Source of the DNA: a virus
Taxonomy: Duplodnaviria > Caudoviricetes
Virus record (IMG/VR): IMGVR_UViG_3300010885_080481
DNA length: 64,000 nt
Direction: 5' to 3' (one strand)
Each line of letters begins with the position of its first letter. Positions within the stretch are counted from its first letter, which is position 1. Position numbers and translations under genes: made by a program. Below the pieces are notes generated by a model. That model saw only the letters and a list, made by a program, of their open reading frames with translations, was not told the origin of the DNA and made no database searches. Of this stretch, positions 1 through 64,000 are shown piece by piece.

Positions 1-49
1 ATCGAAATTAATATCTGCCATCAACGTATTTTCCGCCTTAGGCGATCAA

Positions 50-1498
50 TTGCTGAATTCAAGACGACAAACTGCGAAAGTAACTGGTCCTGACGGCAAA
101 GAGGTGACAATCGAATTGACTCCTGCCAACGAGTTGATGCATTCCGCTGTTAGAAAGCACAGATTAACGACCTATGAAGTCGTTTCGGGCGGCGGTCTGC
201 TGAATCCTGAAACAGCGAATAAAACCGCGGCAAAGCAGTACGATCCGACCTTGGCTTGGAGCTCTCAGCGAGCACCTTCGATGTATCTGCTGCCTCCTGC
301 CATCACAAATTTACAGCTTAATGATGCTGCCAACGTCCTAGGTTCATTCAAAGGTGTTTCCGCGTTAGATAATGACAAGGCCGTTATAGCTGCTCAGCGA
401 GTCAATAACAGGATCAGCGACGCTGACAGGAAGATCTTCGAGTCCCGCCTCGAGGCAGAGTATGTTCCCTTTTATTTTCATGACGTCAGAACCAACGAAA
501 TTATATCATTCCACGCGTTCCTGGCTTCTATAGGAGACAGCTTCAACATTGCTTACGATTCTGTCGAGGCCTTTGGCCGCGTAGAACCCATCAAGATTTA
601 CAAATCAACAACTCGTAAGATTGACATGAGCTTTTACCTTATCTCTACTTCAGTGACGGATTTTGATCACATGTGGCATAAGATCAATAAATTAACCACA
701 ATGATCTATCCACAATACACGAAAGGAAGGTTGCTGACGACTGAAGGCGCACAAATGAGAGCTCCATTCAGCCAACTCGTCGGCGCATCTCCCTTGATAA
801 GAATCAGGCTCGGTGATCTCTTCAAGTCCAACTATTCTCGATTCGCATTGGCCCGTCTCTTCGGCGCAGCCGACGGGGACATGAAAACAACGCCACAAAG
901 CGCCGAACTAACTCCTGTCGAATTTTCTCCACCAGATCCGAAAAAATATATTGCGGATTTGAAAAAATTCAATGATCGAAAGGGGAGTCCAACAAAGGGT
1001 GACACAGGATTTTTGCGATCAAATTCAGGCAAACCTATAACGGTAACCGCCGTGGAGCTCGGCGGGACAGAGTTCCGTTATAAGTCTCAGGAGTCGCAAA
1101 CAGAAAAATTAGCGTTTAATTCTGAATTCATCCCAGACGCAGATACGGAGCAAAAAATAGTAAAAGAAATATTCGGCGAGACGTCTGCTTATTCTGCATT
1201 GACAGAATTCATGAATCCCACGGGCAATGCAATTGTTAAGTCATTTGAATCAGCAGGTGGCAAAGGTCTCGCAGGCTTCATAGACAATATGTCATTTGAT
1301 TGGTATGACAAGGTGACGTGGGAGATAGATTCTGGTCGCACGGCCCCGAAGATGTGTAAGATCATCATATCGTTCTCACCAGTGCACGACATAACTCCTG
1401 GTATTGATCACCTCGGGTATAATCGTGCTCCGATCTATGGCGTCGGCGCCGCCATGAATTCAACTTCTGCCACGTTTAGTGATCCCGGGGGCAGATGA
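50..1498 (+). CDS. Baseplate/tail-tube-initiator-like structural protein, probably 5'-truncated by the window edge
   Basis: The frame appears open upstream of the TTG at 50. Segments 'PFYFHDVRTNEIISFHAF...DSF...GRVEPIKIYKSTTRKIDMSF' and 'GFIDNMSFDW...WE...APKMCKIIISF' resemble tube-fold baseplate proteins. It lies next to a LysM/gp53-like gene. Confidence 0.5.
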   Translation: MLNSRRQTAKVTGPDGKEVTIELTPANELMHSAVRKHRLTTYEVVSGGGLLNPETANKTAAKQYDPTLAWSSQRAPSMYLLPPAITNLQLNDAANVLGSFKGVSALDNDKAVIAAQRVNNRISDADRKIFESRLEAEYVPFYFHDVRTNEIISFHAFLASIGDSFNIAYDSVEAFGRVEPIKIYKSTTRKIDMSFYLISTSVTDFDHMWHKINKLTTMIYPQYTKGRLLTTEGAQMRAPFSQLVGASPLIRIRLGDLFKSNYSRFALARLFGAADGDMKTTPQSAELTPVEFSPPDPKKYIADLKKFNDRKGSPTKGDTGFLRSNSGKPITVTAVELGGTEFRYKSQESQTEKLAFNSEFIPDADTEQKIVKEIFGETSAYSALTEFMNPTGNAIVKSFESAGGKGLAGFIDNMSFDWYDKVTWEIDSGRTAPKMCKIIISFSPVHDITPGIDHLGYNRAPIYGVGAAMNSTSATFSDPGGR

Positions 1499-1516
1499 TA
1501 TTAAAGGGCAAATAAA

Positions 1517-1813
1517 ATGGCAATTTCTAGGTATCAAAATGCTCCTCTTCTATCATTAGGATCGCAATACGGAACTTCAAACGCGGTTTCTATCATTCGC
1601 CGAGGAGTCACAACCGGATTCATCCCAATCACGACGACTGTCGTTCTACAAGGCAATCAAAGGTTGGATCATCTTGCTGCAATTTATTATAAAGATTCTA
1701 GGTACTGGTGGGTCCTCGCCGCCGCGAGCGATGTAGGTTGGGGTTTACAATTACCACCAGGAACTGTAATTTCGGTTCCTGATCTGCAAGAAGTCATTAA
1801 CGCGCTAGGATAA
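1517..1813 (+). CDS. Baseplate wedge / LysM-like (gp53 or tail-X-like) protein
   Basis: 'RLDHLAAIYYKDSRYWWVLAAAS...LPPGTVISVP' is the typical LysM-like pattern of contractile-tail baseplate proteins. Confidence 0.6.
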   Translation: MAISRYQNAPLLSLGSQYGTSNAVSIIRRGVTTGFIPITTTVVLQGNQRLDHLAAIYYKDSRYWWVLAAASDVGWGLQLPPGTVISVPDLQEVINALG

Positions 1814-1819
1814 GTCTGA

Positions 1820-4800
1820 ATGGCTAATAACCAAAAATCAATCATAGATTTTTACAGAGACTTTGAAACGACTGGCATTCAAGGCGCCCGCATCATTTCT
1901 CGAAGCTTTAACGGGAAGTTGCAAAATCCCGACGTGACTTTTGAGAAAATTTTCAAGCTGTTGTATCCTGATTCTGCGGCCTTAGGTTCAGCAGAAGAAA
2001 TGTGGAACGTGCTGAAAGAATTAGGTACTGCTCCTCCCGCCTCTCAGCAAGGCAACACATCTCCTGATAACGAAACCGCGAAAGAAATCACAAAATTATT
2101 AAGAATATATCATACCTCCTTCAAAGGTGATGCACCTTTGAGTAGTGAAATAAGAAAATTTTATGTGGAAGGTGGACGTCCATCAGCATACAAGGCGTAC
2201 AACGCTTCAGACGGTGGGTATCTAATAGTAGATAATCCCTTGTTTGCGATTGGAAATGCAGCAAAATCATCATCCAGCGATTCATCTACAAATGGACCGT
2301 CTTTGACGTACATTCTTCTCGATACCCCTAACATTGATATAAAGTTAAGAAATGCTGACAAAGCCTCTGCTTTTCTGAACTATGTGCCTTCTATAATAGC
2401 ATCGCAGCTCCAGCCTTATCTAGACGTGGAGTTCAATTTATCCAGAAATACCACGAAAGAAACCTCGACAGACAAGCGTCTGTCTAGCATGAGTCAGTTA
2501 AAGTTTCTCATGGGACCTGAAGCGATTCAACCTGGTTCTGCAAACGATAAAATTCATGAGGCTTCATTAAAAAGATCAAAATCTCCAGCGCCCGCCGCGG
2601 AAGCCACCCGTAAAGACTTGATAATTCAACAGTTAGAAGGTCAGTATGCCGCTTGGCAGCTCGCGAAGAAACAGTATGAAGACACTGTGAAGACGACCGT
2701 CAAAAATGCGGACGGAAAGCTCGGACTAGGTAAAGCTGCTTATCCTGTCGATCCTCCCACTGATCCCAACAACGCTGCCGCCGTCGCGGCATATATTAAA
2801 AGTATCGACTCAGGTAACAATGTTCCTAATGCTCCTAAAATCGACGGTAAAGAGGTGTTGACTGCAGGCATTGAATTGTTCACTATGCCACAAACATTGT
2901 TGAATATGGACCCTCAATCCAGCGCTGGCCGATTTCAGCCTGTCATCAACCCCACGATGCCTTTTGGTGCAATAACTAACCTCACTATAGACATACGACC
3001 CTCAGTCGGAGTGATGTCTTTTAAGACGGCGACGCTGACGTTGAAGATTTTTGACAGGTCTAGGTTGGTCGAGATCGCAGACTTTCTCAATCCTAAGCTC
3101 TATCAAGCAGTGACATTGTGGTTGACTTACGGTTGGAGAGCTCCAATATTTCCTCTTCAATCGCGTCCTGGCTTGGCTAACGATATTAAGATATACGCAG
3201 ATTTTATTAATGAGAGCATGCTGAGAAGAGAAGCCTACGGCGTGAGAAACGTTAGCGTGTCCACGGAACCCAATGGAGTCACAACAGTTACTTTGTCTCT
3301 TTTTACCCGCGGCGGAGCCGAACTGCTTGAGGTGAAGGATTCTCGTTCAGGTGATTTTGATAAGATAAGAGAAAAAATAGGGGCTGACTTAGAAGAGATT
3401 AAAACATTAACAAAGAAATTTGGGTTGCAAACGTTCGCCGATACAGGGAAAGAACTACGCGGATCGCAAGTCATCTCAGCAGCATTGGCCGGTGACATTA
3501 TAGCCGTCGACACCAAAGAATTAAGCAATATCGCGTCTTCTATAAAGAAAATATTAGAAGAAAAAGGTTTCGTTGAAGAGGCAGGAAGACTAGAGTCTTT
3601 GTTGAAGCAAGTTTATGGAAAATCTTCTGCAGATGGTAAAAGTCTCTTAGATGACAGACTAGAAGGAGCCGCACGGGGCCTCACAAGAAGCAGATTTTAT
3701 GCTTTAGCAAAGGATGAAAGTAAACAGAGTGATGTATGGACCATTCCAAATGAGATCTCAGATGCAAACCAAACTAATAGAGGCAAATTTGCTGATGAAT
3801 CTGACACGCCTCGTCCTAATTTCTTACAAACCCTACGTGCCGCTGACGTCGCTCGAAAAGATCAGGACTTGAGTAAAACATCGAAGGATCAAAGTGGCAA
3901 TCAGTTTTTCGGCGGGTTTCGTAGCTTGTCGTTCGGCAGATTGTTCGCAAGTTATTTTTTTGATGTAGCTAGAGGATTAACTGATAGTAACGTTATTGAT
4001 GATGTTCAAGTGATTTTTTACAACTTGAATTCTTTAGCAGGCCCCGTAGCAAATCTCAATATAGCAGAATTTCCAATAGAAATGGCACCTCTTGAAGAAG
4101 CTTATGCGAAAAAAGTCACCGAACAAAAAGGCGAAAACATGTCTTTCACGACCTTGTTAGAGGTGATAAAAGATTCTCAATTCAGCAGAATGCAGCATGC
4201 AGCTTATGGATTTCAATCTTATTTCGTTCCAGACAAAAAGACTGGTAAGCTAGTTCAGGATGAACGTAATAGCAAATTACTTTCCGAGGCTGTTCTCAAA
4301 AATTATGGCCTTCCTGGAGCTTTCTCGTTGCCGGCCATCGAATTTTACATAGAGACGAGCTTTGCCAACAGCAAATCAAAATTAGAAGTTGATCTTTTAG
4401 AGTCCATTGACTTTTCGCGCCGGGCGCCCACCGGCAACTTAACAAATAATGTCAAGAAGATAATGAGGATTCACGTCTACGACAAGTCGGCGATTCCTCA
4501 CCAAGCCGCGACGCAAATACTCTCTTCTCCCAATGGATACATTGAGCTTGACTCGGAAGTGTATAGAGCGTTGCAAACGCAAAATAGAAATTCCGCAAGT
4601 GGCACAGCGGATGCAAGCAAAAAATTACAACAATTAATTGATAGTTTGAAAACAAAAATAAAAAATATTAACGCCCTCCCCCCGAATCCTACTGACTCCA
4701 ACGCGGACTTTGAAACTTTCAAAAAAATAGCTGCAGAATTGAATCTACCTGAAGGCATTAGCAACGATGAAAAAAAGTTAAAAAGTTTATTCAACGTGTT

Positions 4801-5347
4801 TTCTTTTAAAGAAGGAGGGTCACCTTCTTTTGAAAAAGTGAAACGACAGATTGGGCGATTCGTTCCCACTATTACGATAGGTTCCAATGGATCGATGGTA
4901 GAAAGTTCCAACTATTCGACGGGCAATGACGCTTTATTGAGCACGATCATGATGCTCAGAAATTCTCAAGCTGCTCCAAATCCTGCGCAACCAAATGGTT
5001 CCGGTGTGGGAGACTTGCCTCTTCGCATCATCCCTGGCTCTTTAACGATCAATTCGTTGGGATGTCCTTTGGTCGAGTACATGCAACAATTCTTTGTTGA
5101 CTTGGGTACAGGCACCACGGCTGATAACCTTTACAACGTGACTGGATTGACTCATACATTCACTCCTGGGAAATTTAGCACGCAGATAAAGTTTACGTTC
5201 GCGGATGCTTATGGTCGCTACGAGAGCGCGCAGACCTTCATCGACGGCGTCACGGCTGAACTTACAAAGATGAGCAACGATCTTGAAAAATCTAAAAAAG
5301 CCGAAGAAGACAAAATTAAACAAAGAGGCGGTAAAAAAGTCGGGTAA
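1820..5347 (+). CDS. Large baseplate hub-like structural protein
   Basis: 1175 aa, follows the LysM-like gene. C-terminal 'GSLTINSLGCP...FFVDLGTGTTADNLYNVTGLTHTFTPGKFSTQIKF' resembles the end of GpD/gp27/VgrG hub folds. Confidence 0.45.
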   Translation: MANNQKSIIDFYRDFETTGIQGARIISRSFNGKLQNPDVTFEKIFKLLYPDSAALGSAEEMWNVLKELGTAPPASQQGNTSPDNETAKEITKLLRIYHTSFKGDAPLSSEIRKFYVEGGRPSAYKAYNASDGGYLIVDNPLFAIGNAAKSSSSDSSTNGPSLTYILLDTPNIDIKLRNADKASAFLNYVPSIIASQLQPYLDVEFNLSRNTTKETSTDKRLSSMSQLKFLMGPEAIQPGSANDKIHEASLKRSKSPAPAAEATRKDLIIQQLEGQYAAWQLAKKQYEDTVKTTVKNADGKLGLGKAAYPVDPPTDPNNAAAVAAYIKSIDSGNNVPNAPKIDGKEVLTAGIELFTMPQTLLNMDPQSSAGRFQPVINPTMPFGAITNLTIDIRPSVGVMSFKTATLTLKIFDRSRLVEIADFLNPKLYQAVTLWLTYGWRAPIFPLQSRPGLANDIKIYADFINESMLRREAYGVRNVSVSTEPNGVTTVTLSLFTRGGAELLEVKDSRSGDFDKIREKIGADLEEIKTLTKKFGLQTFADTGKELRGSQVISAALAGDIIAVDTKELSNIASSIKKILEEKGFVEEAGRLESLLKQVYGKSSADGKSLLDDRLEGAARGLTRSRFYALAKDESKQSDVWTIPNEISDANQTNRGKFADESDTPRPNFLQTLRAADVARKDQDLSKTSKDQSGNQFFGGFRSLSFGRLFASYFFDVARGLTDSNVIDDVQVIFYNLNSLAGPVANLNIAEFPIEMAPLEEAYAKKVTEQKGENMSFTTLLEVIKDSQFSRMQHAAYGFQSYFVPDKKTGKLVQDERNSKLLSEAVLKNYGLPGAFSLPAIEFYIETSFANSKSKLEVDLLESIDFSRRAPTGNLTNNVKKIMRIHVYDKSAIPHQAATQILSSPNGYIELDSEVYRALQTQNRNSASGTADASKKLQQLIDSLKTKIKNINALPPNPTDSNADFETFKKIAAELNLPEGISNDEKKLKSLFNVFSFKEGGSPSFEKVKRQIGRFVPTITIGSNGSMVESSNYSTGNDALLSTIMMLRNSQAAPNPAQPNGSGVGDLPLRIIPGSLTINSLGCPLVEYMQQFFVDLGTGTTADNLYNVTGLTHTFTPGKFSTQIKFTFADAYGRYESAQTFIDGVTAELTKMSNDLEKSKKAEEDKIKQRGGKKVG

Positions 5348-5393
5348 CATACTCTCACCTCAGCTTAATAAAATTTCAATAAAGATATAAGTT

Positions 5394-5423
5394 TTGAAAT
5401 TCGACAATCTCTGGTTGTAGATT
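5394..5423 (+). promoter_or_regulatory. Putative sigma70-like promoter TTGAAA-N18-TAGATT
   Basis: Immediately upstream of the PolA-like gene, with the same 18-nt spacing as the GTGYAA class. Confidence 0.4.
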
Positions 5424-5429
5424 GCATTA

Positions 5430-6626
5430 GTGAGCATCACCATTGACTCTTCTGTGCTTGGAACATCGGAACATCTCTGCATAGATCATGATGGTTTCAC
5501 AAGAGTGAAGAATGTTGACAAAGATTCTTGGCATCTTTCAGGCGGAATTAAATTGACATCAACTCGTTGTTGGGACACAGCTCTCAAATTAGCTGGCAGG
5601 TATTCTCTACCAACTCCTCCAGAAAAGTATAGGAAAATGATGAATGTGGTGATGCCCTTTGATTCAAAGGCGCCACCTTGGTCTTACGTCATGCCTAAAG
5701 CTGAATATCAGACTTACTTTAAGGAAGTAGTCTCTTCAGCTTCTATTCATGACCTAGACACCAGCTATTATGAGAACATTTGGATTCATGGCAATCAGCT
5801 ATTGAGTTCGCTGCGCGCTGCGAAAGTCGACGGACAGACGATAGACAAGTTGATTGCGGAATCAGTTCATTCCTCTTCCACTGTTTCATCTTTCACTCCT
5901 AGAGCTGGTGGATATGCACAACCTGTTGTTTACGATAGGTTTGGCACCGTCACAGGACGATTGGTCGTAGAATCTGGGCCAAACATTTTATTACTGAAGA
6001 AAGAACACAGGTCGATATTAAGACCATCAACTCCAGGTGGATCCATCGTCTCTCTTGATTTTTCCGCCCTCGAGGCCCGAATTCTTTTATACGAATCCGG
6101 TGGAACATGCGGAGATGAGGATCTCTATGAGTCTATTGCTCGTCGTGTTGGTTCAACATCTCGTTCCGTCGTCAAAGCAGCTGTTTTAGCCGAGCTCTAT
6201 GGGTCATCAAAAAATGCTTTGGCATTGACGCTGGGGATGTCAAACGAACATTTATCAGAATTTATTCGTAAGGTTGAGGAGGTGATCAACACAAAGAAGC
6301 TCCTTGCCTCTCTAAAAAAACAATTTTCTAAAGAAGGATGGATCACAAATAAATATGGCCGGCGGATAGAGGTATCTCGACCGCAGGACAACATCTTTGT
6401 GAACTATTACGCTCAAAGCACAGGTGTGGACGTGTCCCTCTTCGGGTTCAATAAGATCTTAAATGACCTGGGATTTGATGGAATCAGACCCTTATTCGTT
6501 CTTCATGACGCCTTGATCCTTGATGTCAGAGAAGACCGCCTGAAAGACGTGGAGGGCGTGAAGTCAGTTTCCGTGCCAGGGTATTCTAACAAGTTTCCTC
6601 TTAAGCTAGAGACGCTTCAAGGCTAA
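5430..6626 (+). CDS. Family A DNA polymerase, polymerase domain only
   Basis: 'TVTGRL', motif A 'DFSALEARIL', motif B 'RSVVKAAVLAELYG', motif C 'VLHDAL'. Only 398 aa; no exonuclease motifs seen. Confidence 0.8.
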   Translation: MSITIDSSVLGTSEHLCIDHDGFTRVKNVDKDSWHLSGGIKLTSTRCWDTALKLAGRYSLPTPPEKYRKMMNVVMPFDSKAPPWSYVMPKAEYQTYFKEVVSSASIHDLDTSYYENIWIHGNQLLSSLRAAKVDGQTIDKLIAESVHSSSTVSSFTPRAGGYAQPVVYDRFGTVTGRLVVESGPNILLLKKEHRSILRPSTPGGSIVSLDFSALEARILLYESGGTCGDEDLYESIARRVGSTSRSVVKAAVLAELYGSSKNALALTLGMSNEHLSEFIRKVEEVINTKKLLASLKKQFSKEGWITNKYGRRIEVSRPQDNIFVNYYAQSTGVDVSLFGFNKILNDLGFDGIRPLFVLHDALILDVREDRLKDVEGVKSVSVPGYSNKFPLKLETLQG

Positions 6627-6662
6627 TGAACATTGTATCATTGGTGCTATAATGTGATTTCC

Positions 6663-7259
6663 ATGAGTTTAAGTCCTGAAGAAATTGCAGCTAATTTTGA
6701 CAAGTTTCGTTCTTTGTGCGAGAGATTGGGTGATAGATCATCAGCGGCTCTTGCCTTGGTTGATCACTTTGGAGAGAGGTTGGCACTATGTCCCGCCTCA
6801 GGTCGTAAAGATTTTCATTTAGCAATCCCAGGAGGATTGGTCGATCATTCGTTGCGAGTTCTTTCCAATGCAATGAAATTGTGCAAGGCGTTCGAACATA
6901 ACATTGCAAAAGATTCTCTCATCATAGGTTGCTTATTCCATGATATCGGCAAATTAGGAGACGTAGAGCATGATTATTACGTTCCTCAAGATTCCGATTG
7001 GCACCGGGAGAAGCTCGGTGAAAACTACAAACATAACAAAAGCATCAAGTATATGACAGTTCCCCACAGAGGAGTGTGGCTTTGCCAAAATTTTGGTCTA
7101 CGCCTCAATCAAGACGAGTGGTTATCCATTATGTTGAATGATGGATGGGTGCTTCAAGAAAATAAGGCGTACTGTCTAAAAGAATCAGATCTTGTTCACG
7201 TGGTGCAGACAGCAGACTATATCTCGACGAAGCAAGAAAAAGAATCCGTTGACGAATAG
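6663..7259 (+). CDS. HD-domain phosphohydrolase
   Basis: 'GGLVDHSLRV' ... 'LFHDIGK' ... 'ADY'. Start placed at ATG 6663, downstream of TATAAT 6648-6653. Confidence 0.75.
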   Translation: MSLSPEEIAANFDKFRSLCERLGDRSSAALALVDHFGERLALCPASGRKDFHLAIPGGLVDHSLRVLSNAMKLCKAFEHNIAKDSLIIGCLFHDIGKLGDVEHDYYVPQDSDWHREKLGENYKHNKSIKYMTVPHRGVWLCQNFGLRLNQDEWLSIMLNDGWVLQENKAYCLKESDLVHVVQTADYISTKQEKESVDE

Positions 7260-7268
7260 TTAGGGTGT

Positions 7269-7481
7269 ATGAATGATATTTTACGCCGCTACATCGTAGA
7301 AGTTATTAAGACGGATTCCTTGGTAGACGAGGATGAAGAAAATTCAGAATCAGACGTCAACGAATTTAGCGGCGTTGCATCCATTGCAGGTTTCACTGCA
7401 CCTCTAGGCATGTCTGGTCAAGATATGCAAGGTCCTGGGGTCAAAGAGAGAAAAAAGAAGAAAAAGTCGACTTGGAAATGA
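7269..7481 (+). CDS. Small hypothetical protein with shared N-terminal peptide
   Basis: MNDILRRYIVEVIK...; preceded by ATAGTTA 7256-7262. Confidence 0.6.
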   Translation: MNDILRRYIVEVIKTDSLVDEDEENSESDVNEFSGVASIAGFTAPLGMSGQDMQGPGVKERKKKKKSTWK

Positions 7482-7482
7482 C

Positions 7483-7791
7483 ATGAAACGTCTGATCCTA
7501 CCTTACTTTTCTTTGTTCGTTTTAGGGGTTCTAGGGGCTCATATAACAAAGAAAGTTCAAAGTGGAACTTTTCCTATATGGGCCACCATAGGGCCTTCTA
7601 TCTTCAGTGGTGTGCTGTGGGGGTGGATTGCACAGAGATCACAGAGTCTTAGCCTCATGTCTGTGCTCTTTGATGTCGTTTATACGGCCGCGTTCGTTTT
7701 TGGTTTTTTTCTCTTAGGAGATAGACTCACACCTCTTCAGATTGCAGGATTCGTCGTGTCACTCATCGGTGTCGTAATGATGGCAGCTTGA
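7483..7791 (+). CDS. Small DMT/SMR-like membrane protein
   Basis: 102 aa with about four hydrophobic helices; C-terminal 'FFLLGDRLTPLQIAGFVVSLIGVVMM' is the DMT signature region. Confidence 0.6.
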   Translation: MKRLILPYFSLFVLGVLGAHITKKVQSGTFPIWATIGPSIFSGVLWGWIAQRSQSLSLMSVLFDVVYTAAFVFGFFLLGDRLTPLQIAGFVVSLIGVVMMAA

Positions 7792-7896
7792 TTCACACTA
7801 TCGTGATATTTATATTGTCGACTTGATCGGCGCGGAATCGGGTTAGGAAGAGGCAAAAATGCAAGACCTACTTTTGTTCTGTCCTGAAAGGACATC

Positions 7897-7926
7897 GTGC
7901 AAAGATTACTCAACGAATGTTAGTTT
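7897..7926 (+). promoter_or_regulatory. Putative early/middle promoter GTGCAA-N18-TAGTTT
   Basis: One of six GTGYAA-N18-TAnnnT sites; upstream of the SSB gene. Confidence 0.55.
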
Positions 7927-7933
7927 GATACAA

Positions 7934-8051
7934 CTCTTTCGTTGCAGGTTAGGTTGACAAACACTCGGATTGATAAGCTCGATCGCTTATGACACGGTGT
8001 CATAACATCGAAAATTGAAGTCGAAAGAGGAAGCGGAATAGGAAAACAAAA
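7934..8051 (+). promoter_or_regulatory. Structured 5' leader of the SSB gene
   Basis: CTCTTTCG 7934-7941 pairs with CGAAAGAG 8022-8029. Internal hairpins ATAAGC/GCTTAT (7973-7990) and TTATGACAC-G-GTGTCATAA (7987-8005). Confidence 0.45.
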
Positions 8052-8891
8052 ATGGCAATTGATCTAGAAGCAATTAAGCGTCGTGTTGCAGAGCTCAGTG
8101 GCGTGAGGAAGACGTCGTCCGTTCAGATGTGGAAGCCACAAATTGGAGAATATAAGATTCGCTGTCTGCCTTGGAAGAATTCTCCTGAAGGCCAGCCTTT
8201 TGCAGAGAGGTGGTTTTACTACATCGGAGAGAATGCAGGCCTCCTTGCTCCAAATCAGTTTGGAAAGCCAGATCCAATCAACGATCTGATCCGTAAGCTG
8301 TACAGCAGCGGCAAGCCTGACGATCGAGTTCTTGCAAAGAAGCTTGCGCCTAAGATGCGTTGTTATGCCCCCGTCATCGTCCGCGGTGAGGAGGATAAAG
8401 GTGTGCAGGTCTGGGCTTTCGGTAAGATCGTCTACCAACGTATGCTTGGTTTCTTCCTCGATGAGGAGGTCGGCGATATTCTAGATCCAAATCAAGGATT
8501 TGATTTGAAAGTGACGATCTCAAAAGCCCCCGGTAAACAGTTCAATGATACGATGGTGGATCCTGCTCGACGACCTTCAAAGCTTCATGAGGATCAAAAA
8601 ACCATGGCAACTTGGCTGGAGAATATTCCAAACATCGATGACATGTATCGTCTAAAGTCCACTCAAGAGATTGAAGCTGTTCTCAACAATTGGCTCAACG
8701 GTGGTGCTACTGATGACACACCAACAGAGACAACCCGTGGTCCAGCCACAGCAGATGCTCTTGATGACTTGGTTGCTGAAGTAAAAGCCTCATCGCCAGA
8801 CAAACCAAAGAAAGTAAAGAAAGCTGATGATGACTCTCCAAAGAAACAATCATTAGATGATGCGTTCGCAGACCTGATGGGCGACGAGTGA
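8052..8891 (+). CDS. Single-stranded DNA-binding protein, T4 gp32-like
   Basis: 'WKP...YKIRCLP...PF...DPI...VIVRGEEDKGVQVWAFGKIVY...DILDPNQGFDLKV' with an acidic tail 'LDDAFADLMGDE'. Confidence 0.8.
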   Translation: MAIDLEAIKRRVAELSGVRKTSSVQMWKPQIGEYKIRCLPWKNSPEGQPFAERWFYYIGENAGLLAPNQFGKPDPINDLIRKLYSSGKPDDRVLAKKLAPKMRCYAPVIVRGEEDKGVQVWAFGKIVYQRMLGFFLDEEVGDILDPNQGFDLKVTISKAPGKQFNDTMVDPARRPSKLHEDQKTMATWLENIPNIDDMYRLKSTQEIEAVLNNWLNGGATDDTPTETTRGPATADALDDLVAEVKASSPDKPKKVKKADDDSPKKQSLDDAFADLMGDE

Positions 8892-8898
8892 TTTAACT

Positions 8899-8944
8899 GT
8901 TCAAGCGCCGGGGAATTTTAATTTTCCCCGGCGCTTGAACTATT
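8899..8944 (+). terminator. Intrinsic terminator-like hairpin after SSB
   Basis: 17-bp perfect stem GTTCAAGCGCCGGGGAA / TTCCCCGGCGCTTGAAC followed by TATTT. Confidence 0.65.
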
Positions 8945-8969
8945 TAGTGAGTTAAAAGGATAATACACT

Positions 8970-10157
8970 ATGGCAAAAAGAGAGAAGTCAGAAGAAGTTG
9001 AGACCGTGACTAAAAAGTCTGAGGTTGATAATATGATGAAAGATCTCATTTCATCTATCAACAAGGAATTTGGTCAACGCATTGCGTACAATCTATCAGA
9101 GATGGATGCACCTACGGTCGTTAAAAGGTGGATCGACACAGGGTCGATTCAACTTAACTATGCGATCCGCAACGCAATGGGAGGAGGGTATCCAGAAGGT
9201 CGAATCATAGAAATCGCAGGATTACCTTCATCAGGTAAATCGCACCTTGCATATCACGCGGCTTCAGTGGCCCAACGTATGGGTGGTCTTGTTGTCTATA
9301 TTGACACAGAAAATGCAACTCCTGTTGCGAAGTTGGCGGACATGGGAATCGATGTTCGTAAGAGATTTGTTTATTGCGATTCTCACTGTACAGAGGAGGT
9401 CTTCTCCATTATTGAATCTACAATCACCAAGGCGAAGCAGGTGCTCGATAAGAACATTCCTATTCTTGTCATCTGGGACTCTGTCGCAGCAACTTCTCCT
9501 AAGGCCGAGCTCGACGGTGATTATGATCAAAACTCGATTGGTCTACAGGCCCGCGCTATTTCTAAGGGAATGCGTAAGATCACAGGCGTCATTGGACAAA
9601 ACAACGTGACGCTACTCTGCATCAATCAAATTCGTGATGCTATCGGTGTGATGCATGGTGATCCTACAACGACGCCTGGCGGTCGTGCAATCCCATTCCA
9701 TTCTTCTGTTAGAATTCGTTTAGGTAGTGGCAATCAAGTGAAAGACAAGAATGGTAATCCTATTGGAATCCATACCACTGTCACTCTTAAGAAGAATAAG
9801 GTTGCTGCCCCTTTTCGCAAATGTGAGTTTGATATCATCTTTGGCAAGGGTATCGTAGAGGATGAATATCTTTTTGATGAAGTTCGTTCACATTGCAAAG
9901 CCAATGGCCCTGTCAAGCGTGATGGTTTTGAGATCAATGTCAGCGGCGAAGGTGCGTGGAAAGAGCTTTCAGTGGTTAATGCAAAGACAGGCGAAGTTGT
10001 GGTAGAGAAGAAGTTCTACAAGTCTGAGTTTGGGGATATGCTCAAGGACGAGAAATATTCGAGTTATCTCTTGACGGCTATTGACTCTGCCCTTATAACA
10101 ACTGGTGGCGAACCTTCGGGCGAGGGAGACGGTGAAGGAGGAATGTCTGATGAGTGA
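8970..10157 (+). CDS. recA: RecA/UvsX recombinase
   Basis: 'GGGYPEGRIIEIAGLPSSGKS' Walker A, 'YIDTE', 'VIWDSVAA', 'INQIR', 'TTPGGRA', 'KNKVAAPF'. Confidence 0.95.
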   Translation: MAKREKSEEVETVTKKSEVDNMMKDLISSINKEFGQRIAYNLSEMDAPTVVKRWIDTGSIQLNYAIRNAMGGGYPEGRIIEIAGLPSSGKSHLAYHAASVAQRMGGLVVYIDTENATPVAKLADMGIDVRKRFVYCDSHCTEEVFSIIESTITKAKQVLDKNIPILVIWDSVAATSPKAELDGDYDQNSIGLQARAISKGMRKITGVIGQNNVTLLCINQIRDAIGVMHGDPTTTPGGRAIPFHSSVRIRLGSGNQVKDKNGNPIGIHTTVTLKKNKVAAPFRKCEFDIIFGKGIVEDEYLFDEVRSHCKANGPVKRDGFEINVSGEGAWKELSVVNAKTGEVVVEKKFYKSEFGDMLKDEKYSSYLLTAIDSALITTGGEPSGEGDGEGGMSDE

Positions 10158-10590
10158 TATATTTTGGATTAGATGCGAAGTGGATGACAATGACCTTGTG
10201 CCAAAGTATCAAACACAAGGATCTGCGGGGTGTGACATATATGCTAATGAGTACCTAACGATCAAGCCTGGACGAAGGGCTATGGTGGCCACTGGATTAA
10301 AGATCGAACTGCCTCCTGGATTTGAAGCGCAAGTCAGACCTAGGTCTGGGTTAGCGGCAAAGCATGGTATCACGGTATTAAACACGCCCGGTACTGTTGA
10401 TGAAGACTACAGAGGAGAGATTAAGGTCATTTTATTAAACACAGGTGACGAAGAATTTATTGTCAATAAAGGTGATAGGATTGCACAGTTGGTATTTTCT
10501 CGAGTTTTTCGTGGGATATTCCAACCAACCAATAGCTTGTCTTCAACAACTCGTGGTGGTGGTGGATTCGGTTCAACAGGCAAAACATGA
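10150..10590 (+). CDS. dut: Trimeric dUTPase
   Basis: 'AGCD', 'RPRSGLA', 'GTVDEDYRGE', 'RIAQL', 'RGGGGFGSTG'. Confidence 0.95.
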   Translation: MSDIFWIRCEVDDNDLVPKYQTQGSAGCDIYANEYLTIKPGRRAMVATGLKIELPPGFEAQVRPRSGLAAKHGITVLNTPGTVDEDYRGEIKVILLNTGDEEFIVNKGDRIAQLVFSRVFRGIFQPTNSLSSTTRGGGGFGSTGKT

Positions 10591-11570
10591 GCTCAGATCG
10601 ACCCATCTTGATAGTGGATGGTGCAAATCTTTTTATTAGAAGCTGGTCAGCCTTTCCATCTATGTCTTCTCATGGATATCAGATGGGAGGCTGTGTTGGC
10701 TTTTTGAAAACTTTGAAGAGAATTGTTACAGAAATTCAACCAAAGTTCGTGGTGGTTGCCTGGGAAGGTGGAGGATCTTCTCGACGTAGAAGCATATATC
10801 CTGATTACAAGTTAGGCCGCCGTCCGGAAAAGTTGAATAGATTTTATGGGGATGACATTCCTGAATCTGAAGAAAACAGAAAGCATCAGATGCTTTCTCT
10901 TCTTGACATGTTAAAATCAGTTCCAGTATGTCAAGTTTACGTGCCTGACTGCGAAGGTGATGACATCATCGCTTTTTTGTGCAAAGGATATTTTAGGCAG
11001 GCTGAAAAAATCATAGTTTCATCCGATAAAGACATGTATCAGCTTTTAAATGAAAAGACAAAGATCTATTCTTTACACAAGAAGTTGGTTTTGTCAAAAG
11101 ATGACATATTCGATGAGTTTAGGATTAAAACCCATAATTTCGCCATGGCAAAATCAATCTGCGGAGACCCTGGAGATAACATCCCAGGTATAAAAGGATT
11201 GGGATTTAAAACTGTATCAAAAAAGATACCGTTCTTAGGAGGAGACTCCGAGGTCTTGATTGATGAAGTCATCTCTTTTTGTCACTCTAGAATGCCTGAA
11301 TCGTCTATTTACAAACGGATTGTAGAGAATGAGAGTGTGATTCGTAGGAACTGGAAATTGATCTATCTTGACGGCAGCATGTTGTCTGCCACACAGATTT
11401 CTAAGGTGCAACATGTTATAGATACATTTGCACCACACACGAATAGGATTGCTTTAATCAAGTCGCTCGTCAAAGAAGGCATAGGCGATTTTAACGTAGA
11501 AGATTTTTTTTACGCCTTTAGGTGTATCGATCATGCTCCTTATGCTGGCGGAGAACAAAATGCAGGATAA
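10587..11570 (+). CDS. 5'-3' exonuclease / flap endonuclease (T4 RNase H or PolI N-domain family)
   Basis: 'IVDGAN', 'WEGGG', 'EGDDII', 'SSDKD', 'GDPGDNIPGIKGLG'. Confidence 0.9.
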   Translation: MSSDRPILIVDGANLFIRSWSAFPSMSSHGYQMGGCVGFLKTLKRIVTEIQPKFVVVAWEGGGSSRRRSIYPDYKLGRRPEKLNRFYGDDIPESEENRKHQMLSLLDMLKSVPVCQVYVPDCEGDDIIAFLCKGYFRQAEKIIVSSDKDMYQLLNEKTKIYSLHKKLVLSKDDIFDEFRIKTHNFAMAKSICGDPGDNIPGIKGLGFKTVSKKIPFLGGDSEVLIDEVISFCHSRMPESSIYKRIVENESVIRRNWKLIYLDGSMLSATQISKVQHVIDTFAPHTNRIALIKSLVKEGIGDFNVEDFFYAFRCIDHAPYAGGEQNAG

Positions 11571-13002
11571 CGAAAATAAAACTGGTTCTAAGTTAACTTT
11601 TGGTTCGTATGGTAAATCTTTTCAAGAGAAAATCATGCAAGCTCTCTTGACAGATTCAAAGTTTGCAGAACAGATGATGGAAGTGTTCGATACATCTTAC
11701 TTTGAATTGAAGTATCTACAGTTTCTAGCGGATCGATACTTCTCTTACTCTAAAAAATACAAGGTATTTCCAACGTTACAACTTCTTGTGACGATTATAC
11801 GGGAAGACCTAAAAGTAGGTACGGATGTGATTCTTCGAGATCAAATCATTGAATACCTGCAGCGCATGAAAGCGAATCCAGATCCTGGCGATTTGCAATT
11901 TGTTCGTGAAAAGTCTCTTGACTTTTGCAGAAAGCAAGCTCTCAAGGCCGCCCTTGAAAATGCCGTTGATCAAATGGCGGCAGACAAATATGAATCTATC
12001 GTTGAATCGATAAAGAAAGCTGTTCAAGTTGGAACAGCACCATCTGTCGGTCACGACTTCTTTAATGAAATGGATGCAAGGTTCACTCGTCTAAAACGTG
12101 ACACAATCCCGACAGGTGTTCCTGAACTTGATAAGAAAGAAATTCTACAAGGTGGTTCTGGTAAAGGTGAACTACTTTGCGTTGTCGGCGGTAGCGGATC
12201 TGGTAAGTCTCACTGGCTTACGATGATTGGTGCAAATGCTCTAAAGGCAGGTAAGAATGTTCTTCATTATACCTTCGAGCTATCTGAAACAGCTGTCGGT
12301 ATTCGCTACGATTCTAACCTCTGCGACATGGATTCCAATGAAGTCATGGATCACAAGGATGAGATCATTGAAAAATACAAAGGTATGACTCTCGGCCGAC
12401 TCTACATTAAAGAATATCCCACAAACACGGCATCCATTTTTACAATTCGTTCTCACATCGAACGGCTTGATCTAAAAGGATTCAAACCGGACATCATTAT
12501 CATCGACTACGCGGATATCATGAGGTCAACGCGACAATTTGATTCGCTTCGACACGAATTGAAATTAGTCTATGAAGAGCTTCGAGGCCTTGCTATGGAA
12601 ATTGGCGTTCCTATCTGGACAGCATCTCAGTCTAACAAAGAAGGTGCCAATAGCGAGATCATTGATATGACAAATATGTCAGAGGCCTATGGAAAGGCAA
12701 TGATCTGCGACTTCATCATCTCTGTCTCTAGAAGAGCGCATGAGAAGGCTTCAGGGTGGGGTAGACTCTTCGTCGCAAAGAATCGAGCAGGTAGAGATGG
12801 ATTAGTTTTCCCTGCTAAGATAAATACTGCACAAAGCAAGTTTGAGATCACTGGCGCCGCTGATGCGCCGAATGAGGTTGCAGCAACGGATGAAGCAGAA
12901 CAGAAAAAAGCGCTTAGGGCAAAGTGGAAAGAACTAAAGAATGAATTCAGCTCAAGCTCATCAAATAAAAGCTCTTCTTCATTTGAAACTGTAACAACTT
13001 AA
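11560..13002 (+). CDS. Replicative helicase, DnaB/gp41 family
   Basis: Walker A 'GGSGSGKS', 'YTFEL', Walker B 'IIIDYAD', 'WTASQ', 'KNR'. Confidence 0.9.
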   Translation: MQDNENKTGSKLTFGSYGKSFQEKIMQALLTDSKFAEQMMEVFDTSYFELKYLQFLADRYFSYSKKYKVFPTLQLLVTIIREDLKVGTDVILRDQIIEYLQRMKANPDPGDLQFVREKSLDFCRKQALKAALENAVDQMAADKYESIVESIKKAVQVGTAPSVGHDFFNEMDARFTRLKRDTIPTGVPELDKKEILQGGSGKGELLCVVGGSGSGKSHWLTMIGANALKAGKNVLHYTFELSETAVGIRYDSNLCDMDSNEVMDHKDEIIEKYKGMTLGRLYIKEYPTNTASIFTIRSHIERLDLKGFKPDIIIIDYADIMRSTRQFDSLRHELKLVYEELRGLAMEIGVPIWTASQSNKEGANSEIIDMTNMSEAYGKAMICDFIISVSRRAHEKASGWGRLFVAKNRAGRDGLVFPAKINTAQSKFEITGAADAPNEVAATDEAEQKKALRAKWKELKNEFSSSSSNKSSSSFETVTT

Positions 13003-13050
13003 AAAATTTGAAGTATAGTTATGCACCTAAATTATGAGTGGAGACAAACA

Positions 13051-15636
13051 ATGACTTACACGTATAACGAGGCTTACGAGGCATCTTTAGCATATTTTAA
13101 AGGCGACGAGCTCGCAGCTTCTGTCTTTGTATCAAAGTATGCGCTACGTGATTCCGAAGGTAATATCTTGGAAAAAACTCCGACGGACATGCATTTACGT
13201 CTCACTCGAGAGTTTGCTAGGATTGAATCCAAGTATCTTAATCCTTTATCAGACAAGGAAATTTTTTGCCTCCTTGCTGACGTGGATCATCTCGATGTCA
13301 CAAAAAAGTCAACAATGACTTTGGAACAGCTAGCTGCAGAATCCCGTGGCATGGGTGCAGTTGTTCCTCAAGGTTCTCCCATGTCAGCGATGGGTAATCC
13401 ATATAAACTGCAATCCTTGTCCAATTGCTTCGTCATTGCCTCGCCGCAGGATTCATACGGTGGCATCCTCTTCACAGACCAGGAACAGGCACAGATCATG
13501 AAGCGCCGAGGCGGAGTTGGTTTCGACGTTTCAACTATTCGTCCAAAAGGTCTTGCTACGGCCAATGCTGCGGGGACGACAGACGGCATTGGCGTCTTCA
13601 TGGAAAGATTCTCTAATACTTGTCGTGAGGTTGCTCAAGGAGGTCGGCGCGGCGCACTGATGCTCACTATATCAGTGATGCATCCAGAGGTGGAAACTTT
13701 CATCAATATCAAACGAGATCTTAAGAAGGTCACAGGAGCAAACATCTCCATCCGCCTCACTGATGAGTTCATGAACGCCGTGAAGGATGATACGAACTTC
13801 ACACTTCGATGGCCAGTCGAGTCTACGGTTGAAAACGCTAAGGTCACGAAGGTTGTTAAGGCTCGCGAACTATGGAATCAGGTCATTGACGCAGCTTGGA
13901 CGTCAGCAGAACCAGGTCTTCTCTTCTGGGACACGGTCAAGAAGATGACTCCTACTGAGGCATATGCTTCAAAAGGTTACGCTAACGTTTCAACAAATCC
14001 ATGTGCGGAACTCATCCTCAGTCCGTACGATTCCTGCCGTCTTCTTTTGATCAATCTCACAAAATTTGTCAAGGATGCTTACCTTCCCACTGCTTCTTTT
14101 GATTTTGAGAAGTTCAAGAAGGTTTCAGCGAAGGCACAAAAGTTAATGGACGATCTCGTTGACCTTGAGATTGAGGCCGTTGACGCAATCTTAAGAAAGA
14201 TTGAGGCTGATCCTGAGAGTGAAGAGGTCAAGCAACATGAGGTCAATCTCTGGCAAAAAATTAAAAAGGCGGCCTCAGGCGCCCGTCGCACAGGCTTAGG
14301 TATCACTGGTATTGGCGATGCTCTGGCTTCTGTTGGCGTGACTTATGGATCTGAGGATTCAGTCAACAAAACAGAAGATATCTATAAAACGTTAGCTCTT
14401 TCTGCTTACAGATCATCTGTCGATATGGCAAGAGATAGAGGTTCGTTCCCTGTTTACGAATGGGAACTAGAGAATCAAAGTCCATTTTTGAAACAAATGA
14501 TGCAAGCCGATGAATCATTATTTGCAGACTGGAAAAAGTATGGTCGTCGTAATATTGCGTTAACGACCACCGCACCTGCAGGTTCCGTATCATGCCTCAC
14601 GCAGACAACAAGCGGTATTGAGCCTGCTTACCTCCTCTCTTATACACGCCGCAAGAAGATCAATCCTAATGATACTGCTTCACGAGTTGACTTTATAGAT
14701 CAGCTAGGCGATAAGTGGCAAGAGTATAAGGTCTATCACCACGGCTTCAAGAAGTGGATGGACGTCACTGGCAAAACTGATGAACAGATTACTGAGTCTG
14801 CTTATTGGAAGGCCACAAGCAATGATGTTGATTGGCCTATGTCAGTCAAACTTCAGGCTGCTGCGCAAAGATGGATCTGCCACGCTATCTCTAAGACGTG
14901 TAATCTTCCTAACGACGTAACCCATGAAGTTGTTGCCGAAGTATACATGAAGGCTTGGGAAGCAGGTTGCAAAGGTTTTACTGTCTATCGAGACGGTTGC
15001 AGAACAGGCGTCCTTGTCCAGGATACTCCTAAAGAAACCAAACAGGTAGATTCCGATAGCCAACCAGAAACATTAGTAGAAAACCACGCACCAAAGAGAC
15101 CGAAGGAATTACCATGTGATATTCATAGAATTAATGTAAAAGGTTCTGAAGGTCAGGAATCATATTTGGTTTTGGTTGGCAGCCTTGATGGAAAGCCTTA
15201 TGAGATCTTCTGCGGTCGCTCATCTCATGTTGAGGTACCAAAGAAAGCAAAAACTGGAATTCTAATCAAGAATGGCAAGAAAGACGGCGTAGCCACTTAC
15301 AATCTTCAAATACCCGTAGGCGATGATGATCAACTTTTGTTTAAAGACATTGTTGAGCTCTTTGCTAATCCAAATCACGGTGCATTCACTCGTACCTTAT
15401 CATTGGGATTACGCCACGGAGTACCTGTACAATACATTGTTGAACAGTTGCAAAAAGACAAATACAGCGATATGCAATCTTTCTCTAGAGTTCTTGCACG
15501 AGTTTTGAAGAGCTACATACCTGATGGCGTCAAGGCTACTTCTTCTGATAAGACCTGCACACAATGCTCGTCTGATGCTCTAGTGTATAAAGAAGGGTGC
15601 GTTACATGTTCATCCTGCGGATGGAGCAAATGTTGA
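13051..15636 (+). CDS. nrdJ: Ribonucleotide reductase, class II (B12-dependent) type
   Basis: 'SNCF', 'TNPCAE', 'RRTGLG', 'TTAPAGS', 'GIEP', 'KGFTVYRDG', C-terminal TSCPD-like region and Zn ribbon. No beta subunit in the window. GGAGA RBS before ATG 13051. Confidence 0.85.
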   Translation: MTYTYNEAYEASLAYFKGDELAASVFVSKYALRDSEGNILEKTPTDMHLRLTREFARIESKYLNPLSDKEIFCLLADVDHLDVTKKSTMTLEQLAAESRGMGAVVPQGSPMSAMGNPYKLQSLSNCFVIASPQDSYGGILFTDQEQAQIMKRRGGVGFDVSTIRPKGLATANAAGTTDGIGVFMERFSNTCREVAQGGRRGALMLTISVMHPEVETFINIKRDLKKVTGANISIRLTDEFMNAVKDDTNFTLRWPVESTVENAKVTKVVKARELWNQVIDAAWTSAEPGLLFWDTVKKMTPTEAYASKGYANVSTNPCAELILSPYDSCRLLLINLTKFVKDAYLPTASFDFEKFKKVSAKAQKLMDDLVDLEIEAVDAILRKIEADPESEEVKQHEVNLWQKIKKAASGARRTGLGITGIGDALASVGVTYGSEDSVNKTEDIYKTLALSAYRSSVDMARDRGSFPVYEWELENQSPFLKQMMQADESLFADWKKYGRRNIALTTTAPAGSVSCLTQTTSGIEPAYLLSYTRRKKINPNDTASRVDFIDQLGDKWQEYKVYHHGFKKWMDVTGKTDEQITESAYWKATSNDVDWPMSVKLQAAAQRWICHAISKTCNLPNDVTHEVVAEVYMKAWEAGCKGFTVYRDGCRTGVLVQDTPKETKQVDSDSQPETLVENHAPKRPKELPCDIHRINVKGSEGQESYLVLVGSLDGKPYEIFCGRSSHVEVPKKAKTGILIKNGKKDGVATYNLQIPVGDDDQLLFKDIVELFANPNHGAFTRTLSLGLRHGVPVQYIVEQLQKDKYSDMQSFSRVLARVLKSYIPDGVKATSSDKTCTQCSSDALVYKEGCVTCSSCGWSKC

Positions 15637-15645
15637 GGAACATCT

Positions 15646-15909
15646 ATGAAATTTAATCTTAAAGATATAAGGAAAATGGTCAAAGAAGAATATTCTAGGG
15701 CTATTCCTGAGTTTATTGTTAAACAAGCCGTAGAATCTTGTGTCGAAGACTTAAAACGTGTAATGGTCAACCACATTAATTCAAAATCTAACTCTCAGCA
15801 GAGCAGACAGAAGATGATAGTAAGAATGAACCTGAACCTTGAAGAGTTGGAAAAGGAATTAAAGAATATTGTTGACGAGAAAATTTCAAAGTTTTTATCA
15901 GAGATTTAA
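15646..15909 (+). CDS. Hypothetical protein with shared N-terminal peptide
   Basis: MKFNLKDIRKMVKEEY... Confidence 0.6.
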   Translation: MKFNLKDIRKMVKEEYSRAIPEFIVKQAVESCVEDLKRVMVNHINSKSNSQQSRQKMIVRMNLNLEELEKELKNIVDEKISKFLSEI

Positions 15910-15910
15910 T

Positions 15911-16570
15911 ATGTCATCCAACGATAACAAAGTAGAACTGATCGGATATTATGGGTCAGACGAATCTCATGCACTTTCTGCATGGACTTCAACATCTCGT
16001 GAGTTAAACGAAGAAAAGAAAAATAGAATACCTCAACTTCTTAAGATGCTTGCCGAGAACGAACATCATTCTGTCTTTGAGAAATCAAGTTTACATTTTC
16101 TAGTCACGTCCGACGTAGCATCTCACGTCCATCTTCTCAAACATCGCATTGGCGTTTCTATAAATGCCGAATCAGCCAGATATAAAGAATTGAAAGATGA
16201 CAAGTATCACGTTCCGGTTGATTGGGATGGTGAAGAAGTGGCTGCTTACACCGAACATATGGAGTCTTCTCTACAAAAATACCATGAAACTCTTGAAAGG
16301 CTAGTGAAAAAAGGCATGCCCAGAAAGCGTGCCAAAGAGTCTGCTAGGTTGTACCTTCCTTATGGAAATCAAATTACTGCAGATGTGATGTTCAACTTCA
16401 GAAGCTTTTATCACTTTCTTTATCTTCGATATTCTGAGCATGCTCAATTAGAGATAAGAAACATAGCTAGACAGATGTTAGAGCTAGTTGTAGAAACTAA
16501 AGCATTCCCAGCAACTCTTGAGGCGTTTGGTCTCACAGTCAATGGCGAGATTAGAGGACCATTTACATGA
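15911..16570 (+). CDS. thyX: Flavin-dependent thymidylate synthase
   Basis: 'HHSVFE', 'KHRIGVSINAESARY' (RHR...S.RY motif), 'NFRSFYHFLYLR', 'AQLEIR'. Confidence 0.9.
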   Translation: MSSNDNKVELIGYYGSDESHALSAWTSTSRELNEEKKNRIPQLLKMLAENEHHSVFEKSSLHFLVTSDVASHVHLLKHRIGVSINAESARYKELKDDKYHVPVDWDGEEVAAYTEHMESSLQKYHETLERLVKKGMPRKRAKESARLYLPYGNQITADVMFNFRSFYHFLYLRYSEHAQLEIRNIARQMLELVVETKAFPATLEAFGLTVNGEIRGPFT

Positions 16571-17109
16571 GTAAAAATGCTAATTTACCATTTCATTTTT
16601 ACGTAAATGTAAATAATGAGTTCTTAGGTCCACAAATGCCTCGAGGGTCGACTAAGGGTATATGGCACGCTGTTTATAGCAAAGAGTATCAAACTTTATT
16701 GTGCCACGTTTTCCTCGAATCGGGAGCTCACTGGAGTGGTCTTCCTCTCCATGCAATGTCGACTAAAGAAGATTGGTCATTGACAGGGGAACAATTGATG
16801 CCATGGACTTCCATGGGAGATCACATAGAAACATTTTATGCAAAGTATATGGAAGGACTTGAATGTGAAGTTTTCAATCCATTTACGATGAACGGAAGAC
16901 ACACAGGATTAATTGTAGATTGGGAAGACGGATACTCTAGATATCCGTCTGAACATAAGCCTCTAAATTTGGTAGAATTGCGAAATGGGCAGTTTGCTTT
17001 GCTTCCAAATAATTTTTTGTTGTTTAAAGACAAACACTTTACTGAAAGTTTAGCAAAAGAAAATTTAAAATTTTATCGCCGTGGTGAAACAACATATTGG
17101 GAAAAGTGA
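16567..17109 (+). CDS. Conserved phage hypothetical protein
   Basis: Clean ORF in the operon with ATGA overlaps at both ends; 'ESGAHWSGLPLHA...EHK...NGQFALLPNN'. Confidence 0.6.
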   Translation: MSKNANLPFHFYVNVNNEFLGPQMPRGSTKGIWHAVYSKEYQTLLCHVFLESGAHWSGLPLHAMSTKEDWSLTGEQLMPWTSMGDHIETFYAKYMEGLECEVFNPFTMNGRHTGLIVDWEDGYSRYPSEHKPLNLVELRNGQFALLPNNFLLFKDKHFTESLAKENLKFYRRGETTYWEK

Positions 17110-17690
17110 TGTCTAAAGTAATAGTGATTGAAGGTCCTGATCGAGTTGGTAAAGCAACTCAAACAAATTTTCTTTCTAATTTTCTTTCCTGGAGAGGATA
17201 TAACGTTTTGACAATCGAAGTTCCTATTCGATCAAATTTCGTTTATCATATCATCTATTGGATGCTCCGGAACGGACTGGCAAAAAAACTTCCAAAATGT
17301 TTTCAGTGGTTACAATACTTCAATAGACAACTATTCCAGTGGTTCACATTAAGAAGATTGGAAAAGAAGTATGATTATATCATTATGGATAGATGGAGTC
17401 TATCGACAGTGGTATACGGCCAAGCAACGGGAGTGCCTTCATCATTCACTGAAAAATTGTATGCTAGATTGAGAAAACCAGAATTTACTTTTTTACTCTT
17501 GGGACCAGCTCACAAACATTCTGCCGAAGATGTATATGAATCCGACACGGCACTACAAGAAAATGTCAGAAGAATTTATTTAGAGTGGTCAAAAGAACAT
17601 CTTCAAATGTGCAAGGTAATTGATTGTACTCAGCCTAGAGAAGTTATTGCAGAAGAAATTAGAACCAAATTAAATGAATTAAATCTTTGA
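17109..17690 (+). CDS. tmk: Thymidylate kinase
   Basis: 'VIVIEGPDRVGKATQ', 'DRWSLSTVVYG', 'KPEFTFLL', 'DVYE'. Confidence 0.85.
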   Translation: MSKVIVIEGPDRVGKATQTNFLSNFLSWRGYNVLTIEVPIRSNFVYHIIYWMLRNGLAKKLPKCFQWLQYFNRQLFQWFTLRRLEKKYDYIIMDRWSLSTVVYGQATGVPSSFTEKLYARLRKPEFTFLLLGPAHKHSAEDVYESDTALQENVRRIYLEWSKEHLQMCKVIDCTQPREVIAEEIRTKLNELNL

Positions 17691-17744
17691 CAACAATGTA
17701 CTTTTAAAAAAGACGATTTAAGTTCTTACTGAAAGAGATAACAC

Positions 17745-17996
17745 ATGAGCTATAAAATTTCAGATTCAGTTGCTATGAGAATGATTCAGATATTTCAGGA
17801 GGCTCTTCTTCTAGGCTTAGATGGAGCTGATCTAATGAGACAAGTCAGGTTAGTCGTGGATTCTTCAGCCCCAGACGTATTGACACTTGATCCGCAATAC
17901 GAATCTCAGGTTTCTGAAATGCACCAAAAATATCTTGATGAAGCTGAGAAGCTTGCGCAAGCTTCAAGCAGAGAGGTCTTGGTTTTTGAACGTTGA
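17745..17996 (+). CDS. Hypothetical protein
   Basis: ORF with plausible RBS (AAAGAG) and phage-like composition. Confidence 0.55.
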   Translation: MSYKISDSVAMRMIQIFQEALLLGLDGADLMRQVRLVVDSSAPDVLTLDPQYESQVSEMHQKYLDEAEKLAQASSREVLVFER

Positions 17997-18079
17997 CGTA
18001 GGATTTTGGATCTCTATAGCCATTGCAGTTGTTGTGATGGCTTTTAAATTTTTATCTGTTGATTCTGACGGAGAAGGAA

Positions 18080-18448
18080 ATGATTGATAGATTTTCTGAA
18101 ATGTGGCAACAACAACGGAAATTCATGGATCTTTTGAAAGAAAAAAGAGAATTTCCAAGTTACCCAGTCGACACGAGCACAAAATCTGGACAAAAGATCT
18201 TAAAAAGTATTACTCACGAATGTATGCACGAGTTGTTTGAGGCAAACTTACTTCTAAAAAACTCTAAAGATCATCGAATTGCTGATTTAAAAGAGTTTGA
18301 TAGAGAAAGCTACGTAGAAGAGCTTTGCGATGCTCTTCACTACTTTTTTGAGATAGCAATCCTCAGTGGAATTTCTCCTGACGAATTTTTTGATGCTTAC
18401 ATCAAAAAAGGAAAAATCAATGTAGAAAGAGTAGAAAAAGGATACTGA
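18080..18448 (+). CDS. All-alpha dCTPase/dUTPase, T4 gp56-like
   Basis: C-terminal 'EELCDALHYFFEIAILSGISPDEFFDAYIKKGKINVERVEKGY' parallels T4 gp56 'FELVDIFHF...GMNAEEIFKLYYLKNKHNFERQDNGY' (recalled). Confidence 0.75.
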   Translation: MIDRFSEMWQQQRKFMDLLKEKREFPSYPVDTSTKSGQKILKSITHECMHELFEANLLLKNSKDHRIADLKEFDRESYVEELCDALHYFFEIAILSGISPDEFFDAYIKKGKINVERVEKGY

Positions 18449-18540
18449 TTTTTTGCAATAGACCTTTTCATCTCAAGTGCAATGGTTATCATAACTTCAA
18501 CAACGGCATGACATAAGCCGTTTCGACAAGGAGAATAATC

Positions 18541-18885
18541 ATGTTGACTTGGTACTATGACACACCCCGCAGCTATCGCTTTGACTTATTTGATGTATTT
18601 GAAGATTTAGCAAAAAAACCGAAATCCTCGAAAGATCAAATTGATGAAACTGGCATTAAAATAGAAATGCCAGGAGTAACATCTTCCGACTTGGACGTGA
18701 CAGTAGAAGGAAAGCTTCTAAAAGTCAAAGGAAAGTCTAGACACGGTAAAGAATATTCTTATGTTTATTCATTAAGTTCAGTTGTCGATGAATCTAAAAT
18801 AACAGCCTCTTTGAAAGATGGTCTTTTGGAATTGTCCATACCAAAACGCCAAGCAGATTCTGCTAGAAAAATTCAAGTAGAATAG
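18541..18885 (+). CDS. Small heat-shock protein (Hsp20)
   Basis: 'IEMPGV...LDVTVEGKLLKVKG...ITASLKDGLLELSIPK'; AAGGAG RBS. Confidence 0.85.
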   Translation: MLTWYYDTPRSYRFDLFDVFEDLAKKPKSSKDQIDETGIKIEMPGVTSSDLDVTVEGKLLKVKGKSRHGKEYSYVYSLSSVVDESKITASLKDGLLELSIPKRQADSARKIQVE

Positions 18886-18908
18886 TAAATACGCTTTTAG
18901 ACTATCAC

Positions 18909-18939
18909 AAGCGAGGATAATTTATCCTCGCTTTTTTTT
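18909..18939 (+). terminator. Intrinsic terminator
   Basis: AAGCGAGGATAA / TTATCCTCGCTT stem plus T-run. Confidence 0.8.
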
Positions 18940-18989
18940 AGACAATTTGGTCTTTAACAGCTAATTACTAGTACTATCACGGGGAGATT

Positions 18990-19499
18990 ATGAAACTTAC
19001 AAAGAATCAACTACAAAACATCATTAAAGAAGAATACCTAAGAATTACGCCCGTTAAGAGAGGCCAAGTAATGTCCGAGGCCCGTGCTAACTATTTGGCT
19101 GAACAGATTCTAGAAGAAGGCCTTTGGGATTCTATCAAGGCTGGCTGGTCAGCTTTTAAAGGAGCGTTATCAGGAGGCGGATCAAAATTAGGGGATGATG
19201 CCGCCAAATTATTAGGTCCAGTCATTCAACAAGTTCAATCTGTTGCTCAAGCCGCCGCAAAAGCATCAGCTGACGTGCAAAGCTTCATTGGTTCTATTAA
19301 AGATGAAGCTGTAAAGAAAGCAGTTGAAGAAGCGAGAAAATCTTTTGAAAATTCTTTAAAAGGATCCATCAGTTCTGCTCTTTCGGATGGCATTAAAAAT
19401 CTTCAATCTGCAGGAATGTCAGAAGAAGAAGCAAAGACTCTTGCTTCAACAATCTTATCAGCAGAGTTAGCTAACCTTGCTGGTAAAGGTGGTAATTGA
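18990..19499 (+). CDS. Putative virion-internal protein with shared N-terminal peptide
   Basis: MKLTKNQLQNIIKEEY...; CTAATTA at 18961; helical Ala/Ser/Lys-rich body. Confidence 0.65.
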   Translation: MKLTKNQLQNIIKEEYLRITPVKRGQVMSEARANYLAEQILEEGLWDSIKAGWSAFKGALSGGGSKLGDDAAKLLGPVIQQVQSVAQAAAKASADVQSFIGSIKDEAVKKAVEEARKSFENSLKGSISSALSDGIKNLQSAGMSEEEAKTLASTILSAELANLAGKGGN

Positions 19500-19536
19500 G
19501 AATATAAATTCTTAAGCGTGTTTGCGTTGATATGAG

Positions 19537-19570
19537 TGCCACTTAATTTTAAGTGGCATTTGTATTTTTT
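19537..19570 (+). terminator. Intrinsic terminator
   Basis: TGCCACTT / AAGTGGCA stem followed by a T-rich tract. Confidence 0.6.
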
Positions 19571-19594
19571 TGTTATTTGTTGTATTTTAGTTTC

Positions 19595-20020
19595 ATGTCG
19601 CCTGAAAAAGAAAAAATTCTTTGTGAAAAGTATCCAAAGATTTTTAAATCTAGTCAACACAATGATGAACCTATCGAGATGTGGGGGTTCGAATGTAATG
19701 ATGGTTGGTTTGAATTGATTGATACTTTGTGTAACAAAATCCAATCTCATGTAGATTGGAGATCTAAAAATCTTCAAGACGCAAGTGAGCTTGAGGATTT
19801 GCAGGTCAAGGCTGAACAAGTGAAAGAGAAATTTGGAGGTCTTCGTTTCTATGTATCACGTGGAGATGATATCATTGATGCATTCATTTCTTTCGCAGAG
19901 ACAATGTCTATGAAGATCTGCGAAACCTGCGGCCAACCAGGACAACAAAAAAATGTAAGTGGCTGGATACATACTGCCTGTGATCCATGCTTTGAGAAAA
20001 GAGCGTGGAGAACAACATGA
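19595..20020 (+). CDS. Conserved phage protein with C-terminal Zn finger
   Basis: 'WGFECNDGW...QVKEKFGGLRFY...ICETCGQPG...GWIHTAC'. Confidence 0.65.
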   Translation: MSPEKEKILCEKYPKIFKSSQHNDEPIEMWGFECNDGWFELIDTLCNKIQSHVDWRSKNLQDASELEDLQVKAEQVKEKFGGLRFYVSRGDDIIDAFISFAETMSMKICETCGQPGQQKNVSGWIHTACDPCFEKRAWRTT

Positions 20021-20787
20021 AGAAAGTTGAGTTTAAAGATGGACTTGCTATTAATGGCGATTCTTCTTCAAGAGATACACTTGAAGAAGTTAAAGCGTGG
20101 CTAGGCGAAGCAGGAGGTGTACCTCTAGTTGCAACCGATCCTCCTTACGGCAACATTGTTATGCAGGAATGGGATCGGGTAAAAATGACTGATGATCAAT
20201 ACGCCGACCATATGATCCAATGGACTCGATTGTGGTCGGAAGTTTTACTTCAAGGAGGAGCATTCTATGTCTGGGGAGGTATTGGACTTCCTAATTTCAG
20301 GCCTTTTATCAAGTACCTCACACGTGTTGAAGACGATAACTTTAAGATGGCCAATCTCATTACCTGGTCAAAGAAGCGGGCATATGGAGTCCAGAACAAC
20401 TATCTCTTTACGCGTGAAGAACTCGCCTACTTCATCAAAGGAAATCCAAAGAAGCCCTTGAAGTTCAACATACCATTGCTTGAGACAAAGCGAGGTTATG
20501 CTGGATACAATGAAAAGTATCCAGCCAAGAGCGAATTCTATCGTCGGACCAACGTGTGGATGGACATCAACGAGATATTCAAGGGAAAGCTTCATCCCAC
20601 TCAGAAAGCAGAAAGAGTTGTTGAGATTCCGATTGAAGTCCATACAGATCCAGGCGATGTTGTAATTGATCCGTTTGCCGGCAGCGGTGCAACTGCTTTC
20701 GCCGCTAGGAAGTTAGGCAGGAAGTTTATCGTTATTGAAAAAGATGAAGAGATCTTTGAAAAGATGATACAACGCCTTGTCGATTAA
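20017..20787 (+). CDS. Amino-DNA methyltransferase (m6A/m4C, beta class)
   Basis: Motif IV 'TDPPYG' precedes 'HPTQK' and motif I 'VIDPFAGSG'. Confidence 0.85.
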   Translation: MKKVEFKDGLAINGDSSSRDTLEEVKAWLGEAGGVPLVATDPPYGNIVMQEWDRVKMTDDQYADHMIQWTRLWSEVLLQGGAFYVWGGIGLPNFRPFIKYLTRVEDDNFKMANLITWSKKRAYGVQNNYLFTREELAYFIKGNPKKPLKFNIPLLETKRGYAGYNEKYPAKSEFYRRTNVWMDINEIFKGKLHPTQKAERVVEIPIEVHTDPGDVVIDPFAGSGATAFAARKLGRKFIVIEKDEEIFEKMIQRLVD

Positions 20788-20811
20788 AAATATTCTAAAA
20801 AAAGATAAACT

Positions 20812-21645
20812 ATGAAATTAGCATGGGCAACGGACATTCATTTAGACTGCGTAGGCGATGTACCAGAGAAGGTTTCGTTGCTTGCAAAATCTTCAAATAA
20901 TTGTGAGTCTTTGATCATAACAGGGGATATTACAATTGCCCCATTGTTGATACAACACCTACAACTTATAGAAAGTATCCTACAAAAACCTTTTTATTTC
21001 GTGCTTGGAAACCACGATTATTATTTTTCAGACATTATCTCGACACGTCAGAAGGTTGCCCAGGCATGTAATTCGTTGTCTTTTGCAAGATATCTTGCTA
21101 CAGTTCCTTACATCAGAATAAAACGAGATGTAGCTTTGGTAGGACATGATGGGTGGTATGATGCGTTGAATGGTAACTACAATAACAACGAAATTTTAAT
21201 GAATGATTGGATCAGGATTTCTGACTTTTCAGTTGCAATGAGAACTGTCTCTAATTCTCAGGTCATCAATAAAGAAGTCATAGTTCGAATAGCAAGAGCC
21301 ATTTGTCAAGCTTCGGTGAACCACGTTGCGAATGGGATCAAATCAGCGATTCGTGATAAAAATTCTTGCATAGTCGTAGCTACTCACGTTCCTCCATTCA
21401 AAGAATCTTACAACAGCGAAAAATACAATAATATAAATTTCTCTTCAGTTTTACCTTGGTATACATCTAAAACTATGGGAGATATGTTAATGAAAGCTGC
21501 TAAGACGTATCCTCACGTAAAGTTCGTTGTTCTTTCTGGACATGCTCATAGTCATTACGATGAGGATCTTCTTAACAATTTAAACGTTCGAGTAGGAAAA
21601 TCTGCATATGGATCGCCACAGATTGCGGGGTACGTCGATATTTAA
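20812..21645 (+). CDS. Calcineurin-like metallophosphoesterase
   Basis: 'TDIH', 'TGD', 'GNHD', 'THVPP', 'SGHAH'. Confidence 0.85.
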   Translation: MKLAWATDIHLDCVGDVPEKVSLLAKSSNNCESLIITGDITIAPLLIQHLQLIESILQKPFYFVLGNHDYYFSDIISTRQKVAQACNSLSFARYLATVPYIRIKRDVALVGHDGWYDALNGNYNNNEILMNDWIRISDFSVAMRTVSNSQVINKEVIVRIARAICQASVNHVANGIKSAIRDKNSCIVVATHVPPFKESYNSEKYNNINFSSVLPWYTSKTMGDMLMKAAKTYPHVKFVVLSGHAHSHYDEDLLNNLNVRVGKSAYGSPQIAGYVDI

Positions 21646-21664
21646 AATTCAGAGAGGTTCATAC

Positions 21665-22195
21665 ATGAAGAGAGCGCTTCTCTTGAATTTTAACGGTGAA
21701 CCATTACAGTTCATAGACGGCCCACGAGCCATTAAACTGATGTTGAAAGGAAGAGCAGAGGTCGCTTCTGGTATGACAGGAGAACCTTGCTTTTGGGATG
21801 AAACAATTGCTACACCTTCATCCAAATTTAGACTGCCAGCAGTTCTTCGATTGAAGTACTACGTCAACAAAAGGACGTATAAAAAGCCTGCTCGATTTCA
21901 AAAGAAAGTTTTATTCAACAGAGACGCGTGGAAATGTCAGTATTGTGGTGTCGAATTAAATTATTCTGCTATTACAGTTGATCACGTTTTTCCAGCTTCT
22001 CGTGGTGGCAAGACTACATGGAAAAATTGCGTAGCTGCTTGTAAACTATGTAATAACAGCAAAGGTAATAAAACCCCTGAGGAAGCAGGTATGAGGTTAT
22101 TAAAGCAGCCTCATGAACCGACCACGCTACATTACTGGGATCTAAATAAAACTTCTACGTGGTATGACGATTGGAATTTATTTGTAATAGCATAA
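21665..22195 (+). CDS. HNH endonuclease
   Basis: 'CQYCG...TVDHV...GGKTTWKNCVAACKLCNNSKG'. Confidence 0.9.
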   Translation: MKRALLLNFNGEPLQFIDGPRAIKLMLKGRAEVASGMTGEPCFWDETIATPSSKFRLPAVLRLKYYVNKRTYKKPARFQKKVLFNRDAWKCQYCGVELNYSAITVDHVFPASRGGKTTWKNCVAACKLCNNSKGNKTPEEAGMRLLKQPHEPTTLHYWDLNKTSTWYDDWNLFVIA

Positions 22196-22268
22196 TTTTT
22201 TGCTTCTCCCGTCGTTTCGCGTAGTAATATAAGGATTACGTAATAGTTATGACAGGAGCTTTGTATTC

Positions 22269-23357
22269 ATGCGTCTAAGAATAACAGACCTACAAAAAAT
22301 TGTCGAGCAGACAATTCAAGAAAAGCAGGCAATTGATAGTTTTTGTGAGGAAATAAAGAAAGCGTTCGGCCCAACAGTTATTGTTTCCAACACGCTAGAG
22401 TCTCTTGTAGAGCAAGCAAATTATCGTTTGGATGTTCTAGAAAGAACAGGCCGAGAGTCTTACATACCTTTTTCTTCAAAGATTGCATTGTCGCTGTCTT
22501 CGCACAAAGATCCAGAAGTTAGACGTTTAGTTGTCAGGTTGCTTCCTGAACATGCTGCTGTCAGCTTCATTAAGGATAAAGACTCCAAGGTGCGCGCCGC
22601 GGCCGCAAAAAAGTCTCCTTTAAAGTTAGTAGAAAGCGTGGCAAAGATTCATAGGGACGATGATCTTTTGCAAGACGTACTATTTCAAAAGCGTCTTGTC
22701 GAAGAAAAGTCTGCCTTTACCCAAGCTCAGCAAGGACCTCAAGATGAAGATGAATTTTTGAGTGATTGGTGGTATGAAAAAACAGCTCGTCAATTGATTC
22801 AAGATTATGGCCGGACTTTAGATACAACATGGGTACCAGCAGCAGTAAGTCAGGTTTGTTCCAATAGATCAGTCAATAGATACAACGTTGATCCTTATAA
22901 ACTGATGAAAGTCGTTGTGAAGATCCTTGCAGATCGTGATTCAGAGAAATTTGACAGGTTGGAGAATGCTCAGGTAGTTATAAAAGAATCTGCAAATGCT
23001 TCGTTCATAGGTGAAAATGAAATGACAGATTTAGTATCTGAGCTGTTAGAATCTAAACTGTCTCAGAGTGAGTACTTACATCGAGCAGATGTCATATTCG
23101 GTATCAAGTATGCTTTGATTCCACCCGGCATAAAGAAGCATACTTTAGGTGAAGTTAAGACTGGCAATGTTGAAGTTCCAATCGTGGGTTCTTTACCGCA
23201 TTTACTTTCCCCTCGTTTCGTAGATGAGAGAGCTTTGGATACTTACGTTAACTATTGGAATTCTCGTCAATCATTAAAAGGTGAACCCTACAAGTTGTCA
23301 TGGACTTCTCACGTTAGTTCCCAAAATAAAATTAATTTTCACCTGGAGTTGAAATAA
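22269..23357 (+). CDS. Putative virion-internal protein with shared N-terminal peptide and short HEAT-like repeats
   Basis: MRLRITDLQKIVEQ...; 'KDPEVRRLVV', 'KDSKVRAAAA'; ATAGTTA at 22243. Confidence 0.6.
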   Translation: MRLRITDLQKIVEQTIQEKQAIDSFCEEIKKAFGPTVIVSNTLESLVEQANYRLDVLERTGRESYIPFSSKIALSLSSHKDPEVRRLVVRLLPEHAAVSFIKDKDSKVRAAAAKKSPLKLVESVAKIHRDDDLLQDVLFQKRLVEEKSAFTQAQQGPQDEDEFLSDWWYEKTARQLIQDYGRTLDTTWVPAAVSQVCSNRSVNRYNVDPYKLMKVVVKILADRDSEKFDRLENAQVVIKESANASFIGENEMTDLVSELLESKLSQSEYLHRADVIFGIKYALIPPGIKKHTLGEVKTGNVEVPIVGSLPHLLSPRFVDERALDTYVNYWNSRQSLKGEPYKLSWTSHVSSQNKINFHLELK

Positions 23358-23914
23358 TGAAAAAGAAATTGTCTGAATCGATGGAGGTCGTTTTAACAGT
23401 TGAGCCTAACCTCAGCATTGTAACAGAAAATATGCTTGCGGAGTGGGGTGGAACGCCTTACTCTCAGCTGTCTGTTGTGTTAGTTCACCTAAAGTTTTTA
23501 GCAGAAATCCATCAGAATCATCATTGGACTTGCATGAGTGATCCTTTTTATGGAGATCATTTACTTTTTGCTCGTATTTATGATGCCACAAAATGTGAGA
23601 TTGATTCCGTCGCTGAGAAGTCTATTGGCATGGGTTCTGTTGCAAACGTAGATCTACGTTTGATGACTTCTCAATTATTGAAGCTTGTTTCTGGTTATGG
23701 AATGACATCTACGATTCCTCAATCTTCCGATTTAGCTCGCAGATCTTTACTAGCTGAAATGAATTTCTTGAAAGTGATCGATCACATGATGGTTTCTTTA
23801 GACGAATGTGGGATGTTATCTAACGGAATAGACAACATGTTACAAGGAATCGCTGATGTGCATGAAGGTCACGTGTACCTCTTAAAACAGAGATGCACTA
23901 AGGGAATGTATTGA
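23357..23914 (+). CDS. Ferritin/Dps-like four-helix protein
   Basis: 'HQNHHW...FYGDHLLF..IYD...IDSVAE...DNMLQGIADVHEGHVYLLKQ'. Confidence 0.7.
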   Translation: MKKKLSESMEVVLTVEPNLSIVTENMLAEWGGTPYSQLSVVLVHLKFLAEIHQNHHWTCMSDPFYGDHLLFARIYDATKCEIDSVAEKSIGMGSVANVDLRLMTSQLLKLVSGYGMTSTIPQSSDLARRSLLAEMNFLKVIDHMMVSLDECGMLSNGIDNMLQGIADVHEGHVYLLKQRCTKGMY

Positions 23915-23921
23915 GGGATAT

Positions 23922-24392
23922 ATGAAACTAACAGCTTCAAAATTACGACAAATTGTTAGAGAAGAAGTCAGTCTTGCAAAATCAGAAGATTCAACCAGAT
24001 TTTTACATGGATCAGATTCAGGTCATCCGATGGACGATGAAGGATACATGGCAAAATCGCAAATCGCTTCTTTAAAAGAAATGGCAACAGAAGTTTGTGA
24101 TCTTCTTAACAATGAAGATCAATTACCAGGTTGGGTTCAAAGTCACATCGCAGTAGCACATGAAAATCTTCAACAGGTTCATGGATATCTAATGGGCGAT
24201 GAAAAGATGAGAAGCCAACACCAACCTCAAAGCATGATGCCTCTTGTTCCAGAAAGTTTCAAACGCTTCAACAAACTCGCCGAAGGGCACAATAGAATTA
24301 CAACTCAAGAAATTGAAGAGTGGAAAAAGGGGAATTGGGGATTTCTTGAAGAAGATTTGAATGAATCTTCAAAAGATGATGAAGATTACTGA
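23922..24392 (+). CDS. Hypothetical protein with shared N-terminal peptide
   Basis: MKLTASKLRQIVREEV...; core 'DEGYMAKSQI...QLPGWVQSHI'. Confidence 0.65.
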   Translation: MKLTASKLRQIVREEVSLAKSEDSTRFLHGSDSGHPMDDEGYMAKSQIASLKEMATEVCDLLNNEDQLPGWVQSHIAVAHENLQQVHGYLMGDEKMRSQHQPQSMMPLVPESFKRFNKLAEGHNRITTQEIEEWKKGNWGFLEEDLNESSKDDEDY

Positions 24393-24449
24393 TAATTTAT
24401 CATAATTTTTTTTGATAAATTTACTTGCTCTTTGTGTATAGTCACATAT

Positions 24450-25520
24450 ATGCAAAGAGCAGTTTGTTTTGATGATGTTCTTTTAATCCCTCAATTCTCA
24501 GATATCGAGAGCAGATCTCATGTAGATCTTTCAGTGACTGGATTTGAATCATCTTTTGCAAGGTTAACTGACAAACATAGAGATTTAAAATGTCCTATAG
24601 TCGGTTCTCCTATGGACACCGTGATGGGTCCTCAATCTGCTGCAACCATAGCCAAATTTGGAGGGTTTGGGATTTTACATCGTTACTGCTCGATTGAAAA
24701 TTCCAAACAGATGTTTTTTGAAACAATAAGCTTGATGTCTGATGAACTTGATTCATCTCAACACCTGGTTCAAAATGTTATGGTCGCTATCGGAGCAACA
24801 AACGACTATTTAGAACGTGCCACTGAACTTTACAATGCTGGTTGCAGAGCTTTTTGCGTAGACGTAGCTCATGGTCATCACATAAACGTAAAAAATGCTT
24901 TAAGCAAGTTAAGATCCAAGTTCGGAAAAAAAATTCATGTCATGACGGGAAATGTCGCGACACTAGACGCCTTTAATGATCTTGCTGATTGGGGTTCTGA
25001 TTCTATCAGAACAGGGGTAGGAGGAGGATCCATGTGTACGACTAGAATTCGTACAGGTCATGGCGTACCCACTTTACAATCAATAATCGATTGTTCAAAG
25101 TCTGATAGAGATGTTTATATCGTTGCAGACGGTGGAATAAGAAACAGTGGTGACGCTGTCAAAGCTCTTGCAGCTGGTGCTGATATGGTCATGTTAGGAT
25201 CTATTCTCGCCGGTCATGATGAATCGCCTGGAACTATCATCTTAAAAGATCATCAGCGTTTTAAGAAATTTCGTGGCATGGCTTCAAGAGAAGCGCAGCT
25301 TGAATGGCGTGGCAAGGTATCAGTCTCTGAAGGTGAATCTACCTTTGTTCCTTATAAGGGTTCTCTAAGTGATACGTTGACTGATCTTTTAGAAGGAATT
25401 CGTTCAGGTTTATCTTATTCAGGAGCAAAAACGATTAGAGAATTGCGTGCTAAGTCCAAATTTACCGGAGTGACATCCAATGGGGTCCTAGAAAATGGAC
25501 CCCACGGAAAAAAGTATTGA
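24450..25520 (+). CDS. IMP dehydrogenase / GMP reductase family enzyme (no CBS domains)
   Basis: 'FDDVLLIP', 'SPMDTV', 'VDVAHGH', 'GNVAT', 'GVGGGSMCTTR', 'ADGGI', 'KALAAGAD', 'FRGMAS'. Confidence 0.9.
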   Translation: MQRAVCFDDVLLIPQFSDIESRSHVDLSVTGFESSFARLTDKHRDLKCPIVGSPMDTVMGPQSAATIAKFGGFGILHRYCSIENSKQMFFETISLMSDELDSSQHLVQNVMVAIGATNDYLERATELYNAGCRAFCVDVAHGHHINVKNALSKLRSKFGKKIHVMTGNVATLDAFNDLADWGSDSIRTGVGGGSMCTTRIRTGHGVPTLQSIIDCSKSDRDVYIVADGGIRNSGDAVKALAAGADMVMLGSILAGHDESPGTIILKDHQRFKKFRGMASREAQLEWRGKVSVSEGESTFVPYKGSLSDTLTDLLEGIRSGLSYSGAKTIRELRAKSKFTGVTSNGVLENGPHGKKY

Positions 25521-25526
25521 CTTAAA

Positions 25527-25994
25527 TCATTTTTCACTAGGCCACTTTCCAGTGGCCTTATGCATCATCCAAGCTGCCGCAGCTGCAGGATCTTCTGCCC
25601 ATCCTGAAACTTTTTTCATTTTTTGAGCAAAGCTTTTTGTTCCTTTAAGAATTTTTTGCGCTGTCTTCTTTGAGGGACCTTTTTTCTTTTTTGCTTCGCT
25701 CATTGTGTCGCAAGAACAACCACCAGTTGGTTGTAAGCTCATCATTCCGCACATTGGACAAACGTTACTGTCTTGGCAAGAACATTGAGCAACTGGCATT
25801 CCGCATGCTCCACAGATTTCCGAAACAGGCTCTTCGTGCGAACCACATCCGCAACTATCCGTTGAATCAACGTCAACAGGCATCATCCCACATTCTGAAC
25901 ATGAATCCATCTCGCTTCTCACCCCTACAGCAGGTTCTCCTGCGTAAGACCCAACAGGTTCTCCAAACATCTCCACCAAATTTTTATTCTTCAT
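25527..25994 (-). CDS. Cys-rich hypothetical protein
   Basis: Start MKNKNLVE at 25994 with ATATTTA upstream; CxxC/CxC motifs; basic C-terminus. Confidence 0.6.
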   Translation of the reverse strand: MKNKNLVEMFGEPVGSYAGEPAVGVRSEMDSCSECGMMPVDVDSTDSCGCGSHEEPVSEICGACGMPVAQCSCQDSNVCPMCGMMSLQPTGGCSCDTMSEAKKKKGPSKKTAQKILKGTKSFAQKMKKVSGWAEDPAAAAAWMMHKATGKWPSEK

Positions 25995-26046
25995 GTGTTT
26001 AAATATGCGGTTGCATGAGATCATAATTTGGAAAAGAAAATTTGCG

Positions 26047-26076
26047 GTGCAAATTAAAACTTCCATCGAATATAAT
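26047..26076 (+). promoter_or_regulatory. Putative promoter GTGCAA-N18-TATAAT of dnaE
   Basis: Perfect -10 hexamer 13 nt before ATG 26090. Confidence 0.65.
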
Positions 26077-26089
26077 GGGTGATAGACAA

Positions 26090-29000
26090 ATGAGTTCAAA
26101 CTTACCTACAAGATTCGTTGGCCTTCATGCGCACTCGACGTTTTCGCAATACGACGGCCTTGACTATCCTCAAGAACATATTGATTATGTTCTAGAGAAT
26201 GGTATGGATGCGTGGTCATTGACGGATCACGGTAACATGAATGGCTTCTGTCATGCGTTTCTTCACACTGAGAAGATGAAAAAGTCAGGAAAGAATTTTA
26301 AGTTCATTCCTGGCTGCGAGATGTACGTCCATCCTGATCTTGGACAGTGGAAAAAAGATCTTGAAGCTTCCAAAGCGAAACCTGCCAAGGACGAGTCGAT
26401 CATCACTCCCATCACCGCAGTTGTTGACGGTGATGATGAAACGACCGATGTAGGTACTGATGAAGCTGCTCTAACGGTTGAGAATGAGGATGAGACGAAG
26501 TCAGGTAAGTACAATGACCCTGTGAAGAGACGACATCATCTCGTCGTCTTGCCAAAAACGTCAACTGGTCTTCAACGGCTGTTTCATTTGGTGTCTAGAG
26601 GCTATCTAGAGGGATTTTATCGTTTTCCCCGCATTGACTATTCGATGTTGAAAGAGGCGGCAAAGGGAGATCATCTCATGATCAGTACCGCTTGTCTCGG
26701 CGGGCCGTTGGCATTTGATGCCTTCGAACAGCTACAAAAAGTCCCGTTTGAAGAACTGAAGCACCAACTTCTCAACGACAAGTCGTTGCTCGATCGAATC
26801 ATTGCGACAATGAGCAACACCTACGATAAGCTCGTTGATGCAGTCGGTAGAAATAACGTGTGCCTTGAGCTTCAGTTCAATAAACTACCAGCTCAGCATC
26901 TTGTCAATCGAGCACTTATCGAATTTGCTAAGAGAAATTCTCTTCGTGACAGGGTCGTAGTGACATGTGATTCTCATTATTCTCGTCCAGAGAATTGGAA
27001 AGAACGGGAGATTTATAAGAAGTTAGGTTGGCTCAACTATCAAAACTTTGATCCCAGCCTACTTCCAAAATCCAAAGATGATTTGAAGTGTGAGTTGTAT
27101 CCGAAAAATGCCAAGCAGGTTTGGGAGTCGTATCTCACAACGACGGAAGGCATGGATTTCTATGACGATGAATTCGTCAAAGATGCGATCGAGCGTACTC
27201 ACGATATCGTCCACAATGAGCTCGGTGACATTCAACCTGACAAGACCATGAAGCTTCCTTCATACGTGATTCCTGAAGGATCCACTGAAGATAAGGCTCT
27301 GGTGTCTGCTTGCAAAAACGGGTTGAAGTGGCGTGGTCTGGATGATAGATCTGATTATATCGAAAGGATCAGGTATGAGCTTGGCATCATCAAGGGGAAG
27401 AAGTTCTCTCGATACTTCTTGACGATGAAAGCAATCATGGACATCGCCCGCGAGCACATGCTGATCGGCCCAGGCCGCGGATCGGCCGCCGGTTCACTTG
27501 TGGCCTATGTTCTTGGAATTACGAATTTGGATCCAATTGAATATGATCTTTCTTTTGAAAGATTCTTGAATCCATCTAGAACAGGTGCCCCTGACATCGA
27601 TTCTGACATCTCCGACCGTGATCTTCTCATCGAGCTTCTCAGAAAGAATCTCGGTGACAGGAACGTCATTCCCATCTCAAACTACAATACCTTTAGACTT
27701 AAGAGTCTCATCAAGGACATCGCTCGATTCTACAGTATTCCGTTCGAGGAAGTCAATGCAGCACTTGCACCCGTCGAGGATGACGTAAAGAAAGAAGTCT
27801 TTAAACCAGGTACTGATAAGAATCTTTTCGTTCTTACATACGAAGATGCAATCAAGTACTCCAAATCTCTACAAGATTTCATTGCGGCGCACCCTGAGGT
27901 CGCTGAACCCATCGAGATCCTGTTTAAGCAGAATCGTTCTCTAGGTCGACATGCAGGTGGAGTCATCGTTTCAGAAGACATTGCTGAGAGAATGCCGTTG
28001 ATCTTGGCTCGCGGTGAGGCCCAGACGCCTTGGGTGGAAGGCATGAACTATAAACACCTTGAAGAGTTTGGGTGGATCAAGTTCGACTTGCTGGGTCTCG
28101 AAACTCTACGAATCATTGAGCGTTGCATCGGTTTGATCCTTGAACGTCGTGAAGGTGTGAAAAACCCAGATTTTAATCAGATCAAGGCTTGGTTTGATAA
28201 ACACATGGACCCTAAGAACATTGATTTGAATGATCAAAAGGTCTATGAATATGTGTATCATGAAGGGAGATTTGCAGGCATCTTCCAATTAACGCAGACC
28301 GGTGCCCAACGGTTATTCACGAAGGCAAAACCTCGTAGCATCATCGATATTGCGACCTTGACTTCAATCTATCGTCCTGGTCCCCTCGCCGCAAACGTTG
28401 ATAAACTCTACATTGATGCCAAGAACAATCCTGATAAGATTGATTATCAACATCCATTGATCAAGAAGGTCCTCGAATCAACGTACGGATGCATCATCTT
28501 CCAGGAGCAAACGATGCGTCTCTGCTCCGTGGTTGCAGGCTTTCCTGAGGCCGAGACAGACACCATCCGTCGTAACATCATGAAGCGTAGCGCATCGAAG
28601 AAAGACGATGCGGCCGCGGATGCTCGTAAGGCAAAGGAAGAGTTTATCACCGGAGCAGTTAGGAATGGCGTCAATGAGAAGGTGGCCTCTGAGCTTTATG
28701 ACAAGATTCTCTTCTTCTCAGGGTATGGCTTCAACGCATCTCACGCTGTGTCTTATGCCATTGATTCTTATTACTGTGCTTGGCTCTTGACGTATTACGA
28801 AGAGGAATGGCTTTGCGCATACCTTGAGTCCATGTCGGGAAACGATGAGAAACGCGCTAAGGCTTTCTCTGAGGTAAAAGCTCTAGGTTATAAGATCGTT
28901 CCCGTTGACGTCAACTACGCTACAAAGAGTTGGACCATCTTAGAAGGTAAGCGGTTCATGCCAAGCTTCTTGTCTTGTAAGGGCATCGGAGAGGCAGCCA

Positions 29001-29662
29001 TTGATGAAATCATCGAGAATCGACCATACAAGAACGTTGAGGAAATGTTGTGGAACGATGACGGATCCTGGAAACACTCTAAATTTAACAAACGAGCTTT
29101 TGAAGGTCTCATCTCCATTCGAGCGTTTGATTCTCTTGATTGTGTTGGAGAAGGAAAAACATTTAATAGCTATAAACAGATGCGTCATATCTTGATCGAT
29201 AGAGGTAATGATATCAAGAAGACCACTAAGAAAAATCCCACTCTTGGCATGGAGAACTTTAGAAATATCTTGATAGAGACGGACGACATAGATGAGTGGA
29301 CTCGAGGTGAGCTCGTTGATAACAGTGTGAAGTACTTGGGATCTTTCAACTCTAACATCCTCGTTTCTCAAGACCTAATCGAAAAGCTTGAGTCAAAAGG
29401 AGTCAAATCTATCGACTTCATAGAGCAAACAGACGTTTATTGGTTTATCATCTCAGACACTAAGGAAAAAAAGACGAAGAACGGAAAACCATACTTGCTT
29501 CTCACGGCAATGGGACTTGGAGGACAAACTCGTCGAATCTTCTGTTGGGGGTGGGATGGTCACACTGAACTGCCAAAGTATTCCACCTGCATCGCAGAGA
29601 TCACTGTTGACAACTACGGTAATAAAACTTTCATGAGTAAGGTTAAGGTAATCGATGAATAA
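26090..29662 (+). CDS. dnaE: DNA polymerase III alpha subunit (family C)
   Basis: PHP motifs 'HAHS', 'TDHG', 'GCE', 'DSH'; 'GPGRGSAAGS', 'FERFLNP', catalytic 'PDIDSD', 'HAGG', 'KFDLLGL', 'YGFNASH'. Confidence 0.95.
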   Translation: MSSNLPTRFVGLHAHSTFSQYDGLDYPQEHIDYVLENGMDAWSLTDHGNMNGFCHAFLHTEKMKKSGKNFKFIPGCEMYVHPDLGQWKKDLEASKAKPAKDESIITPITAVVDGDDETTDVGTDEAALTVENEDETKSGKYNDPVKRRHHLVVLPKTSTGLQRLFHLVSRGYLEGFYRFPRIDYSMLKEAAKGDHLMISTACLGGPLAFDAFEQLQKVPFEELKHQLLNDKSLLDRIIATMSNTYDKLVDAVGRNNVCLELQFNKLPAQHLVNRALIEFAKRNSLRDRVVVTCDSHYSRPENWKEREIYKKLGWLNYQNFDPSLLPKSKDDLKCELYPKNAKQVWESYLTTTEGMDFYDDEFVKDAIERTHDIVHNELGDIQPDKTMKLPSYVIPEGSTEDKALVSACKNGLKWRGLDDRSDYIERIRYELGIIKGKKFSRYFLTMKAIMDIAREHMLIGPGRGSAAGSLVAYVLGITNLDPIEYDLSFERFLNPSRTGAPDIDSDISDRDLLIELLRKNLGDRNVIPISNYNTFRLKSLIKDIARFYSIPFEEVNAALAPVEDDVKKEVFKPGTDKNLFVLTYEDAIKYSKSLQDFIAAHPEVAEPIEILFKQNRSLGRHAGGVIVSEDIAERMPLILARGEAQTPWVEGMNYKHLEEFGWIKFDLLGLETLRIIERCIGLILERREGVKNPDFNQIKAWFDKHMDPKNIDLNDQKVYEYVYHEGRFAGIFQLTQTGAQRLFTKAKPRSIIDIATLTSIYRPGPLAANVDKLYIDAKNNPDKIDYQHPLIKKVLESTYGCIIFQEQTMRLCSVVAGFPEAETDTIRRNIMKRSASKKDDAAADARKAKEEFITGAVRNGVNEKVASELYDKILFFSGYGFNASHAVSYAIDSYYCAWLLTYYEEEWLCAYLESMSGNDEKRAKAFSEVKALGYKIVPVDVNYATKSWTILEGKRFMPSFLSCKGIGEAAIDEIIENRPYKNVEEMLWNDDGSWKHSKFNKRAFEGLISIRAFDSLDCVGEGKTFNSYKQMRHILIDRGNDIKKTTKKNPTLGMENFRNILIETDDIDEWTRGELVDNSVKYLGSFNSNILVSQDLIEKLESKGVKSIDFIEQTDVYWFIISDTKEKKTKNGKPYLLLTAMGLGGQTRRIFCWGWDGHTELPKYSTCIAEITVDNYGNKTFMSKVKVIDE

Positions 29663-30188
29663 CATGCATACTGTCGTAATCTTCGAAGGATGTGATAAGG
29701 TCGGCAAGACTGAGATGGCTAGAGAGCTTTCAAGACGGTTAGGCATTCCTTATTTTAAAAATAAATCGGAATGGAGGGCATTTAGCTCAGATCCAGACTA
29801 CTTCGTGAAAGCTCTTCGTTATGGAGATCCTTACTTCTACACATTTCTTCGAGACACAAAAACTTCAACAATTCTAGACAGGTCTTATCCTTCCGAATGG
29901 GTATATTCTAGGGTATACGGAAGAAAGACTGATCATGATGCATTGTCACACATTGACTTTTTGGCTGCGTCGTTTGGCGTGAAGATCGTCATTCCGTATA
30001 GAACCTCATATTCAGGAATGAAGGATGATATTCACGACATAGGTGAATATCATCTACAAAAATTGTCTGATATGTATGAAGAATTTGCAAAGTGGACTAA
30101 ATGTGATGTATTACGTTTTTGTATTGATTCTGAAAACCTAGAATGGGAAATGGAGACCATTCGTAAATTCTTGAAAAAGGAGGCATGA
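29655..30188 (+). CDS. Second thymidylate-kinase-family dNMP kinase (candidate hm-dCMP kinase)
   Basis: 'VIFEGCDKVGKT', 'ILDRSYPSEWVY'; overlaps the dnaE stop and leads the modification cluster. Confidence 0.7.
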   Translation: MNNMHTVVIFEGCDKVGKTEMARELSRRLGIPYFKNKSEWRAFSSDPDYFVKALRYGDPYFYTFLRDTKTSTILDRSYPSEWVYSRVYGRKTDHDALSHIDFLAASFGVKIVIPYRTSYSGMKDDIHDIGEYHLQKLSDMYEEFAKWTKCDVLRFCIDSENLEWEMETIRKFLKKEA

Positions 30189-31213
30189 TGCGCATCGGAA
30201 TTAGTTATTGGGGTTTTTGTGAGCCTCTTGGGACATTAGGAGAGGCAAAAACGCCTGACGGTCATCGGTACGGACGTCCAGTATTCATGGATGCAGCCCA
30301 TACTGCAGGACATAGAGTCTACTCGTTGCAATCGCGTCGCGAGGCAGTTCCATATAACAACGTAGAATACGATGAAGGATTCCCGGATATAGATGTTCTA
30401 TTCGTTGAGTGGAGATGGCCTACTTACAAAAATTCTGGAGATAAAAAAGTAGAACCAGATCTAGACAGACAAAATGCACTTCTAAATCACTACCACGGCA
30501 AGATTCCCGTGGTTATATGGGATTGTGATTATAAGGTTACCCCTGAAGATGAAGAAAAGTGGCCGTTGGCTATCATTGCAGATCCTGCGTTTGATCCTAG
30601 AAACCTGACTAGAAAACGAGAACGTCTCATGTTTTGGTCGGATTGGAAATCTATTTTCAATCCTGCTGAAACGTCTTTTGAATACGGATACGTCGGAAAC
30701 AACTATGAGCGTCCCGAAGCTTTCAAAAGATTCTACTCTTCCCCTGCATCAGAACTAAGAAATATCGGCATTCAAACTTCCATTTATGGAAATTGGTTAG
30801 AAAAATCTCCTGAACGTGAGAGTCCTTCTATTTTGATTGCGACGTGTCCGAATGTGGCATTTGGAACTCGATTGAACTTTTTTGAATCGATGAAACGATT
30901 GAATTCATTCATATGTACGACCCATATAACAAAACCAGAATATGCCCGCCGCGGTTTTGTTTCTCCCAGGTATCTAGAAAACGTCGCGGTCGGAACACCT
31001 TCATTGGTACCATCGGAATTTTTGATGTCAAATTTGTTAGGACAAGATTGGATAGTAACAACGTCCAAACATGTCGTTGAACTGGTATCTCACATCAGTA
31101 ATTTATCTTATCAAGATAGAGTTTCTCTGGTAGAAGAGCAAAGAAAAAATTTGCAAAATAAAAATGTATTTTCCGTTAACAACGTAATAAGTTTTCTTGA
31201 AAGTCTTGTATGA
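30185..31213 (+). CDS. GT-B glycosyltransferase, T4 beta-glucosyltransferase-like (candidate DNA glycosyltransferase)
   Basis: Collinear resemblance to recalled T4 BGT: MRIGI/MKIAI, KTP/KTVP, YVGNNYER/YGGSFR, VSPRYLENVAVGTPSLVPSEF/ITLRVWETMASDAVMLIDEEF. Confidence 0.6.
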   Translation: MMRIGISYWGFCEPLGTLGEAKTPDGHRYGRPVFMDAAHTAGHRVYSLQSRREAVPYNNVEYDEGFPDIDVLFVEWRWPTYKNSGDKKVEPDLDRQNALLNHYHGKIPVVIWDCDYKVTPEDEEKWPLAIIADPAFDPRNLTRKRERLMFWSDWKSIFNPAETSFEYGYVGNNYERPEAFKRFYSSPASELRNIGIQTSIYGNWLEKSPERESPSILIATCPNVAFGTRLNFFESMKRLNSFICTTHITKPEYARRGFVSPRYLENVAVGTPSLVPSEFLMSNLLGQDWIVTTSKHVVELVSHISNLSYQDRVSLVEEQRKNLQNKNVFSVNNVISFLESLV

Positions 31214-31221
31214 GGAATAAA

Positions 31222-32211
31222 ATGAAAGTATTGATCACTGGTGTTGCAGGTCTTTTAGGTGCGAATTTTTCTCGTCATCTTTTGTCCAAAGGACATGACG
31301 TCGTTGGCATCGATGATTTGAGTGGAGGATACGCAGATTCCGTACCAGAGGCTGTAAAGTTTTATCAAGTTGATCTTGCTGAAAGGTTGCAAGTCGAAGA
31401 AGTTTTTAAGACCGAAAAACCTGATTTCGTGTTTCACTTCGCTGCCTATGCTGCTGAAGGCCTCAGTCCGTTCATTAGGAATTACAACTACACGAACAAC
31501 GTATTGGCCTCGGCAAACGTCATCAACGCCTGCGTCAATCATGACGTGAAAAAAGTCATCTTCACTTCTTCAATGGCGGTCTACGGTGAGGGTCGTCCTC
31601 CTTTTAGTGAAGACCAGCTTCCGACTCCTGAAGATCCTTACGGAATCGCCAAGTATGCAGTTGAGATGGACCTGAAGTTAGCTCACAGTATGTTCGGTCT
31701 ACGTTACAGTATCGTTCGCCCTCACAATGTGGTCGGCATCTATCAAAATATTTGGGACAGGTATCGAAACGTTATTGGAATTTGGATTCGTAAAGCTCTC
31801 ATTGGTGAGCCTCTTACGATTTTCGGTGATGGGTCGCAAAAAAGGGCTTTTTCTGATATCAAGTTCTATATGGACCCATTCGAAAAATTGATGTCTTCTT
31901 TTGACGGAGAAACATTCAATATTGGAGCAGATAAAGATTTTACGATCAACGAAGCCTGCGATTTGGTTATCGATGTTGCAGCTGAACTTGGTATCAAAGC
32001 GACCAAGGTTCATCTAGAAAAACGTAATGAGGTTCACACCGCCTATTGCGACCACGCAAAAGCTCATAAGCTTTTAGATTTTAAAGATGAAACGAATCTT
32101 CGTGATACAATCAAGCAGATGTTTGTCTGGGCTCAGCAGCAACCAAATAGACAAATTAAAAATATGGATTATGAGATTGAAAAGAACATGTATTCTTTTT
32201 GGAAGAAATGA
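31222..32211 (+). CDS. NAD-dependent NDP-sugar epimerase/dehydratase (extended SDR)
   Basis: 'ITGVAGLLG', 'FTSSMAVYG', 'YGIAK', 'RPHNVVG'. Confidence 0.9.
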   Translation: MKVLITGVAGLLGANFSRHLLSKGHDVVGIDDLSGGYADSVPEAVKFYQVDLAERLQVEEVFKTEKPDFVFHFAAYAAEGLSPFIRNYNYTNNVLASANVINACVNHDVKKVIFTSSMAVYGEGRPPFSEDQLPTPEDPYGIAKYAVEMDLKLAHSMFGLRYSIVRPHNVVGIYQNIWDRYRNVIGIWIRKALIGEPLTIFGDGSQKRAFSDIKFYMDPFEKLMSSFDGETFNIGADKDFTINEACDLVIDVAAELGIKATKVHLEKRNEVHTAYCDHAKAHKLLDFKDETNLRDTIKQMFVWAQQQPNRQIKNMDYEIEKNMYSFWKK

Positions 32212-32996
32212 CTATGACTTTTCCTGAAAAATTAGCTGATAGAGAAAAATACATTTTTGATCAAGTCTTAGCTGGCAATTTTGATGCTGAATGGTTTCCT
32301 CTTGAATTTTCTTCTGGTGGAAGAACCATCAAGTTCAACGTGATGAACGATGCATTGAAAATCGATGGTGTGAGAGTCAATGTATCTGCAGAGCTTCAAC
32401 AAAAATTAGCCGATGTATTTAACGCGTCTTTGTTGACAACACACATTGCTGATTTGATGTTCATCAATGCCACACATCGAGTAGAACCATGTCCCATGTT
32501 GATATCTTCGACAGTCGATTCTATGATTAAACATAGTCGAATGGTCGATGGAAAAATGGGGATGAAGGTGACGGGGCTAGTGGCTTCTCCTGGAAAGCAT
32601 TGGATTTTAGATAAGAAATTAGATGCAAATCCTAGGAAAGCTTGCAATTATGGTTGGCACTTTGTCGGTGCGAACTATAAAGGTATAAAAGGCTATCCAA
32701 CAGGATCTAAACAAAATAAGTTGAATGGAATGAATATCTCAGTAATTCAGCCAAATGCAACTGCTCACGATATGAAACATTCTGACTATTCTCAGATTTG
32801 CCAGCTAGTTTCTCAAGCTTGTTGGATTGATGGTGTTATACACCGTTTATCTGATGTTCTGCAAGATCCAATGAAATGCGATCTTGCTACCGCAAATGGT
32901 CCTTTAAGCTTCGTTAGGCAACCGGGAACGTCTCAACTTATTGGAACTTCAGTTATGTTTCCTGTAAAAATTACTTCGCAAGGAGGAATCACATGA
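32208..32996 (+). CDS. Conserved protein of unknown function
   Basis: 'NYGWH...IQP...H...HSDYSQ...DG...DVLQDP', a pattern I associate with an uncharacterised bacterial family. Confidence 0.55.
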   Translation: MTMTFPEKLADREKYIFDQVLAGNFDAEWFPLEFSSGGRTIKFNVMNDALKIDGVRVNVSAELQQKLADVFNASLLTTHIADLMFINATHRVEPCPMLISSTVDSMIKHSRMVDGKMGMKVTGLVASPGKHWILDKKLDANPRKACNYGWHFVGANYKGIKGYPTGSKQNKLNGMNISVIQPNATAHDMKHSDYSQICQLVSQACWIDGVIHRLSDVLQDPMKCDLATANGPLSFVRQPGTSQLIGTSVMFPVKITSQGGIT

Positions 32997-33181
32997 CGTA
33001 TGAATATGAATGTAAAGCCTGCAATCATCAGTTTGAAGCGCAACAATCAATTAAAGATCCGCCATTGACAAATTGCCCTCGTTGCAAGACTGACTTTTTA
33101 CGAAGGCTTATAAGCAAGTCAACATTCGTTTTGAAGGGTTCTGGTTGGGCTGCTGATAACTACTCTTCAAAATCTTCTTAG
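32993..33181 (+). CDS. FmdB-family zinc-ribbon protein
   Basis: 'MTYEYECKACNHQFE...CPRC...LIS...FVLKGSGW'. Confidence 0.8.
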   Translation: MTYEYECKACNHQFEAQQSIKDPPLTNCPRCKTDFLRRLISKSTFVLKGSGWAADNYSSKSS

Positions 33182-33906
33182 TAAGTAGGCAGTGAGTGTT
33201 GTCTCAATGGACAATCACTTTTGTTGCGAGAAGATCTAGAAGCAGGATGACCAGGTTTTAACAGGTTGTGTAAGTCTTCTCCTTCTTTACTTGCAAAGAC
33301 TGATTTGACTTCGCCTGTTTCACTATTAAAAATGATAGTATAACCGCCTCTAGTCATATCTAGGGGTTTTTTTAACGTGTTCATGTAGTCGAACTTACCC
33401 GCTTTTGACATTTCTTTATCAAACCAAGCTTCAAGCACGAAGTTAGAGACAGAAACCGTCACACCGTTAACATCAATTTCGTAGGAATCTCCCTGGACAG
33501 GGTCACAAAGCTCTAGGGCCACGAAGGTATGATCCCCTCTGTTGGACCACAAGTTAATGTAAGGATTGTAGAAAGTCTCTAATATTTCATGCGATAGGAC
33601 AGTAGAAACAGCATGCGTTCCTTTTAATACCGTTCCACCGTGTTTTAGTAGCGGGTCCGTAAAAACTCTACACCAAACTCTTCCGTCAGGATCTTGCGTA
33701 TGGTATCCAAGAGCACCAGCAACATCTGGAGAGTCAATAAGAACCACGGGGAATCCATCATTACCACCTACCTTTATCTCCCACGGCACCCTTTCCAGGA
33801 GCGGGGCAGCATGTTGATTCATTTGTATCTTGCAGGCTTCAACCATTAAGTTTAAGTCTGCTTCTGAAACGTTAGTCGACTTATTGATGACATTAAACGT
33901 TCTCAT
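33178..33906 (-). CDS. Putative zincin-like metalloprotein (HExxE)
   Basis: 'ALGYH', 'VLSHEILET', 'ELCDPV', 'VSNFV'; ATATTTA upstream at 33912-33918. Confidence 0.5.
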   Translation of the reverse strand: MRTFNVINKSTNVSEADLNLMVEACKIQMNQHAAPLLERVPWEIKVGGNDGFPVVLIDSPDVAGALGYHTQDPDGRVWCRVFTDPLLKHGGTVLKGTHAVSTVLSHEILETFYNPYINLWSNRGDHTFVALELCDPVQGDSYEIDVNGVTVSVSNFVLEAWFDKEMSKAGKFDYMNTLKKPLDMTRGGYTIIFNSETGEVKSVFASKEGEDLHNLLKPGHPASRSSRNKSDCPLRQHSLPTY

Positions 33907-33957
33907 AATTGTAAATATTCGTCACAACAGTTGTATAATTGAAAAGGTATAAATCAT

Positions 33958-34926
33958 ATGAGAATTTTAGTAACTGGGGGAGCAGGCTTCATCGGCAGCA
34001 ATTTAGCTCGTAAATGTGTTGAAGAAGAACATTACGTGGATGTTGTAGACAATTTGTTGAATGGTCACATCTCTTTTGTTCCTCATCAACTGAGAACAAA
34101 TAATCTGTATATTTGTAATTTTGATTCTGCTCACATTTTGAATAAAATTAGAAATAAAGAATACGATGTTGTTGTTCATCTGGCTGCTATTCCTAGAGTG
34201 AGTTATTCTGTTGAACACCCATTAGAGACTAATGAAACCAATGTGTCAGCAACGCTTAGATTGATAGACGCTTGCAAAGGCAATATAAAACGTTTCGTTT
34301 TTGCTTCTTCATCTTCTGTGTACGGAGGAGCTGAAAATTTGCCAACCAAAGAAAAAGAACTGAAAAATCCTAAATCTCCCTATGCATTTCAAAAATCGAT
34401 TATAGAAGACTATTTGAAGATCTACTACGACAATTTTGGATTAGACTCAGCAAGTCTACGTTTCTTTAACGTTTTTGGTCCTAATCAGTTAGGCAACTCT
34501 CCTTATTCCACTGCGGTTTCTGCATGGGTAAATGCGATTTTGAGAGGGAAATCCATGCGTTCCGATGGGGATGGGTCTCAATCAAGAGACATGTGTTACG
34601 TAGACAACGTCGTAGACGTGTGCTTACGCGCAGCAATGTCTGATAAGATTATTGCGGCTGAAACGCTAAACGTAGCATGTGGTGATAGAACGACGAATAA
34701 AGAAATTTTGCAATATTTGTTGAAAAAATTCCCAGATTCCAAATACCATGATGCACCATGGCGTCCAGGAGATGTCATGCACACACAAGCAGACGTCAGT
34801 AGAACAAAAGAAGTATTAGGGTACGTTCCTCTTGTGCATTTTTGGGAAGGATTGGAAAAGACCATTCAGTGGTACCAAGATAATTGGGAATTAATTCTAT
34901 CACTGGATGATCAAGGAAATATATGA
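33958..34926 (+). CDS. NAD-dependent NDP-sugar 4-epimerase, WbpP/GalE-like
   Basis: 'TGGAGFIG', 'HLAA', 'ASSSSVYG', 'SPYAFQK', 'RFFNVFGP', 'GDGSQSRD', 'RPGDVMHTQAD'. Confidence 0.9.
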   Translation: MRILVTGGAGFIGSNLARKCVEEEHYVDVVDNLLNGHISFVPHQLRTNNLYICNFDSAHILNKIRNKEYDVVVHLAAIPRVSYSVEHPLETNETNVSATLRLIDACKGNIKRFVFASSSSVYGGAENLPTKEKELKNPKSPYAFQKSIIEDYLKIYYDNFGLDSASLRFFNVFGPNQLGNSPYSTAVSAWVNAILRGKSMRSDGDGSQSRDMCYVDNVVDVCLRAAMSDKIIAAETLNVACGDRTTNKEILQYLLKKFPDSKYHDAPWRPGDVMHTQADVSRTKEVLGYVPLVHFWEGLEKTIQWYQDNWELILSLDDQGNI

Positions 34927-35906
34927 AGAATTTTTCTAGCTTTACTGAAGCCTATCGAAACTTGCTTCTTGATGTCTATGAACATCCTGAGTTTTCTTCT
35001 GCTCCCCGTGGTTATAAAATTAGAGAAAAATTGGGCGTGAGTTTCAGCATTACGAACCCAAGAGATCGTTTGCCCTTTCTCACCGGTCGTGATTTTAGCA
35101 TCTCTTATCTTATTGCAGAATCGTTGTGGTATTTGTCAGGCGATGATTCCACTGAATGGATTTCTAACTACTCTTCTTTTTGGAAAAGCATTTCTGATGA
35201 TGGAGTAACTGCTAACAGCGCCTATGGAGCTCGTATATTCAAACCTCACCCTAGAGTAGCAGGGGAATTAGACCCCGCTTGGACGCAATGGAGGTACGTC
35301 GTTGATGAGCTGATTGCAGACCAAGACTCCAGAAGAGCAGTCATACATATCAGATCGCCGCAGGATTCTATCCTGGCAAAGAAGGACGTGCCTTGCACGT
35401 TGAGCTTGCAGTTTTTTCTTCGTAACGATTTGGTTCATATGGTCGTTTCTATGCGTTCATCTGATCTAATTCTAGGATTAGCGTACGACGTCCCTGCTTT
35501 TACTTTGTTCCAAGAATTACTAGCTTCTGAATTATCTAACAGGCTAAATAGACCAATAGGGTTGGGGACGTATACACATGTCAGTAATTCTCTTCATATA
35601 TACGAGAGACATTTCAAGATGGTAGAAGAAATCTTGTCTTCACCTATCAACTCTTCAATAGAAATGCCTGCTTTACCTAACAAGGAAGTACCGATCTCTA
35701 ATATGATGAGTTTTGAAAAAGCCTGCAGAAATGCTGGTTCGTACCAAGAGATCGATAGGTTACTATCGAATAACGTTATTGAAGATTATTGGAAGGATTG
35801 GTTGCTTATTCTTGCATCTCATAGATCGTTTAAATTTTCTGCTGAACATCAGAAAAAAATCATGAACCAAGTCAGCTTCGAGGGATATAAGTTTTTTAAC
35901 AAATAA
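34923..35906 (+). CDS. Thymidylate-synthase homolog, Asp-type (putative dCMP hydroxymethylase)
   Basis: 'SRRA', catalytic 'DVPCT', and 'MRSSDLILGLAYD' with Asp at the E. coli TS Asn177 position; 'SLHIYERH'. Confidence 0.8.
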   Translation: MKNFSSFTEAYRNLLLDVYEHPEFSSAPRGYKIREKLGVSFSITNPRDRLPFLTGRDFSISYLIAESLWYLSGDDSTEWISNYSSFWKSISDDGVTANSAYGARIFKPHPRVAGELDPAWTQWRYVVDELIADQDSRRAVIHIRSPQDSILAKKDVPCTLSLQFFLRNDLVHMVVSMRSSDLILGLAYDVPAFTLFQELLASELSNRLNRPIGLGTYTHVSNSLHIYERHFKMVEEILSSPINSSIEMPALPNKEVPISNMMSFEKACRNAGSYQEIDRLLSNNVIEDYWKDWLLILASHRSFKFSAEHQKKIMNQVSFEGYKFFNK

Positions 35907-35914
35907 GGAATTTT

Positions 35915-36481
35915 ATGCTGCTAAATCCTCAATTTATTTTATATTGCGGTCCTATGTTCAGCTCAAAAACGACTGGGCTTCTATCTTCAATTGATCGTTT
36001 TAGATACCAAAACAAAAAGGTCATTGTTTTTAAACCAAAGCTTGACGATAGGTACGTTGAAGATTTTGTTTGCACTCATAGTGGGTGGAAAGTGGCAGCA
36101 ACTTGTATCAAAGAAGGAAGCGACATCTTAGAAAAGTTATCAGAGATGGAAGAAAATCCGCACGTCGTTGCCGTCGACGAAGCTTTTATGATACCTGGAA
36201 TTGCAAAAGTTCTTATTTGGTTATACAGAAGCGGATATTCAGTTGTCGTTTCATCTTTGGATTTATCAGCCACTGGTAAACCTTTTGACGAGATTGAAAA
36301 AATGTTGCCTTGGACTACGCACGTAGAAAAGAGAAGTGCAGTGTGTACAGTCTGTAGCAGAGACGCTTATTACACTTACAAGAAGCAAATGGGCGGAGAT
36401 GAGATTGAAGTTGGTGGGTCTGAACTTTACGAGCCTAGATGCTTAAAATGTCATCCATTGATCTTTGATCCTTCAAGGTGA
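35915..36481 (+). CDS. tdk: Thymidine kinase (TK1 type), divergent
   Basis: 'GPMFSSKTT', 'KPKLDDRY', 'VAVDEA', 'AVCTVC', 'IEVGGSELYEPRCLKC'. Confidence 0.85.
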   Translation: MLLNPQFILYCGPMFSSKTTGLLSSIDRFRYQNKKVIVFKPKLDDRYVEDFVCTHSGWKVAATCIKEGSDILEKLSEMEENPHVVAVDEAFMIPGIAKVLIWLYRSGYSVVVSSLDLSATGKPFDEIEKMLPWTTHVEKRSAVCTVCSRDAYYTYKKQMGGDEIEVGGSELYEPRCLKCHPLIFDPSR

Positions 36482-36485
36482 TTTT

Positions 36486-36953
36486 ATGGATTTTAATAGA
36501 CATTTGCAAAAGCTTGAAGTTTTTATGAAAATGTGTAAAGAACTTTCAACGCTTTCGTATGATGAAAAGTATAAGGTGTCTTCTATTATTATCACTTCTG
36601 ATTATAGAGAAGTTTGTGCAATAGGATACAACGGAAGCTATAAAGGTGGTCCTAATCAAAGAAGTTCTTTAGAACATGGAGGGTCTGGATTTTTACATGC
36701 AGAAGAAAATGCCTTGTTCCACCTCTGCAAACCATACGAACTTAGGAACAATTTGCTAATGTTGTGCACACACAAACCTTGTTCTATGTGTGCGAAAAGA
36801 ATAGTAAATAGTGGAATACAAAAAATAGTTTTTGATATTGATTATGTTGATCAAGAGGCGTCTGCTGACCAAATATTCCAAGTCAGCGGTACGAAATGTA
36901 TAAAGTATCAAGACTTAATTTCTTTTCCTCAAATCTTGTTTGCGTCTAACTAA
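36486..36953 (+). CDS. dCMP deaminase family
   Basis: 'IGYNG', 'HAEENA', 'THKPCSMC'. Confidence 0.85.
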   Translation: MDFNRHLQKLEVFMKMCKELSTLSYDEKYKVSSIIITSDYREVCAIGYNGSYKGGPNQRSSLEHGGSGFLHAEENALFHLCKPYELRNNLLMLCTHKPCSMCAKRIVNSGIQKIVFDIDYVDQEASADQIFQVSGTKCIKYQDLISFPQILFASN

Positions 36954-36987
36954 CGTGATAATTACTATACAGCTCTAGGTATAATTC

Positions 36988-37281
36988 ATGAAGAAATTAT
37001 CAGAAAAAGAAATTATCCGTTTAATGCGAGAAGAATGGATTAAAAAAGTCAATGGATTGTTGTCTGAAAAAGCAGAAAAAAATTCAGACAACTTAAAAAT
37101 GCTGGCAAGAGTGAACGGAAAAGAAAAGTTAGTGATCTCTCCAGATCTAAAAGTCGAAAAGGACAATTTTCTTTATACTGTGGTCAGCGTAAATGAAAAA
37201 GAAGTTACTTTAAGAAAACCTTCTGGCGAAGAATTCACTATCACGTCAAAAGAGTTTGAAGAAGAATTTGAAAGAGAATGA
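36988..37281 (+). CDS. Hypothetical protein with shared N-terminal peptide
   Basis: MKKLSEKEIIRLMREEW...; ATAATTA at 36958; beta-rich C-terminal half. Confidence 0.6.
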   Translation: MKKLSEKEIIRLMREEWIKKVNGLLSEKAEKNSDNLKMLARVNGKEKLVISPDLKVEKDNFLYTVVSVNEKEVTLRKPSGEEFTITSKEFEEEFERE

Positions 37282-37294
37282 TGGAGTTTGCATT

Positions 37295-38035
37295 ATGAAC
37301 AAAAACAATAATGATAAAATTGAATTAGATAACATCTTAAAAAGCGTGGTCAAGAACTCCATCGCCAAGCACGCTCCTGTTTCGCAACTTCAAGAAGTTG
37401 CTGATGATTCAAATTCTTTAAAGGAAGCATACGTAGCTGAACCTAAAGTTTTTAAACAGGTAACAGAGTTTGTTACCCAAAAAACCAAAAGTGCTCATTA
37501 TGATCTTTACAAGGGTTATACTGAATCTTTGACTAAAGTATCTGCCAAGCTAGATTCTGTCAATAGACCAGATGCAAATCCTAGAAGTTCTGAATACGCT
37601 TCATTGAAAAAAGATGAAGTTTATAATCTAAATGCAACATGGTTACATGAATTATATTTTGCTAACTGTTTTGACCCACATTCAGAAATTACTATGGATT
37701 CCATGTCTTATCTCAGGCTTGAGAGAGACTTCGGCACATTCGAAGATTGGCAACGAGATTTTATTGCCTGTGCATCAGCTGCAGGAGTTGGTTGGGCTGT
37801 TTGTGGATATCACATGTTCTTACAACGGTATGTTAACACGTTCGTCGGTCTGCACGATCGGAATGTGATGCTAGGGTTGTATCCAATCATGGTTGTAGAC
37901 ATGTGGGAACATGCTCATAGAGATTATCTTAATGATAAAAAGAGCTACATAGTTTCTCAAATGAGAGAAATTAATTGGAATGTAGTAGAAGAGAGAGTAG
38001 TTAAAGCAGAACAGATAGCGCAGGCGTTGAAATGA
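37295..38035 (+). CDS. Fe/Mn superoxide dismutase with N-terminal extension
   Basis: All four metal ligands seen: 'AHYDLYKGY', 'WLHELYF', 'DMWEH'; also 'GWA'. Confidence 0.8.
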   Translation: MNKNNNDKIELDNILKSVVKNSIAKHAPVSQLQEVADDSNSLKEAYVAEPKVFKQVTEFVTQKTKSAHYDLYKGYTESLTKVSAKLDSVNRPDANPRSSEYASLKKDEVYNLNATWLHELYFANCFDPHSEITMDSMSYLRLERDFGTFEDWQRDFIACASAAGVGWAVCGYHMFLQRYVNTFVGLHDRNVMLGLYPIMVVDMWEHAHRDYLNDKKSYIVSQMREINWNVVEERVVKAEQIAQALK

Positions 38036-38583
38036 AGAATAAGAAGCAAACGTCCATGACAGCAGGTCTACTTCGTAGGATTATTGCTGAAGAGATAAAA
38101 AAGGTCATTCTAGAATCCCCAGAAAAAGAACTGAAAGAAGATTCTGTGGATTTACAAATAGATTCTTATTTCGTTGACTATGAATCAGAAGCTAAGAGGC
38201 TTAAAGCTGAAGGTACAGATTTTCGTAGGTTGACTCGTCAATTTCTGCTAGAGGCGGAAGATGATAAAGAGTCTAAGGAAGACAAGAAAGATTCTGCGGA
38301 CAAGAAAAAGCTGTCTGTTGAGGACATAGATTTAGAAAATTTTGCTGTTGGTGTGGTAAGGCTTATCGATAATTACGATTCTTTACTTGAAATAAAGTTG
38401 ACGATAGCAAAAAGAGCTACAAATTTCTTATTAAAAAATTATGATGCTTTAACCGCTAAGGAATTTAAGGAGATTTTATCAGAACAGTTTGATATCTTCG
38501 TAGATCACCCAGAACAAGCAGATGAACCTTATCTAGCACCTCCTGCCGACAGAGCTTTAGGTCCATCGGGGGGTGCGACTTGA
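38032..38583 (+). CDS. Hypothetical protein with shared N-terminal peptide
   Basis: 'GLLRRIIAEEIKKVILES'; several LxE-A/S sites. Confidence 0.6.
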   Translation: MKNKKQTSMTAGLLRRIIAEEIKKVILESPEKELKEDSVDLQIDSYFVDYESEAKRLKAEGTDFRRLTRQFLLEAEDDKESKEDKKDSADKKKLSVEDIDLENFAVGVVRLIDNYDSLLEIKLTIAKRATNFLLKNYDALTAKEFKEILSEQFDIFVDHPEQADEPYLAPPADRALGPSGGAT

Positions 38584-38915
38584 TAAGAACTGATATTTTA
38601 CATGATAGAAAGTGTATTCATGTAAAACTCAAAAAAGACGTTCATTTAAAATTAAGAGAAAAATTATTTGCCTATCAACTTTCTATACAAGCTGTATTTG
38701 ACGAATTTGCTCATCATATCGTAAATGATGAAAAAAAAGCTCTAAAATTTTTAGAAGATCTCGCCATAAAAAGAGCACAAGCAGAGCTTGATAAACCTAC
38801 TAAGTCTAGAATAATAGCAACTAAAGAGCGTGTCGATGAACTAGATCATAACACGCTTTATAATATGATTAATGCAGAAGAAACAAGAGCAAGAACAAGA
38901 AAAAACCCTATTTGA
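38580..38915 (+). CDS. Hypothetical protein (possible ribbon-helix-helix N-terminus)
   Basis: 'KCIHVKLKKDVHLKLREKL...SIQAVF' pattern; TTG start overlapping the previous stop. Confidence 0.45.
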   Translation: MIRTDILHDRKCIHVKLKKDVHLKLREKLFAYQLSIQAVFDEFAHHIVNDEKKALKFLEDLAIKRAQAELDKPTKSRIIATKERVDELDHNTLYNMINAEETRARTRKNPI

Positions 38916-39162
38916 CGTAATTGCAGATAGATTAATAAATTCGTCTAGCATGTTTGTGTCATTGACTAAAGAAACCTTAGCTTTAGCGAAAGAAGTGAAA
39001 AAGTTAAAAGAAACAGTAACATCTCTCATACAAGCTGTTCAAATTCAGCAAACATTTATAGATGAATTAATGGAACTTCATGATAATTCAACTGCTGCTA
39101 CGAAAAGCTTAAATTCAACTTTAATTAGCAAAAAAAATGATAAGAATGAAAAGCCGAATTAA
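38872..39162 (+). CDS. Hypothetical coiled-coil protein
   Basis: Heptad-like 'LAKEVKKLKETVTSLIQAV'. Confidence 0.5.
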   Translation: MQKKQEQEQEKTLFDVIADRLINSSSMFVSLTKETLALAKEVKKLKETVTSLIQAVQIQQTFIDELMELHDNSTAATKSLNSTLISKKNDKNEKPN

Positions 39163-39565
39163 ATCTGAGACTTATGCTTTTTTTCAAAAGTTTTGGTTAA
39201 CTTGCAAAAAAAACTGGGGTTATTTTGTTGCTGCTTTTGGTGTTGCTATTACTTTTCTTTTCTTAAAGAAAGAAAAAACTTCTTTGCTTGATCAAATAAG
39301 CGTAATTAGAGAATCTTATGAAGATCAAATAAAGCAGATTGAATTAGCTCGACGTGAAGAAAGAGAAAAGAATGCTAAGGCGTTAGAGCTTCTTCAAAAA
39401 AGACTCGACGAAGTCCAAAGACAATACGAGAAAGCTAAAATAGAGCTTGATAAAAAGAAAAAAGAAGAAATAAAAGAATTGATGGAAAAATATTCTAATG
39501 ATCCTGATGCTCTAGCTAAAAAGCTTTCTGAGGCAACTGGATTTAAGGTAATTTTACCGGAGTGA
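39137..39565 (+). CDS. N-terminal TM plus coiled-coil protein (i-spanin-like architecture)
   Basis: TM 'WGYFVAAFGVAITFLFL' followed by a long charged coiled coil. Confidence 0.5.
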   Translation: MIRMKSRIKSETYAFFQKFWLTCKKNWGYFVAAFGVAITFLFLKKEKTSLLDQISVIRESYEDQIKQIELARREEREKNAKALELLQKRLDEVQRQYEKAKIELDKKKKEEIKELMEKYSNDPDALAKKLSEATGFKVILPE

Positions 39566-40095
39566 TCATGAAGAAAATTTTAGCGATATTGATTAGCACT
39601 TCTATATTAGTTCAATCTTCTTTATCATATGCAGATGAACTTACGAAACCTAGTATAACTGCGCTGGTAGAAGAAGTAGCCCCAGAAGTTCCAAAAGCTG
39701 AAAAAGACGTAGGAGCCTCTTTGTCACCATTAAAGAAATTTCAGCTTGCTCCTTTCACAGGTGTTTTATTGTCTCCTCTAGCAGTTTCCAGTCTTATCGC
39801 GGAATTGAACGCAAAATCAGAAGAAATTAAAATTGAGGTGAATAAGGCCAAAGCCGAAACCAAAGTTAATTTTGAATATGAAAAAAGCATCTTACAAAAC
39901 AGTTGTACCGCTGACAAAAAAGTTATAGAGGCTAATTTGATTAACCAACAAAAGCAAATAGCTTCATTAGATGCAGCTTTACGTGCTGAAATTGAATCAA
40001 GACCAAATCCCGTAGGATGGGCGATTTTAGGATTAGCTGCAGGTGTCGTCGTTGCAACCGCAACGGCGTCTGTAATAGTTGCAGCAGGTAATTGA
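39562..40095 (+). CDS. Signal peptide, coiled coil and C-terminal TM protein
   Basis: 'MKKILAILISTSILVQSSLSYA' ... 'GWAILGLAAGVVVATATASVIVAAG'. Confidence 0.55.
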   Translation: MIMKKILAILISTSILVQSSLSYADELTKPSITALVEEVAPEVPKAEKDVGASLSPLKKFQLAPFTGVLLSPLAVSSLIAELNAKSEEIKIEVNKAKAETKVNFEYEKSILQNSCTADKKVIEANLINQQKQIASLDAALRAEIESRPNPVGWAILGLAAGVVVATATASVIVAAGN

Positions 40096-40454
40096 GGAAT
40101 ATTATGAAAAGAACGCTATCAGTACCTCCAGTAGATACCTTCGCATCTCGAAAATTAAAACCAGTAGATCCTGATGTTGAAAAAGGAAATGTTGTTCCTT
40201 GGTGGTGGATGCGGAATGATAAAGGTCGCAAATCAGTTAGCGTAACTTTCGCAACTATGTCATTCATCGTGACAACGTTGGTTTATTTAGCAGCAACATT
40301 TGAAAAGATCGGGCCTATATCATTTCGAGCTTTCGACGTCGGCGCCTGTATGGCTTATTTTCTTCCTGCATTAAGTTTGTATTTCGGTCGTCGATTGACG
40401 GACGCAAAGTACGCAAACGATACAAAATCTTCTCAAAACGATCAAATTGGATAA
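40092..40454 (+). CDS. Two-TM membrane protein (holin-like)
   Basis: Two hydrophobic helices with a basic 'FGRR' and a charged tail. Confidence 0.45.
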   Translation: MRNIMKRTLSVPPVDTFASRKLKPVDPDVEKGNVVPWWWMRNDKGRKSVSVTFATMSFIVTTLVYLAATFEKIGPISFRAFDVGACMAYFLPALSLYFGRRLTDAKYANDTKSSQNDQIG

Positions 40455-40480
40455 CAACTTGATAGTTATCAGAGATAATC

Positions 40481-41452
40481 ATGAAGCAAGTTATTATAGC
40501 AGAATCAGCGTTACGAGAAATTTTGCGAGAAGAAATGAGTTCATATCATTCAGATTCTCAACCTTCAGTAACGATGCCGGTCAACGTTAATCCCGTTGTG
40601 GCACCTGATGCTCCTGAAGTAGACTCTACTAATGACAATTTTATTCCAAAGAATAAAACAGAACTTTTGTCGGCTCTACGGATGTTGTGTAATGTTAATG
40701 ATGATGAAGTTCCTGAGGTTTATATAACAATAAAAGATTCGTTGCAAAAGCAAGAGGAAAAAATGGGCAAAAATGACGTCAAAGAATCAATAAGACTCGC
40801 TGTAAGAAAGATGCTATCTGAAATTTCTGCGAGTGAAAAAAAGCAAGCTGCAGCTGATAAATTGTGGAGCGAGCTACCGCAAGTGGATCCTTCTAAGTAT
40901 CCGCCTGTTACCAAAGTACCTGCTGGGGCTTCTGCCCTCGGTGGCGAACCTGCTGAGAAAAAAGCAAAGTTTGAAAAGAACAAAGCACAGCTTCAAAAAA
41001 CTTTTCAAACCATGAAAATGTCTGATATCGAAGAAGAAGAACCAGCAAGTTCAGAGCCTGAAGCAAGAAAAAATGTAATGATGTCTGACGTCGGTGGAGC
41101 ATCGTTCAAGGAGATTGCTAAAGAACTAGGATTTGCAGCAGAATCAGGCGCAAAGCAAGCCGTTGAAAAAGCTCTTGCAAAAGCCAAATTTATTACGACA
41201 ATGGATCTCCTCAATCCAGAAGAATTAGAAATAATAGTGTTACAGACCATGTCTGATTACATAGATTTTCTAAAGAGCTCCGGTGAACTTGACGCAGAAG
41301 AAGTTAAAATGTTGAAAAACAACCCAGGCGTAGTGAAAGAGCTTGATGGGTTTAGAGAATTTCTAGACAAGAACTTACGAAAAGTGAAAAAAACAGCAGA
41401 AGGTTCTTCAGCTGTTGAAGAATCTGTTGTTAAAGTTCGTAGAAAGAAGTGA
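40481..41452 (+). CDS. Protein with shared N-terminal peptide and sigma70-region-4-like HTH
   Basis: 'SALREILREEM'; 'ASFKEIAKELGFAAESGAKQAVEKALAKAK'; ATAGTTA at 40462. Confidence 0.55.
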   Translation: MKQVIIAESALREILREEMSSYHSDSQPSVTMPVNVNPVVAPDAPEVDSTNDNFIPKNKTELLSALRMLCNVNDDEVPEVYITIKDSLQKQEEKMGKNDVKESIRLAVRKMLSEISASEKKQAAADKLWSELPQVDPSKYPPVTKVPAGASALGGEPAEKKAKFEKNKAQLQKTFQTMKMSDIEEEEPASSEPEARKNVMMSDVGGASFKEIAKELGFAAESGAKQAVEKALAKAKFITTMDLLNPEELEIIVLQTMSDYIDFLKSSGELDAEEVKMLKNNPGVVKELDGFREFLDKNLRKVKKTAEGSSAVEESVVKVRRKK

Positions 41453-41455
41453 ATT

Positions 41456-42217
41456 ATGTTCGTACAATCTGCTCCTGTTGTTGCAGCTGTTCAGTTCGAT
41501 CCAAAGATTCTTGAAGTTCATGAAAATTTGGCGACAGCTCGTTCTCTTGCTTTTGAAGCTGCAGCAAAAGGAGCAGCTGTCGTTGTTTTACCTGAACTGT
41601 GTATAAGCGGATATACTTTAAGGGACTATAAAGAAGCCGCTGAATGTTCTCAAACAAAGAGCGGGTATCAGACGGAAGCTTTTCTTACAATCGCAAAAAA
41701 TTGTAATTGTCATATTATTTTTGGGTATGTTGAATTGTTAGAAGGAAAGCTTTATAATTCTGCTGCTGTTGTAGGCCCTTCTGGATTAGTAGCTAATTAC
41801 CAAAAACACAATTTGTGGGCTAATGATTACTTGTGGGCTGAACCTTCAGAGTCTGTAAATCCTGTTGTCACAACTCGCGCAGGTCGATTAGGAGCTTTGA
41901 TTTGTAGAGATTCTCTTAACAATTATAGAGAATCATATAAATTCTACAAGCCGGATTTCCGATTTTATAGGCAAGGTTCAGTAGATACGATAGCATTATT
42001 AACGAACTGGTCAGGTCAAATTACCCACCCAGATAATTCTTGGGTAGAGCTTGCAGAACAGACTAACTCTAACGTTATTGTTTCTAGCAGAGTTGGTAAA
42101 GAGAGAAATTTGAAGTTTAATGGAGGATCTACGATAATAGATAAAAAGTTGAATGTTTGGACTAACGGATCTTCTTTCACCGAAGCCGCTGTCGTTGGAG
42201 GAACGGTTATTCTATGA
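41456..42217 (+). CDS. Carbon-nitrogen hydrolase (nitrilase superfamily)
   Basis: Catalytic triad context 'VLPEL', 'YQKHNL', 'LICRD'. Confidence 0.85.
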   Translation: MFVQSAPVVAAVQFDPKILEVHENLATARSLAFEAAAKGAAVVVLPELCISGYTLRDYKEAAECSQTKSGYQTEAFLTIAKNCNCHIIFGYVELLEGKLYNSAAVVGPSGLVANYQKHNLWANDYLWAEPSESVNPVVTTRAGRLGALICRDSLNNYRESYKFYKPDFRFYRQGSVDTIALLTNWSGQITHPDNSWVELAEQTNSNVIVSSRVGKERNLKFNGGSTIIDKKLNVWTNGSSFTEAAVVGGTVIL

Positions 42218-42588
42218 AATTAACCGATATTCATAAAAACTTTATTAAAACTTCTTCAAGATCTATTGTAGAAAATTTCTTGCCCATAAAGGCAGTCAAA
42301 CCTGCAGAAATACCCGTCTTTGCAATTGAAAGATGGAAGAACGAAAATGGACTTTTGACAAAAAAGTTTATTTTTGAAAACCTTGACGACAGAAATAGGT
42401 TTATAAATTCTATCTTGAATTATGAGATGAGCAGCGGACATCACGCTAATATCACGATTGAAAAAAATAATGTAATTTTACGTTTGATTACTAAAGACGT
42501 AGATAAGGTTACTGAACTTGATAAAGAATATAGTTCTTACGCGGATACAATTCGTAAAGACATAGCGTATAATTCAAAAGATGAATGA
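42214..42588 (+). CDS. Pterin-4a-carbinolamine dehydratase-like protein
   Basis: 'W...LTKKFIF...FIN...GHHANI...V.LRL.TKDVDKVTELD'. Confidence 0.6.
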   Translation: MKLTDIHKNFIKTSSRSIVENFLPIKAVKPAEIPVFAIERWKNENGLLTKKFIFENLDDRNRFINSILNYEMSSGHHANITIEKNNVILRLITKDVDKVTELDKEYSSYADTIRKDIAYNSKDE

Positions 42589-42970
42589 TTCAAAAATAAT
42601 GATGAGCAAAGAATTGCTTCAGCAGTTGCCTGAACTGAGTGAAGAATCTTTAACCCCTGCGTTGAAGTCAATAGCTCTAGTTTATTTTCATGATGAAGTC
42701 AATGATTTTGAGTTGTCAGGTCCAGTGTTTTCTTTTGCCGCAACTGAAGAACCTGAAATAGAATTGAAAGTAGATTTAAAAAAAGCGATAGACGTATTGT
42801 CTAAAAAAGATTTTTTAAATTTTGATAGAGTTAGTTTACTTCATAAAGATGTGATCATAAATCTAGAAGGGTCTTTTTGCGTATTTGCAGCCAGAATATT
42901 TGAGCTTGATTTTGAAAAGCAATCTTGCATTTTAATGTTGTGGCTAAAAAACAATAAAAAGATCATTTAA
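42581..42970 (+). CDS. Hypothetical protein
   Basis: ORF coupled in the operon. Confidence 0.5.
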   Translation: MNDSKIMMSKELLQQLPELSEESLTPALKSIALVYFHDEVNDFELSGPVFSFAATEEPEIELKVDLKKAIDVLSKKDFLNFDRVSLLHKDVIINLEGSFCVFAARIFELDFEKQSCILMLWLKNNKKII

Positions 42971-42997
42971 AAGCCTAATTAACATCAGGAGTTCTAT

Positions 42998-43165
42998 ATG
43001 CAGGACGAAAAAGAAAATTACAATTTTGATAAATTCATGGATGATATTTTGATCAAAGAGTCTAAAAAGAACCCTGAACTTATTGAAGAAACCCCTCAAA
43101 GAAAATACGCGAAAAAATACACAGAACGCTCGGCAAATAGAGTTAAATTTGTGAAGGTGAAGTGA
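42998..43165 (+). CDS. Small protein (55 aa) absent from the ORF track
   Basis: MQDEKENYNFDKFMDDILIKE...; CTAATTA 42975 and AGGAG RBS; its stop overlaps the next ATG. Confidence 0.6.
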   Translation: MQDEKENYNFDKFMDDILIKESKKNPELIEETPQRKYAKKYTERSANRVKFVKVK

Positions 43166-43647
43166 TGTCGAAACCGAATGCGACAATAGCTAATGGAAAG
43201 TCTCTTCGAGAATTTTTAAGCGCAGTGATCGATGATTCTCTACGTAAAAGGATCGTAGAAGGAGAAGATGAAGAGAAGCTGTCTTCAGGTAAGATCGAAG
43301 TAAAAGATGTGATAGAAAAGTTAAACATCATTCGATCTGGTAAATCGCTGAAGGATGAAGAGGTTAAAAAAGGCATGGAAGATTACATGAATGATCTTGA
43401 TGATGCCGAAAAAACTGCCTTGTTTTCATTCTTAAAAGGTATATCAGAAATTATTACTGTAGGTACTCCAGGAGAGGAAGCGACTGAGCCAGCCGAGGGT
43501 CCTGCAAAAGTAACGATGGAAAAGAAACCTGGAAAACAAAAAGTTGGTGTAAAACCTAATGTGATTAAAAAACCTGGCGAAGATAAAGAAAAGAGTGCTA
43601 CTTCCGTAGAAGACACGACTCCTCCTATAAAAGCAACTAAAAAATAG
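43165..43647 (+). CDS. Hypothetical protein with shared N-terminal-type peptide
   Basis: 'KSLREFLSAVI...RIVEG'. Confidence 0.55.
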   Translation: MSKPNATIANGKSLREFLSAVIDDSLRKRIVEGEDEEKLSSGKIEVKDVIEKLNIIRSGKSLKDEEVKKGMEDYMNDLDDAEKTALFSFLKGISEIITVGTPGEEATEPAEGPAKVTMEKKPGKQKVGVKPNVIKKPGEDKEKSATSVEDTTPPIKATKK

Positions 43648-43659
43648 TATTATTTGCTC

Positions 43660-43869
43660 ATGGAAAACGTTAGAAACATCTTGCTTCCAAATGGAAGCAC
43701 ACTCGAAGTTACTATAAAACCTGGATTTCTTGAAAAGGTTGCTGCTCAATTTAATCTGAACGAAACCAAAAACGTGTCAAACGAGCATATACGCATGTAT
43801 ATATTTGGAGCATTCAAAAATGCTGTAGATAAGGTTGAAAATGTCGGATTCGGAAACAATTTTACTTGA
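43660..43869 (+). CDS. Hypothetical protein
   Basis: Short ORF in the operon. Confidence 0.5.
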   Translation: MENVRNILLPNGSTLEVTIKPGFLEKVAAQFNLNETKNVSNEHIRMYIFGAFKNAVDKVENVGFGNNFT

Positions 43870-44110
43870 ATATGTTAAACTAATTTTAGAAAAGAAAATT
43901 AGAGAAGCTGACATTTCTGATGGAAAAAAAGCGAAGTGGGGCTCTAAAAAGCATATCGCGGATCTTCAACGTCGTCTTAAGGATGCAGAGTATTGGCGTG
44001 ACAAGCAGAAAAAAGGATCAGAGAAAAGAGCATACTACAGAGGCATAGTGAATGACATAAAAAGACAGTTGAAAAATGCCCTTAGAGATGCTGAAAATTT
44101 CGAAGGCTGA
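43841..44110 (+). CDS. Hypothetical basic protein with shared N-terminal peptide
   Basis: 'ILLEYVKLILEKKIREA'. Confidence 0.6.
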   Translation: MSDSETILLEYVKLILEKKIREADISDGKKAKWGSKKHIADLQRRLKDAEYWRDKQKKGSEKRAYYRGIVNDIKRQLKNALRDAENFEG

Positions 44111-44120
44111 AAAGAATAAC

Positions 44121-44156
44121 TTCAAGAGATCTAGCTCATAGTTTAGATCTCTTGAA
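44121..44156. terminator. Intergenic 13-bp hairpin (terminator-like)
   Basis: TTCAAGAGATCTA / TAGATCTCTTGAA. Confidence 0.55.
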
Positions 44157-44218
44157 TAGCATTTATATAATGTTTGATTCCTATATTTATTTTTTCAATA
44201 GGATAATTTTATTCATTC

Positions 44219-44638
44219 ATGCTGCCCTTAATATTTTCCTGTGGTGCCGTCGTTTACAAAAAAGGGCCCCACGGCTCACAAATTTTGTTAATAAAACAAT
44301 TCGCTAAAGACGATGCGTGGGGAATTCCCAAGGGACACATGGAAAGTGGCGAGACTTACACGGAAACCGCAATACGAGAAGTCAAAGAAGAAACGGGAAT
44401 TGACATTAAAATAATCACACAATTACCCCACGTGTCAATTATTAGAAAAAAGAGCAAAAAAATTGTGGTGCCTTTTCTGGCGATTCAAACATGTGATAAC
44501 GTACCAAGGAGCGACAGCAGTGAAGCGTCAGAAGTGATAGCAGCTCAATGGTTTAACACAGAAGGCTTACCTGAAATATATCATTATCAGCAACCCATCA
44601 TAGACGCCGCGCTGATCCTACTGGAAATGAGGAAGTGA
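44219..44638 (+). CDS. NUDIX hydrolase
   Basis: Nudix box 'GHMESGETYTETAIREVKEETG'. Confidence 0.9.
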   Translation: MLPLIFSCGAVVYKKGPHGSQILLIKQFAKDDAWGIPKGHMESGETYTETAIREVKEETGIDIKIITQLPHVSIIRKKSKKIVVPFLAIQTCDNVPRSDSSEASEVIAAQWFNTEGLPEIYHYQQPIIDAALILLEMRK

Positions 44639-44881
44639 TTGACAGAAGAAGAAGCAATAGATGAATCTCTAAACTTTGTGGCAAGATATACCTCCAGTGT
44701 ATCCGATTGGATTACTATAAAAAAAGAACTTCTTAAGTCTTTGCCCCCTCAATATAGGAAACGTTTTTCGACAAGAGATCCTGTCACTAAAAAACAATCG
44801 ATGAACGATTTTGAAATATCCTTGTCTAAAAAATGGGAAAGCATAACAGGAAAAAAGTTGATATTTAATGGCCATGAATAA
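44639..44881 (+). CDS. Hypothetical protein
   Basis: TTG start abutting the previous stop. Confidence 0.5.
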   Translation: MTEEEAIDESLNFVARYTSSVSDWITIKKELLKSLPPQYRKRFSTRDPVTKKQSMNDFEISLSKKWESITGKKLIFNGHE

Positions 44882-46022
44882 CTTTGAAAAAGAGTCGAAA
44901 TTATTAAGAGAATATGTTAGAAGAATCATAAAAGAAGATTATGATTCTTCTTTTTACGATTCTTCTTATGGCGGATCAGGGAGCTCGTTTGGTTCAGGCG
45001 TGGGAAAATCCGTTGGTGGATCTAGAACTCTTGCTGGAGCTGCAGTTGATCCCATTTTACGTGTGTTCAAAGTCGCTATAGGCAAATCTAAGGAAATTGG
45101 GGCAAGCCTAAAACAATTAGGTAAAGTAACCGCTGAAGCAATAAAAAGTGTCGCTTCAGGCGGGGAGTATGAAGGTCAATATAAAAAAATTCATGATGAA
45201 TTTAAGAAAGATATCTCAAAGGTACGAAAAGAATATGGCAAACACTACGCTGAAGCGTGGGACGTTTTAGACAAAAGCGGGGTTACGACGCTGGCCTTTT
45301 TATATAATCCAGCTCTTTTCGTTGCTAAAAAAGCCGTGGTAGATCATCCTCGTATGGCCCTCGGCGCCATGATGGCAATGGCTACTGGTGGTTGGGCCGG
45401 TGCGGCGGTCGGAACCAAACTTGGTCTTGGCGCAGCCGCTGTAAAAACGGCCAAGGGTGTCGGTGCTGGCCTGGGCGTTGCAGGAGTAGCCGCAGCCAAA
45501 AAGATTTATGGTAATCGAAACAAAAAAGATGATGATGACCGTGAGGGCGAAATTGATGTAAAAAGGTTGCTTTCTCTAAGATCTGGTGGCGGCGATGAAG
45601 ACAAGAGCTTATCAAATAACGTCAAGCCTGAATTACGTCAACACATGCAGCAGATAAAATCTCTTGTAAATAATCATTTCAATGAAGTAAGAGAAAAATT
45701 GACGAAGTTAAAAGGTATAAAAACACTGAAAGATCTAGGCGTGTCTGATGATAAAATAAGACAGCTGGAAGAATCTCTTAGTAGCTTGCCAGAAGAACAA
45801 AAAAAGAAAAAACTGGACGAGATTTTGGAGTCGTTAAAACAGAAAACTTTCGTGAATGTAATAAGAGCTTTGAAGCAAGAAAGAGATGGCATGCTAAGAA
45901 GTATGCTAAGTGCAGGAATTCCAGAAAACGTCATTAAAGAAGAAGGTTCTATTTACGATCGATACAATAAAGAAATTTCTGAGATTGCAAGAATTTTTGG
46001 CATTGAAGCAGAAAACATCTAA
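44868..46022 (+). CDS. Putative ejected/internal virion protein with glycine-zipper segment
   Basis: 'KLLREYVRRIIKED'; hydrophobic 'LGAMMAMATGGWAGAAVGTKLGLGAAAV...GVGAGLGVAGVAAA'. Confidence 0.55.
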   Translation: MAMNNFEKESKLLREYVRRIIKEDYDSSFYDSSYGGSGSSFGSGVGKSVGGSRTLAGAAVDPILRVFKVAIGKSKEIGASLKQLGKVTAEAIKSVASGGEYEGQYKKIHDEFKKDISKVRKEYGKHYAEAWDVLDKSGVTTLAFLYNPALFVAKKAVVDHPRMALGAMMAMATGGWAGAAVGTKLGLGAAAVKTAKGVGAGLGVAGVAAAKKIYGNRNKKDDDDREGEIDVKRLLSLRSGGGDEDKSLSNNVKPELRQHMQQIKSLVNNHFNEVREKLTKLKGIKTLKDLGVSDDKIRQLEESLSSLPEEQKKKKLDEILESLKQKTFVNVIRALKQERDGMLRSMLSAGIPENVIKEEGSIYDRYNKEISEIARIFGIEAENI

Positions 46023-46055
46023 ACATAATGTTCGTTTTGCAGTATACTTGGAGAC

Positions 46056-46346
46056 ATGCCTAAGCGTAATGCAAAAAATTACAATGTCGAGACGATGCAG
46101 CCTGATGAGATCAATACCTTGAGGGCTTTGGTTAAAGAATTTATTAACAAGATCGAGTCAATTGACAATGAAATCGAGCTGTTGAAGACAGATCGCAAAG
46201 AGGTCATCGAGGAGTACACTGAAAAACTCGATATGAAAACTCTGCAAGCGGCTCTACGCGTTGTGAAAATTCAGCAAGGGGTTGAACATAAAGATACGTA
46301 TGACCTTTTTCTTGAAGCGTTGACAGGCGTCCAACCCAGCCCATGA
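46056..46346 (+). CDS. GapR/DUF2312/T4 DsbA-like dsDNA-binding protein
   Basis: 'LVKEFINKIESIDNEIELLKTDRKEVIEE...LDMKTLQAALRVVK'. Confidence 0.6.
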   Translation: MPKRNAKNYNVETMQPDEINTLRALVKEFINKIESIDNEIELLKTDRKEVIEEYTEKLDMKTLQAALRVVKIQQGVEHKDTYDLFLEALTGVQPSP

Positions 46347-46711
46347 AAGGAAAAAACATGGAAAATAAACACTCTGCTCTTCTAAAACCCAAAAAGACGT
46401 TTACATTAAAACTTTCTCTACCTGAGCTAATACATCTTAGAGATCTTTTTAGCATATCTTTACCCGTCGACTTAAAGACAACAGTCAGTCAATCTCTTGC
46501 GACAGGTCAAGGTAGACAGATCATCGAAACAAAACTCTGGAATAAACTCGTGTCCTTATGCAGAGAAGGAGAGATTCCTTTAAATGAAGAGGCTCCTGAT
46601 TTTATCATTACGGTAACAGCACCTCCTGAGCTAGGAGTTTTTGAAGTTGCGACAGATTACGTTCAGCAAGAAGAGCAAGCTGAAGAAGAAGATGATGCGG
46701 ATGACGAGTAA
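46343..46711 (+). CDS. Hypothetical protein
   Basis: ORF coupled by ATGA overlap; acidic tail. Confidence 0.5.
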   Translation: MKGKNMENKHSALLKPKKTFTLKLSLPELIHLRDLFSISLPVDLKTTVSQSLATGQGRQIIETKLWNKLVSLCREGEIPLNEEAPDFIITVTAPPELGVFEVATDYVQQEEQAEEEDDADDE

Positions 46712-46716
46712 AAGTC

Positions 46717-47136
46717 ATGCAAAAAACAACGTATAAAGTAGGACAAATAATATACGTTTTGACATCTAAAGAGACCAAGATATATCCAGTTCAAGTAGTC
46801 GAAGAAATTATAAAGCGAAGTATAACTGGGGAATCGGTTTCTTACATTGTTAAGGCCGGCAAAGGAAATAAGCTCGTACCTATTTCTGATATTCAGGGAG
46901 AGTTATTCGAAGACGTAGAATCTCTTCGAGAAGTTCTCACTAAAAGAATCATCAACACAATCAATAACATAGTCAATGAATCAATTGAAAAAGCTTCTGA
47001 GTGGTATGAGCAACCAGAAGTTCATTCACCTATCATCGAAAGTCCACCATTTGAACCTGACGACAAACAAGGCAGCATAGTCGTGAAGTTATCGGATGGA
47101 AAAATAGCGAATGTAAAACTGCCCAACATTTCATGA
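46717..47136 (+). CDS. Hypothetical protein
   Basis: 'YKVGQIIYVL' beta-rich N-terminus. Confidence 0.55.
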   Translation: MQKTTYKVGQIIYVLTSKETKIYPVQVVEEIIKRSITGESVSYIVKAGKGNKLVPISDIQGELFEDVESLREVLTKRIINTINNIVNESIEKASEWYEQPEVHSPIIESPPFEPDDKQGSIVVKLSDGKIANVKLPNIS

Positions 47137-47152
47137 TGCATAAAGGTACCAC

Positions 47153-48391
47153 ATGAACGATAATCGATTTCAAGGAATAGTTCGTAACTACACTGAGCAA
47201 GACGTAAGAAAGCTTCAGAACACGTTAAAGGTAGAACATACCTTGGCTAATCATGGAGCGCAGAAGCTTTGGAAGCTTATTAATTCCGAGCCATACGTTG
47301 CAGCCTTAGGAGCTCTCACGGGCAATCAGGCGGTGCAACAGGTCAAGGCAGGTCTCAAGGCTATCTATTTATCAGGATGGCAGGTAGCCGCCGACGCCAA
47401 CCTTGCCGGTGAGATGTATCCTGATCAGAGTCTCTATCCCGTCAACAGCGTTCCGTCTGTCGTTAAGCGTATCAACAATGCGCTTCTACGTTCAGATCAG
47501 ATCGATAACTCTGAAGGTAAGACCGGTACCGACTGGTTTGCACCAATTGTTGCCGATGCCGAGGCTGGTTTTGGTGGACCACTCAATGCATTTGAACTTA
47601 CCAAGGCTCTAATTGAAGCCGGAGCCTCAGGCGTCCATTTTGAGGATCAACTAGCCTCTGAAAAGAAATGTGGCCACATGGGAGGCAAGGTGCTCGTCCC
47701 AACTTCACAGTTCATCCGTACGTTGACTGCAGCACGTCTGGCCGCGGATGTTATGGATGTTCCAACCGTCATTATCGCCAGGACGGACGCAGATTCAGCT
47801 AGCCTCATTACCAGCGACATCGATCCATACGACAGAGACTACATCCTCGATGGCGACAGGACCCCTGAAGGATTCCATAGGCTGTGCCGAACAGGGCTTG
47901 AACGTTCGGTGGCTCGCGGTCTAGCATATGCTCCCTATGCAGACATGCTCTGGATGGAGACTTCAACCCCCGACCTGGAGCAGGCCAAGCTCTTCGCCGA
48001 GGCCATTCACAAGAAGTTTCCAGGAAAACCCCTAGCCTACAATTGCTCACCCTCATTCAACTGGAAGAAGAACCTCGATGACTCAACCATCGCTAAGTTC
48101 CAACGAGAGCTCGCCGCCATGGGCTATAAGTTCCAGTTCGTCACCCTTGCCGGCTTCCACTCGCTCAACCACTCCATGTACCAGTTGGCCCATGGTTATA
48201 AGGATCGAGGCATGGCAGCCTACTCTGAACTACAACAGGCTGAGTTTGCAGCTGAGAAGATCGGTTACACGGCCACGAAACACCAGCGAGAGGTCGGCAC
48301 CGGTTACTTTGATGCAGTCTCTCAGGTTATTTCTGCCGGTAATTCATCCACGTTGGCGCTTCATGGATCGACTGAAGAAGAGCAATTTTAA
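47153..48391 (+). CDS. aceA: Isocitrate lyase
   Basis: '[11 protein letters not shown]', 'YPDQSLYP', 'DAEAGFGG', 'HFEDQ', signature 'KKCGHMGGK', 'ARTDA', 'YNCSPSFNW', '[11 protein letters not shown]'. Confidence 0.97.
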
Positions 48392-48437
48392 CTAAAAAAA
48401 TCGTAGTTGATTTTTATTTATAGTCAGGAGGCGTATT

Positions 48438-48671
48438 ATGCGCGACCTGACACCAAGTGAATTAGGTGTTATGCTTTTCAATATTAAGGGAGATCTTGAG
48501 ATTGTAGCTAACATTTTATCTAAGTGGAGAATGAGCGGACTAGGTCTAAATGGCATGGTCCCTCTTTCTATTATTGCTGCTGAAACAAAAACGAATACAA
48601 CAATATCTGAAGTTGAAGATTTAATTCAGATATTAGCGAAGGTATCGAACAATCTGATTGATAGATATTGA
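48438..48671 (+). CDS. Hypothetical protein
   Basis: AGGAGG RBS; TTATTTA at 48414. Confidence 0.55.
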   Translation: MRDLTPSELGVMLFNIKGDLEIVANILSKWRMSGLGLNGMVPLSIIAAETKTNTTISEVEDLIQILAKVSNNLIDRY

Positions 48672-48677
48672 CGTAAT

Positions 48678-48986
48678 ATGTCAACATCGATACTTCGCAA
48701 ATTTATAAAAAATGTAATTTTAGAAGCAAAGATTGAAGCATCACCAGAGTACATGAAAAAGGAAATGGTGATGCAATCAATCCAAAGAGATCTTGCTTCT
48801 TTAGTTAGATTAGGGAAAATAAAAACAAAAGCTCAGATGGATGAATGGTTAGAATTCTATCTAGCACATCCTCCTGAAGGAGCAGAACCATCTGCGGTTA
48901 AGCTGGCAACTCAAACGTTAAAATCTATACCAGATCCAAAGGTGTTCCTAGCACCAGGAGCAGTAGCCTCTGATCGTAAGAGATAA
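48678..48986 (+). CDS. Hypothetical protein with shared N-terminal peptide
   Basis: MSTSILRKFIKNVILEA... Confidence 0.6.
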   Translation: MSTSILRKFIKNVILEAKIEASPEYMKKEMVMQSIQRDLASLVRLGKIKTKAQMDEWLEFYLAHPPEGAEPSAVKLATQTLKSIPDPKVFLAPGAVASDRKR

Positions 48987-48987
48987 A

Positions 48988-49170
48988 ATGAAGCTCGTTA
49001 AAGGAATTGATTATTTTTTGGAAAATGACCGAATAGTTTTCACTCGTGAGTTTTTGTTAAAACGAGGGTATTGTTGCAATTCTCGTTGCAGAAATTGTCC
49101 GTATACTGAAAAAAAAGTGAAAAATGACTCTGCGGAAGAAGTCACTGTGCAAATTCCTAAAAATTCCTGA
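48988..49170 (+). CDS. Small Cys-rich protein (DUF5522-like)
   Basis: 'DYF...IVFTREFLLKRGYCCNSRCRNCPY'. Confidence 0.65.
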   Translation: MKLVKGIDYFLENDRIVFTREFLLKRGYCCNSRCRNCPYTEKKVKNDSAEEVTVQIPKNS

Positions 49171-49182
49171 TACCATGTTGGT

Positions 49183-49764
49183 ATGGGTATTGGCAAGATC
49201 GACCTGTCTGAAGCTAGTTCTATCGCAAGTTCTGTCTTGAAATACATTCAACCTGCCTTGACCAAAGGCGAAGTTGCTGGATCAATCCGCCGCCATAAAG
49301 AAATTGTCGGCGATGTTGAGATCGTTGCGATGAGCGATAACAGAGAGCTTCTTGTCAAACTCCTGGCCGACGTTGGTCAGCACATCAAGCCTGGTGTGCC
49401 GGGCCTAGTTCCTTGGGCGCCGAAGGTCGATGCCAAGTATTTTCGAGTTCGTTTGAATGAAGGCATGAATCTCGATCTCTTCATGGCATCTCCTGAGAAT
49501 TGGGGAGGGCTTTTGTTGATGCGAACTGGTTCTGGCGCCGGACTAGATGGTAATTCTTTCAACGGTTTCACACCAGGTATTTTTTCTCGTTGGAAGAAGC
49601 TTTCAGGTGGCGGCCGCATGACGAACTGCATGCCAACGATGCCCACTGGCGAACAACTGTGGATTCCGGAAGAGCAGGACTTTTTTGATCTTCTCGAGAT
49701 GGATTTCGTTCCTCCTGTCGAACGAGTTTCGAAGGCTGCGATCAAGAAATATATTCGCAAATGA
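49183..49764 (+). CDS. DNA polymerase X-like nucleotidyltransferase (palm/thumb only)
   Basis: 'AGSIRRHKEIVGDVEIV', 'LDLF', 'RTGS', 'EEQDFFDLLEMDFVPPVER'. Confidence 0.75.
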   Translation: MGIGKIDLSEASSIASSVLKYIQPALTKGEVAGSIRRHKEIVGDVEIVAMSDNRELLVKLLADVGQHIKPGVPGLVPWAPKVDAKYFRVRLNEGMNLDLFMASPENWGGLLLMRTGSGAGLDGNSFNGFTPGIFSRWKKLSGGGRMTNCMPTMPTGEQLWIPEEQDFFDLLEMDFVPPVERVSKAAIKKYIRK

Positions 49765-49790
49765 ATTTGAGAGCAATATTTAGTCATGCT

Positions 49791-50537
49791 ATGAAATTGG
49801 CTGTCTTCGATCTTGATGGTACTTTGGCAGAAAGCAAATCTCGTGTAAAGCCAAACATGGTTGATAGCTTGAAGAAGCTTCTTGCCAAGCATGATGTTGC
49901 AGTGATTTCCGGGGGTGCGTGGCCGCAATTCGAATCTCAGCTCGTGAATCAACTCGGACTTTCGTCAGACGAATCCCGGCGCTTACACCTATTTCCGACG
50001 TCAGGCACCAGCTTCTATAATAACCATGATGGTAAAAAGTGGAACAGGGTCTATTACGAAGGCCTCACTGACGAAGAAGTCAAGAAGATTATGTTGGCAT
50101 TTCGTGTCGTTCTTGATAACCCAGGCGTAAAGATGCCAACAAGATTTTGGGGGGATCAGCTAGAAAATCGAGGAACTCAGATCACATTTTCTGCCATGGG
50201 CCAGCTTGCGCCCGTCGAGGAGAAGAAAAAGTGGGATCCTTCTTTCTTCAAACGTTTAATCCTTATAGAAAAGCTGATGCAGCATCTACCTGAATTTGCG
50301 CTTAAAGCAGGCGGTTCTACATCCATTGACGTTACGCGCAAAGGCATTGACAAAGCATACGGTATCGCACAGATGGAAAAGCATCTAGGGATCCCAAGGA
50401 AAGAGATGCTATTTATTGGAGATGCAATTTTCCCAGGAGGAAACGATTATGCCGTTCAAGAGGCAGGCGTCAAATGCATCGAGACATCTGGACCTGAATT
50501 CACTATTCAAATCATTGAAGAAATTTTGAAGAGTTAA
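49791..50537 (+). CDS. HAD-IIB hydrolase, phosphomannomutase-like
   Basis: 'FDLDGTL', 'VISGG', 'ENRG', 'GGSTSIDV', 'DKAYG', 'GDAIFPGGND'. Confidence 0.8.
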   Translation: MKLAVFDLDGTLAESKSRVKPNMVDSLKKLLAKHDVAVISGGAWPQFESQLVNQLGLSSDESRRLHLFPTSGTSFYNNHDGKKWNRVYYEGLTDEEVKKIMLAFRVVLDNPGVKMPTRFWGDQLENRGTQITFSAMGQLAPVEEKKKWDPSFFKRLILIEKLMQHLPEFALKAGGSTSIDVTRKGIDKAYGIAQMEKHLGIPRKEMLFIGDAIFPGGNDYAVQEAGVKCIETSGPEFTIQIIEEILKS

Positions 50538-50568
50538 GAATAAATAGGACAAAAGGAAATCATTCATC

Positions 50569-50988
50569 ATGAAGATACGTCTCGGAGACCTCAGAAGAAT
50601 TATCAAAGAAGAAGTTGAAATGTCTGCGATCCCTTCGGTTGAAAATCTTGAAAAAGAAATTGGACCTCACTACAACCTCGTAAACGTTCAAGGCATGGAC
50701 CCAGCTTATTTGGATTCAGCAAAGAGCGCTGCAAAAAGCTATTATGATTTTCTTGCCAAGGTAGAAAAAGAGTATGGAAAGGCCGGCCCAATCACAGGCA
50801 TGCTATCCAAGTTTTACGAATTTTCGAAAATCTCTGCTGTTGATGCTCAAAAGAAATTCGACCTCCTCAAACAGCTGCGTGATGATAGAGCATCTCAGGC
50901 ACAAATGAAAATGAAAGCCGGACGTCACCCTGGCAGTGATGATTATGCCACGCCGATGCCCGGCGGCGGATTTTACACGGGTGATTGA
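50569..50988 (+). CDS. Hypothetical protein with shared N-terminal peptide
   Basis: MKIRLGDLRRIIKEEV...; ATAAATA at 50540. Confidence 0.65.
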   Translation: MKIRLGDLRRIIKEEVEMSAIPSVENLEKEIGPHYNLVNVQGMDPAYLDSAKSAAKSYYDFLAKVEKEYGKAGPITGMLSKFYEFSKISAVDAQKKFDLLKQLRDDRASQAQMKMKAGRHPGSDDYATPMPGGGFYTGD

Positions 50989-50993
50989 TTGAA

Positions 50994-51023
50994 GTGCAAT
51001 TTTCGATGTGGTCATGATACGAT
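50994..51023 (+). promoter_or_regulatory. Putative promoter GTGCAA-N18-TACGAT
   Basis: Directly before ATG 51030. Confidence 0.55.
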
Positions 51024-51029
51024 AAGTGC

Positions 51030-51854
51030 ATGACCATCCTCTGCATCGACTTCATGAACGCAGCCCATCGTGCTCGCAGCGGATTCACCTCCGGCAAGCA
51101 CGCTGTCGTTTATAACTTCTTCAGGCAATTCAAGGCTCTCGTCGACCAATTCAAGCCCAGCCGCGTCTACCTGGCCCTTGAAGGTCGTCCCGTCCATCGC
51201 CACGAGGCCATGGTGGAATACAAGGCAAATCGCGTCATCGCAGAGGATGATCCGCGGAGAGAGGAACTCTTCCGGTTCTTCAAACAGAAGGACACCATCC
51301 TCAAACTCCTCTCGGAAAACTTCCCGGTGTCCTGTGTTCGTCATCCCACCTCCGAGGCCGACGACACCATCTACAACTTGATCAAGACCTCCTCCACGGC
51401 CGTTCCCTGGACCGTCGTCTCCACCGACACCGACTTCATTCAGGCCCTACAAGAATTCCCGCATATTTCGTTGTATAATCCGGTCAAAAAGATTTTCGTG
51501 AATTCTCCTGACCATCCCTACATCACCTGGAAGGCGCTTCGCGGAGACTCATCAGACAACATTCCTGGCATCCCAGGGGTTGGTGACAAGACGGCTGAGA
51601 AGTTGGCCTGTGATCCGGAAGCCCTGGCAGAGTTCCTTTCCGATCCGTCGAAAGCCGAGGTGTTCCAACGCAACTACGATCTTATTTCTTTCAGGACGTG
51701 GTCAGAGGTAGAGGCGACAGAAATGACGTCAAGTTCTCCGTCCAAAGACTGGAATTCTGTCAAAGAAATTTTCGATAATATGGGGTTTCAATCCATCACC
51801 AAGGAAGGTTCTTGGCAAAAGTTTCTAATGCCTTTCGAAACGCTGTGGGGCTGA
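51030..51854 (+). CDS. Second 5'-3' exonuclease / flap endonuclease
   Basis: 'IDFMN', 'EADDTI', 'STDTDF', 'LRGDSSDNIPGIPGVGDKTA'. Confidence 0.9.
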   Translation: MTILCIDFMNAAHRARSGFTSGKHAVVYNFFRQFKALVDQFKPSRVYLALEGRPVHRHEAMVEYKANRVIAEDDPRREELFRFFKQKDTILKLLSENFPVSCVRHPTSEADDTIYNLIKTSSTAVPWTVVSTDTDFIQALQEFPHISLYNPVKKIFVNSPDHPYITWKALRGDSSDNIPGIPGVGDKTAEKLACDPEALAEFLSDPSKAEVFQRNYDLISFRTWSEVEATEMTSSSPSKDWNSVKEIFDNMGFQSITKEGSWQKFLMPFETLWG

Positions 51855-51867
51855 TATTTATGATTTG

Positions 51868-52155
51868 ATGAAAAGATCTTTTACGATCTTTATGATCTTT
51901 CTTTCGGGCTGTTCTTCTTTCAAGCTAATTGAAACGGGGAACAGCCCTACTCGCGTTCAATCATTGCCGGTAAAAGCAGCGTTAAAAGACAGCAGCGTTA
52001 ATTTAGGATTTCCATTAAGGGTAGAAAAAAAGCCGACAGGCGGGGTTCGATCAACGGTCGACCTGAAAGTAGAAATTATACTGACCGAACCTGACGGAAT
52101 TGACATACCATTAGTTCCTAATGGAATCACGATAGGGTTAAAAAATCGCTGGTAG
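51868..52155 (+). CDS. Small lipoprotein
   Basis: 'MKRSFTIFMIFLSGC' lipobox; ATATTTA at 51854. Confidence 0.55.
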   Translation: MKRSFTIFMIFLSGCSSFKLIETGNSPTRVQSLPVKAALKDSSVNLGFPLRVEKKPTGGVRSTVDLKVEIILTEPDGIDIPLVPNGITIGLKNRW

Positions 52156-52407
52156 TATATTTTTAACCCAACCAGTCCCTGTCCATCCAAGCACACCTTC
52201 AGGACCTAATAGCAAACAAGAGCTATTTTCCCATTCTGGTTGTAAATTCTTATATTTTTCATCAAAATTTTGTATCTTGATGATTGTAAGAATTTCATTC
52301 GCTTCTACTTCTGCAATCACGACATTTGGGTTGCATCCATCCGACCACAACAAAAGCTTGTTGTCTTCCTCCCCTAAATTTGGAACGACTATATCTCCAA
52401 CTTTCAT
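52138..52407 (-). CDS. Small SH3/KOW-like protein
   Basis: 'MKVGDIV...LLLGPEGVLGW'. Confidence 0.55.
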   Translation of the reverse strand: MKVGDIVVPNLGEEDNKLLLWSDGCNPNVVIAEVEANEILTIIKIQNFDEKYKNLQPEWENSSCLLLGPEGVLGWTGTGWVKNILPAIF

Positions 52408-52485
52408 TGTGAATACTTTATAAGATAATACACTATTTTTTTCTTACGTTCAATGTTGGTTTAAATAGATATTCAAAATTGAATA

Positions 52486-53040
52486 ATGGAGAAGTTTATG
52501 TTATCAAACGAAGGCTATGACAGGTTAATAGATGATATAAGAAAAGAATTTCCTAATTTCAGGATCATCAAGAAAACAGATTCTAGATTCATGAAATTGA
52601 TAAATGCTTTCTTACGGATTGCGTCTTTCGGTAAAATGAAGACGTTTATGGACTCTTTTATCACGACGATCGGTACGACTGTCTACGTCCCTGACTCTTG
52701 GAATTCTAGATCTTCTTCAACAAAAGCTATAACGATGCGTCATGAAAGAGTACACATGCGTCAAGCTCGCGTTTGGGGGAGGATCGCATTTTCTTTTCTC
52801 TATCTTTTTTTTCCTCTGCCTTTTGTCTTCGCGTACTTTAGGATGAAGTTTGAAAAAGAAGCTTATGAAGAAAGCTTGAGAGCAGCTCATGAATATTATG
52901 GAACCAAGCTTTTTACGCAAGCCTTAAAAGACGACGTAGTTCAACACTTTACTTCTGCTGAATACATGTGGATGTGGCCTTGGAAAAAATCGATAGAAGA
53001 ATGGTACGATGGAGTGATTAAAGGTATTACAAAAAAGTAA
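52486..53040 (+). CDS. HExxH zinc-metallopeptidase-like protein
   Basis: 'TTIGTTVY', 'RHERVHMRQ', 'FEKEAY'. Confidence 0.65.
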   Translation: MEKFMLSNEGYDRLIDDIRKEFPNFRIIKKTDSRFMKLINAFLRIASFGKMKTFMDSFITTIGTTVYVPDSWNSRSSSTKAITMRHERVHMRQARVWGRIAFSFLYLFFPLPFVFAYFRMKFEKEAYEESLRAAHEYYGTKLFTQALKDDVVQHFTSAEYMWMWPWKKSIEEWYDGVIKGITKK

Positions 53041-53138
53041 CGTCGGCAAAAAATTTTTACGAATTTGTAAAATCAGCGATCACAGGTGAATAGCTATTAA
53101 TAAGGCTGGAGCTCAGCCCCTCCGGCCAGGAGGTCCTG

Positions 53139-53876
53139 ATGAAAACTTTCAGGAACCTATTACAATTTAGCTTGCTATCATTCGTGGTAGGGTGTTGTAC
53201 AGGAGGATCTATACCCTTAAAGCCAGAGCCAACGAAACAGGAACTACCTAATCATACGTTGGCAAATGATAGACAAAAAACCGTTGAATATCTACTACAT
53301 TCCACAGCGGCTTTAGTCGAAAATGTGGGTTCGTTTGTCGTAACAAACTGCGCAGGGGTCTGGATATCAAAAACGTTAATTTTGACAGCAAATCATTGTG
53401 TGGATGAACACCCGCCGAATTTTCAGTACATAGTCCCAGGAGATTTGGCTGATAAAAAATCGAGAGAAGCTCTCTTATTAGCCGCTGACAAAAAAGTTGA
53501 TCTTGCTCTTTTGATGGCAAATCCTGAAGATTTGCCTGAACATAATGTGGTCAAGCTAAGCGAAGATCCTATCGTGACAGGAGATCCGATGCATGTTGTC
53601 GGTCACACGGCTGGATATCCTTGGACTTATTCATATGGATTCGTCTCTGCCATCAGAGATGGCATGTTTGGTCCATCAGCTTTTGATACAAAAGTGGTTC
53701 AAATCTCCGCACCAGTGTGGATGGGAAATAGCGGCGGCGGGGCCTTTGACGCCAATGGTCAATTGGTCGGAATCTGTTCATGGATTTCCAAAAATGGTCC
53801 ACACTTAACGTTCTTTATACATAGAGATATTATCAAGTCGTTTTTACGCCAAGAATCTTTTAAAAAGACGCCTTGA
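53139..53876 (+). CDS. Trypsin-like serine protease, probable lipoprotein
   Basis: 'LTANHC', 'DLALL', 'GNSGGG'; N-terminal 'LLSFVVGC'; AGGAGG RBS. Confidence 0.85.
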   Translation: MKTFRNLLQFSLLSFVVGCCTGGSIPLKPEPTKQELPNHTLANDRQKTVEYLLHSTAALVENVGSFVVTNCAGVWISKTLILTANHCVDEHPPNFQYIVPGDLADKKSREALLLAADKKVDLALLMANPEDLPEHNVVKLSEDPIVTGDPMHVVGHTAGYPWTYSYGFVSAIRDGMFGPSAFDTKVVQISAPVWMGNSGGGAFDANGQLVGICSWISKNGPHLTFFIHRDIIKSFLRQESFKKTP

Positions 53877-54159
53877 TGTTTGGAAGCTTTTGATGCAGAC
53901 TAAAACTATAAAATTGCTCTACAGTGTCGTCAAATAGGTCGACAATACCATTTTCATTGATTTTCATCACGGTTCCTTCGTGCACTTTCGTCTTTCCGCC
54001 CAAGGTTCTCTCAAAGAACACTCTGCCTTGTGGCGGAACGACGAATTTGCCATCAACGATAGCATCAGGAAGCGTGCTTAAATCGACCTTTACTTTTTTC
54101 TTCCTAGGTGCCCTTTTCTCCGTCTTCTCTGATTGCTCCATCATTTTTCTTTTTATCAT
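53860..54159 (-). CDS. Hypothetical beta-barrel-like protein
   Basis: ORF coupled downstream of the MBD4-like gene. Confidence 0.5.
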   Translation of the reverse strand: MIKRKMMEQSEKTEKRAPRKKKVKVDLSTLPDAIVDGKFVVPPQGRVFFERTLGGKTKVHEGTVMKINENGIVDLFDDTVEQFYSFSLHQKLPNIKASF

Positions 54160-54565
54160 GTTTTGTTCTCCAATGCCAATATTTCGTCAAAGCGTGATCT
54201 TTTGGTGCCACGTCACCCATATCATTCTTGCAGAATATCTCCCAGGCCCTTGATCCATACTCTCCTATACCTGGAAGACTTCGCACGTCTTGCCATTCTT
54301 CAAGGTAACTAGAAGCTAGTTTCTTTAACAAACTAGATCTTCTGTTTTTAAATCCTAAAGGATAGATCACTGACTGCAGATCCACCTCCGATGCCGCTAC
54401 AATCGTAACGGCATTTGGCCAACGTGAGAAAAATTCTGGTAAAACTTTTTCTACTTGCTTTCTCGATGTGCAATTTAACATCACGCAAGAAACCAATATC
54501 TTCCACTTATCTGGCCACAGGTCTTCTTGTATTAAGCCAAAAGGGCTCCGCGGTGGCGGCGACAT
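54104..54565 (-). CDS. MBD4-like HhH mismatch DNA glycosylase
   Basis: 'PPRSPFGLIQEDLW..KWKILVSCVMLN', 'PLG', HhH 'LPGIGEYG', 'IFC', 'PKDHALTKY' closely follow the recalled human MBD4 catalytic domain, including the catalytic Asp. Confidence 0.9.
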   Translation of the reverse strand: MSPPPRSPFGLIQEDLWPDKWKILVSCVMLNCTSRKQVEKVLPEFFSRWPNAVTIVAASEVDLQSVIYPLGFKNRRSSLLKKLASSYLEEWQDVRSLPGIGEYGSRAWEIFCKNDMGDVAPKDHALTKYWHWRTKHDKKKNDGAIREDGEKGT

Positions 54566-54594
54566 AGGATGTATGTACTACAATTGCCGTCAGG

Positions 54595-54633
54595 TGTTCA
54601 ATGATTGAACAATCGAAATTTTTACAGTAAATT
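54595..54633. promoter_or_regulatory. Palindromic divergent control site TGTTCAAT-G-ATTGAACA, with TTGAAC-N17-TAAATT on +
   Basis: Perfect inverted repeat 54595-54611 between divergent genes. Confidence 0.45.
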
Positions 54634-54639
54634 ATCATC

Positions 54640-55062
54640 ATGCGTTTCTCAAAAACAATTTCACTAGCAATCGCTTCAGTTTTCTTTGTGACATCTTGTA
54701 TCGACGTCGCACCTTCTCCTCAGTCTAACAACAAGTGCGGAGATGATAAGTGCCTATCTCCACAAGAGGAACCTCCACTTGCGCCTGTCGATGATAGCAT
54801 GTCGCTCGCAGCTGAGGAATGTTTGTGGTGCCTCGGCGCGGCTTCAGAAGCATGCCTCGATGAGAACGAAGATTGCCTCTCATCAATGAGTTGTAAGGCA
54901 TGGAAAGATTGCACTGAGTCTTGCGCAGCGGGTGATGCTGAAGAAAATTGCTACAGCACTTGCGATGAGTCTATCCAAACACTTTTCACGCCAAGCAAAG
55001 TAAAAACTTGTAATTGTGACGTTTGTTACGCACAATGTTTTAACATGTGTCCTCAGCAGTAG
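54640..55062 (+). CDS. Cys-rich lipoprotein (myxobacterial style)
   Basis: 'FFVTSC' lipobox; dense CxxC/CxxxC array. Confidence 0.65.
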   Translation: MRFSKTISLAIASVFFVTSCIDVAPSPQSNNKCGDDKCLSPQEEPPLAPVDDSMSLAAEECLWCLGAASEACLDENEDCLSSMSCKAWKDCTESCAAGDAEENCYSTCDESIQTLFTPSKVKTCNCDVCYAQCFNMCPQQ

Positions 55063-55075
55063 TATATTTAATGAT

Positions 55076-55948
55076 ATGCTACTAGCCATAGCATATCTCC
55101 TTTCTGGAGAGATGTTGCCGATCCGCCAATCGATGGATATCTCTCCAGGTTTTTTTAATAGGGTCTGGTGGTCGTATGAGGCAATTTCGTATGACTTGAT
55201 TCAGATGCCTATCTCGGATTCAGGATGTCCTGATGACATGCTTCCTATTTCAGGTGGTATGTTAGATGATGGTGGATTAGGAAGTTGGAACAACGGCTCC
55301 ATTGAGGCCTTACAAAAGACCGCCTGTACAAAGTGGATAGAGAAGAAGTATCCAGAACGTTGCGCAACTTTTGATCGAGACAAGTGGTTCGAGATCTCAA
55401 GTCGATTCCCGAGAAAGCCCATGTCTTTTTGCATCGACAAGTATGAATGGCCCAACAAACAAGGTGCCTATCCATGGGTTATGGTCACTTGGGAAGAGTC
55501 CCAGGGACTATGTGAGTCTGTTGGCAAACGATTGTGCACTGAGGACGAGTGGACCTTTGCCTGCGAAGGAGAAGAGGCCACTCCTTTCCCTTACGGATAT
55601 GCACGTAATTCCCAAGAATGTAACTTGGACAATCCATGGAAGAGATATTCACAAAAATTCTTGTCCCAACGTGGATCCCGGCAGTGCTCTCAGGAGTTGA
55701 AGCGTCTATGGCAAGGCCGCCGCAGCGGATCATCACCAAAATGCGCCTCATCTTTCGGCGTTGAGGATATGAATGGATCAGTAGATGAGTGGACAGTTGG
55801 AACGATAAAAAGTCAGTATCCTTACCTTTCTGTTCTCAAAGGAGGGTACTGGGGGACAGTTAGGACTCGATGCAGGCCCGCAACAAGAAATCATGGTCCT
55901 GGTCACACTTTCTACCAACAAGGTTTCAGGTGTTGTAGAAATCTGTGA
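55076..55948 (+). CDS. FGE-sulfatase (SUMF1) domain protein
   Basis: 'FCIDKYEWPN', 'GKRLCTEDEWTFAC', 'SFGVEDMNGSVDEW', 'KGGYW', 'GFRCC'. Confidence 0.85.
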   Translation: MLLAIAYLLSGEMLPIRQSMDISPGFFNRVWWSYEAISYDLIQMPISDSGCPDDMLPISGGMLDDGGLGSWNNGSIEALQKTACTKWIEKKYPERCATFDRDKWFEISSRFPRKPMSFCIDKYEWPNKQGAYPWVMVTWEESQGLCESVGKRLCTEDEWTFACEGEEATPFPYGYARNSQECNLDNPWKRYSQKFLSQRGSRQCSQELKRLWQGRRSGSSPKCASSFGVEDMNGSVDEWTVGTIKSQYPYLSVLKGGYWGTVRTRCRPATRNHGPGHTFYQQGFRCCRNL

Positions 55949-56148
55949 TATATAATGGCATGAAGTTGGTGTCAAACATAAAAGAAGTAATCATTTTAGA
56001 TGAGGACCCTATTGTCGGTTGCCTCGTAAAATCTGCGATTGATGAAAATGCCACTGGCATGATCGTTGAGTTTCTCTCGAAAGATGAAATTATGGTCCTT
56101 TGGAGCACTCCTCCAAAAAGAATTCTTAAAAATAGAGAGATTTGGTGA
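55945..56148 (+). CDS. Small SH3-like hypothetical protein
   Basis: 'VGCLVKS...TGMIVE...IMVLWS'. Confidence 0.45.
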   Translation: MIYNGMKLVSNIKEVIILDEDPIVGCLVKSAIDENATGMIVEFLSKDEIMVLWSTPPKRILKNREIW

Positions 56149-56161
56149 TGAGCTAAAAAGT

Positions 56162-56200
56162 TTTCAGGTCAACATTGCTGTTGACCTGAAATTTTATTTA
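56162..56200. terminator. Bidirectional terminator between convergent genes
   Basis: 13-bp stem TTTCAGGTCAACA / TGTTGACCTGAAA flanked by A- and T-rich tracts. Confidence 0.7.
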
Positions 56201-56808
56201 TTTTTTTTCCTTGATTCTTTAAGCCTTCTTACTGTATCAGCGTGTGGTCCGTTTTCGTCAGGTCTCTTTCTGCCTCGTTTTTTAGGAATCTTAAACTCGT
56301 CGTCAAAAGCTGGCTCTTTTTTTGTTTCTTCTGCTTGCGCTTCTGAAAATTTATTTTTTTCAGTTTGCTTAAGTCGTTCTTCGACAACTGGAGCACTCGT
56401 AATTTCTTCTAACGCTTTTTTCTTTAATTCTAAATTGTCAAACGCAGCTTTTAAAAACTTTACAGTCGCATCGTAAGCTATGATTTCTCCGTTTTTCATA
56501 TTATGTTTGGCTTGTTTATCACTTAAAAAATCCATAATAATGTTGTGAGATTTTCCAAGCCAATTCATGATTATCGAAGCTTCTGCCTGTTGGGTTTTTC
56601 CTTCTTTTATGCTGTCTAATAATGATGCTTTAGTTTTTTCAACGAATGTTTTGTGCAAGATCAATAATTCTTTCGTTGCAATTACCCCGCCTTCAGCAGA
56701 AGTTGCGTCTTTTTTTCTTTTTTCTAATGTATCGTCTATTTTTATGCCAATTCCATTGATGGTTGCAAGTGAATGTTCTAATTTGCTTTTTTCGTTGCTG
56801 TTGCTCAT
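56194..56808 (-). CDS. Coiled-coil hypothetical protein
   Basis: Long ORF; ATATTTA on the minus strand at 56820-56826. Confidence 0.6.
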   Translation of the reverse strand: MSNSNEKSKLEHSLATINGIGIKIDDTLEKRKKDATSAEGGVIATKELLILHKTFVEKTKASLLDSIKEGKTQQAEASIIMNWLGKSHNIIMDFLSDKQAKHNMKNGEIIAYDATVKFLKAAFDNLELKKKALEEITSAPVVEERLKQTEKNKFSEAQAEETKKEPAFDDEFKIPKKRGRKRPDENGPHADTVRRLKESRKKNK

Positions 56809-56831
56809 AATTTGTTAATTAAATATATTAC

Positions 56832-56865
56832 AAAAAAAATCAGAGGCCTCGAAAGAGGCCTCTGA
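56832..56865 (-). terminator. Intrinsic terminator after the tail-fibre gene
   Basis: TCAGAGGCCTC / GAGGCCTCTGA stem with an A8 run on + (U-tract on -). Confidence 0.8.
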
Positions 56866-56904
56866 CCACTCACCTTAGCTAAGCTTTAGGGAGCTTGTTG
56901 ATAA

Positions 56905-59139
56905 TCAAGCTGGGTTGTGGACCACGACGAAGAGTGCGTCTTCGGCTGTGATTGCCATTTCTAGCTCGATTGTTGTTGCAGAAGCGATCGAGTAGTCGAG
57001 GTCGAGGGCGAGGCGTACACCGTTGAGGTATACGTCGAGGGCCTTCTTCTCTTCTGCTGCATTTCCTACCACTGCTGCGCGGAGTGAGCCAATGGCTGCG
57101 AAGTTGATTGCAGTTCCAGCAGCGACTGCTCCGTGGGCAACGAGGTCCTGAGCGTATGATCCGCCACCTGCGAGGGAGAGGATTGCACCGACGAGCGTTG
57201 TTGAAGCGCCGAACTGTGCGTCCCAGAGAAGGCGCGAGCCGTCAGCTGCGAGGCTGTATTCCTCACCGTATGCTTCGAGCTTGAGTGCGCTGGAGGCCAT
57301 GAGCTTGATGTCTCCTGCAGCGAATGCAAGAGAACCGCTCATTGCGCCTTCGTTAGCACCGAGCTTGACTTCAGACATCCATGCTGGCACTAGAGCGATG
57401 TCGTTCATTGCTCCGTCGCCGTCTGGTGCACGGTTGCCCTTACCGAAGATAACTTCGCCAGCGCCGCCGTCTTGTCCAATGACGAGGTCCATACCTGCAC
57501 CTGCTCCACCGTGAAGAACGATACCGCTGTCGGTTGTTCCGAGTGAGCCTGTTGCGAGGTAGATGAATGCATCTTCAACACGCATGTTCTGCGTGTCGAT
57601 GTATGTCATCGAGCCCTTAACGCGGAGGTCGCCGTCTACCTGGACGTTTCCTGTGAAGAGTGCGTTTGTTGCTTCGATGTTGCCCTGGACGTTGAGTTCA
57701 GAACCGTCGAAGGTGAGCTTGGCTTCATCCTTGATTGATCCGTCTGCATCGACGATGTAGAGACGTTGTGCAACGTCGCCAGCAATTCCGATCCAGCTTA
57801 ATGATCCGCTGACTGCTGAGATGTTGCCGCTGAAGGAGCCATCGACTGCAGCAAGGTCACCAGAGAGTGTTGCGTCAACTGCTGCAAGATCCCCAGAAAG
57901 CGTTGCATTGACTGCAGCAAGGTCACCAGAGAGTGTTGCATCGACTGCAGCAAGGTCTCCTGATAGAGTTGCATTGACTGCTGCAAGGTCTCCAGATAGA
58001 GTTGCGTCAACTGCTGCAACGTTCCCGCTGAAGGTGCCATCTACGGCTGCGAGATCTCCAGAGAGTGTTGCATCAACTGCTGCAACGTTCCCACTGAAGG
58101 TGCCGTCTACTGCAGAGAGGTCACCTGAGAGTGTTGCGTCAACTGCGGCGATGTTCTGCTCAACCGTGAGTGAGCCGCTGACACCGAGGTCTGCTGCCAT
58201 GTAGACATCAGCCTTGAAGTCTGCAACGCCATCAACGTTGAGTGTGCTGTCGAAGTCAACTGCACCTGTGATACCCATAGAGCCTGTGACTTCGAGACGA
58301 TCGCCTGAAACCGTGAGGCCGTCGTTCATAGAAGCATGTCCTGCCACTGTGAGCGAACCGGAAACTCCGAGAGCAGCTGCCATGTAGACGTCTGCTGCGA
58401 AATCAGCGATACCGCCAACGTCCATTGCTCCGCTGAAAGAAGCGTCAACGGCGTCAACGTTTCCTGAGAATGAGCCATCGACTGCAGAGAGGTCTCCTGA
58501 TAGAGTTGCATCAACTGCTGCGATGTTTCCGCTGAACGTACCGTCTACGGCTGCGAGGTCACCTGAGAGTGTTGCATCGACAGCGGCGATGTTCCCGCTG
58601 AAGGTACCGTCTACTGCAGAGAGATCTCCTGAGAGTGTTGCATCAACTGCTGCAACGTTCCCGCTGAAGGTACCGTCTACGGCTGCGAGGTCGCCTGATA
58701 GAGTTGCATCAACTGCTGAGATGTTGCCGCTGAATGTACCGTCTACTGCTGCAAGGTCTCCAGATAGAGTTGCGTCTACTGCTGCAACGTTCCCGCTGAA
58801 GGTACCGTCTACTGCAGAGATATCTCCTTGGAATGCTGCATCTACGCCGCTTACATGTAATGCAGCGTAGATGTCGGCGAGGTCCTGTGACCCGCTGAGT
58901 GCGTCGTACCAGCGATCTCCACCGATGATCTTGTTGATCTGCGAACGGAGTGCGTCGAGGTCACCGACGATTGTCTGCTTGTAAGCGAGGCTAGAGCCTG
59001 CTGCCATTGTATCATTGAATTCTAATGAACCACTGATCTGTGATTGCTGAACGAATGTTCTTGCCATAACTTGTATCATCCTTTGTTGCGGACCCAGCAG
59101 GGTCCTTGGTTGTACGTACTTTATTGTGGAGAAGCTCAT
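56905..59139 (-). CDS. Tail fibre / virion fibre protein with 11-aa repeats
   Basis: Repeats 'AAVDATLSGDL/AAVDGTFSGN'; fibre-type 'VDGDLRVKGSMTYIDTQNMRVEDAFIYL...DSGI'; C-terminal 'DVYLNGVRL...DY'. Confidence 0.65.
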   Translation of the reverse strand: MSFSTIKYVQPRTLLGPQQRMIQVMARTFVQQSQISGSLEFNDTMAAGSSLAYKQTIVGDLDALRSQINKIIGGDRWYDALSGSQDLADIYAALHVSGVDAAFQGDISAVDGTFSGNVAAVDATLSGDLAAVDGTFSGNISAVDATLSGDLAAVDGTFSGNVAAVDATLSGDLSAVDGTFSGNIAAVDATLSGDLAAVDGTFSGNIAAVDATLSGDLSAVDGSFSGNVDAVDASFSGAMDVGGIADFAADVYMAAALGVSGSLTVAGHASMNDGLTVSGDRLEVTGSMGITGAVDFDSTLNVDGVADFKADVYMAADLGVSGSLTVEQNIAAVDATLSGDLSAVDGTFSGNVAAVDATLSGDLAAVDGTFSGNVAAVDATLSGDLAAVNATLSGDLAAVDATLSGDLAAVNATLSGDLAAVDATLSGDLAAVDGSFSGNISAVSGSLSWIGIAGDVAQRLYIVDADGSIKDEAKLTFDGSELNVQGNIEATNALFTGNVQVDGDLRVKGSMTYIDTQNMRVEDAFIYLATGSLGTTDSGIVLHGGAGAGMDLVIGQDGGAGEVIFGKGNRAPDGDGAMNDIALVPAWMSEVKLGANEGAMSGSLAFAAGDIKLMASSALKLEAYGEEYSLAADGSRLLWDAQFGASTTLVGAILSLAGGGSYAQDLVAHGAVAAGTAINFAAIGSLRAAVVGNAAEEKKALDVYLNGVRLALDLDYSIASATTIELEMAITAEDALFVVVHNPA
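57820..58149 (-). repeat. Coding tandem repeat block 2 (10 x 33 nt)
   Basis: In-frame 11-aa units at aa 331-440. Confidence 0.9.
58423..58818 (-). repeat. Coding tandem repeat block 1 (about 12 x 33 nt, 66-nt higher-order period)
   Basis: In-frame alternating units at aa 108-239. Confidence 0.9.
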
Positions 59140-59249
59140 CTTCCCACAAAAATATTTATGTTCGCTGTAGAATTTTTTTTAACTTTTTACTAAAAAAGAT
59201 TTTTACGATTCTTTCAAAAAAAGTTATTATTAACTGCTAAATTTTTAAA

Positions 59250-60017
59250 TCAGTTGACAATTTTTGCAAGGGCTGCAAGCCATGAAGGCGCAATGCCCAA
59301 TTTAGGATCTACACCTGTTGAGACGTTGTACGATCTTGAAAATTCTTCTATCGCTTTTCGTGTGGCAGGTCCCATGATTCCGTCTATTAATCCTGGGTAA
59401 AATCCCAACATTTTGAGTCTGGTCTGAGTGTCCAACAGTATGTCTTTTGTCCATGACACTATCGTTGGAACCTCATGCGGATCCTGAGGTATTATGCAGG
59501 ATTTATTGAATAATTCGCCTTCTGATTGTCTGCGTGCGAACAATCCTTTGTTGACCCTTAATTCTCCTCCTATTCTTACTTTGCTCCAATCTAAAAGTCT
59601 TTCTGCAACGGCGTTGTAATGTCCAGCGCTCAAAGCTCTGCACGCTCCGCTCGTTCTAAAAACTCCTGTCCCGCAATTGAACCCAAAAGAGACTAAAGCG
59701 TCAAATTGGTTTTGGTTGAGCGGAACTTTTATGGCCAAGTTTAATGCTACTTCTACCTCTAGAATGTCTTGCGATAAGATGTCAAGAGCTTCTTCTCTGG
59801 ATATCAATAGTTCAGAATAAGGATGTGATCTATCTTTCGACTTGATCAATTCTTTTATTTTTAAGTTAGAAATGGTGCTGAAAGAATCGGTTGGCTTTAT
59901 TAAGTGGCCCACGCCGATGGTCCAAAGACCACCCACGTCCATGTAAGGATGTAAAACCACACCTTCCCACCGGGCGATAAATTCCAGACCGTTCTTCGAG
60001 GTTTTTAGGTTGTTCAT
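59250..60017 (-). CDS. Endolysin: GH24 lysozyme with C-terminal peptidoglycan-binding domain
   Basis: 'WEG...PYMDVGGLWTIGVGH', 'NQNQFDALVSFGFNCG', 'RRQSEGELF'; 'LKMLGFYPGLIDGIMGPATRKAI'; GGAGGAGG RBS. Confidence 0.9.
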   Translation of the reverse strand: MNNLKTSKNGLEFIARWEGVVLHPYMDVGGLWTIGVGHLIKPTDSFSTISNLKIKELIKSKDRSHPYSELLISREEALDILSQDILEVEVALNLAIKVPLNQNQFDALVSFGFNCGTGVFRTSGACRALSAGHYNAVAERLLDWSKVRIGGELRVNKGLFARRQSEGELFNKSCIIPQDPHEVPTIVSWTKDILLDTQTRLKMLGFYPGLIDGIMGPATRKAIEEFSRSYNVSTGVDPKLGIAPSWLAALAKIVN

Positions 60018-60114
60018 ATGACAAACCTCCTCCATCATAAATATTGTTTCCACGCCACTATTTCGCAACAATAAAAAAATCTCTTGCGAATTTTTTTATT
60101 TCATATTTATTAGC

Positions 60115-60312
60115 ATGCAGCTCGGTGATCTTGCCTGGGATTATAGCAGCGCATTCGGTGGGCAGAACGTCGTGTCGACGAATCAATCGATGCAGATGGT
60201 GATCATTTTAGAATATCCGTCTCCGCCAGAGTCTTGCAGATTCGCGAAGGTTTTAACTTTCAATTGCGAGATAAAAAAGGTGCCCGTAGAATTTCTTTTA
60301 CCGATCTATTAA
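60115..60312 (+). CDS. Small SH3/KOW-like protein
   Basis: 'MQLGDLA...MVIILE...KVLT'; ATATTTA at 60103. Confidence 0.55.
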   Translation: MQLGDLAWDYSSAFGGQNVVSTNQSMQMVIILEYPSPPESCRFAKVLTFNCEIKKVPVEFLLPIY

Positions 60313-60344
60313 ATCTGCGAAAGCCGAATTATATTTAACCCGAA

Positions 60345-60518
60345 ATGAATGAAGCAGAAGTCCAAGCCTCTACGAAAACCAAAGAATTATTGGGAAAGTT
60401 GAGAGTGTTGAAAAATCTTGTCATTTTTCACATGAATATGCCAATGTGTTCGGAAGCTAAAACGTTGATAGAGGAAATGGAAAAGTCTCTTGAGCTATCT
60501 GAAGAAAAAAAACCGTAG
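60345..60518 (+). CDS. Small protein (57 aa) absent from the ORF track
   Basis: MNEAEVQASTKTKELLGKLR...; ATATTTA at 60331. Confidence 0.5.
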   Translation: MNEAEVQASTKTKELLGKLRVLKNLVIFHMNMPMCSEAKTLIEEMEKSLELSEEKKP

Positions 60519-60527
60519 AATGTTGTC

Positions 60528-60767
60528 GTGAAGAACAAACAGAATTTCTTCACGCCGGGGTGTCTCGCTTTCATAATCTACGATTGCGTTCCTTATTGGG
60601 ATTCGGACATCGGTCTCGACGATCCTAAAGGATATTTGGATCATGATGAGCTAGTTGTTCTCATTTTTCCATCTGACGCCTCTGGCGCTCGTTACTGGTT
60701 CGTGCTTTCAACCCAAGGCCCTTGTTTCGTATATGAAACAAACATGTCGTGGGTCCGTGCAAACTAG
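60528..60767 (+). CDS. Small SH3/KOW-like protein
   Basis: 'TPGCLA...LVVLIF...FVLSTQGPCFV'. Confidence 0.5.
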   Translation: MKNKQNFFTPGCLAFIIYDCVPYWDSDIGLDDPKGYLDHDELVVLIFPSDASGARYWFVLSTQGPCFVYETNMSWVRAN

Positions 60768-60786
60768 CTTTTTAACTAGGTAATAT
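60757..60786 (+). promoter_or_regulatory. Putative promoter GTGCAA-N18-TAATAT
   Basis: Member of the GTGYAA-N18 class. Confidence 0.5.
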
Positions 60787-61024
60787 GACTTCTATGAGTC
60801 TATCCAGCGAAAACCTAAAGATTGTTCGCACAGCCGCTCGTGATGCAGGAGATCACCTAAAGGACAAGCTACCTCCTTGTAAGTTCTTGAAGCAGAGAAA
60901 TTCATACGCTCACATTTGGGAAAGGCTGAAAGCCCGCCTGGGTAGGTCTTATAAGGACTGTGATGATCTAGAGATGCCAAAGATCTTATCTTTGATCGAA
61001 TTCTATAAGAACAACCCTTGTTGA
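60785..61024 (+). CDS. Hypothetical protein
   Basis: 'RNSYAHIWERLKARLGRSYKDC'. Confidence 0.55.
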   Translation: MTSMSLSSENLKIVRTAARDAGDHLKDKLPPCKFLKQRNSYAHIWERLKARLGRSYKDCDDLEMPKILSLIEFYKNNPC

Positions 61025-61034
61025 AAGTCACCGT

Positions 61035-61730
61035 ATGAAGACTCTCGTTGAAAGAATTAAATCCAGATTCTCATCCCGCTCGATCGAACCGACCGAAGAG
61101 CTGGTTTCGTACGCAAACAGCTGCGATTCGTATGCGAAAGGAATAATCTCACACACAGAGATGCAGAATGCGATGTGTAACTATCTCGACACTACGTCGT
61201 TGCGCGTCCGTGCTCTTTCAGAGGCTTTGAACAGAGTGAAAGAACCAGCCATGTCTGAAGTCGTGACGGAAGCGATGAACATGTTTGTGGATTCGGTCAT
61301 TCGAACAGACGACCGCCTATTTTCAATGTTCAATGTTTCCTCTGAGAAGAACGTGAGACTGTCCGTCGGTCCTCGAAAACCTGACATCAGCATTTGGAAG
61401 GGAGACAAGTTGATCGCCATTATCGAATGCAAAACTTGTCTAGGTCGCAGAAGGAAAGAGTGGATGGATGATTACTCTTCTAGGGTGGAAGAATTTTCTA
61501 CGATAGGGCTAAATCCAGAATCCATGTTCTTGTTTGTTGCTACTGATAACACTTGGGGTGGGTTTCCCAAGAGTGATGAACGTTTTGAGAATGTCTGGTT
61601 TTCCCTTTGTCCTGTCGGCACCTGGTATGGGGGCGGAAAGGCCGGAGAAGTCAAAATGATCTGTAAGCAACACGAAAATGCTCTAGAAAAAATTTCGAAA
61701 AAATTGATTGAGGTTTTATCCAAAGCATAA
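61035..61730 (+). CDS. PD-(D/E)XK nuclease-fold protein
   Basis: 'KPDISIWKGDKLIAIIECKT'. Confidence 0.6.
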   Translation: MKTLVERIKSRFSSRSIEPTEELVSYANSCDSYAKGIISHTEMQNAMCNYLDTTSLRVRALSEALNRVKEPAMSEVVTEAMNMFVDSVIRTDDRLFSMFNVSSEKNVRLSVGPRKPDISIWKGDKLIAIIECKTCLGRRRKEWMDDYSSRVEEFSTIGLNPESMFLFVATDNTWGGFPKSDERFENVWFSLCPVGTWYGGGKAGEVKMICKQHENALEKISKKLIEVLSKA

Positions 61731-61761
61731 ATTAAGATTAATTTATCTTGGTGGGAATGTC

Positions 61762-61971
61762 ATGAATAAGCTTGATGAATTAGTGCAAGAAAAAGAAGAT
61801 TTAAAGCTGCGCGTAAACGCGTTAATTTCTTTATTGAAAGAAGCTCGAGAATCGGTCCACGTGGCAATCGGCCTAGAGTTGGAATACGCAGATTATTCGT
61901 CGGCGGAACGTCTACGATCTTTGAAGCTAAAGATAGAAGAAGAAATCGTGAAAAATGAACACGCGATTTGA
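61762..61971 (+). CDS. Hypothetical coiled-coil protein
   Basis: Heptad pattern. Confidence 0.5.
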   Translation: MNKLDELVQEKEDLKLRVNALISLLKEARESVHVAIGLELEYADYSSAERLRSLKLKIEEEIVKNEHAI

Positions 61972-62161
61972 AAGATTTCCGGACGGAAAATGTTGCATGT
62001 CATTAGGACACAATCAACGTTTGTTTTATGAACCTAAAACTGACACATTCACTATAGAATATTTTTCTGAAGATGGGCACTTGATTTTAAGCGTTCCCGT
62101 TCAATCAACAATCTTAGCACAACTAAAAGCTTTCACTCACAGCTTTCCTTACGCAAGATAA
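61955..62161 (+). CDS. Hypothetical protein
   Basis: Overlap-coupled ORF. Confidence 0.45.
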   Translation: MNTRFERFPDGKCCMSLGHNQRLFYEPKTDTFTIEYFSEDGHLILSVPVQSTILAQLKAFTHSFPYAR

Positions 62162-62183
62162 CGATTTTGCATATTTATTGTTA

Positions 62184-62438
62184 ATGGACCATGATGGTCA
62201 GTTAGCAATAGGCGATCTAGTAGCATTTAAACCCAATAAGATCCGTAAGATAGACGGATACATACTTTGGGTTGGTCCGGACTACGAAGACACCTCTTTA
62301 GACATACAGACTCTTGTGCCTCCAAAAGAGATGATGGTCGTGATAGATCTAAAACCAGAAAGTAATGTACAAGTGATGACAGCCGGCGGCATAAAAGGGT
62401 GGACAAGAAAACATTTATTAAGAAAAATTAACATTTAA
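62184..62438 (+). CDS. Small SH3/KOW-like protein
   Basis: 'IGDLV...MVVID...VQVMTAGGIKGW'; ATATTTA at 62171. Confidence 0.6.
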   Translation: MDHDGQLAIGDLVAFKPNKIRKIDGYILWVGPDYEDTSLDIQTLVPPKEMMVVIDLKPESNVQVMTAGGIKGWTRKHLLRKINI

Positions 62439-62473
62439 AAATTTATAATTCTTGTTATGTATAATCACATTCG

Positions 62474-62884
62474 ATGAATCGCACTTTGGTCGTAGCAACA
62501 ATTCTGTCATTCGGTTTATCTGCGTTCTTCAGGAAGCTTGCGGTCGATAAACTTCATCCTTACTATATGCAGATTGTTTCTGCTGCCATCTATTTAGCGT
62601 TAGTCCCCGTGTGGTACAACCTTGCGCCCAGGCATTCTATGGTGGATTTGCAAGGTACGATTTATGCAGTAATCACGACGTGTCTGCACGTTTGCGGCGC
62701 CGTGATGTTTGGAATGCTCTTAAAATCTTCTAATTCGACAGGAGCGTTGTCAGTCATGATTTCTGCCGCGCCTGTCATCACTATCATGTTATCGATATCT
62801 TTTCTTGATGAAGAATTTGAGTTGAAACATTTTGTGGCCACCTTGCTGACGTTGTCAGGTCTAGCGTTATTTAACATGAAATAA
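62474..62884 (+). CDS. EamA/DMT-family membrane transporter (single domain)
   Basis: About five TM helices; 'SAAPVITIMLSISFLDEE...VATLLTLSGLALF'. Confidence 0.75.
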   Translation: MNRTLVVATILSFGLSAFFRKLAVDKLHPYYMQIVSAAIYLALVPVWYNLAPRHSMVDLQGTIYAVITTCLHVCGAVMFGMLLKSSNSTGALSVMISAAPVITIMLSISFLDEEFELKHFVATLLTLSGLALFNMK

Positions 62885-63057
62885 CGTAGAAGAATCACAG
62901 GCGAATTTTGCGCGTAATTCCTGCAACATGATTGATGCAATATAATCAAGAAGCTCCGTGATGCCTACATCGCTGATGTCCCGCGAAATCCCTGGTATAC
63001 CCCTCGACGACGCACGTAACAATTGTAAGGGTGGTAACTGCTACTTTAAGTCGAGCG

Positions 63058-63087
63058 GTGCAAACACGCAGGTGGAAATGGTATTCT
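63058..63087 (+). promoter_or_regulatory. Putative promoter GTGCAA-N18-TATTCT
   Basis: 6 nt before ATG 63094. Confidence 0.55.
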
Positions 63088-63093
63088 AAACCT

Positions 63094-63351
63094 ATGGTGC
63101 TGAAGGTTGGCGATCAGGTTGTTCCCGTCCACCACGCGGATCTCTGCTCCGATTCCGAGCTCACTTACTGTACCGGTGACTTCAAGCGCGGTGAGGTCGG
63201 GGTTGTCATCGAGACCGTGATGAAACGCAGATGGTTCGAGGGTGATACCATCTATGCACGGGTACTCTCCTCCGGCTGTTCCACCGGCTGGTGTTCATCT
63301 AGGTTCCTCATCGATATTCGACACCACCCGCGACACAAAGATCCCCAGTGA
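63094..63351 (+). CDS. Small SH3/KOW-like protein
   Basis: 'LKVGDQV...GEVGVVIE...RVLSSGCSTGW'. Confidence 0.65.
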   Translation: MVLKVGDQVVPVHHADLCSDSELTYCTGDFKRGEVGVVIETVMKRRWFEGDTIYARVLSSGCSTGWCSSRFLIDIRHHPRHKDPQ

Positions 63352-63587
63352 AACTCGTGGATGCTCGCATCGGTGAACTTCCACCTGGGTCCCTTCTGTT
63401 CCCATCCCGCTTCGCCCGTGAGGCCTTCGGAGGTGGTAACTACTACTGCACCGAGAGGCAGAGCTTCATGAGAGACCACCAGGTCTTCCCAGCGATCCTC
63501 CTCGATCCTCAGAGCGGTAAGGTCACCACCCCCGTGGGCATCCAATACCTCGGGGGCACCGCCTATGTATCGGTGATTCGCCGATGA
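63348..63587 (+). CDS. Small hypothetical protein (SH3-like)
   Basis: 'PPGSLL...AILLD...KVTTPVG'; GTGA overlap with the previous gene. Confidence 0.5.
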   Translation: MKLVDARIGELPPGSLLFPSRFAREAFGGGNYYCTERQSFMRDHQVFPAILLDPQSGKVTTPVGIQYLGGTAYVSVIRR

Positions 63588-63814
63588 GACCCGGTGTAGG
63601 TGATCTCGTACATTTCGATTGGGTATCCCAGCACAGTGCCACCGGCATCGTGATAGGTGTATGGGATCCACCCAACTACCACAGTGGGATCGATTACACC
63701 TTCGAACTCCTCCAGACCGATGGGAGGAAATTCATCTACGATGTTTTTCGCAACGGGGCCACACCCACCATCCTCGCCCGGTGTAAAACCCACCCGGAAA
63801 GTGATACTCTATAG
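63584..63814 (+). CDS. Small SH3/KOW-like protein
   Basis: 'GVGDLV...TGIVIG...FELLQTDG'. Confidence 0.6.
   Translation: MRPGVGDLVHFDWVSQHSATGIVIGVWDPPNYHSGIDYTFELLQTDGRKFIYDVFRNGATPTILARCKTHPESDTL
63781..63810 (+). promoter_or_regulatory. Putative promoter GTGTAA-N18-TACTCT
   Basis: 6 nt before ATG 63817. Confidence 0.5.
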
Positions 63815-63816
63815 CC

Positions 63817-64000
63817 ATGAAGCTCGGCGATCTACTCATCATCCGTGCTCCTAGCCACTCCTTCCCCAACTCCTGGGTTCGAGGACAGGATCCACACCGA
63901 TACTCCATGGATACTCCGGTGATCTACCTCTCCGAATTCAAGGAGAAAGGGAATAACCCACGTATTTTCTACAACGTTCTCACCCCCACCGGGGAACACA
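63817..64000 (+). CDS. Small SH3/KOW-like protein, 3'-truncated by the window edge
   Basis: MKLGDLLII...PVIYL...YNVLTPTG; not in the ORF track. Confidence 0.55.
   Translation, partial: MKLGDLLIIRAPSHSFPNSWVRGQDPHRYSMDTPVIYLSEFKEKGNNPRIFYNVLTPTGEH

Follow-up and report, generated by a model that had tools for sequence, protein, structure and literature searches.

The leader and its distribution

What does a short N-terminal helix do when it is carried by thirteen proteins that otherwise share nothing? The question is raised by the window, a 64,000-nucleotide stretch of DNA from an uncultured T4-like giant phage, in which 13 genes with otherwise unrelated bodies begin with the same leader. A preliminary description had listed the N-terminal peptides and called the bodies unrelated. 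Translation confirmed 13/13 of the peptides, and BLAST bore out the second statement, the top pair reaching E = 0.003 across 47 low-complexity residues. The carriers are as follows (coordinates are those of the window).

7269–7481, + strand: ORF of 70 aa, long-form leader MNDILRRYIVEVIKTD; 15.5 bits
15646–15909, + strand: ORF of 87 aa, leader MKFNLKDIRKMVKEEY; 22.6 bits
18990–19499, + strand: ORF of 169 aa, leader MKLTKNQLQNIIKEEY
22269–23357, + strand: ORF of 362 aa, leader MRLRITDLQKIVEQTIQEK; LRV/HEAT-like repeats in the body
23922–24392, + strand: ORF of 156 aa, leader MKLTASKLRQIVREEV; acidic body
36988–37281, + strand: ORF of 97 aa, leader MKKLSEKEIIRLMREEW
38032–38583, + strand: ORF of 183 aa, leader core LLRRIIAEEI at residues 13–22
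40481–41452, + strand: ORF of 323 aa, leader MKQVIIAESALREILREEM
43165–43647, + strand: ORF of 160 aa, long-form leader SLREFLSAVIDD at residues 13–24; 9.4 bits
43841–44110, + strand: ORF of 89 aa, long-form leader ILLEYVKLILEKK; 9.6 bits
44868–46022, + strand: ORF of 384 aa, long-form leader KLLREYVRRIIKEDY at residues 11–25; 20.6 bits
48678–48986, + strand: ORF of 102 aa, long-form leader SILRKFIKNVILEA terminating in I-L-E-A; 15.7 bits
50569–50988, + strand: ORF of 139 aa, leader MKIRLGDLRRIIKEEV

The leader consensus is M-K-(I/L)-x4-L-(R/K)-x-I-(I/V)-(K/R)-E-E, over 15–16 residues, and the long form reads L-R-x-(Y/F)-h-x-x-h-I-x-E. Across 36 leaders, information content has its peaks at M(-7), K(-6), I/L(-5), L(0), R(+1), I(+3), I/V(+4) and E(+6) and drops to background level past +8, conservation reaching codon 15–16. 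The Glu at +6 is the best conserved single position (2.75 bits). Between 11 and 12 of the 13 window leaders terminate in [LIVMF]-x-E, the putative cut being followed in most leaders by Glu and then a hydrophobic residue; two leaders have Asp or Thr where the E of this motif would stand.

The tag is strictly N-terminal. A loose regular expression, [LIVM]..[IVLM][IVLM][KREAQ]E[ED], gave nine matches in the window's ~96 called proteins; eight of these lie at residues 8–17 and one is internal. When a profile built from the window's 13 leaders was scanned in six frames over the whole window, these leaders made up 13 of the 14 top matches. The fourteenth, at nt 15847 (10.7 bits), is a second leader copy towards the C-terminal end of the 15646 protein, and no other place in the window reached 7 bits, leaving no further N-terminal leader there.

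An independent test in a relative

An independent test was provided by G001, a 278 kb relative that is collinear with the window at ~80% nucleotide identity. The profile made from window leaders only found 25 matches of at least 6 bits in its proteome, as against a mean of 0.3 over 20 shuffled proteomes and none in the reversed one. The first 30 residues held 23 of the 25 (expected, 13%; binomial p = 1e-18), and when the profile was cut down to the core, leaving out the Met-Lys start, the same relative still gave 15 N-terminal and 2 internal matches. The tag exists and is conserved across the lineage. This conservation is at the protein level, each conserved hydrophobic position being encoded by 7–8 different codons. 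The cargo bodies, on the other hand, evolve fast: median identity to G001 is 47% for tagged proteins vs 75% for their neighbours (Mann-Whitney p = 9e-6), the former diverging much faster.

Individual carriers and candidate cut sites

The individual genes show how tag and body combine. The 7269 ORF, whose leader has Thr/Asp where Glu is usual, found no BLASTP match in the called proteome of G001, and the syntenic position there holds an 81-aa open frame with a leader match. The 15646 ortholog in G001 (49% identity) keeps both leader-like motifs. In the 43165 protein Asp stands where Glu is usual, and its G001 ortholog reads ...FLSEIIKES. The 23922 protein weakly matches phrog_32745, a PHROG without assigned function; the 36988 ORF overlaps by 26 nt the superoxide dismutase gene directly downstream (37256–38035); and the true start of 38032 could be an in-frame Met at residue 9. 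The 43841 protein has a basic body (pI 9.9) and a G001 ortholog at 83% identity. The body of 44868 is basic and Gly/Ser-rich, with a G001 ortholog alignable over residues 8–162 only (35%). Body charges among the tagged proteins range from acidic to basic, whereas the literature describes the internal proteins of T4 as basic (PMC9026906).

Two large families allow the leader to be followed further. That of 22269, whose body matches the 1LRV profile (E = 2e-14), keeps the leader in 42/42 full-length homologs, with M1 and L8 invariant and E18 nearly so, and these three residues are retained down to 31% identity. In its AF2 model the leader opens one long helix (residues 5–37), with no detached tag. 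The 40481 family has 208 homologs, and an N-terminal h-x-x-h-h-x-E is present in nearly all full-length members listed. Its body, which bears a weak sigma-70 region-4-like helix-turn-helix, is helical and is separated from the leader by a predicted disordered linker; the AF2 model has a helix at 8–20 and no regular secondary structure until residue 58, with pLDDT < 50 at 20–38. At 50569 the slot is hypervariable: two relatives retain the leader with unrelated bodies, so that one leader fronts three bodies with no relation to one another, which shows the tag to be modular, as had been proposed.

The preliminary description also listed cut sites soon after the leader. Most of these are present, namely VMSEA, ILEEG, VILES (in 38032), IREA (in 43841) and VILEA, but LLEA stands as far in as residue 72 in the 38032 protein, and LSEI lies in the first 80 residues of no called protein, its sole place being the C-terminal end of the 15646 protein. 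Such sites are conserved in the 18990 family, where M-S-E-A and L-E-E-G follow the leader and precede an Ala/Gly/Lys-rich body. There L8, I11, I12, E14, E15, M28, E30, A31, E43 and G44 are invariant (hence M-x-E-A and x-x-E-G), and conservation is highest in the first 44 residues, a propeptide-like region that exceeds the body in this respect. They are not general, however, and the more general candidate cut site is the I-x-E that ends the leader itself.

A promoter-like motif upstream

Six of the genes had been placed directly behind a late motif or a variant of it. Five carry the exact promoter-like motif ATA[TGA]TTA within 45 nt upstream of the start.

7256–7262, + strand: ATAGTTA, 13 nt upstream of 7269
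22243–22249, + strand: ATAGTTA, 26 nt upstream of 22269
36958–36964, + strand: ATAATTA, 30 nt upstream of 36988
40462–40468, + strand: ATAGTTA, 19 nt upstream of 40481
44861–44867, + strand: ATATTTA, 7 nt upstream of 44868

The motif precedes 5/13 tagged vs 7/83 other genes in the window, and 9/23 vs 29/357 in G001 (p = 1e-4), and the association was specific among 20 same-composition permutations. It is also found in front of the genes for lysozyme, the tail tube, a tail-sheath paralog, a fibre-domain protein and a gp25-like baseplate protein. Overall, the DNA upstream of the 13 tagged genes is not alike.

The prohead protease and the head module

Peptidase_S77, the T4-type prohead protease, scores above the Pfam cut-off in 5/5 long relatives. 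The head module is known here from G001, where the window-only profile matched, >100 kb away, leaders on two small proteins (141 and 85 aa) between protease and capsid gene and on two more (265 and 108 aa) downstream of the capsid gene. These proteins matched no PHROG family, and phmmer searches with T4 gp22, gp67 and gp68 found nothing in G001; therefore, their equivalence to T4 core proteins is positional only.

Discussion

The products of the 13 genes are most likely loaded into the capsid, as T4 loads its internal proteins, because unrelated genes share a helix that ends in the cut motif of a T4-type head protease. On balance, we regard the shared N-terminus as probably a lineage-specific, expanded variant of the principle of the T4 capsid targeting sequence (CTS). 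In this reading, the leader would be an amphipathic helix by which a freshly synthesized protein docks to the scaffolding core while the prohead is being assembled, and its terminal (I/V/L)-x-E would be recognized by Peptidase_S77, the T4-type serine protease of the phage prohead. This enzyme may then remove the tag, in some families cutting further sites just downstream, and so free the cargo in the head. Some 25 fast-evolving proteins per genome, 13 of them encoded in the window, could be loaded by the tag, and at least some might enter the host with the DNA, by analogy with T4 IPI–III and Alt. For the link to the prohead and its protease, as put forward in the preliminary description, the evidence is circumstantial: the T4-type protease in the lineage, the head-module leaders of G001, the match to CTS positions and the L/I-x-E end. 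As to novelty, our literature search found no paper describing this leader consensus, but the loading principle is already known, a 2022 review having proposed the CTS as a general route by which T4-like phages load varied proteins (PMC9026906).

The leader could, instead, simply dock proteins onto the prohead core or scaffold, its carriers being assembly or core components or virion-resident enzymes that are not delivered to the host and whose leader need not be cleaved. Its presence on small proteins adjoining the protease and a scaffold-like gene in G001, the long continuous helix of the 22269 model and the two leaders without Glu at the cut position fit this explanation, as do T4 gp67 and gp68, which are head-internal without known host role (PMC9026906). 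Nevertheless, we consider it unlikely, for the top conserved position, Glu +6, is needless for a pure docking helix, and hypervariable bodies with slot replacement better suit host-facing effectors than assembly parts.

We are also doubtful that the helix localizes its carriers to a hub other than the capsid, be it a phage chaperonin, RNA polymerase, the membrane or a degradation adaptor. The generic amphipathic pattern, the failure of the profile on T4 CTS proteins, the sigma-like helix-turn-helix of one cargo and the many tagged genes amid replication and nucleotide-metabolism genes point that way; however, the IP and alt genes of T4 likewise lie outside the head gene cluster. Such a hub leaves unexplained the leader on the small proteins encoded beside the genes for the prohead protease, the scaffold-like protein and the capsid protein, the conserved terminal h-x-E matching the protease motif, and the link to a promoter-like motif common to tail genes. 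Finally, that the similarity reflects no common protein function, arising from A/T-rich codons favoured after the start or from a mobile 5' cassette of promoter and first codons, is very improbable and already largely refuted: the leaders do open with Lys- and Ile-rich, A/T-rich codons, but the codons at the conserved hydrophobic positions include G/C-containing ones, the upstream DNA differs, the hydrophobic periodicity and Glu survive to 31–40% identity in two large families, and conservation extends to codon 15–16.

The proposed capsid loading by a cleavable tag has its closest known counterpart in T4. There the CTS is carried by IPI, IPII, IPIII and Alt, and as a short propeptide by gp24, and is removed by gp21 (Mullaney and Black 1996, reviewed in PMC9026906, PMC3012670), which cleaves after L/I-x-E; targeting is governed by residues 4 and 7, whereas processing is under the control of residues 8 and 10 and is blocked by Asp at the Glu position (PMC9026906). 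The leader spacing 0, +3, +4, +6 (h-x-x-h-h-x-E) corresponds to Y4, F7, I8 and E10 of the T4 CTS, MKTYQEFIAE, and by the T4 record also fits Alt (MELITELFDE) and gp24 (MAKINELLRE). Both tags are strictly N-terminal, 10–20 residues long, start with M-K and end in L/I-x-E; both occur with a Peptidase_S77 prohead protease (found here in relatives) and on proteins that are otherwise unrelated and evolve fast, encoded at dispersed sites away from the head gene cluster. T-even internal-protein loci encode diverse proteins sharing only a conserved CTS (PMC3012670), and the 50569 slot likewise joins a conserved tag to a replaceable body at a fixed locus.

There are also differences. The leader profile misses the T4 IPII, IPIII, Alt and gp24 leaders, and no profile detection was obtained in either direction, so the likeness to T4 lies in four positions, a pattern which numerous amphipathic helices could match. 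The window leader has four more residues before the first conserved hydrophobic position, is strongly basic at the x positions and usually continues with Glu-Glu and a hydrophobic residue, whereas in the T4 leaders examined A, S or D, never Glu, follows the leader's Glu (T4 record). T4 has four IP/Alt carriers vs ~25 per genome here, and the putative cargo in the window includes large proteins (the LRV-repeat and HTH proteins).

In the phiKZ-like giant phages phiKZ, 201phi2-1 and SPN3US, head and ejection proteins have long N-terminal propeptides, which a diverged homolog of gp21 removes at S/A-x-E (PMC5694885, PMC9026906). As in the scheme proposed here, a T4-related protease cleaves numerous internal head proteins of each virion behind a Glu, and these propeptides, too, are inferred to target proteins into the prohead. 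Unlike the window leaders, which end in I/L/V-x-E, most are far longer (>100 residues in SPN3US gp50, gp53, gp54 and portal), a shared short consensus is not described for them (PMC5694885), and the phages lie outside the T4 gp23 lineage seen here.

Leader at the N-terminus of unrelated proteins

Thirteen window proteins begin with a common helix, M-K-(I/L)-x4-L-(R/K)-x-I-(I/V)-(K/R)-E-E (the leader; genes are named by start coordinate, and those bearing the leader are called tagged). All 13 N-termini translate exactly as quoted in the preliminary description. That list is also complete: a profile was built from the 13 leaders (alignment A1), and in a six-frame scan of the window these leaders made up 13 of the 14 best matches, the 14th being a further copy close to the C-terminal end of the 15646 protein, with nothing else at or above 7 bits. 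A loose regular expression run on the window proteins gave nine matches, eight of them at residues 8–17; the leader core starts at residue 5–19 in 13/13.

The 278-kb syntenic relative G001, not used in building the profile, gave 25 matches at a threshold of ≥6 bits, against a mean of 0.3 in shuffled proteomes and 0 in the reversed proteome. The motif is more frequent at N-termini than internally, since 23 of the 25 matches fall within residues 1–30 (binomial p = 1e-18). With the Met-Lys columns removed from the profile, 15 N-terminal and 2 internal matches were found. Three further relatives (G002–G004, 59–61% complete each) gave 10–14 matches. Body-versus-body BLAST bears out the claim that the sequences downstream of the leaders are unrelated, and rules out the 13 tagged proteins as paralogs.

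The information profile of 36 leaders (window plus G001), anchored on the first conserved Leu as position 0, peaks at M(-7), K(-6), I/L(-5), L(0), R/K(+1), I(+3), I/V(+4) and E(+6) and falls to background after +8; conservation thus stops after ~16 residues. Five window genes carry a long form, L-R-x-(Y/F)-h-x-x-h-I-x-E, with one extra helical turn in front and the end unchanged. The leader is closed by [LIVMF]-x-E in 11–12 of 13 cases, the exceptions being 7269 (Thr/Asp) and 43165 (Asp), and at P3 it has I, V or L instead of S, A or G. A Sec/Tat signal peptide was rejected on direct reading of the profile, in which charged residues at +1, +2, +5, +6 and +7 break up the hydrophobic positions.

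Leader-like motifs were also seen at other places in three ORFs:
Window 15847–15909: second motif at the C-terminal end of the 15646 protein (87 aa), 10.7 bits; weaker in the G001 ortholog
G001 32765–33181, minus strand: motif at the extreme C-terminus of another ORF
G001 36456–36827: motif internal to the ORF
T4 Alt has a C-terminal propeptide too.

The phage and its relatives

The window is part of a large phage of the T4 lineage. Its genes include those for a gp32-like ssDNA-binding protein, a RecA/UvsX homolog, a piece of a family-A DNA polymerase and a phage lysozyme, and further genes encode a DNA methylase, superoxide dismutase, isocitrate lyase, a NUDIX hydrolase, a CN-hydrolase and an enzyme of the IMPDH/GMP-reductase fold. 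No near relative was found among 50,697 deposited phage genomes, by megablast of window 20000–40000 and tblastn of the 1175-aa protein. An exact 60-mer of the window had no match in IMG/VR, where many relatives were found; G001 is collinear with the window and shares ~80% identity in conserved genes. The closest cultured phages by capsid protein are distant, namely Flavobacterium phage immuto (43%) and Microcystis phage Mel-JY01 (35%), and the leader profile matched nothing in either.

Auxiliary metabolic genes are scattered among the tagged genes:
24432–25520: IMPDH/GMP-reductase-fold enzyme
41456–42217: CN-hydrolase
47153–48391: isocitrate lyase (E = 6e-100)
49761–50537: phosphomannomutase-like HAD hydrolase

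The gene for an Fe/Mn superoxide dismutase (37256–38035), itself without a leader, is sandwiched by two leader genes (window 36988–38583) and overlaps the upstream one by 26 nt; G001 keeps the order without the overlap. Adjoining the lysozyme gene, the minus strand (56905–59139) encodes a 744-aa protein that could be a fibre or spike protein; its matches, numerous but weak, are of repeat type (bactofilin, pentapeptide, shufflon N-terminal region, Big_15).

Evolution of the tagged proteins

All 42 full-length homologs of the 22269 protein, the most distant at 31% identity, carry the leader; M1 and L8 do not vary among them, and E18, part of a T-(I/V/L)-x-E motif, is almost invariant. Conservation in the 18990 family is highest over the first 44 residues, while the Ala/Gly/Lys-rich body drifts; the invariant residues (L8, I11, I12, E14, E15, M28, E30, A31, E43 and G44) correspond to the leader plus the M-x-E-A and x-x-E-G sites. 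Among the 208 homologs of 40481, scores with the window profile fall off to zero, and N-terminal h-x-x-h-h-x-E is present in nearly all listed full-length members; the few without it are truncated calls on ~1 kb contigs.

Median identity between the window and G001 is 47% for tagged proteins versus 75% for the 45 genes without a leader in the same region (Mann-Whitney p = 9e-6), so that the tagged set evolves about twice as fast as its neighbours. In addition, the leader MKIRL-x-(D/E)-L-(K/R)-x-I-I-(K/R)-E is found on three unrelated bodies in the slot that directly precedes the 51030 homolog: one in the window, one in G001 and one in a further relative (L107).

Possible expression signal

A promoter-like motif, ATA(T/G/A)TTA, was counted as exact matches within 45 nt upstream of genes. 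It precedes 5/13 tagged versus 7/83 other genes in the window, and 9/23 versus 29/357 in G001 (Fisher p = 1e-4); when all 20 same-letter permutations were compared, this motif alone was associated with leader genes. In G001 it also stands upstream of a tail-sheath paralog, the tail tube, a gp25-like baseplate gene, a fibre-domain gene and the lysozyme gene (sheath paralog and tube being identified by phmmer with T4 gp18 and gp19). This pattern would be consistent with co-expression of leader genes with morphogenetic genes; the motif is present at less than half of the tagged genes. The T4 late promoter TATAAATA is absent from the plus strand of the window, and its two copies, both on the minus strand, are as expected by chance.

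Three further features were seen in these regions:
G001 177649–187631 (loci L099, L100): three tandem tail-sheath paralogs, ~1020 aa each, upstream of the tail-tube gene; the third alone of the three has the motif upstream, as has the tube gene
G001 21166–21768 (L093:1166–1768): ClpP-family protease gene (E = 5e-27), a second protease beside the prohead protease, with the motif upstream
Window 18910–18960: terminator-like element, a G+C-rich inverted repeat with a T run behind it, just upstream of tagged gene 18990
The last of these suggests that 18990 begins its own transcription unit.

Possible link to head assembly

A T4-type prohead protease (Peptidase_S77, PF03420) was found above the Pfam cut-off in 5/5 long relatives. 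The head module of G001 contains, in order:
Terminase
Portal
289-aa protein
Prohead protease, at L091:11581–12189, minus strand
141-aa protein, with leader
85-aa protein, with leader
164-aa protein
634-aa Glu-rich protein
gp23-type capsid protein
265-aa protein, with leader
Further on, 108-aa protein, with leader

The four leader-bearing proteins of this module, which lies >100 kb from the window region, are all matched by the window-built profile. They occupy places that in T4 belong to the core proteins gp67 and gp68 and the scaffold gp22. The 634-aa protein, which has 18 [LIVM]-x-E-[ASGNDT] sites, has homologs in immuto and Mel-JY01, where these take the scaffold position. The equivalence to T4 core and scaffold proteins is positional only, because PHROGs gave no match to the small head-module proteins or the scaffold-like protein, and phmmer with T4 gp22, gp67 and gp68 gave none in G001.

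The G001 capsid protein was aligned with T4 gp23 and those of immuto and Mel-JY01. In the part of the protein that corresponds to the cleavage region of T4 gp23, an L/I-x-E-(S/A)-N stretch is flanked by the conserved ENQ helix and the VRR motif, which suggests from the alignment that the prohead protease of this lineage may have kept the L/I-x-E specificity. The N-terminus of the same protein (MKSFTIDQLAQGIKE), leader-like by eye, was unscored by the leader profile and is not counted as a leader.

Domains of the tagged proteins

Searches of the 13 tagged proteins against Pfam and PHROGs gave nothing above curated cut-offs; the weak matches were to HEAT, Sigma70_r4_2, phrog_32745, phrog_23353 and phrog_645. 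The body of the 22269 protein (22269–23357) has leucine-rich-repeat-variant (LRV/HEAT-like) repeats, with a profile match of residues 73–126 to PDB 1LRV (E = 2e-14). Outside these repeats there was no fold match, and a Foldseek search of PDB and BFVD with the 22269 model gave no match at E ≤ 0.001. The 40481 protein (40481–41452, 323 aa) represents a widespread metagenomic family with a strongly conserved N-P-V-V-D-P-S-A-A-x-T-D-P after the leader and a weak sigma-70 region-4-like HTH (Pfam matches in 4/36 members, best E = 1e-5); this likeness stays weak because a PDB profile search with the family returned nothing significant.

Likeness to the T4 capsid targeting sequence

The T4 leaders, taken from the T4 record, are MKTYQEFIAE (IPII and IPIII), MELITELFDE (Alt), MAKINELLRE (gp24) and MLKEQLIAE (gp22), all of the form h-x-x-h-h-x-E. 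In the T4 capsid targeting sequence (CTS) of IPIII, amber-suppressor experiments assigned residues 4 and 7 to targeting and residues 8 and 10 to processing; Asp at position 10 allowed targeting and blocked cutting, and the prohead protease gp21 cuts after L/I-x-E (2022 review of Lindsay Black's work, PMC9026906). The spacing of these four positions equals that of the leader's four best-conserved core positions (0, +3, +4 and +6). Like the T4 CTS, the leader sits at the extreme N-terminus, has hydrophobic residues at the equivalents of 4, 7 and 8 and Glu at the cut position, and ends in L/I-x-E. When 65 T4 proteins were searched with the leader profile, the N-termini of IPII, IPIII, Alt and gp24 were all unscored, and the likeness, as read from the sequences, is one of pattern and not demonstrable homology. 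By T4 precedent, the proteins with the 43165 (Asp) and 7269 (Thr) leaders could be loaded but uncut at that site. Three observations were counted against reading the leader as a CTS. First, a Glu usually follows the putative cut site, unlike in any of the T4 leaders compared. Second, one structure model, that of 22269, has a continuous helix. Third, the body charges are heterogeneous.

Interpretation and significance

We consider it fairly probable that the leader is this lineage's own version of the T4 CTS, longer and more basic, and that it is carried by ~25 cargo proteins per genome, 13 of them in the window. Alternatively, the leader could be a helix that docks assembly components which are left uncut or are not ejected; we judge this unlikely. 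The AlphaFold2 model of 40481 (36-sequence alignment; mean pLDDT 67, weak overall) has the leader helix at residues 8–20 and no regular structure up to residue 58 (pLDDT under 50 for 20–38), followed by a helical body, and would fit a tag that can come off. The 22269 model (mean pLDDT 81) shows one long helix (residues 5–37) that opens with the leader, a continuity that would agree less well with such a tag. A docking helix for a hub unrelated to the capsid is, in our estimate, similarly improbable; it would leave the leaders within the head module unexplained. A predicted complex of the prohead protease (A4) with residues 1–60 of the 18990 family (A3), run without controls, scored 0.01, which counts neither for nor against any of these readings. 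A DNA-level or translational artefact is largely excluded and very improbable: a DNA cassette is ruled out by unlike upstream DNA and by varied codons (7–8 different codons per conserved hydrophobic position), so that selection acts on the peptide, not the DNA.

Building on the CTS-like reading, a lineage-wide address code might pack the capsid with a large, rapidly exchanged arsenal of ~25 proteins per genome, including regulators such as the 40481 family and the LRV-repeat protein, that would be injected ready-made with the DNA and act on host transcription or defences at time zero. Taken as a whole, this proposal is speculative and, on balance, doubtful. Capsid-borne proteins act before any phage gene expression and are therefore prime candidates for anti-defence or host-takeover functions; in T4, IPI inhibits a restriction enzyme and Alt modifies RNA polymerase. 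Because the set is large, evolves fast and swaps bodies at fixed slots, it would form a natural library of candidate effectors. If the arsenal proposal were true, listing leader-bearing ORFs in metagenomes would yield an extensive catalogue of phage effectors that are injected. Should the tag function as it does in T4, it would be a sequence-only marker for capsid-borne proteins of widespread, uncultured freshwater giant phages. The leader could also serve as a second, orthogonal packaging tag for engineered phage protein delivery.

Comparison with known systems

No paper describing the leader consensus, or an enlarged set of CTS cargo in uncultured T4-like jumbo phages, came up in a full-text literature search, which is no proof of absence. 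In phiKZ-like giant phages many head proteins are processed, via long, dissimilar propeptides at S/A-x-E (PMC5694885). The propeptides of the phiKZ/SPN3US type span ~80–250 residues and are cut at S/A/G-x-E, and the leader described here fits neither feature. The CTS principle has been known since 1996, and the T4 precedent on which our comparison is based has been reviewed (PMC9026906). The tagged set of T4 is several times smaller than the one here. Since the CTS concept is already established, the gain is one of scale, consensus and lineage, not of kind.

Follow-up and report, generated by a model that had tools for sequence, protein, structure and literature searches.

A stand-alone MBD4-clade glycosylase of an uncultured jumbo phage with a predicted role in the repair of deaminated modified cytosine

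The glycosylase gene and its phage

The window, i.e., the whole stretch of 64,000 nucleotides that was analyzed, encodes among others DnaE, RecA, a DnaB-like protein, RNR, and a lysozyme. Judged from its sequence, it belongs to an uncultured jumbo phage; syntenic IMG/VR contigs are 213 and 278 kb long, and complete members of its phage clade reach 298-369 kb. At 54104-54565 on the minus strand, starting with ATG, lies a gene for a stand-alone HhH-GPD glycosylase of 153 aa, a protein that was called identically on three public contigs (Pfam HhH-GPD, E 5.6e-9). A sequence search against the PDB returned MBD4 catalytic domains as all of the top 15 matches (E 8.8e-29 to 9e-27), with residues 3-138 covered by the alignment and only one gap of a single residue, and the next matches were MIG (E 0.0036) and MutYX (E 0.0063). 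The AlphaFold model (pLDDT 90.7) superposes on the MBD4:T-G and MBD4:hmU-G complexes with an rmsd of 1.2-1.3 Å, and its TM scores, normalized by query, are 0.83-0.87 against MBD4:T-G complexes and 0.58 against MIG. Both in sequence and in fold the protein is nearer to MBD4 than to MIG, Nth, or MutY, and the two-domain architecture, the length of 200 or more aa and the Fe-S cluster loop that mark the latter enzymes were not found in it. A C-terminal 4Fe-4S motif is absent as well, none of the only three Cys residues (27, 32, and 112) being C-terminal. The 153 aa also contain no methyl-CpG-binding domain (MBD), as the MBD4 match begins at residue 3 and the upstream ORF is on the opposite strand. 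The preliminary description had noticed a near motif-for-motif match to the MBD4 catalytic domain with the catalytic Asp kept and no MBD, which is confirmed by the best PDB match, the rmsd of 1.2 Å, and the presence of D123. We place the window protein within the MBD4 glycosylase-domain clade but do not regard it as MBD4 in the strict sense.

Once MBD4 has flipped the base, Q449, Y540, and the V448 amide recognize it, and D560 cuts it off. R468 fills the gap, L508 serves as wedge, and the orphan G is recognized through the backbone carbonyls of residues 468 and 506; the C-alpha of G471 sits 4 Å from the thymine C5 methyl group, and K562 both stacks against the base and contacts the hydroxyl of hmU (PMC3479182, PMC3458566). 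The substitution R468W inactivates the human enzyme (PMC7781447), and K536A slows the mouse enzyme 5-10 times (PMC3479182, PMC3458566). In the window protein, Q13, Y103, and D123 are equivalent to human Q449, Y540, and D560, and each of them is invariant among the 120 nearest homologues (120/120); Y103 replaces the Lys of lyases, so that the enzyme is predicted to be monofunctional. The human positions R468, G471, L508, and K562 are occupied by C32, R35, F72, and A125, respectively. Among the same 120 homologues, the R468 column holds Cys in 113, Gln in six, and Arg in one protein, the G471 column Arg in all, the L508 column Phe in 119, and the K562 column Ala in 118. Across 150 more distant representatives of the wider clade, R, K, Q, C, L, I, V, and M all occur at the R468 column, with Cys also present in several long eukaryote-type proteins (long homologues were labelled eukaryotic from length only). 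The substitution of Cys for Arg (LNCTS versus LNRTS) that had been singled out before was therefore aligned correctly, C32 corresponding to R468, but it is the norm of this clade in a variable column and was rejected as a special feature. The trio R468/G471/K562 of vertebrate MBD4 is absent from the window protein (C32, R35, and A125), and these columns vary clade-wide. The informative picture is that of an intact catalyst and reader of the uracil edge with a rebuilt C5 side: the distinctive changes of the clade, Gly471 to Arg and Lys562 to Ala, flank the C5 substituent of the base. R35 or F72 might compensate for the lost Arg finger.

The gene is under strong purifying selection. Comparison with two relatives gave a pN of 0.039 and a pS of 0.44-0.51, from which a dN/dS of about 0.05-0.06 was derived by hand with the Jukes-Cantor correction. 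The identity of the glycosylase to its nearest relatives (91-93%) is like that of DnaB and RNR, the corresponding values being 79-81% for the PolX-like protein and 68% for the ThyA-like synthase described below.

The MBD4-like glycosylase family is large, with 340 proteins found by a word search and 49 viral loci; no PHROG was found for it, and the same kind of search, which is weak evidence in this respect, revealed no longer or fused homologues. Prokaryote genomes gave one match in 185,579, located on a phage-like contig with the gene order of the window clade, and a cellular origin of the glycosylase was rejected on this ground. The 89-kb contig in question (JBBAUR010000009.1, L282) belongs to the phage clade of the window and is part of a Bdellovibrionota MAG, which may be a hint to the host or a binning error. 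Two contigs (L255 and L256; G065 and G050) contain an internally deleted remnant of the gene, consisting of the N-terminal 39 residues and the C-terminal helix, and retain an Asp-type synthase. Contigs of the window clade that lack the glycosylase are 52-60% complete and also lack the adjoining PolX gene, so that gain or loss is not readable there. In phylogenetic trees, the window protein clusters among short proteins of viruses, and the long eukaryote-type proteins are nested, with weak support, within the short forms; the position of S-TIM54 differed between trees.

A close relative is the glycosylase domain of mammalian MBD4/MED1 (PDB 4EW4, 1NGN, 4EVV, 4EW0, 6VJW, 4E9G; about 38% identity, rmsd 1.2-1.3 Å), with which the window protein shares the short HhH fold without Fe-S cluster, the equivalents of D560, Q449, and Y540, and the Tyr at the lyase position. 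It differs from MBD4/MED1 in having neither MBD nor linker, in its Cys, Arg, Phe, and Ala at R468, G471, the L508 wedge, and K562, and in its setting, a phage with predicted genome-wide modified cytosine as opposed to CpG methylation. Plant and algal MBD4-like proteins (MBD4L) belong to the same clade, lack an MBD, and have a variable R468 column that includes Cys, but unlike the window protein they have long N-terminal extensions.

Predicted cytosine-modification genes and neighbors of the glycosylase gene

The window contains a ThyA homologue (34923-35906, plus strand) that is predicted to be a MilA-like dCMP hydroxymethylase (PDB CMP 5-hydroxymethylase, E 1.7e-44). Its nearest matches are MilA and gp319 of phage G, not RB69 gp48, and it carries Asp at the columns of both N177 and L143 of the E. 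coli enzyme. Asp at N177 combined with an acidic residue at L143 is the signature of dCMP as substrate and of a product other than methyl, although N177D with L143D/E cannot separate hmC from 5-hydroxycytosine synthases (PMC13326640). Based on the sequence matches, hmC appears likelier than 5-hydroxycytosine as the base of the window phage. ThyX (15869-16570, plus strand; PF02511, E 3.9e-35) would supply dTMP and could thereby leave the ThyA-like enzyme free for cytosine modification. Further genes on the plus strand comprise an all-alpha nucleotide pyrophosphohydrolase as dCTPase candidate (18059-18448; PF08761, E 7e-6; phrog_12184, E 6.4e-15), a dNMP-kinase-like candidate for a modified-nucleotide kinase (29655-30188; phrog_761, E 6e-12) overlapping the end of the DnaE gene, two NAD-dependent NDP-sugar epimerases/dehydratases (31210-32211, PF01370, E 4.7e-49; and 33958-34926, PF01370, E 9.1e-51, overlapping the start of the synthase gene), and a dCMP deaminase near the synthase (36465-36953; PF00383, E 2.6e-17). 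A glycosyltransferase-like protein (30185-31213, plus strand) is a weak candidate for a DNA glycosyltransferase, its PF13524 match (E 7e-5) being under the cut-off and searches of the PDB and of cultured phages yielding no match. Given the Asp-type synthase together with ThyX, the dCTPase candidate, the kinase, the glycosyltransferase-like protein, the epimerases, and the dCMP deaminase, the phage very probably modifies the cytosines of its genome. A second thymidylate kinase is encoded at 17097-17690, and an N6/N4 DNA methyltransferase (PF01555, E 8e-34; 96% identical in relatives) at 20005-20787 on the plus strand.

In comparison with the relatives G001 and G002, the modification cluster (29655-36953) has diverged far more rapidly (synthase 68%, glycosyltransferase-like protein 74%, and second epimerase 74% identity) than the genes next to it (DnaE 97%, dNMP kinase 95-96%). 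The fast divergence suggests swapping of, or diversifying selection on, the DNA decoration.

Directly downstream of the glycosylase gene, and overlapping its 3′ end by 56 nt, lies an unannotated ORF of 99 aa (53860-54159, minus strand) for a Tudor/SH3-like barrel with a basic tail. Its homologue follows the glycosylase gene on the same strand in approximately 23 loci of the clade, and the two are inverted together. Matches of the fold search were Tudor/SH3 barrels with Z not above 7, possibly because this arrangement is a common one. Fusions of this module were not present among the fetched proteins, and the predicted complex of the glycosylase with the 99-aa protein scored 0.31 against a mark of 0.32.

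A minimal PolX-like protein (49183-49764, plus strand; weak PF14791/PF14792) had previously been proposed as a possible working partner of the glycosylase. Homologues were found in only eight of 28 records, all of them near kin, and are absent from G021 (100% complete), G022 (99%), G025 (86%), Xp12, and S-TIM54. An obligatory partnership was consequently rejected, and the linkage amounts to synteny local to the clade. A 5′-3′ exonuclease/flap endonuclease (51030-51854, plus strand) lies less than 9 kb from the glycosylase in most loci of the clade. As neither EndoIV nor UDG genes were found in the five most complete carriers, the host probably supplies the enzymes for the downstream repair steps, and both PolX and the flap nuclease are probably optional.

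Several other genes of the window attracted attention. Host-type metabolic genes include an isocitrate lyase (Pfam E 5.7e-100) and a phosphomannomutase-like HAD protein as well as, by eye, superoxide-dismutase-like, nitrilase-like, and IMPDH/GMP-reductase-like genes (47153-48391, 37256-38035, 41456-42217, 24432-25520, and 49761-50537, all on the plus strand). A protein of 744 aa (56905-59139, minus strand), which shares only about 40% identity with the corresponding proteins of the nearest relatives, has long internal repeats with a unit of 10-11 residues and is probably a virion fiber. A similar short N-terminal helix, M-K-x-x-x-x-x-L-R-x-I-I-x-E-E, is shared by several unrelated ORFs on the plus strand (starts at 15646, 18990, 22269, 23922, 36988, 40481, and 50569).

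Co-occurrence with dCMP-type synthases and mutation spectra

A ThyA-like gene was found in 22 of 38 contigs carrying the glycosylase, and the diagnostic column was readable in 19 of these. Asp, indicative of the dCMP type, is present in 18 of the 19, including all three that are at least 90% complete; the remaining one is a 20% fragment with an Asn enzyme only, whose relative G026 has both types. The synthases of the carriers stem from two lineages, one MilA-like and one T4 gp42-like (58% identical to gp42), while the glycosylase is constant. Matches to the MBD4 clade were obtained for 14 of 50,697 cultured-phage records, namely for eight Bradleyvirinae and S-TIM54. In Xp12, all cytosines are 5mC (PMC9206674), and its glycosylase gene is located two ORFs upstream of an Asp-type synthase; five further Xp12-like carrier contigs all have the Asp type, and S-TIM54 combines an Asp synthase with a C5 methyltransferase. 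Four distant DnaE relatives that are 85-100% complete have neither glycosylase nor synthase. The co-occurrence of MBD4-like genes with Asp-type synthases that the preliminary description had named as a check thus held, both for the readable contigs (18/19) and for the cultured carriers among the Bradleyvirinae and S-TIM54. The dependence is one-way: a synthase without glycosylase is common, and the gene is optional, being absent from 967 T4-type hydroxymethylase records and from 17 of 23 complete Bradleyvirinae, all 17 with synthase, and present in the other six.

A possible exception to the co-occurrence is a marine group of 24 carrier fragments with an S-TIM54-related gene (4-51% complete and centered on the same region), which contain no ThyA-like gene; a C5 methyltransferase was not found in the 15 marine fragments tested. 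Marine IMG/VR contigs with an S-TIM54-type MBD4-like gene beside FolE (L369-L418) are abundant and derive from phages with DNA polymerase B. By eye, the same cluster includes QueE-like and tRNA-guanine-transglycosylase-like genes, and a link to 7-deazaguanine DNA is possible.

The Bradleyvirinae proteins Xp12 gp61, AXL1 gp65, and Donnerlittchen gp33 resemble the window protein in being encoded by stand-alone MBD4-clade genes, in their case in 5mC phages and inside a dCMP-methylase operon; AXL1 gp65 has been described only as an ENDO3c protein without canonical site motifs (PMC9206674). They are 33% identical to the window protein, their residues at columns 32, 35, and 125 being Leu, Trp, and Lys, and in contrast to their genes, that of the window is located 18 kb from the synthase and is paired with the Tudor-like ORF.

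The 23 complete Bradleyvirinae, all with Asp synthase, served as natural knockouts, for which polarized changes at fourfold sites were counted; the result applies to the Xp12 branch, whose glycosylases share 33% identity with that of the window. DNA of the glycosylase-less DLP4 is still restriction-resistant (PMC6469090). In the tree, AXL1 and DoCa6 (gene present) are sister to Bosa, DLP4, and DoCa10 (gene absent), with Xp12 and FMYAK (present) outside. C:G>T:A changes numbered 79 in AXL1 versus 289 in Bosa, at similar C:G>G:C counts (255 versus 265), and the per-gene excess pointed toward Bosa in 45 genes and toward AXL1 in six. Corresponding values were 68 versus 226 for AXL1 and DLP4, which share the host strain D1585 (C:G>G:C 229 versus 231), 81 versus 250 for DoCa6 and DoCa10 (201 versus 209), and 28 versus 172 for Xp12 and Elanor (293 versus 301). 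For Donnerlittchen and PaMx28, C:G>T:A was flat (92 versus 80). In two of three contrasts, lineages without the gene have therefore accumulated three to six times more silent-site C:G>T:A changes at equal C:G>G:C, with C>A rising 1.3-2.7-fold as well; these three contrasts are independent, the tips are not, and recombination can blur polarity. On short terminal branches, five with the gene and seven lacking it, the C>T/C>A ratio was 0.83-3.22 and 3.79-7.38, respectively. The C>T excess is present in all four 3′ contexts, as predicted for genome-wide 5mC. Gene-less phages differ widely in C>T among themselves, too (PaMx74 18 versus DoCa5 222). As to substitute repair in gene-less Bradleyvirinae, no UDG-family match was found in 22 records and no Vsr in five. 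GC at fourfold sites is strongly eroded in some gene-less 5mC-type phages (0.54-0.83 in W18 DoCa5, W24 ZQG1, W19, W21, versus 0.92-0.96 in carriers); in PaMx74, QDWS359, PaMx28, and V45iii it is high without the gene.

Proposed repair role and alternative explanations

Since gene-less lineages of 5mC phages show more C-to-T changes, the gene most likely mends decayed modified cytosines. For the window protein, we assign a probability of about 0.7 to the prediction that it repairs T:G or hmU:G pairs arising from deaminated modified cytosine. According to its gene content, the phage would make hydroxymethyl-dCMP, exclude dCTP, and probably glycosylate the base; deamination of the modified cytosine would then leave a G paired with hmU or, in 5mC phages, with T. 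Neither of these lesions is removed by family-1 UNG; MBD4 excises T, U, and hmU when they lie opposite G. By equivalence with the MBD4 structures, the loop 30-35 and the wedge F72 would open the minor groove and flip the base, Q13, Y103, and the amide of I12 would read its uracil-type edge, and D123 would cleave, whereupon an AP endonuclease of the host and a polymerase of either host or phage might refill the site with modified dCTP. The logic of a methylation system with its own T:G repair is shared with MIG, an archaeal T:G glycosylase encoded beside a C5 methyltransferase, and with Vsr, the sequence-specific endonuclease of E. coli. In APSV1, a MIG-like gene adjoins a methyltransferase, but MIG is longer than the window protein and has an Fe-S cluster (E 0.0036, TM 0.58), and Vsr was absent from the carriers and non-carriers tested. 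The repair of deaminated modified cytosine suggested in the preliminary description is thus partly supported: co-occurrence and the C>T signature of the Xp12-like phages speak for it, the absence of the gene from T4-type phages and 17 of 23 Bradleyvirinae does not. The Cys at R468 and the Ala at K562 also count against it when compared with the inactive R468W and the slower K536A.

Alternatively, the enzyme could be a general U:G glycosylase that replaces or backs host UNG, for example if UNG were poor on modified DNA, or as a response to dUTP stress or a deaminase of the host. U:G is likewise a substrate of MBD4, which uses the same readers to excise this U (PMC3479182, PMC3458566), five near-complete carriers have no UDG gene, and the marine carriers, located beside FolE and queuosine-pathway-like genes, show no dCMP-type synthase in their fragments. 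Still, the fully substituted Xp12 has little C that could yield U and nevertheless belongs to the branch with the C>T excess, and carriers are strongly enriched for Asp-type synthases, which makes this explanation unlikely. Somewhat less probable still is a changed specificity, in which the remodelled C5 pocket (R35, A125, C32, and F72) would have shifted the enzyme to a different base or task, for instance to excising only a hypermodified or oxidized pyrimidine (sugar-hmU, 5-hydroxyuracil) or to binding mismatches without efficient cutting. R35 is invariant (120/120) where the Gly C-alpha of MBD4 sits 4 Å from the thymine methyl, the Lys in contact with the hmU hydroxyl is lost through A125, and the synthase signature does not separate hmC from 5-hydroxycytosine (PMC13326640). 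The invariance of Q13, Y103, and D123, however, argues against it, and the same Arg is found alongside MilA-like, T4-like, and S-TIM54 synthases as well as in long eukaryote-type proteins, thus tracking no single sugar.

Co-occurrence with modified genomes would fit every enzyme against which a phage needs protection, including an anti-host enzyme that attacks unmodified or methylated host DNA and tells self from non-self by modification, and defense glycosylases exist (cited in PMC13326640). We regard this explanation as highly improbable because the pocket recognizes a uracil-type edge to the exclusion of cytosine, the orphan-G readers are backbone atoms retained in the fold, and phages that have lost the gene accumulate more C>T in their own genomes. 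Just as improbable is a near-neutral passenger, with co-occurrence and mutation spectrum explained by common ancestry, by the GC content of the host, or by differing polymerases: the patchy distribution (6/23 Bradleyvirinae), the remnant in two contigs retaining the Asp synthase, and the large differences among gene-less phages are outweighed by the dN/dS of about 0.05-0.06, the identity of 91-93% typical of core replication genes, and the difference of 68 versus 226 C>T changes between AXL1 and DLP4 on one host strain.

Beyond the repair of deaminated modified cytosine, one might combine three further ideas, namely that the remodelled C5 pocket excises sugar-bearing hmU:G, as the first repair of a hypermodified base, that the Tudor-like neighbor is a targeting module replacing the MBD, and that eukaryotes obtained their MBD4 domain from the diverse pool of stand-alone phage genes; that all of this holds jointly is rather doubtful. 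We found no paper linking MBD4 with phages or proposing the repair reading, although an earlier computational mention is possible.

A phage that replaces all of its C by 5mC or hmC should pay a high price in C-to-T mutation, as the deamination products escape UNG, and we found no named phage-side answer to how such genomes remain rich in GC. As Xp12 and AXL1 (gene present) and DLP4 and Bosa (gene absent) are cultured, this question can be put to a direct test. Methylome and damage-repair workflows could also draw on the family for small stand-alone glycosylases, predicted to act on T:G and hmU:G, and the family bears on the origin of eukaryotic MBD4.
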